From Candidatus Heimdallarchaeota archaeon (GTDB lineage: Archaea; Asgardarchaeota; Heimdallarchaeia; Heimdallarchaeales; Kariarchaeaceae), in the NCBI GenBank assembly GCA_030149205.1, contig JASBSB010000006.1, forward strand, positions 60,001 to 92,000: a DNA stretch of 32,000 nucleotides. Reading direction: 5' to 3'. This document shows, piece by piece, positions 1 to 32,000 of the stretch. The notes under the pieces are model-generated. The model ran no database searches and had not been told where the DNA came from. It was given only the letters and a program-made list of their open reading frames with translations. The position numbers and the translations under genes are program-made. Positions within the stretch are counted from its first letter, which is position 1, and each line of letters starts with the position of its first letter.

Positions 1-1
1 T

Positions 2-379
2 TCAGCCAGTTTTGAGGTTAGTTATGACTCTATAACCACTGAATTTATCACAGAGATAAATTTGACCCTTGATGATGCTCCAGGCAACATTGAATTTGAT
101 TTTGGGTCAATTAAACAAGTTGGAGTTCCACCTCACCCCACCCAGATATTTGTTGACACTAAAAATGATAGAGGTCAACTAAAGATCCGATGTAAAAACC
201 CTTCACAGCCTGAGATAACCATAGATTATCCAAAGGGGATTAAATACAGTATACTATCAGCAATAACCTCATTATCATATGAGGAGGGAAATTGGAAAGA
301 GGTTTTTCAAGGATTTAGTTTACACTTTTTGCTTTGCACCAGTCCTGTGGAAAAAAGGTTTAAGGTTCATCTAGACTAG
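2..379 (+). CDS. Hypothetical protein, 3' part (frame open to the left edge of the window)
   Basis: Frame of ORF 62..379 has no stop back to position 2 (SASFEVSYDSITTEFITEINLTLDD...), so the gene probably starts outside the window; no recognisable motif. Confidence 0.55.
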   Translation, partial: SASFEVSYDSITTEFITEINLTLDDAPGNIEFDFGSIKQVGVPPHPTQIFVDTKNDRGQLKIRCKNPSQPEITIDYPKGIKYSILSAITSLSYEEGNWKEVFQGFSLHFLLCTSPVEKRFKVHLD

Positions 380-506
380 TTCTTTTGGAAATAAAAACTG
401 AGACAAATATAATTTATCTAATTAATAGTGTAAAATTAATTAAAGACAATTATCACAGCGTCTTCTATAAAGTTTAAATAATAGGCGAGACATTAATATA
501 CTTAGA

Positions 507-1577
507 TTGATAACTGATACCTTCTATATAGTGGGAATAATCTTTAGCTCTATTCCAAGTTTGGTTTCAGGAGCCTTGTTACTTTACAAATATAGAGCGG
601 TTCAGTCAAGAAATTTATTGGTTCTATCCATCGTTTGGTTTTGTTTAGGGTTCAACAACCTTTTTGTTAGTCTTGCGATATTTATTAACTCTCCTGAGCT
701 ATTCAAAGCAAGAACTGTTTTTTTAGTCATAATGGCTGTGTCCTTACAGGTTGGATACGACCTGATAACGAATGATAAAATAAATAACCTGAGATTTGTT
801 ATTCTCCTCTTTATAACTTCGGGACTTTACGTAGTGGTATTAAATACTAGCTTAGTTGAATATAATTCCGGAGTTCTCGTGTTTTTTGGAATAAGTAGGT
901 TGTTCCTAGTATTGATTGGATTTTATCTTAGTTTGCTAATCTTGTTGTTGTCCTTTCATTTCATAAGAAAATCAAAAAAGAATAATAGATTTCCCACAAT
1001 TATTTTCTTTATTGGAGCACTCTTTCTTGGACCGATAACCATTTTATCATATTGGATGGATTTACATCTTTTATATTTTCGTGAAGAGCTTTTTGCGTCT
1101 ATTGGAATTATTTTAATTACTACAGCAATATATTATTTCCCGGTTTTAATGTTTATGCTTCCTTATGAACTCCGTAAACTTTATGTAATCGATCAAGTGA
1201 GCTCTAAGGTGATATACAGCTTTAGTTGGGAAGATTCAGTTAACATTAAACAACATGAAAAATTTGTTGTTGATGTTTTGAGTGCTACCTCAGAGATGTA
1301 CAATAATTTATTCCACACTGGCTTGTTTTCCGAGATTAAATTCGAGAATGGGTCTGTAATGTTTAACACAAAACATTCTGAGACGTTGGCTTTTGTATTA
1401 TTGGTTAACCGATATTCTAAATACATTTCAAATGAATTGGATAAATTTGCGAAAGATTTCATTGATACATTTCATGGGTTTGAGAATATCCCTGAGGTCA
1501 CTTATGTTGATAAATTAGTCGATAAATATTTCAATTTAATTAATGATAGAGCGGAAGGCGGGACTTTCAAACACTAA
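507..1577 (+). CDS. 7-transmembrane protein with C-terminal longin-like domain (paralog 1)
   Basis: About 7 hydrophobic segments in aa 5-220. The soluble aa 221-345 shows the beta-beta-alpha-beta-beta-beta-alpha-alpha pattern of longin domains (KLYVID, VIYSFSW, amphipathic helix, SEIKF, GSVMFN, LAFVLLVN, ELDKFAKDF). TTG start with TTTAAATA at about 473-480. Aligns end to end with 3428..4480. Confidence 0.75.
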   Translation: MITDTFYIVGIIFSSIPSLVSGALLLYKYRAVQSRNLLVLSIVWFCLGFNNLFVSLAIFINSPELFKARTVFLVIMAVSLQVGYDLITNDKINNLRFVILLFITSGLYVVVLNTSLVEYNSGVLVFFGISRLFLVLIGFYLSLLILLLSFHFIRKSKKNNRFPTIIFFIGALFLGPITILSYWMDLHLLYFREELFASIGIILITTAIYYFPVLMFMLPYELRKLYVIDQVSSKVIYSFSWEDSVNIKQHEKFVVDVLSATSEMYNNLFHTGLFSEIKFENGSVMFNTKHSETLAFVLLVNRYSKYISNELDKFAKDFIDTFHGFENIPEVTYVDKLVDKYFNLINDRAEGGTFKH

Positions 1578-1643
1578 AGTGTTTATTGAACCCGCGACTT
1601 CTTGCTTACCAAGCAAGCGCTCTAGCCCCTGAGCTACTCCCGC
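1550..1643 (-). tRNA. tRNA-Thr(GGT), intron-containing (exon 1 1643-1585, exon 2 1563-1550)
   Basis: Minus strand folds as GCGGGAG TA GCTC AGGGGCTA GAGC G CTTGC TT-GGT-AA GCAAG AAGTC GCGGG TTCAAT[intron]T CCCGC CTTCCGC T. This gives a 73-nt mature cloverleaf with all four stems paired, U73 discriminator and no encoded CCA. Confidence 0.95.
1564..1584 (-). other. 21-nt tRNA intron at position 59/60 (T-loop) with canonical bulge-helix-bulge motif
   Basis: GCGGG/CCCGC outer helix, 3-nt bulge AGT, 4-bp helix TTCA/TGAA, 3-nt bulge ATA, inner helix AACAC/GTGTT closed by TTTA. Cleavage after the second nucleotide of each bulge restores the 7-nt T-loop TTCAATT. Confidence 0.9.
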
Positions 1644-1793
1644 AGAAGAGATTGGAGAGACTCCATCTCAGTTCTAAATTCAAAACTTGAGAATAAAAAA
1701 AATTCGATTTGTTACTTGATAAAAAATGATTTAATTCTCTTTTCTGACAGATTTACAATTATCTTAGTCAGATAATTTTTAATCCACGCAATT

Positions 1794-2231
1794 ATGGCAA
1801 CTTTAGAAGGTATGTCAAGAAAATCATTTGTTGTTACAGGGAAAGGTCATAAGAATATCACAGCTCTACACAAGTCTACTTTTGAGTTTACCAAAGAATC
1901 AAGTTTAACTAAGCGTGGGGATTGTATCATTGCTATAGAGTCCAATTGTTCAGCTAAACAATTCCCTGAAAGCTTTAGAGAATTTTTAAAATGTGGACTC
2001 ACCTATCAATATATAATAAAGGTGGATGAATTAAGCTTTTCAGGGATAGCTTCAGGATCTAAGGAGTTAAATGCTACAAATAAATATTCGTTTGTAATCA
2101 GAAAAAGTAAATTTGTATCTGATAGAACTGTAGGGGTTCATTCATCTCTAGCTGCTCTTGATCTTCCAAGGTCATTAGTTACTAAAATGAAAAATGAAAA
2201 CAAAAAAATATCCATCCAATTTCTCTATTAG
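1794..2231 (+). CDS. DUF371 family protein (conserved archaeal protein)
   Basis: GKGHKNITALHKSTFEFTKESSLTKRGDCIIAI matches the DUF371 N-terminal signature; later FVIRKSKFVSDRT. Confidence 0.85.
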   Translation: MATLEGMSRKSFVVTGKGHKNITALHKSTFEFTKESSLTKRGDCIIAIESNCSAKQFPESFREFLKCGLTYQYIIKVDELSFSGIASGSKELNATNKYSFVIRKSKFVSDRTVGVHSSLAALDLPRSLVTKMKNENKKISIQFLY

Positions 2232-2276
2232 ATTCTATTGTATGTTTTATTATACTTGTAGATTTTGAATGGAATT

Positions 2277-3302
2277 ATGGATTCAGTTAAGGTCAGAAAA
2301 AAGGATGGTGAAACTGTGATCCAATTGCTTAGATCACTTAATCTTCTCAACACTACCTACAAGATCAAACAAGCAGGTGACTTCCTAATATTACCATTGA
2401 TCAATTCATCAGAGATTTCAGCAGTTCTAGAGGATAAAGAATTACAGTACACTTTCATAGACACAGATTTTGAGCTTAGTGATACCAGAAATCGCTCACT
2501 AAAAGAAATTTTGTCACAGGTGATTCCACAGGACCTTTTACAATACGTCCCTCGTTCCTATGATATTGTAGGGTCAGTGATAATAATAGATCTTGACGAT
2601 AACATACTTGATCATAAATTCGATATAGGCTTAGCTCTCCAAACTATACATCCGGATATACAAACTGTTTATTTAAAAAGTGAGGGAGTCAAAGGTAAGT
2701 TTAGGCTAAGAACCTTAGAGCTTATTTCAGGGGTAGATGAACCACTTACAGTGGATCGAGAGTTCAGTTTAAACATTGTTGTGAATGTACAGACCTGCTA
2801 TTTCTCACCTCGGCTTTCTACTGAACATAGAAGAGTGGCTGAAGAGTGTACCACTAGTGAATCTATTTTGGACATGTTTTCTGGGGTAGGCCCCTTTAGT
2901 CTGCATCTTGCTTCTATGTACAAAAATAATGTGACTGCAATTGATCACAACCCAAAGGCAATCAAATGTCTCAAAATCAGCATAACTCGAAATAAATTGA
3001 GAGGACAAATTGACGCAATTTGTATGAATGCAGAGGAAATTTTGACACTTAATAGGTTGTTTGACACAATAATAATGAACCATCCATCAGATTCCAATCG
3101 ATATTTAAAGGTCGCAGACAGTGTGTTGAAATTGGGTGGAGTAATCTACTATTATACTTTTGTTCCAGTAGAAGATTATGAATTGAAGGCAAAGGAAGAA
3201 TTCTTGAGTAGCCTTTCAAATTATTCAATTCTTTATGTCCATAGGGTAAGACAGTATTCACCATCAGAACTCCATGTGGTCGTCAAAGCTAGAAAAAGAT
3301 AA
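2277..3302 (+). CDS. trm5: tRNA (guanine37-N1)-methyltransferase, Trm5/Met10 family
   Basis: VPRSYDIVGSVIII, GKFRLRTLELISG, CYFSPRLSTEHRR, SAM motif LDMFSGVGPFS, IIMNHP (NLP-like). ORF track starts at TTG 2265; ATG 2277 (MDSVKVRKKDGE) preferred. Confidence 0.88.
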   Translation: MDSVKVRKKDGETVIQLLRSLNLLNTTYKIKQAGDFLILPLINSSEISAVLEDKELQYTFIDTDFELSDTRNRSLKEILSQVIPQDLLQYVPRSYDIVGSVIIIDLDDNILDHKFDIGLALQTIHPDIQTVYLKSEGVKGKFRLRTLELISGVDEPLTVDREFSLNIVVNVQTCYFSPRLSTEHRRVAEECTTSESILDMFSGVGPFSLHLASMYKNNVTAIDHNPKAIKCLKISITRNKLRGQIDAICMNAEEILTLNRLFDTIIMNHPSDSNRYLKVADSVLKLGGVIYYYTFVPVEDYELKAKEEFLSSLSNYSILYVHRVRQYSPSELHVVVKARKR

Positions 3303-3427
3303 ACACAATCAGTTCCGCCCGTCAGTCTTCATCTACAAAAGTATCACTGACTAGATTTTCATCATTTCGTGTTATCTTAGTTTGCTTTAGAGTATATTAA
3401 ACAGTTTCTAAGGTTTATATAAGATAC

Positions 3428-4480
3428 TCATTTGATTGGGACGAAATCGAAGCACTCATCAATCAATTCATTCAAGCTTTGTGGGTCAAGATTTTTGCGA
3501 CTAATCCACCGCTGTGAAAAATTATTTGCAAATAAGTCTAATGCAGCCATTAAGATTTCAGAACTCTTGTTAGTGAAAAGCACAAAATAAATTTCATTTG
3601 AATGAACGTCATTAAATAGCAAAAGCCCTTTCTTCAGTCTAATTTCCCTTAAATTCCCACTTTTAAAGGCTTCTGAATACATCATAGATGTAGATTCGAT
3701 AGTAGATGCAGCCAAAAATCTATTGGTTTTGTTACCCTCATTAACCGTCCAAGCGTAAGAATAAAGATTCAATCCTTGATTTTTTGATATGACAAATAGC
3801 TCATAGACTTGGTATGGGATTGTAAAAAGCAATGAGGGGGCTTTGTAAAATGAAATTGCAACCAAAATCATCCCGATCCCACTGCTTAGTTCTGTTGTAG
3901 CAATAAATATATCATTTGCACCTAAGCCAAATAATATTACTGTTAAAGGTGCAAAAATTGTTGTCCCAATAAAATTAAGTAGAGCATAGAATTTTAGGCT
4001 TGGGGGAGATTTATAATATATATAAAGAGTATATGCCCAAATTAGTAAACTCACATAAAGGCCAAGTATAGATAGGATTGATCTTGCTGGATTAATAACA
4101 ACCAAGGTTTGATTGTTTCCTATAATGCCCTGAACCACTGAGGGAAGAAAAAATATCGTATATAACCCATAGGCAGATGCTACAGTGACTACTGAAAGAG
4201 TTATCAAGACAATTCTTCCAAACACAAGTTGATCGATCCCCAATTGAATGAAGACTGCGACAAGGGCAAGAAATACAAGACTCAGTTTAAAAAGTTCTAT
4301 TGAGCCAGAATTATAAGCGAATGATAGAAAAATTAACTCTAATGAGATCGAAAACCAAACTCCCATCAAAAAGAGCACAACGAGTGCACGATACTTCAAA
4401 TAGAGCCTCAAGAAAATTAACCCTGCAACAATGCTTGGGAATGAACTAACTAAGGTAATCAGAGCCTCATAATTGACCAA
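3428..4480 (-). CDS. 7-transmembrane protein with C-terminal longin-like domain (paralog 2)
   Basis: Same architecture and colinear motifs as 507..1577 (SSFPSIVAG/SSIPSLVSG; ELFK; PYQVYELFVI/PYELRKLYVI; HSNEIYFVLFTN/HSETLAFVLLVN; LDLFANNF/LDKFAKDF). TTG start. Confidence 0.75.
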   Translation of the reverse strand: MVNYEALITLVSSFPSIVAGLIFLRLYLKYRALVVLFLMGVWFSISLELIFLSFAYNSGSIELFKLSLVFLALVAVFIQLGIDQLVFGRIVLITLSVVTVASAYGLYTIFFLPSVVQGIIGNNQTLVVINPARSILSILGLYVSLLIWAYTLYIYYKSPPSLKFYALLNFIGTTIFAPLTVILFGLGANDIFIATTELSSGIGMILVAISFYKAPSLLFTIPYQVYELFVISKNQGLNLYSYAWTVNEGNKTNRFLAASTIESTSMMYSEAFKSGNLREIRLKKGLLLFNDVHSNEIYFVLFTNKSSEILMAALDLFANNFSQRWISRKNLDPQSLNELIDECFDFVPIK

Positions 4481-4562
4481 TTCTCTTCAGCCTAAGTATT
4501 TTATTCTCACTAATAAAATTTCTTTTGAACCTCGTATTATTAATCCTTGTACTATTAAAAAA

Positions 4563-5723
4563 CTAGGTTTTGTACATCCGTTCCTTCCAGACAACTTTTT
4601 TCCGAACGTTGATTTGATAGGTAGAATACCAAAAAATTAAAAAGAACATGAATAGGTAGAGGGGGAAGAGCAGAGAATGCCAACTATATTTTCCAGTTAT
4701 ATCCTTCTCAGTATTGAGATTTATTCCTACAGAAATAAGATAATTCAAGATTGCAATTCCCGCAGAGAAGTACCAAATGGAAACATTTTGGAATTCTAAT
4801 ATACTGATTACAAGTAAAATTGTTGATCCAATGAAGTAGGAATGTACTATTACAACTTTGAGAGTAGCAGAAATATTGGTTTTTTTTACACCAAGAGCTA
4901 AATTTTTACCAAACCCTTCTAACACATCTCTAAATGAGAAATACATTCTTGTAGAAACAAAATTGTTGTCACTTATCAATTTTATTTTGATTCCTTTTGA
5001 TTTAGCATAGCTAGCAAACTCCATATCTTCAATAATTGAGTTTGAAACAGTTTTGTGTGTTCCCAAATCCTCGTAGACTTTCCTTCTAAACATCAAATAT
5101 TGTCCATTTGCGATTTGTGTAGTAGAGTCACCCTCACTCCCGTTCACACCTATATATATTGTGAGGAAAATGGGGATGAGCGTATATTCCCAAAAACTAC
5201 GTATTACTTGGGTGGTCATTATAGAAAGAAATCCAGATGATTTATCCAAAGCCACAACAGTAGACTTGAGAGATTTAGGTGAATGTACTGTATCAGCGTC
5301 TGTAAATAATAAAACGGAATTTTTTGAGGCTAAATATCCATTGTAACATGCCCAAGGTTTACCTACCCAACCTTCTGGTTTTTTTGGTTCATTAATTACT
5401 TTTATTTCAGAAACACCCCCTACCAACTTTGGGGTATTATCTGTAGAATTCCCCTCAACTACTATAATTTCATAGTTAGGGTAATCCAGTTGTTTCAATG
5501 AATTTAAGCAATCTAATATTGTAGATTCTGAATTCCTCACTGGAACTATAATTGATACATTCGGATAATCATTCATTTTTATATTTTCTGTATCGATTTG
5601 ATCGAATGGTTTTACTCTAGCTAAAATAATAATTGAAACAAATCCTGTGAGAAGTGTTAGTAGATTCAATAGTACTAGAATATCCATGATTATTATGGAT
5701 CTGCGATGATTTAAACCTAACAT
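4563..5723 (-). CDS. Membrane-bound GT2 glycosyltransferase, CrtQ/CruC/HpnB-like
   Basis: VSIIVPVRN, PEGWVGKPWAC, LLFTDADT (DxD), ANGQYLMF, IIEDMEF, TRMY motifs, with N- and C-terminal TM helices. Start may be the ATG at aa 13. Confidence 0.8.
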   Translation of the reverse strand: MLGLNHRRSIIIMDILVLLNLLTLLTGFVSIIILARVKPFDQIDTENIKMNDYPNVSIIVPVRNSESTILDCLNSLKQLDYPNYEIIVVEGNSTDNTPKLVGGVSEIKVINEPKKPEGWVGKPWACYNGYLASKNSVLLFTDADTVHSPKSLKSTVVALDKSSGFLSIMTTQVIRSFWEYTLIPIFLTIYIGVNGSEGDSTTQIANGQYLMFRRKVYEDLGTHKTVSNSIIEDMEFASYAKSKGIKIKLISDNNFVSTRMYFSFRDVLEGFGKNLALGVKKTNISATLKVVIVHSYFIGSTILLVISILEFQNVSIWYFSAGIAILNYLISVGINLNTEKDITGKYSWHSLLFPLYLFMFFLIFWYSTYQINVRKKVVWKERMYKT

Positions 5724-5760
5724 AAGTATAAATTTACGAAATACTGCTACTCCCCAAACC

Positions 5761-5768
5761 TTATAAAC
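5761..5768. promoter_or_regulatory. Probable TATA box shared by divergent GT2 and VOC genes
   Basis: TTATAAAC about 22-28 nt upstream of ATG 5789; reads TTTATAA on the minus strand upstream of ATG 5723. Confidence 0.45.
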
Positions 5769-5788
5769 ATCCTTTTCATTAGACCTTT

Positions 5789-6196
5789 ATGGACAAATGG
5801 CATGCTAGTCCTTATTTTTTGGTTCCCGATATAGTATCAATTTCTGAGTGGTATCGTGATAAACTAGACTTTAAGTATGAAAAGTTATGGGGTGAACCAC
5901 CTTCCTTCGTGATGGTTGTAAGAAACAATGTTAGAATAATGCTAGCTGAAGTTAGTTTAGCAAAGAAATATCCAGATATGATACATCCAAACAGGAAATC
6001 TGACCATCACGCCTGGGATATTTATATTGATATTGGAGAGGGTTCACTAGAAGACCTTCAAAAAGAATTTGAAGGTAAAGGTGTAAGAATTACTTCTTCG
6101 ATAAGTTTAAAAGAATATTACGGTATGTGGGAATTTGAAATAGAAGACCCAAATGGATATGTACTTTGCTTTGCAAAAGATGCGACTAAAAAATAG
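5789..6196 (+). CDS. VOC family protein (glyoxalase/bleomycin resistance-like)
   Basis: PYFLVPDI..SEWYRDKLDF and YGMWEFEIEDPNGYVLCF motifs; 135 aa. Confidence 0.85.
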   Translation: MDKWHASPYFLVPDIVSISEWYRDKLDFKYEKLWGEPPSFVMVVRNNVRIMLAEVSLAKKYPDMIHPNRKSDHHAWDIYIDIGEGSLEDLQKEFEGKGVRITSSISLKEYYGMWEFEIEDPNGYVLCFAKDATKK

Positions 6197-6269
6197 AATG
6201 CAAATAGCTTGATGTAATACAAGAATTAATCTGAATTTATGGTATAATTTTTATTCTTTCAGCTAAGCT

Positions 6270-9200
6270 TTACAGATATTTTTTGTGGGGTTTAGCTCGC
6301 TTGATAATTTGAAAGACTGGTAGTAAAAACAAGGCAATCAAAATGCCCTCTGTACTAAATGGTATGAATCCACCCCCAGCTGGTTTACTTGAAGTAGATA
6401 TTAAAATTGTCACTTTTGCAGTCCCAAAATTTGTGGTGGTCTCTTTCACTGAATCATACACATTTATAGTAATAGAAACTTTTCCATTTACCACATCTGA
6501 CGAGCTTATATCAAGCTTTACTGAATTGATTCCGGACACTAGAGAGTGATCATTGAAAGTGAGGACATTTCCAACAAATAAATCATAATGATCAACCTTC
6601 ACATCATCTGTTGCGTTAAACTTAACTGTTAATGATAGTTTACCTGAACTATTCATTGTGAATGCTTGATTTGCTTTTGGTTCAAGTATGTTAACTACTG
6701 GTGGGGTTTTATCTAAAGAATACGATACCTTAGGACCCACACCAACCATTACAGCTTGTTGCTGCTTTACTACTGAATATGAGCTCAATAATTGAGTTTG
6801 ATCAACTCCGGGAGGAGTCAGCATATCTACCACATTTGGATCGTAGGGACCATCATCTCCTCCTCCAAGTTTCCAAGTTGATGCTGAGGTCATTCTTTCT
6901 CTAAAAGCAGAGAAATCTTGTGACCCAATTAAAACCACGTAAGCCCAATCTTGTGTTGGTGTTCCTACGATGTTAAGAGGGGCTTTAATTGTAATAGTCT
7001 TTTCTAAGGTATCTGCAATGGCAGAAACCCCAGCAAATGTCGTTTTGTTTTGATAGAGCCCGTATTGCTTAAACCCGTCAGCTCTTACCAAAGTTTCCCA
7101 GGCAAAATCAGGACTAATAAGTACATTTGGATTTTGGTCAGGTTTTGTATTTCCAGACCCGCTGATTCTATTTTTATCAATATAGATCTGAATCAAAGGA
7201 TGAGAAAATCCTGTAGGTGAATTCCAAGGATTTGTGATCTCAGAAAACTTTAATGACGCAACGAAATTATTTTTGTCATACCCGAGTTTGAAATCTAGAA
7301 TATCAAACAATCCATGTCCTGGAGCAAAATCTGGAGCTTTGGGATATGTCCCAAATTCATCTCCTGCTGGATCAGTGGTTGAGTATACAACATTAAAATT
7401 GACACCTGAAAAAGGAACTTGGAAAACAGCTGGCCCATCTTGAGGAGCTATATCTGTTTCAAAACCAGAATAAACTGCTCTGACTGAGAAAAATTCTCCA
7501 GGAGTATAATTGAAGAACTTTAGTGGAATTGACATTTCAAGAACAGAATTATAAGAAGCAAGTCCACCACTCACTACACTTTGTAGAACCCAATCACCGT
7601 TGACCACCTTCCAATAACGAAGGCTAGAATCATTAAACTGAAAGGTAACAGCATAGTTTAATTGAAATCCTAGGGTATTAGAGAAGTTAGTTTTATCTGC
7701 ACCTATAGGGAAAATTGCCCCTGACGAATCTTGAGGATTTTTGAAATAAAGACCCATAAAATCATTTGAAGAGCTACGAGCGCTTGATGACTCGAGGTCA
7801 AATTCATAAAGTAAGTTAGATGTGTTGCTATTTATCCCCGCACGCATATAGTTTATTGCCAGAAATTCAACGGAGGTATCATTTATGAAATATGCTCCAT
7901 CCCATTCTCCAGAAGCTTTAGTTCCATCGATAGAATACCCCGTCATTTTTGTTGGAAAACTGGAACTAATTGATGGTTTCTGTTCTAAAAATAGTAATGG
8001 GTTTATTGCTAATATTTGAGCATTCGTGTAGCCTATATTTACGTAAACATTTCTCAAGAATGATTTAAAGCCCCAATCAAAAACGTAGTCATGTCCAGAG
8101 TTTTGATCTGTTCCATACCACCAGAACCAATCTGAACCTTCAGCTTTGTAAATTGATTCCCATGCAGCGGTGGTGTTATAGGTTGGATTGGCTTTCTCAA
8201 AGTTGACTAAATCAGTCCTGGTTTGAATCAACCAATCCCAAGCGTTATTCTCCTCAGCTTCACCTATCCAAGTGTTCAGGTTTCCACTAATCCAAGAGCC
8301 TGATGCAAGTTTGTTGACCACAGGAAGATTTTTTGTACCAAATGTGTTGATAAATTGGGTTGGGGTTACAGTTTTTAACCATCCCTCTGTTTGGGCTTGT
8401 TCAAGTTTCGCGTAGAGATCATTTCTAAAGATGTTTCCTGTATACTCGTTTTTGCCATCTCCGTTAATATCATAACTGTAATGTTCCCATGCATTTTCTC
8501 CATCCAATGCAACAGTAATAATATAAGGTGTTGTCTTTGCAGGAGCCTTTTGTAATTCATTATAACGAGTTTTAAGCTCATTATAGAAATCTTGAGCTGC
8601 CTTTGCTGGATCCATTCCAGAGTAGGTGAATCCAATTTTATCTGAAAGTGCTGTATCTCGATAAAGGCTTGCAATCTCATATGATTTTGTACCATTTGTT
8701 GCTTTAACTTTGTACATCTGGTATTGTTGTTCTGGGGTTAATGAACTCAGTCCTAAACTATTTTGGAGGACGGTTTGGTCAGATACAAACCATTTAATAC
8801 CAGAAGCATTCATCAAAGGAACCACGTCGTTTGAAACTGCTTCCTCACTTGGCCACATACCAGTTGGTAATGTTCCAAACTTGGTTTTATAATATTGTAC
8901 TGCCTTGACAATTTGTGCGTTTGCATCTGAAACCCAGCCTGTATTTCCTTTGGGAAGGGGAAGGTTTCCATTTCCTGGTGAATCTCTTGCAGAAGTGAGA
9001 TTGATTAATAATGGTAGTATAGGATGGTAGAAGGGAGTTGTAATAATCTCGAGATTCCCCTGATTTTTTGCCAGATTATGTTTGGGTACAACAGATTTCA
9101 AAAGGTCTAATCCCTTCGTTAAAACATAGTCAAGATTACTATGAGAAAATCGACCGGTGCTATTACTAGTTTCAATATCATTGTTCAAAGTTGCGAGAGT

Positions 9201-9794
9201 GAAATCAGCCTTAATGTAATCTGGGTTAATCCATCTTAAGAAGAACATCACCTTTAAATCAAGGAGATCCCCATTCGTGAAATGAGCAATCTTCTCAGCC
9301 ATGGTAGGATATTTGTTTGCCTTTTCCTGAAGATAAGCATATCTTCCAGTTACAAACTGGGGGTTAATGTCGAAGAAAAATTGTAAAACAACAGATTTGT
9401 TTTCGGCACTCATTGCAGTCTCTTGCATTTTTGCAACCTGAATTCTTCTATCGTAAGCAACACCATTTGCGTAATCATCCATTTGAGAGAGAAGAGACGG
9501 TGTGAGGTTAATTGTTGCGTTCACCTTGGGATGATTTATCATTAGGTCTGCCATCCAGGGATATGAATTAGTAGAATGCATGTAGACCCAAGGTTGTTCA
9601 TATATCTTCGTTGTCGGATCCTGATAGTTCGGTTGGTGCTGATGCCAGATCAATGAAAAATAGACCGGTGTAACAGCTTGTTTACTGATCAGAATCGGTT
9701 CCGAAGTAGATCCTGCAATCGATCTATTCGTACTTGATGAGAACAAAAAAATCAGAATGAGGAATATTGGAATCAAATAATTTTTTACTTTCAT
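6270..9794 (-). CDS. apu: Cell-surface GH57 amylopullulanase with DOMON-like/glucodextranase-C domains, Ig-like domain and C-terminal membrane anchor
   Basis: Signal peptide MKVKNYLIPIFLILIFLF (ATG 9794; ORF track starts at TTG 9809). GH57 motifs WHQHQP, TPFYHPILPL, GMWPSE (nucleophile), ALDGENAWEHY (acid/base) and AEGSDWFWW. C-terminal DPAGD...FSHPLIQIYID...DPNVVDML domain and GGGFIP-TM-basic tail. Confidence 0.93.
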   Translation of the reverse strand: MKVKNYLIPIFLILIFLFSSSTNRSIAGSTSEPILISKQAVTPVYFSLIWHQHQPNYQDPTTKIYEQPWVYMHSTNSYPWMADLMINHPKVNATINLTPSLLSQMDDYANGVAYDRRIQVAKMQETAMSAENKSVVLQFFFDINPQFVTGRYAYLQEKANKYPTMAEKIAHFTNGDLLDLKVMFFLRWINPDYIKADFTLATLNNDIETSNSTGRFSHSNLDYVLTKGLDLLKSVVPKHNLAKNQGNLEIITTPFYHPILPLLINLTSARDSPGNGNLPLPKGNTGWVSDANAQIVKAVQYYKTKFGTLPTGMWPSEEAVSNDVVPLMNASGIKWFVSDQTVLQNSLGLSSLTPEQQYQMYKVKATNGTKSYEIASLYRDTALSDKIGFTYSGMDPAKAAQDFYNELKTRYNELQKAPAKTTPYIITVALDGENAWEHYSYDINGDGKNEYTGNIFRNDLYAKLEQAQTEGWLKTVTPTQFINTFGTKNLPVVNKLASGSWISGNLNTWIGEAEENNAWDWLIQTRTDLVNFEKANPTYNTTAAWESIYKAEGSDWFWWYGTDQNSGHDYVFDWGFKSFLRNVYVNIGYTNAQILAINPLLFLEQKPSISSSFPTKMTGYSIDGTKASGEWDGAYFINDTSVEFLAINYMRAGINSNTSNLLYEFDLESSSARSSSNDFMGLYFKNPQDSSGAIFPIGADKTNFSNTLGFQLNYAVTFQFNDSSLRYWKVVNGDWVLQSVVSGGLASYNSVLEMSIPLKFFNYTPGEFFSVRAVYSGFETDIAPQDGPAVFQVPFSGVNFNVVYSTTDPAGDEFGTYPKAPDFAPGHGLFDILDFKLGYDKNNFVASLKFSEITNPWNSPTGFSHPLIQIYIDKNRISGSGNTKPDQNPNVLISPDFAWETLVRADGFKQYGLYQNKTTFAGVSAIADTLEKTITIKAPLNIVGTPTQDWAYVVLIGSQDFSAFRERMTSASTWKLGGGDDGPYDPNVVDMLTPPGVDQTQLLSSYSVVKQQQAVMVGVGPKVSYSLDKTPPVVNILEPKANQAFTMNSSGKLSLTVKFNATDDVKVDHYDLFVGNVLTFNDHSLVSGINSVKLDISSSDVVNGKVSITINVYDSVKETTTNFGTAKVTILISTSSKPAGGGFIPFSTEGILIALFLLPVFQIIKRAKPHKKYL

Positions 9795-9944
9795 TTGGAA
9801 TTTCTCCAAGTATTAGACCCGATACAAATTGTGTAAATTTTAATCTTTAGGAATAACAATAATATTTTTGGATATTAGCACAACTATTTGTTTTTAAGAA
9901 ATTTAACAATTTGCGAAATTTTTCCATTAATTTTAGACACTATA

Positions 9945-9957
9945 TGACAATTTTCCA
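9945..9957. promoter_or_regulatory. Candidate sugar-regulon operator (TGGAAAATTGTCA on minus strand) upstream of apu
   Basis: One mismatch to TGRAAAWTTTYCA; recurs upstream of other alpha-glucan genes. Confidence 0.55.
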
Positions 9958-9977
9958 AAAATTTGTTAGATTCGCAA

Positions 9978-11348
9978 TTAATGAACAGAAAAATCATGGT
10001 TTTCAAGGCTAATACCTGATTTTTCATCAAATAGATGTGTTTGAGCACCAGAAAATCTGAAGTGGATTTCTGAACCAATTTTACGTGGTTTATGTCCAAT
10101 TTCACTTAATCTAACCTCTGAACCGAACAGATTGACAAAGATGATTGTAGAAGAGCCTATTGATTCAGTAAAGGTGACTGTACCTGTGATGGAATTAGAG
10201 TCTTTTATTGACAGGATTTCTACCTGTTCTGGACGAAATCCAATAATAACTTCGTTTCCAATGTGGTTTTCTAATAAATCTGGATTTGGATAATCGGATG
10301 GTATTTTGATGAAAGACCCCTCATTTACACGAATTAAAAGTTGTTTCCCTTGTTTGGTAAGTTCACCTTTAACAAGGTTTGTAGGAGGAGCACCAATAAA
10401 CCCAGCAACGAAGGCAGTTCGAGGTTTGTTATACACCTCGCTTGGTGTCCCTAGCTGTTCAATCACGCCTTTGTTCATAACTGCAATTCTATGCCCTAGG
10501 GTCATAGCTTCAACCTGATCATGGGTCACATAAAGTGTTGTTGTTTGTAACTTTGACTGTAATTCTGCTAATTCAGCTCTGGTTGAATTTCTTAACTTTG
10601 CATCAAGATTAGACAATGGTTCATCCATAAGAAATACCTTGGGGTCTCGAATTATGGCACGACCAACTGCAACCCTCTGTCTCTGACCTCCAGACAATTG
10701 CTTTGGCTTTCTATTTAACAGTTCTTCAATTTCCAATATTTCAGCAGTCTGTTTGACCCGTGTCTCAATCTCTTCAAGTTGGTTAATATAATCATGAATA
10801 CCAGGAATCCCAATCGAAAATTTTAACACAAAATACTCTATATTTTTTCTCAATTCAGGATAAACAATCCAAGCTATAACGAAGGATAATGTTATAGCTG
10901 AGAAGAAGACTACCCCAGGAGATCTTAAGATAAATGAATCTAAGATATAGCCAAACGCATAAAAAACCGAAAAGAGTAAAGTATAAGCCAAGAGTTTTAA
11001 CAAACTAACTATTACCTTTTGGGGGGTTGATAAGGTTAGATTCTTTAAACCGAAGGCTAAATTATCTCTGACTGTCATATGAGGATATAAGGCATATGAT
11101 TGAAACACCATTGCAATATCTCTGTCCTTAGGTGGTAATCTTGTGATATCATCGTCATCAACTGTGATTGTACCTGTGGTTGGTGTCTCTAGACCTGCTA
11201 ACATTCGGAGTGTTGTAGTTTTGCCACATCCTGAGGGCCCAACTAAGACCATGAATTCCTTATCAGTTATTTCTAAATTAAGATTTGACACTGCAGGTTT
11301 GTTGGTGCCAAACTGTTTTGTTATTTCATTAAATTTTACCTTTGCCAA
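9978..11348 (-). CDS. malK: Carbohydrate ABC transporter ATPase (MalK-like) with an inserted hydrophobic hairpin
   Basis: Walker A GPSGCGKT, Q-loop VFQSYALYPHM, signature LSGGQ, Walker B FLMDEPLSNLD, H-loop YVTHDQ and C-terminal TOBE region (GFRPE). TTG start preceded by SD AAGGTGA. About 85 extra residues at aa 104-188. Confidence 0.93.
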   Translation of the reverse strand: MAKVKFNEITKQFGTNKPAVSNLNLEITDKEFMVLVGPSGCGKTTTLRMLAGLETPTTGTITVDDDDITRLPPKDRDIAMVFQSYALYPHMTVRDNLAFGLKNLTLSTPQKVIVSLLKLLAYTLLFSVFYAFGYILDSFILRSPGVVFFSAITLSFVIAWIVYPELRKNIEYFVLKFSIGIPGIHDYINQLEEIETRVKQTAEILEIEELLNRKPKQLSGGQRQRVAVGRAIIRDPKVFLMDEPLSNLDAKLRNSTRAELAELQSKLQTTTLYVTHDQVEAMTLGHRIAVMNKGVIEQLGTPSEVYNKPRTAFVAGFIGAPPTNLVKGELTKQGKQLLIRVNEGSFIKIPSDYPNPDLLENHIGNEVIIGFRPEQVEILSIKDSNSITGTVTFTESIGSSTIIFVNLFGSEVRLSEIGHKPRKIGSEIHFRFSGAQTHLFDEKSGISLENHDFSVH

Positions 11349-11363
11349 AATAATTTCACCTTT

Positions 11364-12908
11364 TTATTTGATTCCACCACTGGTTATTCCTCCAGTTAAT
11401 AATCTCTGTAAACTCATAAATACAACCATGATTGGTAAGGCAGCTAATATACTAAAAGCGCTTAACAGTTGGAAGTAAGGAGGGTTATCAGGGGCGCTTG
11501 TGTTCTGATACAGATAGAACATTAATGGTAGAGAGGAAGATGGATTTTTCTCTCCAACAAAGATTTGAGCCAGAGCAAATTCGTTCCAAGCCCCTAAGAA
11601 TGTAAATATTGCAACTGCAACCATCCCAGGTGCTGAAAGTGGAATAGCAATTCTTAAAAACGCGCCTAGATCAGTTGAACCATCAATTAATGCAGCCTCT
11701 TCAAGGTCATAGGGTAAAGTATCAAAATATCCCTTCATCATCCATACATTATAGGCTAATGCGCCAACGAAATAAGCAAGTAGCAAGCCAGATAGTTTGA
11801 ATGTTCCCCCATCAATGTAGAACAGAGGAATAGAGAAGAGATAAATCTCTCGTCCTCCACCAAAAAAGCCGAGGTTTTTCCAAATAATAAACTGAGGAAT
11901 CAGCAGAATAATTCCAGGAAACATTTGAGTTGCAAGAACAAGAAATTTAGAAGTGTTTCTCCCTTTAAACTTGTATCTTGAAATTGCATAAGCAGCTGGA
12001 AGGGATATAAACATACCTCCGAGTGATGTCCCAAATCCTAAAACAAGTGAGATCATGAATGAGCTTGAAAATGAGGAGCTGTTGGGATTGATTATAAAAA
12101 TTACACTAGAATAATTTCTTACGAAGCTTCCCAATGGGTCACTTGGAACTATAGATTGTTTTTGAATGTCAACAGCATTACTCATTGAAAGGATTAATGT
12201 GTACACTATTGGCACCACGGTATAAATAAAAAATAAAATAAGGATCAAAAAAGTAAAAAGGCTGGTTAAAGAGAAGTTTAAATTTTGAAAGAGATTTTTC
12301 CTTGACTTATCTTGAATTTTTCCAACCTGATCTAATTTAAGATTTGACCTATACCTCTTTACCGACAAAACTGTCCCAATCATTGAAATGGAAAAAAGAA
12401 CCCATATATTGAGGTTTAATATTAGCTGAAAGAGTAGATCACGTTCAGAATAGGTAGCTGACATTGGTAGGGGAATACCCACAAACTGCCATGCGTGTGA
12501 ACTTAAGGAATTTAATTCATTCACCAGCCAGTTATTTGGAGTAATTTTATAAGATTCACCTGTCCAAAACGCAAGAAACCAGAGAAAATAACTAATGAGC
12601 ACCATGACCATAGATGGCTTTAACCCCTTACTATAATCCACCTTAAAATAGAAATAAAGAACGGAGATTGAAAAAATACCTCCCATAAGCGTCATTACAA
12701 TTAGATTACTGAGGATTTGGGGAACATATACATCAGTAGGATAATCTCCCCTTGGAAAGAGAGGAGGGGGTGAGGTCCACTGTCCTACAATATAAGTAAC
12801 TCGGTTCCATATCTTTAGCTGAAAATTCCAAAATGCCCACATGAACATCATTGCAGTAAATAAAATTGTTAAAAAGGAAAACAATTCCCCTTTGCTTCTA
12901 TCAGTCAT
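11364..12908 (-). CDS. malG: Carbohydrate ABC transporter permease MalG-like with about 200-aa N-terminal membrane extension
   Basis: AAYAISRYKFKGR, QMFP and EAA loop YFDTLPYDLEEAALIDG; start overlaps the malF stop (GAGGAGG SD, ATGACTGA). Confidence 0.9.
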   Translation of the reverse strand: MTDRSKGELFSFLTILFTAMMFMWAFWNFQLKIWNRVTYIVGQWTSPPPLFPRGDYPTDVYVPQILSNLIVMTLMGGIFSISVLYFYFKVDYSKGLKPSMVMVLISYFLWFLAFWTGESYKITPNNWLVNELNSLSSHAWQFVGIPLPMSATYSERDLLFQLILNLNIWVLFSISMIGTVLSVKRYRSNLKLDQVGKIQDKSRKNLFQNLNFSLTSLFTFLILILFFIYTVVPIVYTLILSMSNAVDIQKQSIVPSDPLGSFVRNYSSVIFIINPNSSSFSSSFMISLVLGFGTSLGGMFISLPAAYAISRYKFKGRNTSKFLVLATQMFPGIILLIPQFIIWKNLGFFGGGREIYLFSIPLFYIDGGTFKLSGLLLAYFVGALAYNVWMMKGYFDTLPYDLEEAALIDGSTDLGAFLRIAIPLSAPGMVAVAIFTFLGAWNEFALAQIFVGEKNPSSSLPLMFYLYQNTSAPDNPPYFQLLSAFSILAALPIMVVFMSLQRLLTGGITSGGIK

Positions 12909-14400
12909 TTAATTCCTCCTCAGGAAAAGTCATTTGGTATGCTTTAGAAAAAAGCACAAGTATAATAAACACCACGAAACTTAATGCAGCTCCTGCGGCA
13001 AATTCTGGGCCACTCCCTAGACCCTGTTGAATTAGATAATAAATATAAGTTATAAATATATCATACCCCTTCCTATTTCCAAGACCAGTTTGATTCTGAG
13101 AGAGAATGTAGAATACATTAAAAAGATTAAAAGTCCATATCATTCCCAATAAGGCAACTGTCCTTAATGTCGGGATTACATTTGGGAAGGTAATATTTCT
13201 AAATTCTCCCCAAGCTGAAGCCCCGTCAATTCTGGCGGCCTCATATAGATCCTGGGGGATTGATTGAAGAGCTGCTAGGAACGACATCATCATAAAAGGG
13301 ATTCCTAGCCAGATATTAGTAAGTATGGCGGCAAGAAAAATGGTTTTAGTTGAATAACCTAATAAGTAGAAGTCTGAGCTGAAAAAGAATTTAGTTTTAA
13401 TATTATAGACCTTCACAACATCTGCTCCAAAAAATGGCATGCCTTTCATTAATGCAGATTGATTGTTAAGTATGGACAGTACTGTCAGAACAATAACCAC
13501 TAACAAGATTAGCGCTTGTTGAACTTTCTTGTTGACAGATCTATTAGATTTGGTGAATACAATCCAACCTATCACCGAAACTGTCAATATTAACAATCCA
13601 GTATCCAAAAACGACAAACGAATTTCAGAACCTGGAACGAATGTCTGAGCGGCTATTCTTCCTAATATACCGTTATCTTGGTTAAAGATGAAATTTCTCC
13701 AAACAAGAGCTGTGATAAATGAAGGTATTGCCCAAGGAAGGATAAAAGTAGCTCTAAAAAAAGTGCGTCCCGTAAATTTCTGGTTTAATAGGACTGCAAG
13801 GAATATCCCAAACAGAACATGGAAAAAGGTGCAAATTGCAGACCAGAGGAATGTATTTAACAGGATTCTAAGGAAATCTCCTATGATGAAGGGACTTGTG
13901 AAGATATTCTTATAGTTCGCAATAGCTAATGTGGTATTACTACCTGATAGAATAATAAAATTTAATCCAAATATTATGAAATAACTCATGAAAGTCATAT
14001 TTAAGAAAATAGCAATCAAAAACCTGTTCAAAAACTTTAGATCTGATAAGATTGAAATACGCTTTAACTGCTTAGTTGTGGTAATAGTTGTGATACTAAG
14101 AGTAATAGCTAGAATTACTGGGAGGAACCCAGCTCCAATTAAACTTGATATAAAGGTAGATAAGTCTACCATGTAGAGATTGTTAAGATCCATAAAATAT
14201 CCTGTGAGGTTTTCAGAAATGGCTATAAGTCCTGGGTTCCTGTAAAAACTCAATAACAGTGCAAATAAGATGGGAATATACACAAACAGGAAAATCAATA
14301 AGAATGAAGGGAAAAGAAAGAGATATGACAATCTTACCCTTCGATCAATATAAAGTGAACTAACAACTCTAGGTGATTGTTCTTTTTCAGATACTGCCAT
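12901..14400 (-). CDS. malF: Carbohydrate ABC transporter permease MalF-like with extra TM segments
   Basis: ANY..IF, NTFLWS, GRTFFR..FILPWAIP, NIWLGIPFMM and EAA loop LQSIPQDLYEAARIDGA. Confidence 0.9.
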   Translation of the reverse strand: MAVSEKEQSPRVVSSLYIDRRVRLSYLFLFPSFLLIFLFVYIPILFALLLSFYRNPGLIAISENLTGYFMDLNNLYMVDLSTFISSLIGAGFLPVILAITLSITTITTTKQLKRISILSDLKFLNRFLIAIFLNMTFMSYFIIFGLNFIILSGSNTTLAIANYKNIFTSPFIIGDFLRILLNTFLWSAICTFFHVLFGIFLAVLLNQKFTGRTFFRATFILPWAIPSFITALVWRNFIFNQDNGILGRIAAQTFVPGSEIRLSFLDTGLLILTVSVIGWIVFTKSNRSVNKKVQQALILLVVIVLTVLSILNNQSALMKGMPFFGADVVKVYNIKTKFFFSSDFYLLGYSTKTIFLAAILTNIWLGIPFMMMSFLAALQSIPQDLYEAARIDGASAWGEFRNITFPNVIPTLRTVALLGMIWTFNLFNVFYILSQNQTGLGNRKGYDIFITYIYYLIQQGLGSGPEFAAGAALSFVVFIILVLFSKAYQMTFPEEELND

Positions 14401-14532
14401 ATTCTAACAGAAATCTTGAGTACTTATTTTAAGAATTCCCCTATTACTTTGCAATTTGGGATGTTTTTTGAATTAATAAATTTATTTCTTTTTCTGATAT
14501 ATGCCTAATATTTTAAACCTAGTCCTTTGACT

Positions 14533-16014
14533 TCACTTTTTCTTTGATTTTCTTCTTTTAATGTCTTGAATCACTGGGATACTAACCAACAAAATAGGAA
14601 CCACTATGAATTGAAAATCTCCCGGGTTTATTGTTGATTTAGATGTAGGCGTACCAGTACCTCCACTTACTAAAATGTCGCTCCAAAACGTGGTAACAAC
14701 ATCAATAAATTGACTTAGTGTTTCATTTCCAGCTAAGTAATTATCAAGTTCAGTTCCAAAAACGGTTTCCAACTGAGCCCATTTTGGATCCACGGGATTT
14801 TTATATGCTCGATCTATAATTCCCTTTATAGCTTTAATATAAGTCCAAGCCGGGGAATTCGTCACTGCAGGGTCTTTAAACACAGATTCACGGGCAGGAA
14901 CATGGTAATAACTTATTGCAGCTTCTGCCATGGCATGAGCAGAACTCATAAATCTGGAGAATTTCATGGCTGCTTCAGCAACCGCACCAGTTGCCCTCTT
15001 GGTTATAACGTAAGCATGTCCACCTAAAGGTGCTCCCTCGTGTCCCTGTTCATCATGTGGTAACCTCATTATCCCTAGATTGGAAGCTGATGCCCAGGTT
15101 CTTGAGCCTGGTGCGGATTTATTGAATTCAGGGGCATTCGTTAGAAAGTTCTTTAACTCCCAAGGCCCCTGTTGAATAAATCCAACTTGTCCTGTGGTAA
15201 ACATAGGATTGATTGTACTCCACCCTTGTTGATCCCAAGGAGGAGTATATGGGGCTGTAACCACATCCTTAAGGAAGGTTAAAGCAGTTCTTGATTCTGT
15301 AGAGTTAATATCTATATTAGCAAATGAGACATTGTCATTCTTAAAAAATCGAGCCCCGTGTCCGTAATATATAGGCTGGGCTCCGAAAAACATTCCTTGC
15401 AATGTAAGCCCATAAACGGGTTTACCTTCAGGATTTTTTAACTGCTTATCCCAAATTTGTTTTGTATAGTTAGTGAATTGCGACCAAGTTAACGAGGTAT
15501 TTAGGGTAAACTTCGTTGTATTAATTCCTGCGTTCTCTAATGTATGTTTGTTATAAAACAGGGCGGGGACATCCACAAGTTGAGGCCATCCCCAAATCTG
15601 TTCGGTTCCTGATTTATCAGGGTAAGACACTAACCTCAAGGCATCTGCGATGAAATCTTTCTTATCGGTTGCATTCAGGTAGGGAGTAATTGGTTGAATT
15701 AGTCCCTGTTGGGCAAATTCCACCACCCAATCTCTTGCTGCCCTAAATACTGTAGGTTCCAACTGGGCACTAAATTGTGTCAGATACGTTTCCTTTGCAC
15801 TGAAAAAGCCCTTTGCCTCTGCTTTAACATTTATTGTGGGATTTGCTGTCTCAAATTCCTTAACTAAACGAAGAACACCTGGTTCTTCACTAGAGTTTTC
15901 AGTGTACCAAAATGTAATTTTTACTGTACTCGTTTGTGCGAATGTGCTACTTGGAAGTACAGAAAACATAAACATGAAAATCACTATAATTGGGAGAATT
16001 ATTTTTTTATTCAT
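14533..16014 (-). CDS. malE: Maltodextrin ABC transporter solute-binding protein, C-terminally anchored
   Basis: Signal peptide without lipobox; ITFWYTE, IWGWPQLVDVPALFYNK, FIQQGPW and LGGHAYVI motifs; S/T linker then PGDF-TM-KRRKSKKK; SD AGGAGG. Confidence 0.87.
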   Translation of the reverse strand: MNKKIILPIIVIFMFMFSVLPSSTFAQTSTVKITFWYTENSSEEPGVLRLVKEFETANPTINVKAEAKGFFSAKETYLTQFSAQLEPTVFRAARDWVVEFAQQGLIQPITPYLNATDKKDFIADALRLVSYPDKSGTEQIWGWPQLVDVPALFYNKHTLENAGINTTKFTLNTSLTWSQFTNYTKQIWDKQLKNPEGKPVYGLTLQGMFFGAQPIYYGHGARFFKNDNVSFANIDINSTESRTALTFLKDVVTAPYTPPWDQQGWSTINPMFTTGQVGFIQQGPWELKNFLTNAPEFNKSAPGSRTWASASNLGIMRLPHDEQGHEGAPLGGHAYVITKRATGAVAEAAMKFSRFMSSAHAMAEAAISYYHVPARESVFKDPAVTNSPAWTYIKAIKGIIDRAYKNPVDPKWAQLETVFGTELDNYLAGNETLSQFIDVVTTFWSDILVSGGTGTPTSKSTINPGDFQFIVVPILLVSIPVIQDIKRRKSKKK

Positions 16015-17392
16015 TGTTTCGCCTCCTTTTTCTAAGAAGTAATGCTACCGAAAATATTGCAAACAGCCCAGTTATAAATAGAAAACTTGGGCTTGATTTA
16101 GCCACACTATTTAGTGGTGTAAATTCTGGTAGATTCGACCAAGGTGAGCTTGGTGGAACCAACAATCTGAGAGCTATGTCTAAAGAGAGTGTGGTCCTTG
16201 GTGCGTTTTGATTTCGTTGAACAAATTTTGTCATCTGATTATTAAAAACATCGAGAACAGACAACCAAGCTGGGTCATGGGGCAGATCTAAAAATACGTT
16301 CATTGAAGTGTTTGCTACTTTTCCGAAATCAGTTGTAAGATCCAAAAATGATGTATTCACTGGTAAATATGATGCTTTTACCAAATTATCTTGTGTATTT
16401 TTGTTTCTCAACATTGCACTTATGGTTTTAACCAAAGGCATATCAGAGCTTTTTGCTTCAGTTGTAAGAAAAACAGAGTATGTTTCAACTGGAGCTGGAG
16501 CAGGCATTGGATATAATCCTAGATTACTCTTACCTGAAAATACTGTTCCCTTGGAAATATCATTGTATTTCAGTGATGAAGCAATGAGCATAGCAAGGGT
16601 CCCATTTGTCTTAAACAAGGATTCAGAACCACCATTCTCCTGAAGCGCCCAATCAGGTGCTGCTTGCTTGACATTTATTGTTTCATTGATGTTAGTTAAT
16701 GCAGCTAATGATGCATTACTATTCACAGAAAGATGAGCAACATCCACTGTGTTATCTTTGAACAAAGCACCCCCTAAACCATAAAACAGGGATAACATTG
16801 GATCTTGAACACTTTCAAAACCGACACCAAACACTTTTTTCAGAGGGTTGGATTGATCGTTTGATTGTACTGCTGCATCACTAAACTTTTTAATTGTATC
16901 TACACTGACCTTGTTGAGGTTTACTAAATCTTTATTTAGGTAAAGAAACTGAGTTGTCGAAGCAAAACCATATCCATAGAGCTTTACCGTGTTGTTTATG
17001 ATACTAGCAGTAGTTTTAGTGTTAGGAGATACTTCAAAAAAACTTGATCCACGATAAATTGATGGAAACACTCCCGCTTCACTCGAATTTGACACAACTT
17101 TAACAAGATTTCTTGTTGCAAGTTGAGGGAGTAAACTATCTGAAGTTATAAGAATCTTAGGGAGTGTCCCTAAAATTTTCTTTCTTACTAGATCATTTAT
17201 TAGCGAACTCTGTGAAACTGTTGTGATCTTGTAAGATGACCCAAGCGATGACGTCACAAGTGTCCCTAATGATTGGGGTACTGATACTATTATCTCAGTC
17301 TGAGATTGTGCTTGAGTGGGAATAACTGATAAGTTCATCCCAGCAGCTAATAATACTACCAGTACAACTGAAAAAAATAATTTTTGTTTCAT
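16007..17392 (-). CDS. Divergent MalE-fold solute-binding protein, C-terminally anchored
   Basis: Colinear similarity to the adjacent malE (LYGY..TTQFLYLNKDL; YGLGGALFKDN..SVNSNASLAAL; W..V..VF..QM..FV). ATG 17392 preceded by AAGGTGA (ORF track starts at GTG 17401). SPSF-TM-RKRRR tail. Confidence 0.7.
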   Translation of the reverse strand: MKQKLFFSVVLVVLLAAGMNLSVIPTQAQSQTEIIVSVPQSLGTLVTSSLGSSYKITTVSQSSLINDLVRKKILGTLPKILITSDSLLPQLATRNLVKVVSNSSEAGVFPSIYRGSSFFEVSPNTKTTASIINNTVKLYGYGFASTTQFLYLNKDLVNLNKVSVDTIKKFSDAAVQSNDQSNPLKKVFGVGFESVQDPMLSLFYGLGGALFKDNTVDVAHLSVNSNASLAALTNINETINVKQAAPDWALQENGGSESLFKTNGTLAMLIASSLKYNDISKGTVFSGKSNLGLYPMPAPAPVETYSVFLTTEAKSSDMPLVKTISAMLRNKNTQDNLVKASYLPVNTSFLDLTTDFGKVANTSMNVFLDLPHDPAWLSVLDVFNNQMTKFVQRNQNAPRTTLSLDIALRLLVPPSSPWSNLPEFTPLNSVAKSSPSFLFITGLFAIFSVALLLRKRRRNNE

Positions 17393-17511
17393 TATACTCA
17401 CCTTCGTGTTAAAAAAACATCTAGACTCACTTAAAAAAGTAATCGTTCTTATAACTGTGACCTAGGTGTCTTTTTGGATAAATTTGTAAGTTCAAATTTA
17501 TTTGATAATTT

Positions 17512-17524
17512 TGGAAAATTTACA
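17512..17524. promoter_or_regulatory. Candidate sugar-regulon operator (TGGAAAATTTACA) upstream of the SBP/mal operon
   Basis: One mismatch to TGRAAAWTTTYCA; overlaps the glgP stop; about 57 nt upstream of TATA-like GTTATAAG (17455-17448). Confidence 0.5.
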
Positions 17525-19505
17525 GCTCGTAGAGAGTTTTGTAATCCAAAACCATACGATGAGAGGAAAATTTTGGACCAACACTCTCTATTGAGTTTCT
17601 CATTCTTTGAATCCAATTTTCTGGTAGACCTGATTCATTTAACTCATAATATTCAGGAATCACTTTATGTTCTAAAATTTTAAGGAGTGAATCCCAATCC
17701 TGTTGATCTTGTTCTGGAGGACTTAAAGCAGGATCATATTTTCCAATCACCCAGCCATTTTTTTCATTGAATGCTTCGGGCCACCAGCCGTCATAGGTTG
17801 AAAGGTTCAAAACACCATTAATTGATGCTTTCATACCGCTTGTTCCAGATGCCTCACGAGGGACTCTCGGAGTATTTAACCATACATCTACTCCACTGAC
17901 TAAATGTTTTGCTGTTGTCATATCATAATCTGGAACGAATGCTACTCTCCCTAAAAATTCTGGATCCTTTGCGTGATCATAAACCATTTGTAATAGAGCT
18001 TGACCCTCTCTGTCTGCAGGATGAGGTTTTCCTGAGAAAACGATCTGAATTGGTCTGGTTGGATGGGTTACTAATTTTTTAATTCTCTCAATATTCTCGA
18101 AAATAAGTGTAGAACGTTTGTATGTTGCAAATCGTCTTGCAAACCCAATTGTCAATATTTTTGGGTCAAATAATATCCCATAGGGAAGTAGGTTCTCAGG
18201 GTTAATTTCCCTATCTATTTTGGTTGTTACCCTTCTTTTGAAAAATTCCATCATCTCAATTTTTGCCAGATAATGGGTTTCCCAAAGCTTATGGTTGGAT
18301 ATTTTAAATGTATTCCAACTCTCAGGTTTGACATATTCATGTGGATCAATTTGGTCTAAATTTAACAGATGTGCAAGTTCTGTGTTCAAAAACGTTTGAA
18401 TATGTACGCCATTAGTTACAGGTACAATTTTCAAATTTTCTTTTATTAGAAAATCAGTCCAAAGTCTGTTCAATGCGGTCGCGTTCAGCTTACTCACCCC
18501 ATTGACTGTCTTTGCAAGTTTCATGCCTAGAACGGTCATGTTAAATCCCTCTCCATAACCCAAATCATGTACGCCTAATCCCCTAATATCAGAGAACTCT
18601 AAGGGAGATCCTTGGAAATACTTCTTAAATAAAGAATCAACCATATTCGGGTCGAAGACATCATGTCCTGCAGGTACAGGTGTGTGCGTGGTAAATAAAA
18701 TTTTTGATTTTAGGTTTTTGAAAGCTTCTTCTTTTGTTTGGTGTGATTTTATTAGGTGCTTCCATAAAGCGATTCCCCCGAAAGCCGCATGTCCTTCATT
18801 AAAATGATAAACATCAAATTCTAAATCAAGCATATTTATTAGTTCAATGCTTCCAACACCTAGAATATATTCTTGGTGAAGTCTTGTGTTTATATCACCA
18901 CCATAGAGCTGACTTGTTATTGTTCGCTGTTCGTCGGAGTTTTGTTTCAAGTTTGTATCTAATAAATATAAATTCACAGAACCCACTTTAACTAACCAGA
19001 CTGCAATGTAAATTTCAGAACTATAATATGGCAGTTGTAGTATAATTGGAACACCATTAGAATCAGTAACCCGTTGAGTAGGGATAATATCTAAATCTAG
19101 ATTTTGAGATTCTACTTTTTGTTCTCCATTATCATTGACAACTTGATGAAAATAGCCATCTTTGTATAGGAGACCAAAAGCTGTAACATCAACACCTAAG
19201 TCAGAAGAAGCCTTAAGATGATCCCCCGCTAGTACACCTAACCCACCAGAATAAATTGGAAGACTATCATGAATGGCATACTCCATACAAAGGTAAGCAA
19301 TTCGTTTCCCACTTGGTTTAATTCTGACTTTTTGAACATTCAATTCAGATAAATCAAAATTTGTAACTCTTACAAATTCAACAGGATTATGATTTACTTC
19401 TTCCCAGACCTGGGGGTTGGTCTTTTCGAAAATATCCTTTGTCTTGAAATCCCATGACCAGAAATAATTTTCCAAAATACTAAGTTGTTTTTCGAGCTGC
19501 AACAT
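17520..19505 (-). CDS. glgP: Alpha-glucan (glycogen/maltodextrin) phosphorylase, GT35
   Basis: AYLCMEY, LPIYSGGLGVLAGDHLK, HFNEGHAAF, FTTHTPVPAGHD, GFARRFATYKR, GVDVWLNTP and PLP-lysine motif EASGTSGMKA. Confidence 0.95.
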   Translation of the reverse strand: MLQLEKQLSILENYFWSWDFKTKDIFEKTNPQVWEEVNHNPVEFVRVTNFDLSELNVQKVRIKPSGKRIAYLCMEYAIHDSLPIYSGGLGVLAGDHLKASSDLGVDVTAFGLLYKDGYFHQVVNDNGEQKVESQNLDLDIIPTQRVTDSNGVPIILQLPYYSSEIYIAVWLVKVGSVNLYLLDTNLKQNSDEQRTITSQLYGGDINTRLHQEYILGVGSIELINMLDLEFDVYHFNEGHAAFGGIALWKHLIKSHQTKEEAFKNLKSKILFTTHTPVPAGHDVFDPNMVDSLFKKYFQGSPLEFSDIRGLGVHDLGYGEGFNMTVLGMKLAKTVNGVSKLNATALNRLWTDFLIKENLKIVPVTNGVHIQTFLNTELAHLLNLDQIDPHEYVKPESWNTFKISNHKLWETHYLAKIEMMEFFKRRVTTKIDREINPENLLPYGILFDPKILTIGFARRFATYKRSTLIFENIERIKKLVTHPTRPIQIVFSGKPHPADREGQALLQMVYDHAKDPEFLGRVAFVPDYDMTTAKHLVSGVDVWLNTPRVPREASGTSGMKASINGVLNLSTYDGWWPEAFNEKNGWVIGKYDPALSPPEQDQQDWDSLLKILEHKVIPEYYELNESGLPENWIQRMRNSIESVGPKFSSHRMVLDYKTLYEL

Positions 19506-19537
19506 GTTTTTTTTTATCTAACTTATTATAAATTCTC

Positions 19538-19550
19538 TGAACAATTTCCA
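19538..19550. promoter_or_regulatory. Candidate sugar-regulon operator (TGGAAATTGTTCA on minus strand) upstream of glgP
   Basis: One mismatch to consensus; lies 4 nt upstream of TATA-like TTTATAAT (19533-19526). Confidence 0.55.
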
Positions 19551-19583
19551 TGCATAATCAATGTTTATAAAAAAATATGTTAA

Positions 19584-20918
19584 TTATTGGGCTTCGATAG
19601 AATTATTTAGGAGGATTTCCTCCTCTCTTCTCATAGATTCGGATTCCAAGGCCTTTAACCTCATGAATAAGTATGAAATGATAACAATGAAAATTAGAGA
19701 AATTCCAGTCAAAATTAGTAGATTACTAATGGTGTAATAAAGAATCAAGGTAGTCACTACTACAGCACCACCAGCTTGGGCTAAAGAGAAACCTGTATTC
19801 ATAAACGCACTTACTTTTCCAAGTTTTTTGTTATCAATCAATGTCTGAAACAGAGAGCTAATTGGGATGTTAATCAACACATTTACTGAACCTATTAAGG
19901 TCATTGAAAGATAGAGCCAAAAGACAGGATATTGTAAACTAGGAGCGAAACCCAGCAGAACTATTGAGACGCTAATGAAGAACAAACCTAAAATAATAAT
20001 AGTTAGTTTATGTTTCACGTGCCCAATTAAAGAAAAAATAATTGCTGTAACAATACCGATCAGTGCAGTATAACTTAATAAATATCCAAATGCCTGAGCG
20101 TTTAATTTAAAACTAACTTCAAGATAAAATGCAAGGACAGGATTGATCATTCCAATTGCAATTGAAGAAAACAGGAATGTTATTAAAACAAACAGAATCA
20201 CCCGGTCATTCTTAATAGCTTGAAATCCTACATTTAGGTCTCTCACAACTATTCTAGCGCTAAGCTTATCCTCAGATTTAGTTGGTTTAAGATTTCTTTT
20301 AATAAAAAGTAAAATGAAAGCAGACAAAAGATAGGAAATTGCATCTATAAGAAAAGCATATTTGAGCCCGACCAGTCCAATAGTTGTACCTGCCAATGCT
20401 GGGCCTATAAAACTGGAAACTTGTAACTCAGTCTGTAAGACACTGTTTGCTCTGACTATTTGATCAGTTTCTACAAGTTGGGGTATTGACGCTCCTTTTG
20501 CTGGTGAGAAAAAAAGATATATAGTTGACCCGATGAATACAACACTGTAAATTAAAACTAACGTATGAACAAAAAACAGGACAAGAACACTTAATCCTGA
20601 GAACAACTCAGAAATTATCAAAATTTTTTTCCGATCATATCTATCTACAAATACTCCAGCAAAAGGTCCAATAAATATTGTAGGTATTAATCTAAAAATT
20701 GTCACCAAAGCAACAGCCTGTGCAGAAAATTCCTGAGAAATTGGTAATGTTATATCTAAGACTAAAAACAATGATGCAATGAAAGTAAATGAGGAACCAA
20801 TGTCTGAAACTAATCCTGACAAAGCTAGTATGATAAAATCCCCGTTATTCTTTAAATTATTGACAGGTTCAACTTCAGGTGGTATTGGGTAAAGTGAATC
20901 ACTCACAACTAAATTCAA
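19584..20918 (-). CDS. MFS transporter, DHA3/macrolide-efflux-like
   Basis: About 12 hydrophobic segments; motif A GPFAGVFVDRYDRKKIL, VRANS..Q, GPALAG. Start codon uncertain (TTG 20918). Confidence 0.88.
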   Translation of the reverse strand: MNLVVSDSLYPIPPEVEPVNNLKNNGDFIILALSGLVSDIGSSFTFIASLFLVLDITLPISQEFSAQAVALVTIFRLIPTIFIGPFAGVFVDRYDRKKILIISELFSGLSVLVLFFVHTLVLIYSVVFIGSTIYLFFSPAKGASIPQLVETDQIVRANSVLQTELQVSSFIGPALAGTTIGLVGLKYAFLIDAISYLLSAFILLFIKRNLKPTKSEDKLSARIVVRDLNVGFQAIKNDRVILFVLITFLFSSIAIGMINPVLAFYLEVSFKLNAQAFGYLLSYTALIGIVTAIIFSLIGHVKHKLTIIILGLFFISVSIVLLGFAPSLQYPVFWLYLSMTLIGSVNVLINIPISSLFQTLIDNKKLGKVSAFMNTGFSLAQAGGAVVVTTLILYYTISNLLILTGISLIFIVIISYLFMRLKALESESMRREEEILLNNSIEAQ

Positions 20919-20930
20919 AATTTGAATTTA
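20910..20930. repeat. Perfect inverted repeat TAAATTCAAA-A-TTTGAATTTA over the MFS start
   Basis: 10-bp arms with a 1-nt spacer, read directly from the sequence. Confidence 0.6.
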
Positions 20931-21071
20931 TTAACTTTTTGAATGTACCTTATATATCTACCAAGTTTTATTTTTTATCACGTATTATTGTAGCTTAACA
21001 CAGGTCCTGTAAGTTTAGATAAAAAATATGAATACTCTGTAGAATTATTTAGAATTTTACATTCTTTACAA

Positions 21072-23681
21072 CTAATGTTCAAGTTTAATTTCTGGAATAA
21101 CCTTCTTTAGCCATTTTGGTAACCACCAATTCCACTTTCCTGCTAATCTCATTGCAGCGGGTAAGATGATAACTCTTGAAATTGTTGCATCCACAAGAAT
21201 TGCAACCGCCATAGCAAGTCCCATTGTCTTTAGGATTAAAATTGGTGAAAGAGCAAATACAGCAAACGTTGCAATCATAATCGTTGCTGCACTTGTGATA
21301 ACACCTGCGGTCTTTGATATACCAACACTCACAGATTTAATATCCATCTCATGTTGTGATAACTTTCCTTCTTTCCTTTCTTTGTCAACCTCTTCTTTGA
21401 TTCTACTTATTATGAAGATGGAATAATCCATCCCTAATCCTAGAATTGTTGTAAATAGGAATATTGGGATAAAGAAAGATACACCGGATTTTTCTGCCCC
21501 AATAAGAGAAACAAAGTTTCCATCCTGAAACACAAAAACCAAGGTCCCAAGACCAAAGAGAATTGACCCTGCAATTGTAACTATTGCCTTAATTGGTAAA
21601 ATAACACTTCTAAAGAGGATCATGAGCGCGAAGAAGATTGCAATTACTGCAAAGCTAAGCATCTTAGGGACATCATTGTATAAACTGTTTTTACTGTCCA
21701 ATAGAGACGCACTTGCACCGGTAACGTAAACACCTTTCACACCACTTAAATTATCAAACAATTTGTGTGCCTCAGTTCGTAGATATCCAACAAGTTCCCA
21801 GGCACCACCCGATCCAAAATCCAGATTTGTTGTAAAATCTATGATAGAAACGTTAGCTCCATATTTAAAATTGACCAAATTTTGTGTGTTCTTTAAGTAT
21901 GAAAGCTTCTGAATATTCGGAATTTGAATGAAAGAACCATTTGGAAGCTGTTTAGGGACATAGTCAGGACTTTTTAAGATGTTTTGAACTGTTGCCAAGG
22001 AAAACTCTTGAAGATTTCTGCTATTTGGGACGGTAAATACATTTATCGCATTAACTGTTGAGAAATTAAGGTACACATTTTGAAATTTCCGTTTTTGATT
22101 AAACTGCATCGCCCACTGAGCCAACTCAGTTGTCTTGTTAAAGATGTCTGCATTAAAAACACCATTTTGGCTGCTCGTTTGTATAACCACCCGAATAGGA
22201 GTTAGGGAACCTAAGTCGAACTTTTGAAGTATCAGTTCTGTTCCTAATCGAGATTCTGAATTTTTAGGAAGGTTTTGAATGCTATCAAATGACAAGTCTG
22301 TCTGAAACGACAAGGACACGAAAGGGGCAAAAATTAGAAGAGCTAACACTAGATAAGTAACTGGTAGTTTCATTACACCCTTTGCCCAAGAACCCCAAAA
22401 CGTTCTTTTTTGAATTCCTGTCCTTCTCGAGTTCTCAATCTCTTTCACATCTTTGTTATGACCTGTTGCTACCGCTGGCCAATCAAGAAATCTTCCCCAA
22501 AGGCTAAGAAGAGCAGGTGTAAGGCTATTTGCGGACAAAATAGACAACACAACGACTATGCTCACACCTATTGCCATAGACTGAGTTAAGGAAGAATTAA
22601 CAAGGGCTAACGCTGCAAATCCAATTATTACTGTAATACCAGAGAAAGTAACTGCATGACCAGACGTTCTAGCCATTATGGTTGCAGATATTTGCTCAGT
22701 CTCTTTTCTTGTGAAACTATTCCAAGTCCCATTGTGTGTGTGTTCTGCTTTTCTTCGACGATACTCTTCTCTATACCGAACGATTGAAAACAGATTGTAA
22801 TCTACAGCTATAGCAATACCTATCATAGCTATTATGCTAGGTAAGAAATCACTAACCTGTACTAACCCAGCGTTTGATAAGAGGTACGTTCCTAAATAAG
22901 CACCAAATAAACTCCCTAATAAGGCAACCAGTGGAATAGCCACACCCATTGGGGATCTGAAAACGAGGGCAAGTATTATTACTACCACAATCAACGAAAT
23001 TATTTCAGACTGTCTGAATGCTTGTTCACTGTTGTGTGAAATATCATAGAAATTAGGTTTATCTCCAGTTAGATAAAAATTTATTCTCTTTACTTGATCA
23101 AGGGTAATAACTTTGGAGGATGTCAATTTTGCCTTATCATTTATGTAATTTGTAAAAGCGGAGGAATTCTTAATTATCTGTCTCATTAATTCAATTTCGT
23201 GGTTTGAGATGTCGTTAACTGTTCGATTTTTGGATGAGATAGAAATTAATGTTGTATGACGATCCTTTGAAACCAATGATAATGCAAATTCTCCTGCACC
23301 CGCCAGTTTTAATATAGGATATGAAATTATTGAATCATATTTGAGACTGTTGTTATTGAAACTAGAGTTAAGATACATGGTGTAATAAAGCAACCAATTT
23401 GTATATTGTGGAGCTGTAAAGTTTGCTGAATTTCCTGTTATCACTAAGGTGTCTGTTGTTCCACTAGAGTTTAAATGAAATGACTCCTTGATTATTGTAG
23501 AACCAATCCCACTCTCAGATTTAGATTCAGTGAACGTCCTTTGGTTGCTAATCGCAGAGTTTAGCAATACTGGTGCATTTACTGCAATAGTAAGACTTAT
23601 GAAAATCAACCAAATTAGGAGAACCCACTTTGGATGTTTTGACACCCAGTTAAGGTTGGATTTCCTTTTCAGTATCGACAT
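21072..23681 (-). CDS. MMPL/RND-superfamily membrane transporter (probable lipid exporter)
   Basis: Two MMPL repeats: GIAIAVDYNLF..RYREE and ILGLGMDYSIF..SRIKEE, ITSAATIMIATF, WNWWLPKW end. ATG 23681 preferred over 23759 because TTTATATA (23710-23703) lies about 22 nt upstream of it. Confidence 0.9.
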   Translation of the reverse strand: MSILKRKSNLNWVSKHPKWVLLIWLIFISLTIAVNAPVLLNSAISNQRTFTESKSESGIGSTIIKESFHLNSSGTTDTLVITGNSANFTAPQYTNWLLYYTMYLNSSFNNNSLKYDSIISYPILKLAGAGEFALSLVSKDRHTTLISISSKNRTVNDISNHEIELMRQIIKNSSAFTNYINDKAKLTSSKVITLDQVKRINFYLTGDKPNFYDISHNSEQAFRQSEIISLIVVVIILALVFRSPMGVAIPLVALLGSLFGAYLGTYLLSNAGLVQVSDFLPSIIAMIGIAIAVDYNLFSIVRYREEYRRRKAEHTHNGTWNSFTRKETEQISATIMARTSGHAVTFSGITVIIGFAALALVNSSLTQSMAIGVSIVVVLSILSANSLTPALLSLWGRFLDWPAVATGHNKDVKEIENSRRTGIQKRTFWGSWAKGVMKLPVTYLVLALLIFAPFVSLSFQTDLSFDSIQNLPKNSESRLGTELILQKFDLGSLTPIRVVIQTSSQNGVFNADIFNKTTELAQWAMQFNQKRKFQNVYLNFSTVNAINVFTVPNSRNLQEFSLATVQNILKSPDYVPKQLPNGSFIQIPNIQKLSYLKNTQNLVNFKYGANVSIIDFTTNLDFGSGGAWELVGYLRTEAHKLFDNLSGVKGVYVTGASASLLDSKNSLYNDVPKMLSFAVIAIFFALMILFRSVILPIKAIVTIAGSILFGLGTLVFVFQDGNFVSLIGAEKSGVSFFIPIFLFTTILGLGMDYSIFIISRIKEEVDKERKEGKLSQHEMDIKSVSVGISKTAGVITSAATIMIATFAVFALSPILILKTMGLAMAVAILVDATISRVIILPAAMRLAGKWNWWLPKWLKKVIPEIKLEH

Positions 23682-23684
23682 ACA

Positions 23685-23700
23685 TTCGCTAAGTTGCGAA
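23685..23700. promoter_or_regulatory. Operator candidate TTCGC-TAAGTT-GCGAA between TATA box and MMPL start
   Basis: Inverted repeat with the same arms and spacing as 23814-23829. Confidence 0.7.
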
Positions 23701-23702
23701 AG

Positions 23703-23710
23703 TATATAAA
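23703..23710 (-). promoter_or_regulatory. TATA box of the MMPL gene
   Basis: TTTATATA on the minus strand, 22-29 nt upstream of ATG 23681. Confidence 0.6.
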
Positions 23711-23813
23711 GAGTAAGTTTTTGCACAGATATAAATATAAATATGCATAAACTTAACATTAACGAGTAGAAAAACTATATAATTAAATAATTATTCAAGA
23801 GAACAAATATATT

Positions 23814-23829
23814 TTCGCATTAATGCGAA
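23814..23829. promoter_or_regulatory. Operator candidate TTCGC-ATTAAT-GCGAA (perfect 16-bp palindrome)
   Basis: Perfect palindrome in the divergent MMPL/regulator intergenic region. Confidence 0.7.
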
Positions 23830-23853
23830 TTTAATTAATGCTAAACAAAAGTA

Positions 23854-23863
23854 TTTATATAAA
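23854..23863. promoter_or_regulatory. Palindromic TATA box TTTATATAAA upstream of the regulator
   Basis: 18-27 nt upstream of GTG 23881; A-rich BRE-like CAAAAG just upstream. Confidence 0.55.
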
Positions 23864-23880
23864 TGTAGGCTCGGTACTGT

Positions 23881-24846
23881 GTGATCAATAGATTACATCA
23901 TGATTCTCAGAGCAAAAATACAATTTCTGCATTTAGTGATGCATGGAAATCTCCATTTAAAGGACTTAAATTCCAGTTTTTAGAGTATGAAATATTGAAG
24001 CTAATCATGTATGGAGGCATAAATGAAGTAAGTGAAATAATTTCAATTGTTGAAGGTGAGTTTCAGGATATTAAAAAATCTAAATCACAATTGTATCGGA
24101 TCATTGAAAATTTAGAAACTGAAGGATTGATTTCATCAGAAAAATTGGGAAAGGAAAAAGTACTCAAGATAGAAAATAAAGGAATTCAAGAGTTAGGAAA
24201 TTTATCTAGGTATGTTTTGATTTCTTTGAGAGAAATCCTAATAGATGAAGGAATATGGAATGATATCTATGAAAAAGTTTTGCCTCAAACAGGGTGTCTA
24301 AGAGTAGATAACATTGCCTATTTAGGCCCACAAGCTCACGGTATTGTTCAATTACTTGACAGTTGTAGATATTGTGAATCTCCTAGATATCCCAACGATG
24401 ATTTACCAACCAGTCCAATATTCTTTCAATTACCTTATTCTGACACCACCCTGTCTCTAACAGAGAAAGATAAAATCACAATAATACAAAATCAAAAAAT
24501 CGACGACCTCATGTTGAAAACCAATAGTTTGGATATTGTTCTATCGTTTACCCTTATTTCCAAGTTTAAGGAACGTTCTTTTGAAGAGTTGAAGAGAATT
24601 GTTAAGCCAGAAGGCTTTTTAATATTTGTTGAACCTGTTAAAACAACACCACATGTTGTAATTATGATGTATAATCAGATTCTTATGGCGAATTCATTTG
24701 AGACCTCAGAATTTTGGAGGATAGACACCTTAGATAATACCCTTCCTTCAGTAGAGGAGCTTGAAAACCTATTAATGAATGAATTTACGAAGGTTACAAA
24801 GATAAAAGATTCCTTGTTATCTATTTTTGTCTGTCAAATCACCTAA
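23881..24846 (+). CDS. Winged-helix (PadR/MarR-like) transcriptional regulator fused to a methyltransferase-fold domain
   Basis: EYEILKLI...SKSQLYRIIENLETEGLISSEK...LKIENKG (wHTH). C-terminal NSLDIVLSF...FEELKRIVKPEGFLIFVEP matches class I MTase motifs; glycine-rich motif I is degenerate. Confidence 0.7.
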   Translation: MINRLHHDSQSKNTISAFSDAWKSPFKGLKFQFLEYEILKLIMYGGINEVSEIISIVEGEFQDIKKSKSQLYRIIENLETEGLISSEKLGKEKVLKIENKGIQELGNLSRYVLISLREILIDEGIWNDIYEKVLPQTGCLRVDNIAYLGPQAHGIVQLLDSCRYCESPRYPNDDLPTSPIFFQLPYSDTTLSLTEKDKITIIQNQKIDDLMLKTNSLDIVLSFTLISKFKERSFEELKRIVKPEGFLIFVEPVKTTPHVVIMMYNQILMANSFETSEFWRIDTLDNTLPSVEELENLLMNEFTKVTKIKDSLLSIFVCQIT

Positions 24847-25553
24847 GGTGAGACTGATCTTAAATAATCTATAAAGCCAATCATATCTGAATTTTTCCAA
24901 TCTAAACCATTATAGATCTTTTGAATACTACCTGCTTGGTCTACTACATACACGAGAAATTGATGTGCCCAGAGGCGATGAGTCATATGTGACATGTTTC
25001 CACCATGATTAGGGGTATACTCTGAAGGAATAGTGCCAGCTGTTTTTGTGGTGGTGGTAGTCTGATTGATTGGAAAGAAAACAAAGTTCCAATCCTTAGT
25101 GATTTTATCAATCTGAGTATGATTTCCAAGTAATACATGAAAGTTACTCGGCAAGTTCAATGTCCCCATTGTCTGATTTACATAATTTCGAACAGTTGTC
25201 AGATTATCATAATAATCGAAATCAATCTCAAAAAATGTTAAATCATTTACCTTAGATTTTTTTTGTAAATCAGTGTATACGTTATTAAGCTTGGTTGTAA
25301 TGACTGAACACCCATCAGGACAACTTGCATAAAAAAATGTGACAAGTCGAATAGTTCCATTACTGGAAGCAAAGTTGACAGGTTTGTTATTGATATCCTG
25401 GAGTGTGAAATCCTTAGGCTTCCACAGAAACTGTCTTGGGTCATTGGCTTTTGTAACATCTGCCCATAAGAAACCAGCAGCAACTATCCCCCCTAGAATG
25501 ATTAAACCAATAATTGTACCTTTCACCTTAGGGTTTTCAATTGAAAGACTCAT
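24843..25553 (-). CDS. SCO1/SenC family copper chaperone
   Basis: N-terminal TM anchor, FTLQDINNKPV, FFYASCPDGC (CxxxC), HQFLVYVVD (conserved His); stop overlaps the regulator stop by 4 nt. Confidence 0.88.
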   Translation of the reverse strand: MSLSIENPKVKGTIIGLIILGGIVAAGFLWADVTKANDPRQFLWKPKDFTLQDINNKPVNFASSNGTIRLVTFFYASCPDGCSVITTKLNNVYTDLQKKSKVNDLTFFEIDFDYYDNLTTVRNYVNQTMGTLNLPSNFHVLLGNHTQIDKITKDWNFVFFPINQTTTTTKTAGTIPSEYTPNHGGNMSHMTHRLWAHQFLVYVVDQAGSIQKIYNGLDWKNSDMIGFIDYLRSVSP

Positions 25554-25713
25554 TAAATGAAAGCAGCAAATTTGCTTTAAAAATATTTAGCTTTTATCGA
25601 CACTAAATTATTGTTAAAAAAAAAATAAGTATACAAGCAATATATCAAAAATTAATACTGTTGTTAATTGATATGTCAATAATAGATTAAAAAAATTAGC
25701 TTTTTTAACTATT

Positions 25714-26742
25714 TCATGGTTCATTTTTCCATAAAAAGTCAACTAATTCAGCAGTTCTGCTTGCATACCCCCACTCATTATCATACCATGCTAGCACCTT
25801 TAGAAGAGTGTTTTCAACCAACATCATACTAGGAAAATCAATAATTGCACTGTGTGGGTTTGTATTGAAATCCACAGAAACAAGAGACCTCCATTCATAG
25901 TCTAAGATACCTTTCATGTAACCATGTGCTGCATCTTCAAACACTTTCTGAACATGATCTTTAGACTCAGCATCCTTTTTCAGTCTGACTGTTAAATCAA
26001 CAAGTGAGACATTAGGAGTGGGTACTCTAATTGAGATTCCATCCATTTTACCCTCTAAGTGAGGCATTATCACACCTATTGTTTTCGCAGCCCCTGTTGT
26101 TGTTGGGACTATTGACATAGCTGCAGATCGGGATCTTCTGAAGTCTTTGTGCTGAGAATCAAGCAACCGCTGATCATTGGTATAAGAATGAACTGTGCTC
26201 ATAGTGCCATGTTCAATTCCAAATTCATCATCCAAGACCTTACATACTGTAGCCAGACAGTTTGTGGTGCATGATGCGTTGGAAATTAAATAATGTTGTT
26301 TAGGATCATAGATTTGCTGATTTACACCAAGAACTATCGTTGCATCCACACCTTTTCCAGGAGCAGATAGCACTACTCGTTTCGCACCAGCTTCTAAGTG
26401 TTTACTCATCAACTCTCGAGTCCTAAAAAACCCTGTTGACTCAATAACATAATCTACTTCCATCTCCTTCCAAGGAAGTTTACTTGGGTCTTTTTCAGAT
26501 AAAACTGTAAATTCATCACCATCAAAAATCAGGTTATTAGTCTCATTGTGAACTTCAACAGAACCATTAAACCTACCATGTACACTATCAAACTCAAACA
26601 GATGTGCAAGCATGTCTGGTGAACTCAGATCATTGATAGCTACAATGTTTACCGGGAGCTTGTGTTCTAAAAACGCTCGTGTAACCAATCTCCCTATTCT
26701 GCCAAACCCGTTTATTGCGACATTAGGTATATCTCGTGCCAT
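25714..26742 (-). CDS. gap: Class I (bacterial/eukaryote-type) glyceraldehyde-3-phosphate dehydrogenase
   Basis: VAINGFGRIGR, AINDL, SNASCTTNCLA (catalytic Cys), HSYTNDQ, PTTTGAAK, RVPTPNVS and WYDNEWGY. Confidence 0.96.
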   Translation of the reverse strand: MARDIPNVAINGFGRIGRLVTRAFLEHKLPVNIVAINDLSSPDMLAHLFEFDSVHGRFNGSVEVHNETNNLIFDGDEFTVLSEKDPSKLPWKEMEVDYVIESTGFFRTRELMSKHLEAGAKRVVLSAPGKGVDATIVLGVNQQIYDPKQHYLISNASCTTNCLATVCKVLDDEFGIEHGTMSTVHSYTNDQRLLDSQHKDFRRSRSAAMSIVPTTTGAAKTIGVIMPHLEGKMDGISIRVPTPNVSLVDLTVRLKKDAESKDHVQKVFEDAAHGYMKGILDYEWRSLVSVDFNTNPHSAIIDFPSMMLVENTLLKVLAWYDNEWGYASRTAELVDFLWKNEP

Positions 26743-26839
26743 ACTGAGAATACAAATGCTTATGGATATAAAAGTTCTAAGCTACCCACTATTTTGAAAA
26801 TTAAAAAAGATTAAATACAATTATACTAAATGCTGAAAT

Positions 26840-26852
26840 TGAAAAATTGTCA
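26840..26852. promoter_or_regulatory. Candidate sugar-regulon operator (TGAAAAATTGTCA) upstream of gap
   Basis: One mismatch to consensus; TATA-like TTTTATAT at 26773-26766. Confidence 0.55.
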
Positions 26853-26879
26853 ATTAATTATTTATTTTTTATACTAAAT

Positions 26880-29543
26880 TTACACAAATTTTTTCTTTTT
26901 GAGGGTGATTACAAGACCAATTACAACAAAAGCACCTAATACAGGTACAATGTCCACAGGAATAAATCCACCACCAGAACTTGATGAAGTTGCACTCGTG
27001 GGTGTAGATGTGGGTGTCGCTTTGGCCGTGATAACAACCTTGAATGTCTGTGAGACAAAGTTTCCACTCGCATCAAAGAGGTTTGCTTTCAAATCATGCG
27101 TACCAACACCTAAGGAAATATTAAAGTTGACAAACACATGATAACCTACAACTTTCTGAGTACCGAGGAGAAGATTACCGTCGAACAACTCAACTTTGGC
27201 AAGTCCAGAAAGAGAACCTTGTGCATCATCATGAAGCAACGCATCAACTCTGAAATCTACCGTTGATGTACTTGTTGCAACCTCAAAAGAAGCCCCATTA
27301 GTCACAAGTTTACCTGCGTTTGTGACATTGAACGACAAGAATTTTGGTGCGGTAGTATCCTTGATGAACTTTTCGCCTGATCCAACAGGTAATACAGATG
27401 CTACTTTAGAGTTAGCAAGGTCATACCTTGATAAGGTATCATTCTGTAGAGTAGCTGGTGAGCCAACTGGAACTAACATGTCAACCACATTGGGGTCAAT
27501 TGGTCCGTCAACTCCACCACCAAGCTGCCAATCAGCACCCCATTTTGCACCTGCAGACCTAAATTTGTTGAAATCATCACTTCCAGAGAAGAGATAATAT
27601 TTCCAGGTGTTATTTGGTTGTCCACCAAGCATTTTGGTTGGAATTACAATTGAGGCCACATTTGTTGTGGTATTGCCAGATGCTTGAATTCCTGATCCCG
27701 CAAAAGGAGCTGACAGATCTGAGGATTTGAAATATTGGTTCACAAAACCATCTGATTTTAATGCATAATTCCATTGTGTTGAGGTCTGAACAGCCTCATT
27801 CCACAGAGTAGATGTAGCACCACCTGGTCCATTGTCAACATAAACGGAAAAGATAACAACTGAGAATCCTAATGAAGAACTAAAACCATTGGTCAGGTTA
27901 GCAAACGTAACCCTGAATTCGGTGTTATATTGATTAGAAAGAACTTCAAAGTTCAATATATCAATTACACCAGGTGCAAATGGTGGATTGTTTTTCGGTA
28001 TCCTCAGTGATAGATCACCCTTGGGATCAGAAATGTTATATTGAAGATTTCTGGGGGGTTCGATTCCAACTAACAGGGTGAAATTACCCTGAGTAATCAT
28101 TGAGGTTTTTTGACCTGTTTTATTGAAACCATAAGTTGTGACGTAATATGTGATATTTCCGGTGTAGTAAGGACCAATTGAAACTTCATAGTTGTTGTTT
28201 AGATTCTTATAACTGAGCCATGACATATTCTTTGACATAAAAGTACCAGTGTTGTTTCCTCTCCAGTAAATAGTGGTTCTTACAGGAACATTTGCTGCAG
28301 GATCTGCATTAATGCTAGTACCATCAGCAAATTTAAGGTTATTCTGTGCCTGAATGGTGACGGTTTTGTTTGGTGCAACGAAACCACCGGTGGGGGAGAT
28401 CCCACCTAAATAGGTCACATTGAAAGGTGGTAGGGGAGCCACATAAAAGCTCCCTGAAACGGTACCTACACTAATGTCAGTTGCATTGTTCAATCCTTTT
28501 GCCCACCAGAACACATGGTCACCATCTTGGAACTGAGTCGCATCGATTTTTACAACCTGTTTATCTGAACCTAAACCAACTCTTGAGCCAAACTCCTTAT
28601 ACGCATACGTTTTATATGAGGTGTTTACCCCAGTTCTTTCAACTTTGTAATCGAATTGAACTAATGCGCTACTATTAGCATTGTCATTAACGGTTGGTTG
28701 ACTGCTGTTCCCAGGAGAATGAAACCATGTGTTGAAACTCATGATTAGTGGATTTCCTGCCGTTAGATTACCACCTGCTAAGTTATCTGTCTCATGAGAT
28801 AGATACCCTATCTGTGGTGTTGGAGCTAATGCTGGTGAACTAATTGATGTAACTGAGATGTTAAGATATGTCTTAAGTGTCATAAATTCTGATGTTGTTG
28901 CGGCTGGAACACCTGCTTGACTTGGGACTGAATCATACACATTTGATCCGTCTCCACCTGAAGTGAGGACCAATAACCCTATTGTCGCGCTTGATGGTAC
29001 AGTTGCGTATAATAATGACCAATCAAACCTGTATGTTTTGATTTGGGATGTGCCATCATATTTCCATCCATAACCTGCGAGAGGTGTGGTACTGGTTGCG
29101 ATAGTTGCCCCAGATGAATCATAGAGGTCACCATAGCCTTGTTCCCATCCAGCAGCCCAATATTCTGCTCCAAAGTTACTAGGTAGCTTCACTGGTCTTA
29201 TCCAGTGTGCTCCAGTACTTAAATCAGAATATCCTATACCTGTACCAGGGTTTGTATCAATAAATACTAAGTCACCACCAGTAAATACATCTCCACTTAC
29301 CCTAATGACAAGTGATGATGTATTAACGGTTACATTTACAAATTTAATTTCTTGCTGTGGAAATGCTGCGTCATTTGGTGCATCAGGAATGATATATGAT
29401 GCGCTTGCTGCAGCTGCTTTTGGACTAACTGTACTGTTTGATGCTGGTGTTGCCAACGGCAAACCTGCTAACGCAGTGGGAGTTGATCCAAAAACTAATA
29501 CCAGAAACAAGAAAACTGATAAGCTAACCAATTTTATCTTCAT
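26880..29543 (-). CDS. Cell-surface multidomain glucan-binding protein (DOMON-like/glucodextranase-C and Ig-like modules), no catalytic domain recognised
   Basis: Signal peptide. The aa ~500-887 region is homologous to the apu C-terminus (DPKGD..IDILNF..GFS..IFSVYVD; LGGGVDGPIDPNVVDML; GGGFIP-TM-KKKK). No GH57, GH13 or GH15 motifs seen. Confidence 0.72.
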   Translation of the reverse strand: MKIKLVSLSVFLFLVLVFGSTPTALAGLPLATPASNSTVSPKAAAASASYIIPDAPNDAAFPQQEIKFVNVTVNTSSLVIRVSGDVFTGGDLVFIDTNPGTGIGYSDLSTGAHWIRPVKLPSNFGAEYWAAGWEQGYGDLYDSSGATIATSTTPLAGYGWKYDGTSQIKTYRFDWSLLYATVPSSATIGLLVLTSGGDGSNVYDSVPSQAGVPAATTSEFMTLKTYLNISVTSISSPALAPTPQIGYLSHETDNLAGGNLTAGNPLIMSFNTWFHSPGNSSQPTVNDNANSSALVQFDYKVERTGVNTSYKTYAYKEFGSRVGLGSDKQVVKIDATQFQDGDHVFWWAKGLNNATDISVGTVSGSFYVAPLPPFNVTYLGGISPTGGFVAPNKTVTIQAQNNLKFADGTSINADPAANVPVRTTIYWRGNNTGTFMSKNMSWLSYKNLNNNYEVSIGPYYTGNITYYVTTYGFNKTGQKTSMITQGNFTLLVGIEPPRNLQYNISDPKGDLSLRIPKNNPPFAPGVIDILNFEVLSNQYNTEFRVTFANLTNGFSSSLGFSVVIFSVYVDNGPGGATSTLWNEAVQTSTQWNYALKSDGFVNQYFKSSDLSAPFAGSGIQASGNTTTNVASIVIPTKMLGGQPNNTWKYYLFSGSDDFNKFRSAGAKWGADWQLGGGVDGPIDPNVVDMLVPVGSPATLQNDTLSRYDLANSKVASVLPVGSGEKFIKDTTAPKFLSFNVTNAGKLVTNGASFEVATSTSTVDFRVDALLHDDAQGSLSGLAKVELFDGNLLLGTQKVVGYHVFVNFNISLGVGTHDLKANLFDASGNFVSQTFKVVITAKATPTSTPTSATSSSSGGGFIPVDIVPVLGAFVVIGLVITLKKKKFV

Positions 29544-29705
29544 TATAATTTCCTCTAATTATTTTGGTTATTCTTGGGGTAGGAAAGGGTTATATATAAG
29601 TTAGCTCATTTCTATAATGATAAATACAACCTTTTGGATTTTTTTTGAGATCATTGTAATTTTTGAGATAAAATTTAATCATTTTCTAAATTTTGAAATT
29701 TTACC

Positions 29706-29718
29706 TGAAAAATATTCA
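29706..29718. promoter_or_regulatory. Candidate sugar-regulon operator (TGAAAAATATTCA) upstream of the 887-aa surface protein
   Basis: One mismatch to consensus; overlaps the stop codon of the kinase gene. Confidence 0.5.
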
Positions 29719-31032
29719 TTTTTTTGAGAAATTTTCCAATAATTTGGAATGATAAAGTATAGATATTATTAAAGTATCAATAAGAAAATATCTCTGTTGA
29801 TTAGCTGTCATACGTATTTTTTCCAACTTTACTCCTCGATTTAGAAACAGCTCAAAAGTCTCTTCAAGACTTATACCAGATAAATCAAGCGAATTTTCCC
29901 AGTGTTTGATCGCATAATGAAGTTCTTTTAATGAACGGAGAATAAGAAATCTGTAGAATAAATGCTTCTGAGAAATACTTAGTTCAAATAGATCACGTAG
30001 TTTTACATGGATTTCTTTTGCCTTTGATAATAAAAGGTTTTCAAAATGCAAGAAATAGTTAATCTGATTTATGATTCCTGAATAATGACTAGCAAAGTCA
30101 TATAGGGGGGACCCAATTAATACATCCTCTATATCCATAATCTCTAATTTATCCATAGTTAGAATGAGTTGCCGCCACCAGAGATCCCCATGGATTGGTT
30201 GCTCAAGATCTGTCATGAGATTTGAAAAGTCAACTACCTCTTCGAGATGAGAAAAATTTAATTCTAGTCCAACTTTTTTAATTTGCTCATTGAATTTCGC
30301 CACCCATCTGGAAAGGTATTCTTTAACATTGAACAGTGCGGTCTTTGCCTCATCAGTAAGTTTTGAAAGATGTAGCCCCTCAATTATGATTGAACCTAAT
30401 GCTATATGAAATCTTGATATCAAATTGATAGATCTAGCTGTAAATTCTACAAAATCATCCTTAAATTTTGGATTTTGTGAGCTTATGTAGTCCCTTAGCA
30501 ATGAACCTGTGTAAGTATCAGCATTCTCCTGTTCTGAGATTTCTTCAAAAAGAGCAAAGATGGTATGGGTTCTTCCCTCAACTTGAATTTGCAAAGAGGT
30601 ATAGAGTTTTGGAAACATACCAAATTCGCAAAGTTTTGAAGAAAAAGTGACTTCATTGGATCCAATGAACATTCGAGTGTAAATCTTCATATGATACCTG
30701 GTTCCATCAACCCCAATTAACAAAAAATGTTGATTTGTAGCATCGATATTCAACCTCTCTATACTCTTACACATTATCCCAACTGATTCTAATGCTGTAT
30801 TTACTAATCCAAGAACATCTGTCACAAAACTAAGTGACTCACCTTTTCTTTCTAACCAAATAAAAGCTGAAGTAAAATCATCGTGGACCTTATACAGCCC
30901 ACCCACTTTTTTATTGGAATTTGTACTAACTGGTATGAAGTCAGTTATTTTTATACGGTGTTTGTCCAACCCATAATTTCTTCTGAGAATTTCCTGAGAA
31001 AGGTTAGAAATATCTAGCTTGTTTAGACTCAC
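29716..31032 (-). CDS. Maltokinase-like (Mak/Pep2) kinase, aminoglycoside-phosphotransferase fold
   Basis: YHMKIY (ATP lysine), FHIALG, QPIHGDLWWRQL (compare Mak IHGDLHLGQVL), IMDIE (DFE-like) and SPLYDFA; sugar-gene context; GTG start. Confidence 0.62.
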   Translation of the reverse strand: MSLNKLDISNLSQEILRRNYGLDKHRIKITDFIPVSTNSNKKVGGLYKVHDDFTSAFIWLERKGESLSFVTDVLGLVNTALESVGIMCKSIERLNIDATNQHFLLIGVDGTRYHMKIYTRMFIGSNEVTFSSKLCEFGMFPKLYTSLQIQVEGRTHTIFALFEEISEQENADTYTGSLLRDYISSQNPKFKDDFVEFTARSINLISRFHIALGSIIIEGLHLSKLTDEAKTALFNVKEYLSRWVAKFNEQIKKVGLELNFSHLEEVVDFSNLMTDLEQPIHGDLWWRQLILTMDKLEIMDIEDVLIGSPLYDFASHYSGIINQINYFLHFENLLLSKAKEIHVKLRDLFELSISQKHLFYRFLILRSLKELHYAIKHWENSLDLSGISLEETFELFLNRGVKLEKIRMTANQQRYFLIDTLIISILYHSKLLENFSKK

Positions 31033-31049
31033 TAAAACAAAAAGCAGGT

Positions 31050-31062
31050 TGACAATTTTTTA
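31050..31062. promoter_or_regulatory. Weaker candidate operator (TAAAAAATTGTCA on minus strand) just upstream of the kinase
   Basis: Two mismatches to consensus; shares AAAATTGTCA exactly with the apu and gap sites. Confidence 0.4.
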
Positions 31063-31114
31063 AGGGGTTGTATGTGTTCTATTTTAAAAGTAAAGTTGGG
31101 CCTCATCACCTAAC

Positions 31115-31459
31115 TTATAAGCCTAATTGTTTGGTAAGTTTTTCCTCGAGTGTTTTCATTTCATGTTGAATTGTTTCTATCTGAGCCTTGTATCTACCAG
31201 ATTGAATTTTATATAACTCTAAATCCTCATTTAGTTTTTCTCTGGTTTTACCGACTGTTGTTTTATACATGAGCATCCCTGCAGCCCTGTAGATCTCTTC
31301 TTCTTCCTTCAACCCTTCAACCTCTTTAATAGCCTGTTCAGCTTCTCTCATTGATCCACTGATTTGTGAGTTGTTCTGTTGTAATGTGTTAAGTTGTTGA
31401 GCAAGATTTTGCAATTTCTTTATATCAGCCTCTTGCTGTGGTGTTAAATTAGCTGCCAT
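31115..31459 (-). CDS. pfdB: Prefoldin subunit beta
   Basis: 114 aa coiled coil-beta hairpin-coiled coil; EAEQAIKEVE..EEEIYRAAGMLMYKT. Confidence 0.9.
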   Translation of the reverse strand: MAANLTPQQEADIKKLQNLAQQLNTLQQNNSQISGSMREAEQAIKEVEGLKEEEEIYRAAGMLMYKTTVGKTREKLNEDLELYKIQSGRYKAQIETIQHEMKTLEEKLTKQLGL

Positions 31460-31609
31460 TCTCGTGTCAGATTAATCTTATTGAATCATAATATCAATGT
31501 TCTGTTTTGTTCGTAAAGAAAGAGTAATTTGAGTTCAATGAATATAATGATTGGAGCTGCAATTTAGCATAATTTAAATTTTATATTAGTTCGAGATGTA
31601 CACTTAGAA

Positions 31610-32000
31610 TTACGAATCATTCAAAAAATCAATTAGTTTAGGAAAGATCAAATTATATCGGATAAATGCGAGATCATGTGTTGAATGCTTCACCTCATAT
31701 ATTTGATAGCTTGTAAATAATTCACTAAACCTTAAGATTTGTGATTTCATTGGATCGTCCTCCCCAAAGAAGATGAAGCATTGAATGCTGAAGGATATTT
31801 GCTTACCAGGTATTAAACCATCATACCTTGAAAAAGCAGATAGAAATGTAGAGATTGCCTTGTAATCTTGTGTCCTGAGATAGCTGATTCTTTGTAACGA
31901 CTTTGGTTGAAGCAACTTCTTAGCACCTTCCCAACCCTGGTTAAAGTAAGGAATTCTTGGGTCTGACTCCGTTCTTCTAAATGGATGCATTCCCCCTAAT
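31610..32000 (-). CDS. Alpha/beta hydrolase, C-terminal part (runs off the right edge)
   Basis: Frame is open to the edge (..LGGMHPF, possibly the end of a GxSLGG elbow); FIFFGEDDPM (acid) and STHDL (His) fit a hydrolase triad. Confidence 0.55.
   Translation of the reverse strand, partial: LGGMHPFRRTESDPRIPYFNQGWEGAKKLLQPKSLQRISYLRTQDYKAISTFLSAFSRYDGLIPGKQISFSIQCFIFFGEDDPMKSQILRFSELFTSYQIYEVKHSTHDLAFIRYNLIFPKLIDFLNDS

Follow-up and report, generated by a model that had tools for sequence, protein, structure and literature searches.

In Escherichia coli, maltodextrin catabolism combines a transferase (MalQ) and a phosphorylase (MalP) with a kinase for the released glucose (Glk). The cytoplasmic route of Thermococcales, as Xavier and colleagues are said to have described in 1999, consists of a 4-alpha-glucanotransferase and a maltodextrin phosphorylase. 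In this group (P. furiosus, T. litoralis, T. kodakarensis), an amylopullulanase gene is part of the mal/mdx clusters (PMC2246101). The locus described here, found in a window of 32,000 nucleotides (the whole stretch of DNA that was analysed), is a variant of this amylopullulanase–maltodextrin system that is new in its added parts; its core is the familiar archaeal arrangement of amylopullulanase plus maltodextrin transporter, and the basic picture is unchanged. As in Thermococcales, the gene for a GH57 surface enzyme lies with those for a CUT1-type solute-binding protein, two permeases, and a MalK with a regulatory C-terminal domain, and the cytoplasmic route is made up of a GH57 glucanotransferase plus a maltodextrin phosphorylase. 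Unlike the Thermococcales clusters, the Heimdall locus encodes two anchored solute-binding proteins, a conserved non-catalytic surface protein, and a MalK with a transmembrane (TM) hairpin, and its phosphorylase, transferase, maltokinase (Mak)-like kinase, and bacterial-type glyceraldehyde-3-phosphate dehydrogenase (GAPDH) are clustered with the transporter. For the TGM box of TrmB/Tgr control (TATCAC-N5-GTGATA), a search at 2 mismatches found 3 matches where 1.7 were expected, 0 of them in a promoter; there is no TrmB gene in the cluster, and TrmB-family genes occur only elsewhere in the genome. The host is probably not a hyperthermophile, judging by the 33–39% G+C across the window and the likely sediment-metagenome source. 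The following features were identified:

2..379, plus strand: C-terminal part of a cytoplasmic GH57 4-alpha-glucanotransferase/alpha-amylase (GTase; tblastn, Pfam)
6270..9809, minus strand: surface-anchored GH57 enzyme, amylopullulanase-like (Pfam, TM segments)
9978..11348, minus strand: MalK-type ABC ATPase with OB/TOBE domain and hydrophobic insertion (Pfam, NCBIfam)
11364..12908, minus strand: MalG permease (BPD_transp_1)
12901..14400, minus strand: MalF permease (BPD_transp_1)
14533..16014, minus strand: anchored solute-binding protein SBP1 (SBP_bac_1, SBP_bac_8)
16007..17401, minus strand: divergent anchored solute-binding protein SBP2 (best PDB match GacH)
17520..19505, minus strand: cytoplasmic alpha-glucan (maltodextrin) phosphorylase (TIGR02094)
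25714..26742, minus strand: type I phosphorylating GAPDH, bacterial-type (TIGR01534)
26880..29543, minus strand: GBP, anchored Glucodextran_C protein of 887 aa (Pfam)
29716..31032, minus strand: Kin, APH-fold sugar kinase without a Pfam match (AF2, Foldseek)

Block 1 comprises the genes from the GH57 enzyme to the phosphorylase, and block 2 comprises those for GAPDH, GBP, and Kin; every gene that a first-pass annotation of this DNA had named in the two blocks was found in its place on the minus strand. The Asgard origin that it proposed was borne out as well: the host is a Heimdall-group archaeon, and congener contigs with the same cluster are named Candidatus Heimdallarchaeota archaeon. What the genes encode, how their domains are arranged, and their conserved co-location are the observed basis for reading them as probably one conserved Heimdallarchaeial locus for extracellular alpha-1,4/1,6-glucans (starch, glycogen, pullulan, maltodextrins), rearranged here into three nearby pieces; the substrates and the direction of flux are those that we infer from the gene set. 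To call the system complete from surface capture to glycolysis was an overstatement, since GAPDH is the sole glycolytic gene at the locus, phosphoglucomutase is encoded on another contig, and the GH57 4-alpha-glucanotransferase of the set lies outside positions 6270–31032, to which that description was confined.

Whether the two blocks belong together is decided by gene order in relatives. In this genome (G000), four unrelated genes (MFS, MMPL, a PadR-methyltransferase on the plus strand, and SCO1) part the blocks and GAPDH is a housekeeping enzyme, as would suit a chance neighborhood without functional relation; we regard this as highly improbable, as it is contradicted by the same genes being contiguous, in different orders, in two congeners (G001, G003) and in two genomes of another family (G018, G014). 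The order in the congeners is GAPDH, SBP1, SBP2, phosphorylase, GH57, GTase, Kin, GBP, the G003 contig stopping after Kin; in G001, MalF, MalG, and MalK continue on an adjoining contig and GBP spans both contigs, and in G003, MalG and MalK are on a separate contig. G018 and G014 have MMPL, GAPDH, an esterase-CBM48 gene, GBP, Kin, GTase, and GH57, and then divergently SBP2, SBP1, and MalF, while G053, of a third family, has GH57, then divergently SBP2, SBP1, MalF, MalG, a MalK with the hairpin, GBP, and GH57. The SBP1/SBP2 pair is kept in all relatives, GAPDH lies within the cluster in G001, G003, G018, and G014, the GTase gene adjoins Kin in G001, G003, and G018, and GBP adjoins the GH57 enzyme or the transporter in three families. 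Reshuffled yet kept together across congeners and a second family, the genes of block 2 are thus functionally tied to block 1, as had been proposed. Among relatives the locus is distributed patchily: G002 and three further genera of the host family (g2–g4) gave no match to the GBP query, and genera g5 and g6 gave weak C-terminal matches only.

Because unrelated genes separate the pieces in this genome, their co-transcription is excluded. A shared upstream motif had been put forward as a link between the blocks, and the following sites were located by pattern search (no strand assigned):

9945..9957: near-palindromic 13-mer of the TGRAAAWTTTYCA family, upstream of the GH57 gene
17512–17524, 19538–19550, 26840–26852, and 29706–29718: further TGRAAAWTTTYCA-family copies
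31050–31062: weaker copy upstream of Kin, with 1 mismatch to the related consensus TGAAAAATTGTCA

With at most 1 mismatch, TGRAAAWTTTYCA has 5 matches in the window where 1.5 are expected (2/100 shuffles reach 5), all five sites lying upstream of genes (GH57, SBP2, phosphorylase, GAPDH, GBP); these statistics are post hoc, since the pattern was designed from the same sites. Genome-wide there are 41 intergenic matches in 430 kb of intergenic DNA, including a site 44 nt upstream of an anchored GH13 gene and others preceding unrelated genes. Two sites occur in the G003 cluster; none was found in an upstream region of the G001 cluster or in the cluster contigs of G018 or G014. The motif is enriched at the locus and has sites in both blocks but is poorly conserved in relatives, and any co-regulation of the pieces would rest on a post hoc, barely conserved motif.

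The surface GH57 enzyme comprises a signal peptide, a GH57 domain (PF03065, E 3e-49), Glucodextran_C, a Big_7 Ig domain, an S/T linker, GGGFIP, a TM helix, and a basic tail, with TM segments predicted by hydropathy at residues 6–26 and 1145–1169. Its translation contains HQHQP, WPSEE, DGEN, and AEGSDWFWW, which we take to be the conserved regions of GH57 in which the catalytic Glu (nucleophile) and Asp (acid/base) lie. The architecture is common to >6000 homologues, for which the database names are just GH57 or 'glucodextranase DOMON-like'. The enzyme is predicted to be amylopullulanase-like, with alpha-1,4 and alpha-1,6 cleavage, and would cut the polymer at the cell surface.

Maltooligosaccharides would then be captured by the two anchored solute-binding proteins, both of which combine a signal peptide with a C-terminal TM anchor. 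The closest solved relatives of SBP1 are maltose/maltodextrin-binding proteins; SBP2 has no Pfam match and in the PDB is matched best by the acarbose/maltose-binding protein GacH (E 1.6e-4). MalG and MalF, encoded by genes that overlap by 8 nt, are each about 500 aa long with extra N-terminal TM helices (hydropathy). MalK was matched in two stretches, 3–111 and 191–446 (Pfam, NCBIfam), which flank an insertion of ~85 aa with two hydrophobic helices (residues ~105–190; hydrophobic segments spanning residues 111–166 by hydropathy) between the Q-loop and LSGGQ. The hairpin insertion is kept in G001, G003, and G053, representing two families, which supports the earlier call of a membrane-tethered ATPase. 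Import through MalFG would thus be powered by a MalK tied to the membrane via the inserted helical hairpin, which, as far as could be found, would be an undescribed design for the ATPase of a type I ABC importer.

Once imported, the oligosaccharides would be disproportionated in the cytoplasm by the GH57 4-alpha-glucanotransferase. Its whole gene (G000:C2:58271-60379) has 47% identity to the cluster gene of relatives (tblastn), and the protein contains Glyco_hydro_57, AmyA-A_glucT_m, and AmyA-gluTrfs_C domains (Pfam). The phosphorylase, which would yield glucose-1-phosphate, matches TIGR02094 at 709 bits and the Thermococcales maltodextrin phosphorylase model at 610 bits, the latter under the model cut-off. 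GAPDH matches TIGR01534 at 416 bits, over the cut-off; a second, type II-like GAPDH is encoded at C4:700609-701595 in the same genome, and the bacterial-type enzyme kept with the cluster may serve the catabolic direction of glycolysis.

Kin belongs to a small archaeal family (16 matches in 1.84 billion representatives) and has no sequence-level match to PDB or Pfam. The top Foldseek matches of its AF2 model (pLDDT 84) are a glucosamine kinase and maltokinases (6hwl, 5jy7, 4o7o, 4u94; E 7e-11 to 1e-9), in agreement with the first-pass call of a maltokinase-like kinase; on its modelled fold, we assign Kin to a new family of APH-fold sugar kinases in the maltokinase/glucosamine-kinase branch. It shares with mycobacterial Mak/Pep2 (4u94, 4o7o, 5jy7) and the actinobacterial glucosamine kinase SjGlcNK (6hwl) the overall fold with an N-terminal cap (TM 0.5–0.57), the catalytic Asp, a Gln in place of the APH Asn, a D-x-E/D metal loop 12 residues after this Gln, and an E-x2-Y sugar motif on a C-lobe helix, but is only 10–15% identical in structural alignments. 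Among 19 family members, K116, E127, H281, D283, W285, R287, Q288, D300, E302, and D303 are invariant. Q288 and D300 lie twelve residues apart like the Mg-site pair of Mak (Q310 and D322; PMC11046441), and E370-x2-Y373 resembles the sugar-binding pair of SjGlcNK (E409/Y412; PMC6520443). Where Mak and GlcNK have a D-x-H catalytic loop, the His of which contacts the sugar (maltose in MtMak; PMC6520443), Kin has the invariant D283-x-W285, and it further differs in an invariant WR before the Gln and in having no TreS/GlgE partner. Aligned by eye with the actinobacterial GlcN kinase signature Q-x2-RE-x2-YA-x3-LP-x-W, Kin reads R366-x2-KE-x2-YA-x3-W, in which E, Y, and A are kept and Q, LP, and the W spacing are not.

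The predicted acceptor of Kin is glucose released by the transferase (preferred) or maltose. No ADP-dependent glucokinase (ADP-GK), ROK, Glk, hexokinase, or BadF-type kinase was found in G000 (93.5% complete); there was likewise no PF11896 match for GlgE, an absence not proven at this completeness, and the four GH13 genes are all of amylase or neopullulanase types rather than of GlgE or TreS type. Because no GlgE, TreS, or known glucokinase family was found, a glucose role is favored over a maltose-1-phosphate step, and Kin as a glucose kinase appears at least as likely as the maltose-phosphorylating role that had been assigned to it. The argument from a 'missing glucokinase' is not clean, since ADP-GK is absent more widely (from the whole host family and from family f5) than Kin occurs (in two genera), and the Kin-bearing genome G014 has an ADP-GK-family match as well. 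The locus follows the same logic as E. coli MalQ/MalP/Glk, with a GH57 rather than a GH77 transferase and an APH-fold kinase rather than one of Glk/ROK type, and the phosphorylase–transferase–kinase triad recurs around Kin homologues. The contexts of remote homologues include phosphorylase–GTase–kinase, branching enzyme–kinase–NTP transferase–PGM–phosphorylase, kinase–NTP transferase, and kinase–PGM.

Kin might instead be a true maltokinase, converting maltose from GTase to maltose-1-phosphate for an intracellular glycogen-like glucan by a MalQ–Mak route as in Pseudomonas aeruginosa, and the cytoplasmic half of the locus would then serve storage as much as catabolism. The fold matches to Mak (4u94, 4o7o, 5jy7) equal those to glucosamine kinase, atlas features point to clusters in which 15–34% of members carry Mak_N_cap, Kin adjoins the GH57 transferase in several lineages, one remote homologue lies beside a GH57 branching enzyme, and a MalQ plus Pep2 route to maltose-1-phosphate is documented (PMC11046441). 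[quoted passage not shown] For Thorarchaeia, a 2018 preprint found no glucokinase and invoked unidentified archaeal sugar kinases (10.1101/385732). The locus gives testable candidates for a sugar-kinase step left open by Asgard genome surveys.

GBP has a signal peptide, a CBM9/Glucodextran_C-like domain (~43–239), Ig-like beta-sandwiches, Glucodextran_C (504–717), an Ig-like domain, an S/T linker, GGGFIP, a TM helix, and a K-rich tail. In the AF2 model of residues 28–505 (pLDDT 69, moderate confidence), the N-terminal domain aligns with the C-terminal region of glucodextranase 1ulv (Z 12.3) and with CBM9 1i82 (Z 10.1; VIA-align). With two CBM9/Glucodextran_C-like modules, GBP probably holds glucan or organizes the enzyme at the envelope. 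The dedicated binding protein of the first-pass annotation is present, anchored, and kept with the cluster, its glucan binding being predicted from modelled fold and sequence. The target of GBP may be the envelope and not glucan, because Pfam describes Glucodextran_C (PF09985) as an SLH-like binding module: GBP would then be an envelope- or S-layer-associated scaffold or spacer that travels with GH57 only by C-terminal paralogy, its C-terminal 390 aa being 33% identical to the C-terminal part of the GH57 protein. Pfam detected no starch-specific CBM family (CBM20, 21, 48, and similar) in GBP, and the Foldseek matches are generic Ig-like arrays, one S-layer protein among them. The N-terminal domain, however, resembles CBM9-type carbohydrate binders, and in three families several rearrangements have left GBP together with the glucan genes, which argues for a role in the pathway; we judge the scaffold reading unlikely.

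In concept, the locus resembles Bacteroides Sus/PUL and the Ruminococcus bromii amylosome, the shared idea being that one set of genes encodes a transporter together with a surface amylase and a non-catalytic surface protein. The Heimdall system differs in having no outer membrane, SusC/SusD, or cohesin/dockerin and in being anchored by a C-terminal TM helix; Pfam found neither SusC/SusD nor cohesin/dockerin domains in the ORFs scanned in the window or in the clusters of relatives, including GH57, GBP, and the SBPs. 'Sus/amylosome-like' therefore goes too far, the likeness being functional analogy rather than homology. R. bromii Sas6 (7uwu) is among the structural matches of GBP (Z 12.1), at an rmsd of 14.4 that is not a real superposition.

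It is conceivable, if doubtful, that Heimdallarchaeia own an as yet undescribed alpha-glucan system in which a new archaeal Mak/GlcNK-fold clade is the 'missing' glucose kinase where ADP-GK, ROK, Glk, and hexokinase are absent, MalK is permanently tethered by a hairpin inserted in its helical subdomain, GBP with two CBM9-like modules captures glucan for the anchored GH57 enzyme, and the bacterial-type GAPDH has been recruited to the regulon as its catabolic isoenzyme; GBP, the tethered MalK, and the kinase clade would then be parts without a studied counterpart. The locus offers conserved, concrete evidence at the genome level that some Heimdallarchaeia may scavenge polymeric alpha-glucans at the cell surface, feeding glycolysis via a bacterial-type GAPDH. 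Among known archaea, Heimdallarchaeia stand closest to eukaryotes, and their diet bears on models of eukaryote origins.

The C-terminal cassette (S/T linker, GGGFIP in GH57 and GBP, TM helix, basic tail) that had been taken to link the locus genes is real. Haloferax volcanii has ArtA. A search for archaeosortase (PF09721) gave no match in the genome, nor in the H. volcanii control, and was thus insensitive; the comparison was with PGF-CTERM-type archaeosortase signals, and the tripartite GGGFIP–TM–K/R tail is present on three proteins. Of 2583 long ORFs, 86 pass a simple filter for the TM-plus-basic-tail anchor, false positives among them, and the genome has three copies of GGGF[IV]P, the third on an S8 subtilase. 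The cassette is a generic anchor without a specific link among the locus genes: a general surface signal, carried also by a protease.

The alpha-glucan genes of the window form two blocks: block 1 extends from a GH57 enzyme to a phosphorylase, and block 2 comprises GAPDH, an anchored non-catalytic surface protein presumed to bind glucan (GBP), and a kinase (Kin). A six-frame ORF listing, together with Pfam and NCBIfam scans, confirmed the gene identities and coordinates given for both blocks in the first-pass annotation:

6270-9809, minus strand: GH57 protein, 1179 aa, with Glucodextran_C and a Big_7 Ig domain (Pfam)
9978-11348, minus strand: MalK (Pfam/NCBIfam)
11364-12908, minus strand: MalG (Pfam/NCBIfam)
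12901-14400, minus strand: MalF (Pfam/NCBIfam)
14533-16014, minus strand: SBP1 (Pfam/NCBIfam)
16007-17401, minus strand: SBP2 (ORF listing)
17520-19505, minus strand: alpha-glucan phosphorylase (TIGR02094, 709 bits)
Between the blocks: MFS transporter, MMPL transporter, PadR-methyltransferase (plus strand), SCO1 protein
25714-26742, minus strand: type I GAPDH (TIGR01534, 416 bits)
26880-29543, minus strand: GBP, 887 aa, Glucodextran_C as its sole Pfam domain
29716-31032, minus strand: Kin, 438 aa, no Pfam or NCBIfam match

Direct reading of the GH57 translation reveals HQHQP, WPSEE, DGEN, and AEGSDWFWW, which we take to be conserved regions of the family; its GH57 plus Glucodextran_C architecture recurs in >6000 homologues and occurs very commonly among Asgard archaea and Chloroflexota. 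The closest solved relatives of SBP1 bind maltose, maltodextrin, acarbose, or trehalose, and SBP2 (top match GacH, E 1.6e-4) belongs to the same group but is very divergent.

Orthologous regions of relatives were fetched and mapped by BLASTP against the window proteins, and compared with the source genome (G000; 3.3 Mb, 12 contigs, 93.5% complete). The gene orders are:

G001 (same genus; two adjoining contigs): GAPDH; on the opposite strand SBP1, SBP2; then phosphorylase, GH57, GTase, Kin, GBP, MalF, MalG, MalK
G003 (same genus): contig C46 in the G001 order, ending after Kin; MalG-MalK on a separate contig (C112)
G018 and G014 (second family of the order; same gene order in both): MMPL, GAPDH, esterase with a CBM48-type module, GBP, Kin, GTase, GH57; SBP2, SBP1, and MalF divergent from GH57
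G053 (third family of the class): GH57, SBP2-like, SBP1, MalF, MalG, MalK, GBP, and a further GH57 gene, all together

The cluster member labeled GTase (~700 aa) is a GH57 4-alpha-glucanotransferase/alpha-amylase (Glyco_hydro_57, AmyA-A_glucT_m, AmyA-gluTrfs_C). Because its orthologue in the source genome, in which the window spans C2:60001-92000, lies at C2:58271-60379, where its last 125 codons correspond to window positions 2-379, the glucan system reaches past the span first annotated, and the cluster there consists of three pieces within ~33 kb. The proposed linkage of block 2 to block 1 was borne out, in that the gene set is kept together, reshuffled, in G001, G003, G018, and G014; G053, of a third family, keeps the core with GBP. 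Genes that have been reshuffled repeatedly and still stay together indicate functional linkage more strongly than static synteny would, and on this comparative evidence the two blocks are one system. An Asgard origin, previously given as probable, is supported by same-genus and other-family contigs with the orthologous cluster that are deposited as Candidatus Heimdallarchaeota archaeon (one same-genus cluster contig is deposited as 'uncultured archaeon').

Distribution within the class is uneven: Kin is confined to genera g1 and g9 among 83 genomes, and a GBP query gave no match in G002 or three other genera of the family; in two further genera it matched only weakly, at the C-terminus. The order Kin, GBP, GAPDH, ..., MMPL, ..., MFS is common to G000 (window 19584-23759) and G018 of the other family (fetched region L014:2568-8127), which marks the MMPL and MFS exporters beside block 2 as conserved neighbors rather than a recent insertion. 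A contig joint in DNA run X4 (18817 to 25765) that would bypass the MFS-SCO1 insert is regarded as spurious, having only 31 letters on one side and cutting inside both genes; beyond the probable source contig, the four DNA runs yielded only short low-depth pieces from close relatives. The esterase with a CBM48-like module that lies between GAPDH and GBP in G018 and G014 has a homologue (42% identity) on another contig of the source genome (C8:99925-101328), ending in a TM anchor and basic tail.

The core of the locus is the known Thermococcales arrangement of a GH57 surface enzyme, CUT1 transporter, GH57 transferase, and phosphorylase (PMC2246101). What is new is the conserved GBP, a MalK with a hairpin insertion, a small family of kinases resembling maltokinase (Mak) and glucosamine kinase (GlcNK), and the type I GAPDH; a literature search found no published description of the locus in Asgard archaea. 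The earlier description of a complete surface-to-glycolysis system was overstated, phosphoglucomutase (PGM) being encoded elsewhere in the genome, and the comparison with Sus or amylosome systems holds as an analogy only.

MalK is matched by Pfam and NCBIfam models in two stretches (residues 3-111 and 191-446), and the ~85 residues between them hold two hydrophobic segments spanning 111-166. An insertion of the same character occurs at the same site in G001, G003, and G053 (31-45% identity), with the gene immediately after MalG in each of these genomes; it is thus a conserved feature of at least two families of the class. A limited literature search found no published description of a MalK with such an insertion. 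Word-based protein searches, which are insensitive for divergent segments, found almost nothing past near relatives for either this insertion or the GBP N-terminus.

GBP and the GH57 protein are paralogous over the C-terminal 390 residues of GBP (33% identity). Residues 28-505 were modeled as an all-beta structure (pLDDT 69), and Foldseek with this multi-domain model returned generic Ig arrays only. By VIA-align, the first domain (about 43-239) superposes on Arthrobacter glucodextranase in its C-terminal region (1ulv; Z 12.3, rmsd 3.6 over 167 residues) and matches a carbohydrate-binding module of family 9 (1i82; Z 10.1); the other modeled domains are generic Ig/FN3-like sandwiches. GBP thus has two modules of the CBM9/Glucodextran_C-like type and lacks a catalytic domain. 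That it constantly accompanies glucan genes in three families speaks for a pathway role, and its partner may be either glucan or the cell envelope.

Kin has only 16 relatives (HMMER, 1.84 billion representatives). In the family alignment K116, E127, H281, D283, W285, R287, Q288, D300, E302, and D303 are invariant and R366, E370, and Y373 nearly so. Searching PDB sequences with phmmer and profiles turned up no match above threshold, the sub-threshold ones being APH and methylthioribose kinases. The AlphaFold model (pLDDT 84) is closest to actinobacterial GlcNK (6hwl) and mycobacterial Mak (5jy7, 4o7o, 4u94) over the whole length (Foldseek; E 7e-11 to 1e-9, TM about 0.5-0.57), and linked clusters in a language-model atlas have APH or Mak_N_cap in 15-41% of members. 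The spacing of Q288 and D300 (12 residues) equals that of the Mg ligands of Mak, Gln310 and Asp322 (PMC11046441). In Mak and GlcNK the sugar is bound by a catalytic-loop D-x-H together with an E-x2-Y pair from a helix of the C-lobe (PMC6520443); Kin retains the pair as E370-x2-Y373, whereas its loop has an invariant D-x-W.

The label 'maltokinase-like' thus stands at the level of fold; maltose would be one candidate acceptor. A kinase forming maltose-1-phosphate would fit the structural likeness to Mak, yet no GlgE N/S domain was found in the source genome (93.5% complete), and its four GH13 genes include neither a GlgE nor a TreS type; we regard this reading as rather improbable. Nor were any ADP-GK, ROK, Glk, hexokinase, or BadF-type kinase families found in this genome. 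Remote Kin homologues lie with a phosphorylase and GH57 transferase; with a GH57 branching enzyme, NTP transferase, PGM, and phosphorylase; with an NTP transferase; or with PGM, and the characterized GlcNK gene is likewise grouped with PGM and UDP-glucose pyrophosphorylase (PMC6520443). Because of these contexts and the lack of GlgE, TreS, and known glucokinase families, we prefer a kinase for glucose released by GTase, with the 6- or 1-phosphate as product, a reading to which we give an even chance. Over the 83 genomes of the class, Kin and ADP-dependent glucokinase showed no clean complementary pattern. The ADP-dependent glucokinase/PFK family occurs in two families (f2, f7) and in two of the three genomes of family f4, and was found in 0/12 f1 and 0/22 f5 genomes, which leaves f1 and f5 with no enzyme assigned to the first step of glycolysis. 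On region L067 (contig JBHLKR010000491.1), a remote Kin homologue adjoins a polysaccharide deacetylase and an aldehyde:ferredoxin oxidoreductase family gene, which could encode a GAPOR-type enzyme.

The clustered GAPDH is type I, and a second, divergent type II-like GAPDH is encoded at G000:C4:700609-701595; it scores 129 bits against NF003251, whose cut-off is 185 bits. In other archaea, catabolic and anabolic GAP enzymes are separate; by analogy, there may be a division of labor in which the clustered bacterial-type enzyme serves catabolism.

GH57, SBP1, SBP2, and GBP each have a signal-peptide-like start and end in a hydrophobic helix and basic tail. The shared C-terminal cassette had been taken to link the glucan genes, but it is not specific to them: the anchor is a general device in this genome, where 86 of 2583 long ORFs pass a simple C-terminal anchor filter. 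The motif GGGF[IV]P has exactly three copies across the six frames of the genome, each ~30 residues ahead of the stop, in GH57, GBP, and an S8 subtilase; it is probably a sorting or anchoring signal and no mark of the glucan system. The subtilase (1498 aa, CARDB domain; G000:C7:283327-287832, L062:4825-9321, minus strand) has the same GGGFIP-TM-basic tail, and the three proteins together suggest a distinct class of C-terminal sorting signal. An archaeosortase search gave no match, with a control indicating low sensitivity.

The proposed shared upstream motif survives in part. A first version of our own, TGAAAAATTGTCA (<=2 mismatches), was not enriched (7 sites vs 4.8 expected) and is absent from the relatives' clusters; by rough count, chance alone would give two of eight AT-rich promoters a 12/13 match. 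The near-palindrome TGRAAAWTTTYCA (<=1 mismatch), a pattern designed from the sites themselves, does better in this genome, with five window sites vs 1.5 expected, all five upstream of cluster genes. Our own genome-wide scan gave 41 matches within intergenic DNA (430 kb in all). Nine of these belong to a repeat at contig ends; one site is found 44 nt ahead of an anchored GH13 gene, and another sits in the upstream region of a second GH13 gene. The evidence favors a real shared element in the source genome, although perfect copies also precede unrelated genes and conservation in relatives is poor: there are two promoter-position sites in the G003 cluster, one site inside malG and none in upstream regions in the G001 cluster, and G018 and G014 have no site on their cluster contigs. 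The TGM box of the Thermococcales TrmB/Tgr regulon was not above chance. In the four relatives searched, among them G001, G003, and G053, TGRAAAWTTTYCA (<=1 mismatch) is 3- to 8-fold commoner than its reversed control (G003: 180 vs 22), and given this genome-wide excess it may be a widespread element and not an operator dedicated to glucan use.

Outside the locus, the source genome encodes anchored extracellular GH13 enzymes at C1:262695-265046 (797 aa; 13-mer 44 nt upstream of the start) and C8:582252-584528 (759 aa). Identical copies of the 13-mer TGAAAATCTTTCA lie no more than a few hundred bases from many contig ends (C1:270989, C2:3747, C2:668885, C3:5336, C4:995429, C5:77, C7:77, C7:473476, C10:11834), a sign of a repeated element at which the assembly breaks.

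Follow-up and report, generated by a model that had tools for sequence, protein, structure and literature searches.

What controls the carbohydrate genes of this locus? Six genes in a 32,000-nucleotide stretch of a Heimdall-group Asgard archaeon genome (the window) are preceded by a shared 13-bp near-palindrome, which the preliminary description put forward as the operator of a new regulon. A pattern scan of the window for the consensus TGRAAAWTTTYCA gives one mismatch at 9945, 17512, 19538, 26840, and 29706 and two at 31050. These coordinates and mismatch counts are exactly those first reported, and the scan finds further two-mismatch copies at 9914, 9796, and 29725/29726. All of these genes are encoded on the minus strand, which places every site 5' of its named gene. 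All intergenic matches in the window with up to two mismatches fall in sugar-gene intergenic regions, which agrees with the original observation that the motif was not seen by eye in the non-sugar ones.

The best-supported predicted target is glgP, encoding an alpha-glucan phosphorylase-like protein (17520 to 19505, minus strand; Pfam Phosphorylase and DUF3417). Read on the sense (minus) strand, its box (19538 to 19550) is TGGAAATTGTTCA; 5 nt separate its end from a downstream TTTATA box that begins at position -27 relative to the ATG, in a leaderless-type promoter. A sugar ABC importer operon (9978 to 17401, minus strand) encodes o464, a protein with a signal peptide and without a Pfam match, together with an SBP, two permeases, and a MalK-type ATPase; its box, TGGAAAATTTACA (17512 to 17524), overlaps the stop codon of glgP at a distance of about 110 to 119 nt from the o464 start. 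The apu gene (6270 to 9809, minus strand) encodes a GH57 amylopullulanase-like surface enzyme that probably begins at the ATG at 9794, about 150 nt downstream of the distal box (9945 to 9957; TGGAAAATTGTCA on the sense strand), and a secondary box with two mismatches (9914 to 9926) lies 31 bp from the distal one, center to center. Upstream of the gene for an 887-aa secreted protein with a Glucodextran_C module (26880 to 29543, minus strand), the box TGAAAAATATTCA (29706 to 29718) overlaps the stop codon of the adjacent 438-aa gene, with the likely TATA box about 105 nt downstream, and one or more secondary two-mismatch boxes (29725 to 29738) lie 19 to 20 bp from this box, within the 3' end of the 438-aa gene. 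The secondary boxes form no regular array with the main ones.

The two remaining sites are weaker candidates. The box of gap, which encodes a type I glyceraldehyde-3-phosphate dehydrogenase (25714 to 26742, minus strand), is TGAAAAATTGTCA (26840 to 26852), about 70 nt before the TATA box of that gene. The weakest, TAAAAAATTGTCA (31050 to 31062, two mismatches), overlaps the expected TATA position (-30 to -18 from the GTG) of the gene for the 438-aa protein (29716 to 31032, minus strand), which was originally called a kinase and matches no Pfam family. Across the genes, the box-to-TATA distance ranges from overlap to about 105 nt, which counts against the Lrp reading given below. No RNA run was found among the sequencing runs listed for this organism. 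Two DNA sequencing runs yielded contigs, in short pieces, that cover 9800 to 29799 and represent a near-identical strain; among the differences listed, only 9919 T>G, in the secondary box at 9914, touches a box.

At the genome-wide intergenic rate, 0.15 one-mismatch matches would be expected in the 2.26 kb of intergenic DNA in the window, close to the earlier estimate of about 0.1, and 5 are observed (P = 6e-7 for a fixed pattern). Chance nevertheless has to be weighed as an explanation: AT-rich intergenic DNA gives near-palindromes of A tracts and T tracts, and the consensus was fitted to its own sites. In a look-elsewhere control, in which 40,960 palindromic 13-mer patterns were tried over about 164 equal-sized intergenic blocks, the window block with this pattern had the best P of all, although one neighboring block came near (9e-7). 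A count-based control is weaker, in that five matches to some palindromic pattern were also reached in 3 of 38 blocks, there with all-A/T patterns. A whole-window shuffle at up to two mismatches, which is dominated by coding matches, was not significant for that reason (18 versus 13.7).

Against chance stands a de novo, non-palindromic motif search over seven sugar intergenic regions chosen by function. It recovered the same six sites with a score of 73.0, compared with a null mean of 58.8 (standard deviation, 3.0; maximum, 67.6; z about 4.8), a score that none of the 139 control sets reached. The carbohydrate genes do share an upstream cis element that is commoner than chance, as had been claimed, and it is very probably a transcription factor site.

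The form of the element points to a family of factors. Archaeal FFRP (Lrp/AsnC) boxes are 13-bp (up to 17-bp) palindromes of the form abcde-WWW-e'd'c'b'a' with an A/T-only center, optimally AAT/ATT; the duplex in the FL11 co-crystal is TGAAA[AAT/ATT]TTTCA, and the natural consensus is TTGAAA[AAT/ATT]TTTCAA (PMC2715240). The window motif has the form TGRAA-AWT-TTYCA, and all six sites have TGRAA-like arms and, like the boxes in the Lrp promoters described below, a 5-3-5 layout with an AAT or ATT center. Judged by its sequence, the motif is of the classic archaeal Lrp/AsnC (feast/famine) box form and not a new kind of operator, its consensus being almost identical to the FL11 co-crystal duplex. 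A putative "new operator" should first be checked against the abcde-WWW-edcba form of Lrp sites.

TrmB- and LacI-like regulators, the candidates initially suggested, fit less well. LacI operators are even palindromes of 14 to 16 bp with a central CG, whereas here the length is odd and the center consists of A/T; moreover, the LacI helix-turn-helix (PF00356) has no match in this genome (93.5% complete) but matches in 9 of 14 control genomes. We rejected a LacI-family operator on these grounds. The genome does encode one full-length TrmB, which lies 360 kb away, and about ten other TrmB-HTH proteins. In the promoter regions of 11 TrmB-HTH genes we found no intergenic box, the single match (upstream of C4:408239) being inside a neighboring coding region. 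TrmB/TrmBL1 motifs are the TGM, TATCAC-N5-GTGATA, or TACT-N-AGTA. The TrmB/TrmBL1 (Tgr) regulons of Thermococcales resemble the present case in that one motif is common to glucan-degrading, transport, and glycolytic promoters at variable positions relative to TATA, but motif sequence, spacing, and regulator family differ, so that the distinction from the Thermococcales TGM drawn at the outset is borne out. With no TGM-like sequence found either, a TrmB/TrmBL1 (TGM) regulon was also rejected.

One Lrp gene, in contrast to the TrmB-HTH genes, has the genome's top box count in its promoter. The genome encodes four full-length Lrp/AsnC proteins, and the candidate regulator is a 159-aa protein with Pfam HTH_AsnC-type and AsnC_trans_reg (RAM) domains, encoded on the minus strand at G000:C2:120590-121066 (G000 being this genome). 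Its gene lies 28.6 kb past the window end, consistent with the earlier claim that the cognate regulator is outside the window. The intergenic region in front of it (C2:121067-121237) holds four matches with up to two mismatches, the highest count among 2005 intergenic regions (rate, 0.64 per kb); they are spaced 63, 9, and 32 bp apart, without a regular array. No boxes were found in the promoters of the other Lrp paralogues.

The best solved relative of the candidate is FL11/PH1519 (E = 6e-23). In the alignment, L24/A34/E35/S36/T37/H39 of FL11 correspond to L/P/K/S/T/H; Leu24, Ser36, Thr37, and His39 are kept, and Pro34 is as in Ss-LrpB. The published contact code, applied to these residues, predicts the half-site T, G/A, A, A, A, which includes T-G-A-A-A (PMC2715240). 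FL11 was, however, the best match for all three Lrp paralogues that we searched against solved structures, and the one at C7:330287-330772, which has Val24, Ser36, Thr37, and Tyr39, could recognize a similar half-site. It is therefore mainly the autoregulatory boxes that single out one paralogue.

These boxes recur in relatives. Orthologues of the candidate in 11 relatives keep the Leu, Ser, Thr, and His residues, with genome G009 reading STLH in the same loop. In 7 of the 11, a box lies within 120 nt upstream of the orthologue (5.3 per kb, versus 0.47 per kb in the rest of those loci). The exact sequence TGGAAATTRTNCA, which was derived from four of the five genomes matching it, is found in the same orientation upstream of the Lrp gene in G000, G001, G003, G004, and G009.

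A matrix built only from the relatives' Lrp-promoter boxes, and hence independent of this genome, provides a cross-validation. With it, the glgP box of the window is the top match in all intergenic DNA of the genome, and the sugar intergenic set scores 54.4 versus 20.6 ± 8.1 for controls (P = 1e-4), results that argue both against chance and for an Lrp-type reader. The SBP-operon box ranks in the top 0.3 to 0.5% of intergenic regions of similar length, the 887-aa gene box in the top 2 to 4%, and the apu box in the top 3 to 5%. The gap box scores high with a window-trained matrix but falls to the 19th to 50th percentile with the independent one, which the 438-aa gene box also fails. Of the six genes originally listed, glgP, the o464/SBP operon, the 887-aa gene, and apu thus stand out as predicted, cross-validated targets; gap and the "kinase" do not.

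Conservation at orthologous sugar promoters, another check suggested earlier, is poor and lends some support to chance: in two same-genus relatives, the box is kept in one of about ten orthologous sugar intergenic regions, that of glgP in G003. There, however, its position is conserved, since the box TGGTAAATTTCCA is followed after 6 nt by TTAAAA at -28, the same geometry as at glgP in this genome. A box upstream of o438 in G003 had also seemed positionally conserved, but it is probably about 160 nt from the real start and was discarded. No regulator gene was found inside the orthologous clusters of G001 and G003; in G003, an Lrp/AsnC gene adjoins an EamA gene at a distance of 5 kb from gap. 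When metagenome contigs were scanned with glgP, no relative for close-range footprinting came to light, the nearest glgP among 5.8 billion proteins being 51% identical, and exact searches with the prefoldin and gap proteins led only to a 181-kb contig, apparently from the source sample. With the cross-validation, the de novo score, and the confinement of the window's intergenic matches to sugar regions set against the mixed control counts, we regard chance as a distinctly unlikely explanation.

The motif's frequency elsewhere limits the scale of the system. Genome-wide enrichment, which had been proposed as a check, is absent: outside the window, the intergenic motif count equals the Markov-model expectation, a result that would also be expected under chance and that led us to drop a genome-wide regulon. 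Any regulon is therefore small and local, and the case rests on one locus and the Lrp promoters. The neighbors of the other genome matches suggest an Lrp regulon, without statistical support; they include two of the four GH13 genes, malic enzyme, LivJ/LivHM, AzlC, a glutamate-synthase-like gene, an aldehyde dehydrogenase, and V-ATPase subunit D. One of the GH13 matches is an all-A/T box overlapping a TATA-like run, and the other is a box 358 nt upstream.

The same absence of enrichment bears on the idea that the boxes are a generic structural element, such as bent or easily melted upstream DNA, a chromatin-protein site, or a 3'-end signal of the preceding gene, for which enrichment throughout the genome would be expected. 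The main boxes do lie nearer the preceding stop codon (-5, -3, 20, 27, 33, and 52 nt) than the next start (17 to 162 nt), and their center is the bendable AAT/ATT. The conserved information, however, is in the G/C-containing arms (TGG...CCA) and not in the A/T center, the sense strand has no consistent oligo-T run, and the same box precedes the Lrp gene in several genera, all of which make this explanation very improbable. A terminator or RNA hairpin was rejected because a consistent T run is missing and the loop of a 13-nt palindrome would be too small.

A more serious alternative is that the boxes are a genuine operator of another regulator (an Lrp paralogue such as that at C7:330287-330772, a TrmB-family protein, or an undescribed factor) and that the autoregulatory boxes of the candidate merely look alike. 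TrmB-family proteins run sugar regulons in other archaea, and the repertoire of TrmB-HTH proteins and the resemblance of the Lrp paralogues to FL11 are compatible with this possibility, as is the finding that the apu, gap, and 438-aa gene boxes represent a TGACA-arm variant that is poorly scored by the Lrp-promoter matrix. On the other side are the lack of intergenic boxes in TrmB-family promoter regions, the box-free promoters of the other Lrp genes, the missing TGM-like sequence, and the first rank of glgP with a matrix of foreign Lrp boxes. We consider another regulator unlikely, though by no means negligible.

We favor, as a reasonably probable reading, the hypothesis that the boxes are binding sites of an Lrp/AsnC-family (FFRP) factor, most likely the 159-aa FL11-like protein at C2:120590-121066. 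An Lrp dimer would read the two 5-bp arms (TGRAA and TTYCA) that flank the bendable AAT/ATT center. At glgP and at the regulator's own promoter, the box lies 5 to 6 nt upstream of TATA and would abut the BRE, a constrained location that Ptr2, LysM, and Ss-LrpB use for activation through contact with TBP; occlusion of TFB from the same position is the alternative. The box-to-TATA spacing at glgP, conserved in G003, fits the activator geometry described for archaeal Lrps (PMC2995911). The distal boxes at apu, the SBP operon, and the 887-aa gene may bring in additional dimers or an octamer. A small effector, probably an amino acid, would bind to the RAM domain, which would tie the uptake and breakdown of alpha-glucans to the nutritional state.

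Known systems offer partial precedents. FL11 (PH1519) of Pyrococcus sp. OT3/P. horikoshii reads a 13-bp 5-3-5 palindrome with an AAT/ATT center and a TGAAA-type arm (PDB 2E1C; PMC2715240), and the candidate matches it in domain composition (159 aa, HTH_AsnC plus RAM), in the identity of Leu24, Ser36, Thr37, and His39, and in the candidate boxes of its own promoter. The boxes described here differ from those of FL11 in preferring TGGAA in one arm and in the degeneracy of the second arm (RTNCA), and residues 34 and 35 are Pro and Lys instead of Ala and Glu. While FL11 targets lysine biosynthesis, ATPase, and other genes in a regulon of about 200 units, the regulon predicted here looks local and consists of alpha-glucan uptake and degradation genes in a mesophile-like (35% GC) Asgard archaeon.

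Among activating archaeal Lrps, Ptr2 (M. jannaschii) and LysM and Ss-LrpB (S. solfataricus) have a dimer site a few base pairs upstream of BRE/TATA, like the boxes at glgP (G000 and G003) and at the G000 Lrp promoter, as well as extra upstream sites and central-metabolism and transport targets, as predicted here (PMC2995911). Central metabolism and transport are among the functions that archaeal Lrps control, and two Ss-LrpB targets have core sites more than 100 bp upstream, like some of our boxes (PMC2995911). The half-sites of Ss-LrpB differ (TTGCAA[AAT/ATT]TTGCAA), and a regular three-box array is absent here. A structure-based inference of Halobacterium Lrp targets reportedly followed the same logic, using FL11-DNA contacts to predict which half-sites and regulons belong to the Lrp homologues of a non-model archaeon, and concerned haloarchaea, not Asgard archaea or a glucan regulon (PMC4177876).

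More tentatively, and at somewhat less than even confidence, we postulate that in this archaeon an Lrp/FFRP protein, and not a TrmB-type sugar sensor, controls the capture, import, and phosphorolysis of starch or maltodextrin from a BRE-proximal box that is conserved in position between species. Sequence alone allows us to name a regulator, its box, and a small, coherent set of predicted targets, namely, a surface amylopullulanase, a glucan-binding protein, a maltodextrin-type ABC importer, and a glucan phosphorylase; the prediction could be tested on synthetic DNA with recombinant protein, with no need to culture the organism. To our knowledge, the gene regulation of Asgard archaea, few of which are in culture, is almost wholly uncharted, and in the archaea studied to date, it is TrmB-family regulators that govern polysaccharide use. 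If our interpretation is true, this system would rank among the earliest concrete and testable sets of transcription factor, operator, and regulon in Asgard archaea. It would link the sensing of amino acids, or of another RAM ligand, to carbohydrate use and would extend the roles of the archaeal Lrp family from amino acid and central metabolism to the use of polysaccharides.

The 32-kb window (C2:60001-92000) belongs to an archaeal genome of 3.31 Mb with 35% GC in 12 contigs (G000), and nearly all its genes of interest lie on the minus strand. These include an amylopullulanase-like gene (apu; GH57 plus Glucodextran_C; 6270-9809), an importer operon encoding a MalK-type ATPase, two permeases, a solute-binding protein (SBP) and a 464-aa secreted protein (o464) (9978-17401), a glucan phosphorylase gene (glgP; 17520-19505), a type I GAPDH gene (gap; 25714-26742), and genes for an 887-aa Glucodextran_C protein (26880-29543) and a 438-aa protein without a Pfam family (29716-31032), all on the minus strand. 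MFS and MMPL exporters, a divergent wHTH-methyltransferase-like gene, SCO1, and prefoldin are also encoded in the window. A glgP homologue, 43% identical, is named Candidatus Hodarchaeales. Two longest-ORF starts are probably wrong: a signal-peptide-like N terminus begins at the ATG at 9794 in apu (preceded by GGAG) rather than at the TTG at 9809, and at 17392 in o464 rather than at the GTG at 17401.

The six copies of a 13-bp near-palindrome reported in the preliminary description were all found, five with one mismatch (9945, 17512, 19538, 26840, and 29706) and one with two (31050), each 5' of its minus-strand gene. Further two-mismatch copies occur at 9914 and 9796 in the apu region and at 29725/29726, and the window's non-sugar-gene intergenic regions had no matches at ≤2 mismatches. 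Genome-wide long-ORF calling yielded 2775 ORFs and 2005 intergenic regions totalling ~408 kb. At ≤1 mismatch, the pattern had 125 coding and 39 intergenic matches, 9 of the latter in a contig-end repeat; the window holds 5 of the ~30 unique intergenic matches (expected, 0.15).

As a control against fitting a consensus to its own sites, we scored 40,960 palindromic 13-mers (no more than one arm position being two-fold degenerate) in each of ~164 blocks of consecutive intergenic regions equal to the window's in total length. The window block with the original pattern had the best P value (6e-7), followed by a neighbouring block (9e-7); all others were at 5e-6 or worse. That sole rival (C2:37547-56056, 4 to 22 kb before the window) has six intergenic regions matching the palindromic AYTTTAWTAAART. 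In a cruder and weaker count-only control, 3 of 38 blocks also reached five matches, but via all-A/T patterns. A non-palindromic, leave-one-out de novo search of seven intergenic regions picked by gene function alone found all six sites again at a width of 13 (score of 73.0 versus 58.8±3.0, maximum 67.6, in 139 length-matched random sets), with no site in the permease intergenic region (14401-14532). Genome-wide enrichment, proposed earlier as a check, did not appear: outside the window there were 24 intergenic matches, against 24 to 26 expected under order-1 and order-3 Markov models. Being above chance in the window and at chance frequency elsewhere, the motif is a genuine but local cis element. 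It is very probably an operator. Genome-wide motif counts are raised by a ~33-nt sequence (…CAATGGATGAAAGATTTTCAGATGAGAGAG) found near nine places, mostly contig ends (C1:270989, C2:3747, C2:668885, C3:5336, C4:995429, C5:77, C7:77, C7:473476, and C10:11834); its probable source is an insertion element that interrupts the assembly and has this sequence as its terminal repeat.

Archaeal Lrp/AsnC (“feast/famine”) sites are 13 bp long, with the form abcde-WWW-e'd'c'b'a' and an optimal AAT/ATT centre; the DNA in the FL11 dimer crystal is TGAAA[AAT/ATT]TTTCA, and the natural-site consensus is TTGAAA[AAT/ATT]TTTCAA (PMC2715240). The window consensus, TGRAA-AWT-TTYCA, fits both this form and the FL11 DNA, which makes it a textbook Lrp-type box. 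The operator had been proposed as a candidate new one; the window boxes are new as members of the Lrp/FFRP box family, whereas the kind of box is already well known.

A TrmB- or LacI-like regulator had been suggested. No LacI-type HTH domain was found in the genome (93.5% complete), which encodes a single full-length TrmB besides several TrmB-HTH proteins, and the intergenic DNA before 11 TrmB-family genes contained no boxes; the regulator is thus likely to be of neither type, an Lrp being likelier. The Lrp/AsnC family is represented by four full-length proteins, alongside four stand-alone RAM proteins. [quoted passage not shown] Four lie at C2:121067-121237, before one Lrp gene (C2:120590-121066, minus strand, 28.6 kb past the window end), the single highest count among the 2005 regions (background, 0.64 per kb); the promoters of the other three full-length Lrp genes had none.

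The best solved relative of this 159-aa Lrp is FL11/PH1519 (E = 6e-23), and when the two are aligned, four of the six base-contacting residues of FL11 are preserved (Leu24, Ser36, Thr37, and His39); position 34 is Pro, which Ss-LrpB also has, and position 35 is Lys. By the published contact pattern, T(a) is read by Thr37 together with Ala/Pro34, G(b) by Ser36, the T opposite A(c) by His39, and the T's opposite both A(d) and A(e) by Leu24 (PMC2715240). From these residues a TGAAA arm is predicted, and this FL11-like Lrp is the likely candidate regulator of the window boxes. FL11 was the best match for all three Lrp paralogues compared with solved structures; one of them (C7:330287; Val24, Ser36, Thr37, and Tyr39) might read a similar arm.

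Orthologues of the candidate occur in 11 relatives from several genera (41 to 62% identity over complete matches), and Leu, Ser, Thr, and His are retained in all 11 (the same loop of G009 reads STLH). A box lies ≤120 nt upstream in 7 of the 11 (5.3 per kb versus 0.47 per kb in the remaining 35.8 kb of the same loci). Exact TGGAAATTRTNCA, derived without G009, is common in sense orientation to the Lrp promoters of G000 and relatives G001, G003, G004, and G009. With a matrix built from the relatives' Lrp boxes only, containing no G000 sequence, all G000 intergenic DNA was scanned on both strands: the window glgP box ranked first and the G000 Lrp promoter box 4th to 7th. Summed over the seven sugar intergenic regions, the score was 54.4, versus 20.6±8.1 in length-matched sets (P = 1e-4; symmetrised matrix, P < 5e-5). 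This matrix upheld four of the six shared sites, placing the glgP and o464/SBP regions in the top 0.3 to 0.5% and the 887-aa gene and apu in the top 2 to 5%; the gap and 438-aa boxes were unremarkable.

No relative close enough for footprinting was found: in the same-genus genomes G001 and G003, the nearest ones, glgP is only ~51% identical. Their gene order is gap, SBP/o464 (divergent), glgP, apu, GH57, o438, o887, with short gaps. Conservation in these orthologous sugar promoters was confined to the G003 glgP promoter, which alone keeps a one-mismatch box. The orthologue of the 4-alpha-glucanotransferase-like GH57 gene in both clusters is a second, 702-aa GH57 gene just left of the window (C2:58271-60379), which has no upstream box. 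An identical TGGAAAATTTTTA lies at orthologous positions in G003 (L016:6884) and G001 (L018:6496), between lysyl-tRNA synthetase and a 117-aa ORF.

The glgP box is placed alike in G000 (box, 5 nt, TTTATA starting at -27) and G003 (box, 6 nt, TTAAAA starting at -28). The same layout recurs at the G000 Lrp promoter (box, 6 nt, TTAATA at -34). Among 998 ATG genes genome-wide with ≥80 nt upstream, TTTATA/TTTAAA peaks sharply at -30 to -26 from start codons, which indicates that many mRNAs are leaderless and that the glgP TATA assignment is sound. In a second class, GGTG/GAGG lies at -15 to -6 from the start codon, so mRNAs led by a Shine-Dalgarno sequence exist beside the large leaderless class.

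Other G000 matches adjoin GH13 genes, precede malic enzyme (C7:83978-84143; three matches, one ranked 2nd to 4th by the foreign matrix), flank on either side the genes for a LivJ-like binding protein and its LivHM permease (C7:229250-229457 and C7:230757-231278), and precede AzlC (C2:338328-338651) and a glutamate-synthase-like gene (C4:540342-540475). These neighbours look like typical Lrp targets, but the matches are within chance numbers. TCAGAAATTCTGA, which fits the abcde-WWW-edcba Lrp form with arm TCAGA, occurs twice ~71.5 kb past the window end, once before korB and once between bshC and trxB; another of the four Lrp paralogues may be the one to which it belongs.

Ptr2, LysM, and Ss-LrpB activate through TBP in a constrained arrangement that puts the dimer site only a few bp from BRE/TATA, on the upstream side. 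Ss-LrpB acts also from core sites >100 bp upstream, and archaeal Lrps, which can be dual regulators, often control central metabolism and transport (PMC2995911). The glgP box likewise lies a few nucleotides upstream of TATA in G000 and G003. Given this geometry and these known roles, we propose an FL11-like Lrp regulon. The 438-aa box, the weakest of the six, overlaps the place where TATA is expected, and a protein bound there would repress. The FL11-like Lrp would respond to some RAM-domain ligand, autoregulate, control glgP via the BRE-proximal box, and act through distal boxes on apu, the 887-aa gene, and the importer operon.

Follow-up and report, generated by a model that had tools for sequence, protein, structure and literature searches.

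A predicted membrane-spanning hairpin within the ATPase subunit of a MalK-type importer operon from Asgard archaea

The ATPase subunits of binding-protein-dependent ABC importers are peripheral proteins, held at the membrane solely via the EAA coupling helices. The closest described relatives of the system considered here are the MalK/MsmX/UgpC/SugC-type CUT1 ATPases (1v43, 2it1, T. litoralis 1g29, E. coli MalFGK2 2r6g, and mycobacterial SugABC 7cad), in which a full nucleotide-binding domain (NBD) is combined with an OB/TOBE domain, and whose importers are encoded in operons together with a binding protein and two EAA-loop permeases. In solved homologues the first two helices of the helical subdomain are joined by a loop of 6–9 residues, and E. 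coli MalK K106, a residue reportedly cross-linked to the EAA loops, falls exactly within this loop, although no mention of the K106C cross-link turned up in the papers searched. Larger elements are found in the helical subdomain of other ABC proteins, where the ABCF/EttA arm and the UvrA insertion domains are soluble inserts that bind ribosomes or DNA. Reviews of MalFGK2 single out the helical subdomain as the region of greatest variability in the NBD; it borders the cleft into which the coupling helices dock, and it rotates with respect to the RecA-like subdomain in the course of the ATP cycle (PMC6906923, PMC3150292).

The locus described here lies in a 32,000-nucleotide stretch of DNA, analysed as a whole and referred to as the window, from Candidatus Heimdallarchaeota archaeon (contig JASBSB010000006.1), and it reproduces the organization of the solved CUT1 importers. 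An operon on the minus strand runs in the order 464-aa ORF, binding protein, MalF-like permease, MalG-like permease, and ATPase (Table 1), and the EAA-x3-G motif is visible in both permeases. The ATPase gene has a GGTGA sequence 8 nt 5' of its start codon, and its product scores above the cut-offs for PF00005 (113 bits, cut-off 25), OB_MalK (31.2, cut-off 27), and TOBE_2 (24.9, cut-off 21). The NCBIfam profile of the UgpC/MalK-type subfamily (NF008653) is matched at 433.6 bits, barely above its cut-off of 432, and in two stretches that skip aa 103–191. The E. coli-type MalK equivalog profile (NF008233) reaches 337.3 bits, below its cut-off of 568, so that the protein is a MalK-type ATPase and not an orthologue of E. 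coli MalK. Its catalytic motifs, reported as intact in a first-pass annotation of this DNA, are invariant in alignments with relatives, and comprise Walker A (G37–T45), Q83, the LSGGQ signature (L218–Q222), the Walker B/Glu pair D242–E243, the D-loop (S246–D249), and H276. An AlphaFold2 model built from a 14-sequence alignment (mean pLDDT 89.4) superimposes upon 2it1, 4tqu, 1v43, and 2r6g with Z values of 36–41 and rmsd of 1.9–3.0 over 346–361 aligned residues, and displays the MalK fold including the C-terminal regulatory domain. Likeness to the solved CUT1 ATPases extends over the core, with sequence identities of 40–52% and Z values of 36–41.

Table 1. Positions in the window of the hairpin ATPase, the parts of its insert, and neighbouring genes.
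Feature	Positions	Strand	Size, basis or remarks
Surface-anchored GH57 enzyme (amylopullulanase-like)	6270..9809	minus	immediately downstream of ATPase gene
ABC importer ATPase, MalK/UgpC-type (CUT1)	9978..11348	minus	456 aa, TTG start
ATPase domains			ABC_tran, OB_MalK, TOBE_2
Insert, aa 103–191 (about 89 residues)	10776..11042	minus	alignments to PDB chains, family profiles, insert-less relatives
Return segment, aa 163–191	10776..10862	minus	AlphaFold2, alignments
Hydrophobic helix 2, aa 147–163	10860..10910	minus	Kyte-Doolittle, conservation, charge counts
Connecting loop, aa 137–146	10911..10940	minus	charge counts; AlphaFold2 helix break at 142–146
Hydrophobic helix 1, aa 112–136	10941..11015	minus	Kyte-Doolittle; AlphaFold2 helix 108–141 encloses it
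MalG-like permease, 514 aa	11364..12908	minus	six-helix core with EAA loop at aa ~218–514
MalF-like permease, 499 aa	12901..14400	minus	EAA motif present
Substrate-binding protein (SBP_bac_8/SBP_bac_1)	14533..16014	minus	hydrophobic helices at N- and C-termini
464-aa ORF	16007..17401	minus	hydrophobic helices at both termini; upstream of binding-protein gene
Glucan phosphorylase homologue	17520..19505	minus	upstream of operon

What sets this ATPase apart is a long insertion in the helical subdomain, in the loop linking its first and second helices, after the FGLK sequence and before EI..RV, which in sequence falls between the Q-loop and LSGGQ. A phmmer comparison to solved structures aligned ATPase residues 2–102 to residues 10–109 of P. 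horikoshii 1v43, and residues 192–443 to residues 116–366 of the same chain, so that aa 103–191 stand in place of a 6-residue loop. In comparison to insert-less ATPases of the same archaeal family, the alignment yields a net gain of ~83 residues. The first-pass annotation had placed some 85 extra in-frame residues at 10785–11039 (aa 104–188) and had proposed an alignment by which to delimit them; this estimate falls inside the boundaries given by the two-stretch alignments (aa 103–191, 10776–11042). No family in Pfam or NCBIfam matched the insert. In the AlphaFold2 model it forms two helices, spanning residues 108–141 and 147–177, whose block-wise pLDDT values are 85–92, and which run on directly from the canonical helices 93–105 and 184–204. 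The second of these is kinked at Y163–P164, and the return segment beginning here opens with an [FY]-x-[ED]-x-R motif (Y163-P-E-L-R167, R167 being invariant), followed by an amphipathic helix (residues 164–177) and then by the canonical helix. Solved MalK-type chains, with a loop of ~6–9 residues in place of the 89-residue hydrophobic hairpin, cover no more than 363 of the 456 residues. The nearest large clusters retrieved by shape from the ESM Atlas align to 358–373 of the 456 residues, and no cluster with the hairpin was seen among those of at least 50 members. Given this partial coverage, the hairpin is without counterpart among these solved chains and clusters.

An insertion of this kind immediately raises the question of its authenticity. 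It could in principle be spurious or decaying, whether through misassembly, as the remnant of a mobile element, or as an intervening sequence left unspliced, in a protein that functions without it, a reading for which the rarity of the feature speaks and nothing else. Its distribution, which the first-pass annotation had suggested mapping, provides the answer. A six-frame search of related genomes identified full-length orthologues, with an insert in the same position, at 58–59% identity within the same genus and at 53–54% identity in another family of the same order, and an insert-only profile added three further families of the phylum; three other weak matches to this profile were discounted, having short or interrupted frames or no ATPase-like frame. 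In all, homologous and colinear inserts occur in 12 of the 400 sampled genomes of the phylum, in five families, and the 12 inserts (85–90 residues in length) align colinearly and almost without gaps. Identity to the window copy is 15–41% for the insert and 45–59% for the whole protein, and dN/dS values are 0.16–0.39 for the insert and 0.05–0.09 for the core, as would be expected for lipid-facing helices under relaxed but clear purifying selection. Chance is excluded, the frame being open and colinear in 11 further genomes and the insert having such a dN/dS. That 12 independently assembled genomes, spread over five families, all carry the insert in frame and at a colinear position makes misassembly very unlikely, and purifying selection together with the confident folding of the insert by AlphaFold2 as an extension of canonical helices speaks against a degenerating sequence, so that the probability of an artefact of any kind may be regarded as minute. 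A search for repeats around the insert found no direct repeats and one weak inverted repeat, and hence no sign of a mobile element. Specific candidates were also rejected, namely an intein, for which the insert is too short, too hydrophobic, and free of intein motifs, and an intron or frameshift, since the insert is in frame in all orthologues.

The hairpin ATPases form a small subfamily in Asgard archaea, not confined to the source genome. A tree computed without the insert columns groups them to one side of a single branch (support 57), a result that accommodates a single origin but is no proof of it. For some of the orthologues, identical or near-identical proteins have been deposited as 'Promethearchaeota archaeon' and 'Candidatus Thorarchaeota archaeon', annotated merely as ABC transporter ATP-binding protein. 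The insert profile found no match in 133 genomes of the Thermococcus phylum, which is weak evidence of absence, and the insert alone, searched against 1.84 billion representative proteins, retrieved one 199-aa fragment of another hairpin ATPase, one spurious repeat protein, and nothing else. A word-based search with aa 98–196 recovered the window's own protein alone, and the 12-insert profile revealed no stand-alone ancestor among proteins of 46–158 aa; among longer proteins it matched ten clusters, all of them hairpin ATPases of this subfamily.

The predicted membrane character of the insert is a second recurring property. The two strongly hydrophobic stretches singled out in the first-pass annotation were both found, and they attain membrane-spanning scores in every orthologue. 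Kyte-Doolittle peaks in the window protein are 2.03 for helix 1 and 2.17 for helix 2, to be compared to the classical threshold of 1.6 over 19 residues used here, and both helices reach at least 1.65, and mostly 2.0–2.6, in all 12 full-length orthologues as well as in one fragment. Lys and Arg average 3.55 per orthologue over the ten residues that precede helix 1 (the N-terminal flank), fall to 0.36 in the loop, and return to 3.36 in the C-terminal flank. Helix 1 has on average one basic residue, Lys or Arg, near its N-terminal end (K118, near the predicted cytoplasmic end, in the window protein), helix 2 is free of charged residues throughout the 11 aligned orthologues, and some 45–50 residues of the insert are nearly charge-free in every orthologue. 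This pattern obeys the positive-inside rule and fits a topology in which both ends of the hairpin reside in the cytoplasm, the connecting loop being predicted to lie outside the cell. Conservation along helix 2 exhibits a periodicity peak at 100 degrees, corresponding to an α-helix, and its conserved face includes the small residues A/G151–152, S/A155, and A/T159. The combination of helical periodicity and small residues within the conserved stripe suggests that this side of helix 2 faces protein.

Two properties of the hairpin count against a spanning arrangement, namely the Lys or Arg near one end of helix 1 and the shortness of the hydrophobic cores (~18–25 residues). Such short cores could belong to a non-spanning anchor, a re-entrant or monotopic wedge in the cytoplasmic leaflet that holds the ATPase at the membrane surface, and in the f20 orthologues a loop that is only mildly polar (N-L-I-x-x-G-L-G-N/D), within ~50 charge-free residues, would accord with such a wedge. 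Yet the predicted helices are 31–34 residues long, more than enough to cross a bilayer, the loop in the window's genus contains Asp and Arg, and the positive-inside pattern is what a spanning hairpin typically shows, making the wedge improbable. A self-anchoring NBD, as the first-pass annotation had it, remains the predicted state of the protein, in agreement with hydrophobicity, charge pattern, the AlphaFold2 model, and selection.

The same loop has accommodated other insertions. A second group of ABC ATPases, from a sister family within the same order (439–444 aa, 36–39% identical; L013:1495-2811, L015:1483-2814, also L014 and L016, in genomes G012, G032, G030, and G039), carries a different insert of ~85 residues, which has many Trp, Phe, Tyr, Lys, and Arg residues and reaches no membrane-spanning score; in two enlarged loci of this group (L113, L114) no permease genes are adjacent. 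MalK-like ATPases with a polar insert of ~45 residues occur in several cyanobacteria (L028-L032), and a charged, coiled-coil-like insert of ~75 residues was found in two other bacterial genomes (L033 and L034, one labelled Bacillales and the other unclassified), whose ATPases carry a second insert in the C-terminal domain. These same-site polar inserts emerged from a whole-protein scan of genome contigs dominated by ordinary bacterial MalK genes. On the sequence evidence the loop is a recurrent insertion site. More generally, the variable region between the Q-loop and the signature motif is likewise the site at which ABCF/EttA and UvrA carry a grafted helical hairpin or domain that contacts a partner.

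Such precedents give some weight to the idea that the present hairpin lies outside the lipid altogether, as a hydrophobic arm buried in a cytoplasmic protein–protein interface between the two ATPase copies, with portions of the enlarged permeases that lie in the cytoplasm, or with a regulator. Soluble inserts at the same loop in cyanobacterial and Bacillota MalK-like proteins and in the second Asgard group would be consistent with this, as would the conserved face of helix 2. The inserts of these other lineages, however, are charged and fall below membrane-type hydrophobicity, whereas here some 45–50 almost charge-free residues between basic flanks are hard to reconcile with a soluble assembly, and a buried arm is accordingly quite improbable. 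The distinction applies equally to ABCF/EttA and UvrA, whose inserts, like the polar MalK-like ones, are charged and soluble, unlike the present insert, which is as hydrophobic as a membrane-spanning segment. Since the site itself is a known hot spot at which other lineages carry soluble charged inserts, the novelty resides in the membrane character of this one. A full-text literature search turned up no importer ATPase described as having a membrane hairpin, and the searched papers, curated families, and solved structures yielded no importer of this architecture, in line with the first-pass annotation, which had known of none described.

With the membrane-spanning hairpin as the preferred reading, an architecture for the complete transporter may be proposed. 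The ATPase would serve a maltodextrin-type (CUT1) binding-protein-dependent ABC importer, and its hairpin would enter the membrane with both ends cytoplasmic and a loop of ~10 residues outside, turning the nucleotide-binding subunit into an integral membrane protein. By analogy to known MalK structures, the position of the loop would direct the hairpin toward the membrane. Considering that the helical subdomain receives the EAA helix and rotates, we infer that each hairpin stands at the periphery of the membrane domain, next to its cognate permease. With a spanning hairpin, the ATPase would probably become an integral part of a dedicated transporter comprising ~24 helices, the tally comprising ten helices in MalG, about ten in MalF, and two in each copy of the ATPase dimer. 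Most likely the hairpin would lock the ATPase permanently to this enlarged transporter, and it may also form a second, in-membrane link from the rotation of the subdomain to the permeases. As a minimal function of the hairpin, we infer anchoring and dedicated assembly.

The partner permeases are themselves enlarged, with ~10 helices each compared to six in the solved SugA/SugB. The MalG-like protein aligns to SugB/MalG from about residue 218 only, and the MalF-like protein contains at least nine hydrophobic helices, two of which (aa 264–311) are inserted relative to E. coli MalF. In every one of the nine loci with sufficient flanking sequence, the operon runs from a binding-protein gene through enlarged MalF-like and MalG-like genes, which directly precede the hairpin ATPase gene, and these flanking F and G genes are homologous to those of the window over their full length. 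Hairpin and permease extensions thus travel together; as they form one orthologous unit, this amounts to a single evolutionary observation and not to independent co-evolution. In a related genome an insert-less ATPase adjoins a permease with a different, non-homologous N-terminal extension, so that extra permease helices alone do not require a hairpin. At L112:7386-9569 (minus strand, genome G004), a related insert-less MalK-type ATPase adjoins a single 727-aa permease with 12 hydrophobic helices that appears to be a MalF–MalG fusion.

Further genes surround these components. The GH57 enzyme and glucan phosphorylase encoded on either side of the operon suggest a starch-derived oligosaccharide as the substrate, judging from neighbouring genes only. 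No Pfam match was found for the 464-aa ORF (16007..17401); orthologous loci carry two genes of binding-protein-like size, and the ORF may accordingly encode a divergent second binding protein.

Packing of the hairpin against the extra MalF/MalG helices, as tentatively envisaged in the first-pass annotation, is less well backed. The two features do co-occur, within one orthologous operon, and a co-fold of the hairpin (aa 100–195) with the MalG-like permease gave an ipSAE of 0.36, compared to 0.08 for the best control, which lends weak support to a contact. In calibration, the mark used was reached by 58 of 80 solved complexes and by two of 110 mismatched pairs, and the passes at scores of 0.60 or lower comprised seven solved complexes and both mismatches, a range that includes the present value. 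Three runs shared at least 88% of their contacts, with a partner pLDDT of 71, bearing in mind that such predictions may place hydrophobic helices against any membrane protein. The modelled interface raises the odds of direct packing between hairpin and MalG-like permease only a little. A more ambitious version of the spanning model, in which the hairpins are working parts that pack on the MalG extension and the extra MalF helices, provide a second coupling route beside the EAA helices, and so define a new 24-helix type I importer, is put forward as a tentative and rather doubtful possibility.

If the spanning arrangement is correct, the ATPase would itself enter the membrane, precisely at the subdomain whose movement accompanies the ATP cycle, changing the view of how such transporters assemble, of ATPase sharing as opposed to dedication, and of how force is transferred to the permeases. 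It would also imply that a hydrophobic hairpin can interrupt a cytosolic domain without destroying its fold, and would pose a question of biogenesis, the hairpin, flanked as it is by two cytoplasmic halves of the same domain, presumably requiring insertion of the YidC or Sec type. The subfamily offers structural biologists a defined target, to which the Asgard host adds interest without being essential to the point.

Some additional features of the MalG-like permease deserve mention. Its N-terminal extension (aa 1–216/217, 12261–12908) contains four hydrophobic helices and matches no Pfam family, and W34-N35-R36, Y39, G42, W44, P49, W115, S119, and W127 are invariant across eight orthologues. 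The AlphaFold2 model of this protein is poor (mean pLDDT 55.6) and was used solely to count helices in the extension, for which confidence is 70–82 as compared to 40–50 for the canonical core. Between core helices 3 and 4 (aa ~345–372) the window's genus has 20–30 extra residues (GGGREIY...GGTFK), which most orthologues are without, and at this same position a Thorarchaeota-type orthologue (L132) carries an insert of ~75 residues with hydrophobic helices of its own.

Follow-up and report, generated by a model that had tools for sequence, protein, structure and literature searches.

In the competition of gut and marine bacteria for polysaccharides, a central part falls to surface proteins that bind glycans without catalytic activity. 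In the starch loci of Bacteroidota, SusE and SusF are membrane-anchored strings of non-catalytic beta-sandwich domains, whose genes accompany those for a surface amylase and an importer. The amylosome of Ruminococcus bromii includes Sas6 (PDB 7UWU), which contains CBM26 and CBM74 and is likewise a non-catalytic starch-binding surface protein. Literature searches returned no characterised archaeal equivalent of such proteins. The Glucodextran_C/DOMON-like domain occurs in many GH57, GH15, GH65 and GH49 enzymes, and the closest known systems include the amylopullulanase (apu) of the present locus and the Thermococcales-type Apu that carries this domain. Heimdall-CTERM/PGF-CTERM proteins (NF045529; Haloferax ArtA substrates), which archaeosortases process, end in a three-part tail (a short motif, a hydrophobic helix and a basic end) placed behind a Thr/Ser-rich linker.

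Heimdall-group Asgard archaea are the closest known relatives of eukaryotes. The gene described here lies in a 32,000-nt stretch of DNA from one such archaeon (the window) and encodes an 887-aa protein, P0001. On balance, and with only moderate confidence, we regard P0001 as a sortase-anchored, glycosylated and non-catalytic surface protein of a Heimdall-type Asgard archaeon, for which we infer binding of alpha-glucans. Translation, Pfam and structural models give the domain order signal peptide, D1, D2, D3, D4, D5, S/T linker and C-terminal sorting signal:

26880..29543, minus strand: whole gene of the 887-aa surface protein (intact ORF; full-length alignment of ten orthologs of 864-894 aa)
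29466..29543, minus strand: predicted signal peptide, aa 1-26 (read from the translation; equivalent N-termini in orthologs)
28827..29405, minus strand: D1, aa ~47-239, predicted divergent Glucodextran_C/CBM9-like (DOMON-like) beta-sandwich (AlphaFold and fold comparison)
28428..28814, minus strand: D2, aa ~244-372, predicted Ig-like beta-sandwich (AF2 of D2 alone, pLDDT 84)
28050..28427, minus strand: D3, aa ~373-498, predicted Ig-like beta-sandwich (conserved GGIxPTGGFVAP start)
27378..28049, minus strand: D4, aa 499-722, canonical Glucodextran_C domain, PF09985 (Pfam and profile comparison)
27024..27377, minus strand: D5, aa ~723-840, Ig-like domain (homologous to a Big_7-type domain of apu)
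26976..27023, minus strand: Ser/Thr/Pro-rich linker, aa ~841-856 (translation; length differs between orthologs)
26883..26975, minus strand: putative C-terminal sorting signal, aa 857-887 (GGGFIP followed by a hydrophobic helix and the end KKKKFV)
6270..7394, minus strand: homologous cassette in apu, aa 806-1179, with Glucodextran_C, Ig domain, linker and GGGFIP tail (BLASTP, Pfam, hhalign)

A C-terminal cassette common to the amylopullulanase

A first-pass annotation of this DNA had claimed that the C-terminal ~390 aa of P0001 are homologous to the GH57 amylopullulanase of the same locus (apu, window 6270-9809), and the comparisons bear this out. Residues 499-885 align with apu residues 806-1173 at 30% identity over 403 columns (BLASTP, E 1e-30). 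D4 is a member of the Glucodextran_C family by sequence (PF09985 at residues 504-717, 108.1 bits against a cut-off of 22, E 6e-31), matches the Glucodextran_C domain of apu (806-1030) at E 7e-47 (hhalign), and as a profile recovers region 780-998 of glucodextranase 1ug9/1ulv (E 7.7e-10); here the domain is unattached to any enzyme. D5 matches apu 1030-1140, the domain that scores with PF17957, at a probability of 96% (hhalign, E 5.8e-9). The Ser/Thr/Pro-rich linker that follows is probably an O-glycosylated stalk. Both proteins are secreted, share a gene neighbourhood and have a homologous C-terminus of Glucodextran_C, Ig-like domain, S/T linker and GGF-type tail, but P0001 lacks GH57: three unrelated beta-sandwiches replace the 570-aa catalytic and 200-aa middle portions of apu. 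For a hypothetical pairing of the two proteins through their common cassettes, a predicted complex (apu 806-1140, P0001 499-845) scored 0.00, a value that gives no verdict either way.

The N-terminus has the basic start and hydrophobic core of a signal peptide, with T-A-L-A ahead of the likely cleavage site. The C-terminus has the three-part tail form of Heimdall-CTERM/PGF-CTERM proteins behind its linker, and the tail of apu has the same form. The P0001 motif is GGF[IL]P, not PGF(E), and the tail scores 15.1 bits with the Heimdall-CTERM model NF045529, below the cut-off of 24. Canonical tails of this genome read PGFE, and three orthologs have PGF at the same position of the tail. Within this genome the GGF[IL]P variant is confined to apu, P0001 and two S8 subtilases, and the genome encodes a heimdallarchaeosortase (NF045528, 227.8 bits, cut-off 130). 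Judged from these sequences, the P0001 tail is probably a form of the Heimdall-CTERM/PGF-CTERM sorting signal in which Gly stands for Pro, which gives a more precise identity to the "GGGFIP anchor" recognised earlier. P0001 contains 23 sequons, and its orthologs 17-23, against about 12 expected; cysteine is absent from seven of the eight aligned orthologs (P0011 has two), and the pI of the orthologs is acidic. Signal peptide, sequon excess, scarcity of cysteine, acidic pI, tail and sortase gene together argue for a surface protein. The initial description of a secreted, anchored, modular beta-sandwich protein is retained, with its signal peptide, S/T linker (aa 843-856) and GGGFIP tail (aa 857-887).

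The N-terminal half

By sequence, no family matches the N-terminal 470 aa. AlphaFold models this region as all-beta, with three sandwich domains and nothing else (pLDDT 77 and 84), from alignments of only 8 sequences. This agrees with the earlier proposal that beta-sandwich-like modules stand in place of GH57, and the motifs on which that proposal drew (LVFIDTNPG, HWIRPV, YWAAGW, VFWWAKG, TIYWRG and YYVT) are all found in the translation. A PDB sequence search with the whole of P0001 and with a D1 profile gave nothing usable, and Foldseek with the three-domain model retrieved only generic tandem-Ig proteins (TM about 0.15).

The fold of D1 resembles that of D4. In VIA-align comparisons the D1 model superimposes on residues 775-1020 of glucodextranase 1ulv_A (Z 12.1, rmsd 3.5, 161 aligned), on CBM9 1i82 (Z 9.5, rmsd 4.1, 156 aligned) and on 4jpq (Z 9.8). 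The D4 profile matches the same region of 1ULV (780-998). ESM features place D1 at 0.91 to a PF09985 cluster, its shape matches in the Atlas are clusters combining GH57 with PF09985, and hhalign aligns it with D4 in a weak match over 105 colinear columns (E 1.4e-3, probability 18%). Pfam, even at E 10, returns no match for D1, neither PF09985 nor CBM9. Members of CBM9 are recognised by a PF06452 or CAZy CBM9 match and by two Trp residues that clamp the sugar at the reducing end. The ortholog alignment shows D54, D58, N74, D96, G100/102/104, R116, W133 and D198 to be invariant; the first strand (TIDGxxxDW) is kept in distant orthologs, and the lineage of the window has a low-complexity stretch instead. 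Taken together, fold, ESM features, Atlas shapes and the weak colinear hhalign match suggest that D1 is a very divergent, cryptic second Glucodextran_C/CBM9-like copy. A heme-binding DOMON reading finds no support, as D1 and D4 lack an invariant His or Met ligand pair in the ortholog alignment.

D2 and D3 are a related pair (hhalign E 8.9e-5, probability 60%). The best match of D2 is 4kmq_A 33-144 (Z 10.1, rmsd 2.5); at Z 7-9 it also matches domains of generic Ig, macroglobulin and S-layer type. D3 matches Ig-like domains at Z 9.4-11.4, among them N-terminal domains of alpha-glucan enzymes (4kmq, GlgE 3zss, TVAI 1izj, Amy703 8jnx) as well as unrelated proteins. The CBM34-type domain of 1izj (Z 9.4 with D3, 7.9 with D2) and CBM21 of 7qf7 (Z 8.6 and 7.3) fit no better than unrelated Ig domains. 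Such Ig-like domains are ubiquitous and these Z scores lie near background; D2 and D3 are generic Ig-like sandwiches, possibly just spacers. Pfam finds none of the recognised starch-binding modules in P0001 (CBM20, 21, 25, 26, 34, 41, 45, 48, 53, 58, 68, 69, 74, 82 and 83). The N-terminal modules had been suggested to be possible undescribed CBMs; the fold of D1, however, appears to be a described one, and D2 and D3 look generic.

With respect to catalysis, PF09985 is the only family that Pfam yields for P0001 at E up to 1; no glycosidase family, GH57 included, is matched. GH57 enzymes have a (beta/alpha)7 catalytic domain of family PF03065 with a Glu/Asp catalytic pair; P0001 has no PF03065 match, its N-terminal region is all-beta, and hhalign relates D1-D3 to the apu catalytic domain with a probability of at most 0.3%. 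Neither models nor fold comparison reveal a catalytic fold in aa 28-498. P0001 thus appears non-catalytic as far as these sequences and models reveal, as had been supposed from the lack of a visible glycosidase motif.

Gene neighbourhood and proposed role

The P0001 family is very small: billions of proteins include only about 10 orthologs, of 864-894 aa; a family search gave 7 matches in 1.84 billion representatives. A PKD-repeat protein (P0013) was discarded as a spurious repeat match of the exhaustive search. Of 61 related genomes, 4 carry the P0001 gene and 6 carry apu, with an overlap between these sets; in genome G003 the contig ends exactly at the expected site of the ortholog. A GH57 apu lies within 20 kb of the P0001 gene or its ortholog in six of the seven informative loci, and this neighbourhood is kept across orthologs of only 23-52% identity. 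The expected co-occurrence with apu is observed, and with it that of maltodextrin-transport genes, even at 23-30% identity. The congener (L003/G001) has the operon phosphorylase-apu-amyA-kinase-like-TARGET-malF-malG-malK, where TARGET is the P0001 ortholog; the order is amyA-kinase-like-TARGET-malF in L005 and apu-amyA-kinase-like-TARGET-CBM48/esterase-GAPDH in G018. In L021 the ortholog is divergent from an SBP-malFGK-apu operon and itself has GH77 and two GH13 genes at its flanks, and in L022 it adjoins apu. In the window the gene lies 17 kb from apu, apart from the mal operon. A related-loci search with close alignment returned the congener contig only. The idea that P0001 substitutes for a missing binding protein of the congener operon was abandoned, as an SBP and a partner gene lie divergently upstream (G001, G003, L021).

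The gene directly upstream is a conserved partner in five of the loci compared:

29716..31032, minus strand: upstream neighbour P0005, 438-aa cytoplasmic kinase-like protein (HGDLWWRQ)

In L003 and L005 the ortholog is directly preceded by a gene whose product is 31-32% identical to P0005, and clear homologues occupy the same position in G018 and G003. None stands beside the orthologs of L021 and L022, and a word-based search with P0005 found only itself.

P0001 is probably a helper that holds starch, because it has its stalk and anchor in common with a starch-cutting enzyme and is almost always encoded among starch-uptake genes. It would be exported by its Sec signal peptide and heavily N-glycosylated, given its 23 sequons, while the S/T linker would probably carry O-glycans. 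Heimdallarchaeosortase would process it at the GGF-type Heimdall-CTERM tail, and the protein would stay attached to the membrane. The membrane-proximal cassette (D4, D5, linker and anchor) could set P0001 and apu at equal height above the membrane, with D1, on the two Ig-like spacers D2 and D3, taking the place of the apu catalytic domain. P0001 would then bind polymeric alpha-glucan at the cell surface and keep it close to apu and to MalFGK, an importer that depends on a binding protein, as SusE/F, Sas6 and other surface glycan-binding proteins do in bacteria. The architecture, the absence of a catalytic fold, the cassette homology, the sortase gene and the conserved neighbourhood are observed; glycosylation, sortase processing and, most of all, glucan binding are inferred.

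Glucodextran_C is not a recognised CBM and its binding of sugar has never been demonstrated; its deletion in a GH65 enzyme altered alpha-glucan kinetics (PMC10074034). CBM74 of Sas6, a proven starch-binding module, has a CBM9-like core (bioRxiv 10.1101/2022.11.20.514607), as D1 appears to have. This shared fold and the effect of the deletion speak for the proposed role. Sas6 itself (7uwu_A) is listed by VIA-align at Z 12.1, with an rmsd of 15.6 over several domains, and because of that rmsd the alignment is no domain-level match. P0001 lacks a dockerin, and neither CBM26 nor CBM74 matches it by sequence.

The first-pass annotation had described P0001 as SusE/F-like. The likeness concerns the proposed role and does not extend to descent: Pfam at E up to 1 gives only PF09985 and hence no sequence relationship. 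Moreover, the anchor is a sortase-type tail, not a lipoprotein, the importer is of the ABC/SBP (MalEFGK) type, not SusC/D, and the host is an archaeon. P0001 most likely resembles SusE/F or Sas6 by analogy and not by homology.

A different function for the same architecture, which we consider unlikely, is that of a protein-binding scaffold or envelope protein and not a lectin, in which the cassette is a stalk or attachment module and the sandwiches, binding no glucan of their own, hold or organise other surface proteins such as apu or the two anchored binding proteins, or contribute to an S-layer-like coat. Pfam terms Glucodextran_C "SLH-like", and the sugar binding of this domain is unproven (PMC10074034). 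The plan of P0001 (signal peptide, ~800 aa of tandem sandwiches, Thr/Ser linker, PGF-type tail) recalls archaeal S-layer glycoproteins. D2 matches S-layer proteins of Haloferax (7ptp, Z 8.5) and Nitrosopumilus (8c8k, Z 8.2), but no better than generic Ig domains. Moreover, a main envelope protein should be clade-wide, whereas this one is very rare, with a scattered occurrence (4 of 61 related genomes; 7 matches in 1.84 billion), and its distribution and position track apu and the mal genes.

Less probable still is a surface binder of another ligand (another glycan, a partner cell, or a mineral or particle surface) that came to an alpha-glucan locus only through a cassette shuffled with apu. 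CBM9 binds the reducing ends of cellulose and xylan, not starch (bioRxiv 10.1101/2022.11.20.514607), the ligands of the DOMON-like superfamily are varied, and in the window the gene has its own putative promoter away from the mal operon. Chance shuffling is nevertheless a poor explanation for a linkage to GH57, GH13, GH77 and mal genes that survives 23-30% identity and several rearrangements. A cryptic enzyme, with an undescribed catalytic site for alpha-glucans or another polymer in an N-terminal sandwich, as in beta-sandwich glycosidases, lyases and LPMOs, would account for the invariant cluster D54, D58, D96, R116 and D198 with W133 in a region of no described family within an enzyme-rich operon, but is just as improbable: no catalytic family or fold is matched, the closest structural matches are modules without catalytic function, the invariant aspartates align with equivalent positions in the non-catalytic D4 and apu domains, where a structural or Ca2+ role fits, and the probable mature N-termini (GLPL..., EKLS...) lack, by eye, the N-terminal His that LPMOs require, for which reason an LPMO was rejected.

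If P0001 does bind alpha-glucans, Heimdall-group archaea would use a surface apparatus of several proteins to forage for these polymers, a function would be gained for the Glucodextran_C/DOMON-like domain found in many GH57, GH15, GH65 and GH49 enzymes, and one or more new CBM families might follow. A wider interpretation, more tentative and somewhat less likely than not, is that P0001 is the first protein known from archaea, Asgard archaea included, to correspond to the surface glycan-binding proteins of bacteria, that D1 (perhaps with D2 and D3) founds new alpha-glucan-binding families, that anchored apu, two anchored binding proteins and MalFGK form with it a Sus-like or amylosome-like capture apparatus, and that Glucodextran_C is a sugar binder. 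Should P0001 fail to bind glucan, it would keep its use as a marker for the GGF-variant class of Heimdall-CTERM substrates.

The upstream region

Two features precede the gene:

29544..29715, minus strand: upstream region of the 887-aa gene itself (read from the sequence)
29706..29718, plus strand: one copy of the 13-bp near-palindrome TGRAAAWTTTYCA (motif search)

The upstream region contains a TATA-like TTATATATA at 29591-29599 and a GAGG at 29552-29555, 9 nt ahead of the ATG, and is the putative promoter of the gene. Other copies of TGRAAAWTTTYCA precede apu, the SBP operon, glgP and gap. With one mismatch allowed, the window has 5 matches against 1.5 expected, a number reached in 2 of 100 shuffles, for a pattern defined post hoc from those same sites. 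In relatives the motif is patchy and inconsistent at orthologous promoters. Because of this inconsistency and the post hoc definition, it is taken as a hint only. The sequencing runs listed as containing the window include no RNA dataset; its DNA occurs in a sediment metagenome, probably the source, and 31% of its sampled words occur in a hydrothermal-vent metagenome.

Domain organisation of the target and the cassette shared with the amylopullulanase

26880-29543 (-), target gene, intact open reading frame of 887 codons
6270-9809 (-), apu, coding for the GH57 amylopullulanase (1179 aa)

The C-terminal part of the target is homologous to apu, as the first-pass annotation had proposed with a correct nucleotide range for the apu cassette: target residues 499-885 align with apu residues 806-1173 at 30% identity (BLASTP, E 1e-30). 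Profile comparison matches D4 (aa 499-722) to the apu Glucodextran_C domain (E 7e-47) and D5 (aa ~723-840) to its Ig-like Big_7 domain (E 5.8e-9). Pfam recognises GH57, PF09985 and Big_7 in apu and PF09985 only in the target (aa 504-717, 108 bits), which is assigned to this family, at sequence level, via D4.

Pfam, NCBIfam and PDB sequence searches gave no match for the N-terminal 470 residues, permissive thresholds included. An AlphaFold2 model of residues 28-498, built from an 8-sequence alignment, is all-beta with three sandwich domains (pLDDT 77, pTM 0.68). In exhaustive structure comparison of the models, D1 (aa ~47-239) superposes on Arthrobacter glucodextranase (1ULV 775-1020; Z 12.1, rmsd 3.5, 161 residues aligned), followed by a putative carbohydrate-binding protein of Bacteroides (4jpq, Z 9.8) and CBM9 (1i82, Z 9.5). 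Since the D4 profile matches by sequence the same region of 1ULV (780-998), D1 is predicted to be a cryptic second copy of the Glucodextran_C/CBM9-like fold. This agrees with its protein-language-model neighbours, which include a PF09985 cluster (0.91), with its shape neighbours in the ESM Atlas (GH57+PF09985 and PF09985-only clusters) and with a weak colinear match between D1 and D4 (hhalign, E 1.4e-3). In the lineage of the window, a low-complexity Ala/Ser stretch (aa 28-46, window ~29406-29462), disordered in the model (pLDDT < 50), replaces the first D1 strand, which both the distant orthologs and P0014, a bacterial protein, keep as TIDGxxxDW.

D2 (aa ~244-372; pLDDT 84 when modelled alone) and D3 (aa ~373-498) are mutually related Ig-like sandwiches (hhalign, E 8.9e-5). 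Their best structural matches include N-terminal domains of alpha-glucan enzymes, namely lmo2446 (4kmq, Z 10-11), GlgE, TVAI and Amy703. As modelled, they are best read as generic, because nearly equal scores are reached by Ig, FN3 and macroglobulin domains of unrelated proteins. Neither Pfam nor structure comparison revealed a catalytic fold anywhere in the target, and D1-D3 showed no similarity by hhalign to apu, either in its GH57 region or in its middle region. The target is therefore not a member of GH57, and the earlier description of a non-catalytic protein without glycosidase motif is supported. In the model, three sandwiches do take the place of GH57, as suggested earlier; the proposal that such modules may be undescribed CBMs needs revision for D1, with its Glucodextran_C/CBM9-like fold.

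Predicted surface anchoring

The target has a typical signal peptide, no cysteine and 23 N-x-S/T sequons (~12 expected from composition). It ends with a Ser/Thr/Pro linker, GGGFIP, a hydrophobic helix and KKKKFV.

G000:C2:~524675-525403 (L012:1147-1875) (+), heimdallarchaeosortase gene (NF045528)
G000:C1:116361-119396 (+), S8 subtilase with GGF[IL]P tail, 1011 aa
G000:C7:283324-287820 (-), S8 subtilase with GGF[IL]P tail, 1498 aa

The genome (G000) encodes a single archaeosortase-family protein, a heimdallarchaeosortase equivalog (227.8 bits, cut-off 130) not detected by Pfam PF09721, and many of its proteins end in the Heimdall-CTERM signal, PGF(E) followed by a helix and a basic tail. The target tail scores 15.1 bits, under the cut-off of the model; it has the three-part form, with GGF where the canonical signal and three of the orthologs show PGF. 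Given this enzyme, tail form and ortholog motif, sortase processing of the target is plausible. Within G000, GGF[IL]P tails are confined to apu, the target and the two large subtilases; possibly they distinguish a group of exo-enzymes among the sortase substrates. In the remaining Heimdall-CTERM candidates with inspected tails, PGF(E) predominates. A full-length actin homologue (G000:C2:232008-233114 (-), 445 bits to PF00022) and the heimdallarchaeosortase point to an Asgard archaeon, probably one from the Heimdall group.

Gene linkage and distribution

A full HMMER pass with target residues 28-500 over 1.84 billion representatives returned seven matches: five true orthologs (872-894 aa), a 383-aa bacterial protein with D1 alone in common, and a spurious PKD-repeat protein outside the family. 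Word-based and genome searches supply a few further orthologs. The family, which is archaeal, Asgard-restricted and undescribed, comprises ~10 proteins (864-894 aa) that share one five-domain plan and the tail.

Gene order at target loci in related genomes
G001 (L003, congener): phosphorylase, apu, GH57 amyA, kinase-like, target, malF, malG, malK
L005: amyA, kinase-like, target, malF
G018 (other family of the same order; N-terminal identity 26-27%): apu, amyA, kinase-like, target, CBM48-esterase, GAPDH, MMPL, MFS
L021 (42% identity): target divergent from an operon of P0006-like gene, binding-protein gene (SBP), malFGK and apu; then GH77, GAPDH, two GH13 genes
L022 (28% identity): target adjoins apu
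G003: contig stops ~100 nt past the kinase-like gene, exactly at the expected place of the target

The co-occurrence check proposed earlier found target and apu linked in several orthologous loci; of 61 related genomes, 4 carry the target and 6 carry apu, with overlap between these sets. The linkage has outlasted several rearrangements and deep divergence, and gives the strongest support for a function of the target in alpha-glucan utilisation. G001, G003 and L021 carry canonical SBP genes, so that the idea of a stand-in for a missing binding protein fails. Congener assemblies break within the target ortholog or immediately ahead of it (G001:C17 end / G001:C16 start; G003:C46 end), possibly because of the Thr/Ser-rich linker or the apu-shared cassette, so that an apparent lack of the gene in a draft genome is unreliable.

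The target gene has its own 172-nt spacer on the 5' side, with a TATA-like TTATATATA ~50 nt before the ATG and GAGG 9 nt ahead of it. The near-palindrome TGRAAAWTTTYCA, a pattern drawn up from the sites themselves, occurs five times in the window with one mismatch (1.5 expected), and every copy lies in a spacer that precedes an alpha-glucan gene or gap.

9945-9957, 17512-17524, 19538-19550, 26840-26852, 29706-29718: copies of TGRAAAWTTTYCA

Among relatives, a copy with the sequence TGAAAACTTTTCA immediately precedes the kinase-like gene of L005 and that of L018; L015 (of G018) and L016 yielded none.

In five lineages the gene immediately 5' of the target ortholog codes for a cytoplasmic kinase-like protein of 400-480 aa.

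Window 29716-31032 (-), kinase-like gene; relatives L003:8507-9808, L005:960-2396, L015:14601-15794, L018:12268-13722

It has invariant HGDxWWRQ and D-x-E-D motifs; its sole Pfam hint is APH (E 0.055), and the PDB sequence search gave no match. Homologues are ~30% identical and missed by word-based search; the gene is not beside the target in L021 and L022. In G018, a 426-aa protein directly downstream of the target ortholog (L015:10447-11727) fuses a CBM48-like glycogen-binding domain to an esterase domain.

A putative role in alpha-glucan binding

These results are consistent with a surface protein that is non-catalytic, glycosylated and anchored by sortase, with the amylopullulanase stalk and sandwich modules instead of the enzyme. 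The domain architecture and the gene linkage are solid; the key claim, glucan binding, is putative. The most economical reading, which we favour somewhat, is that the target would bind polymeric alpha-glucan at the cell surface, beside apu and the SBP-dependent importer. Indirect support comes from the starch-binding CBM74 of Sas6, whose core has a CBM9-like fold (bioRxiv 10.1101/2022.11.20.514607), and from a GH65 enzyme whose alpha-glucan kinetics are altered when its Glucodextran_C domain is removed (PMC10074034). The GH65 study also emphasises that sugar binding by Glucodextran_C has never been demonstrated (PMC10074034). A protein scaffold or envelope component is rather improbable beside the conserved linkage to alpha-glucan genes. 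Binding of another ligand and a cryptic enzyme, the latter in a protein where no catalytic fold was found, are both quite unlikely. The family may fill a surface-glycan-binding role. The label "SusE/F-like" survives as a functional, hypothetical likeness, as to Sas6; the target is not a SusE/F member, and is at most a candidate for CBM9 or one of the recognised starch-binding CBM families.

16007-17401 (-), P0006, 464-aa secreted protein, just upstream of the maltodextrin SBP gene

P0006, without family match, has a Heimdall-CTERM-like tail (18.1 bits) and is a candidate for a further binding protein with an anchor, besides the SBP. In G001, G003 and L021, genes of matching size (452, 576 and 475 aa, respectively) adjoin the SBP gene.
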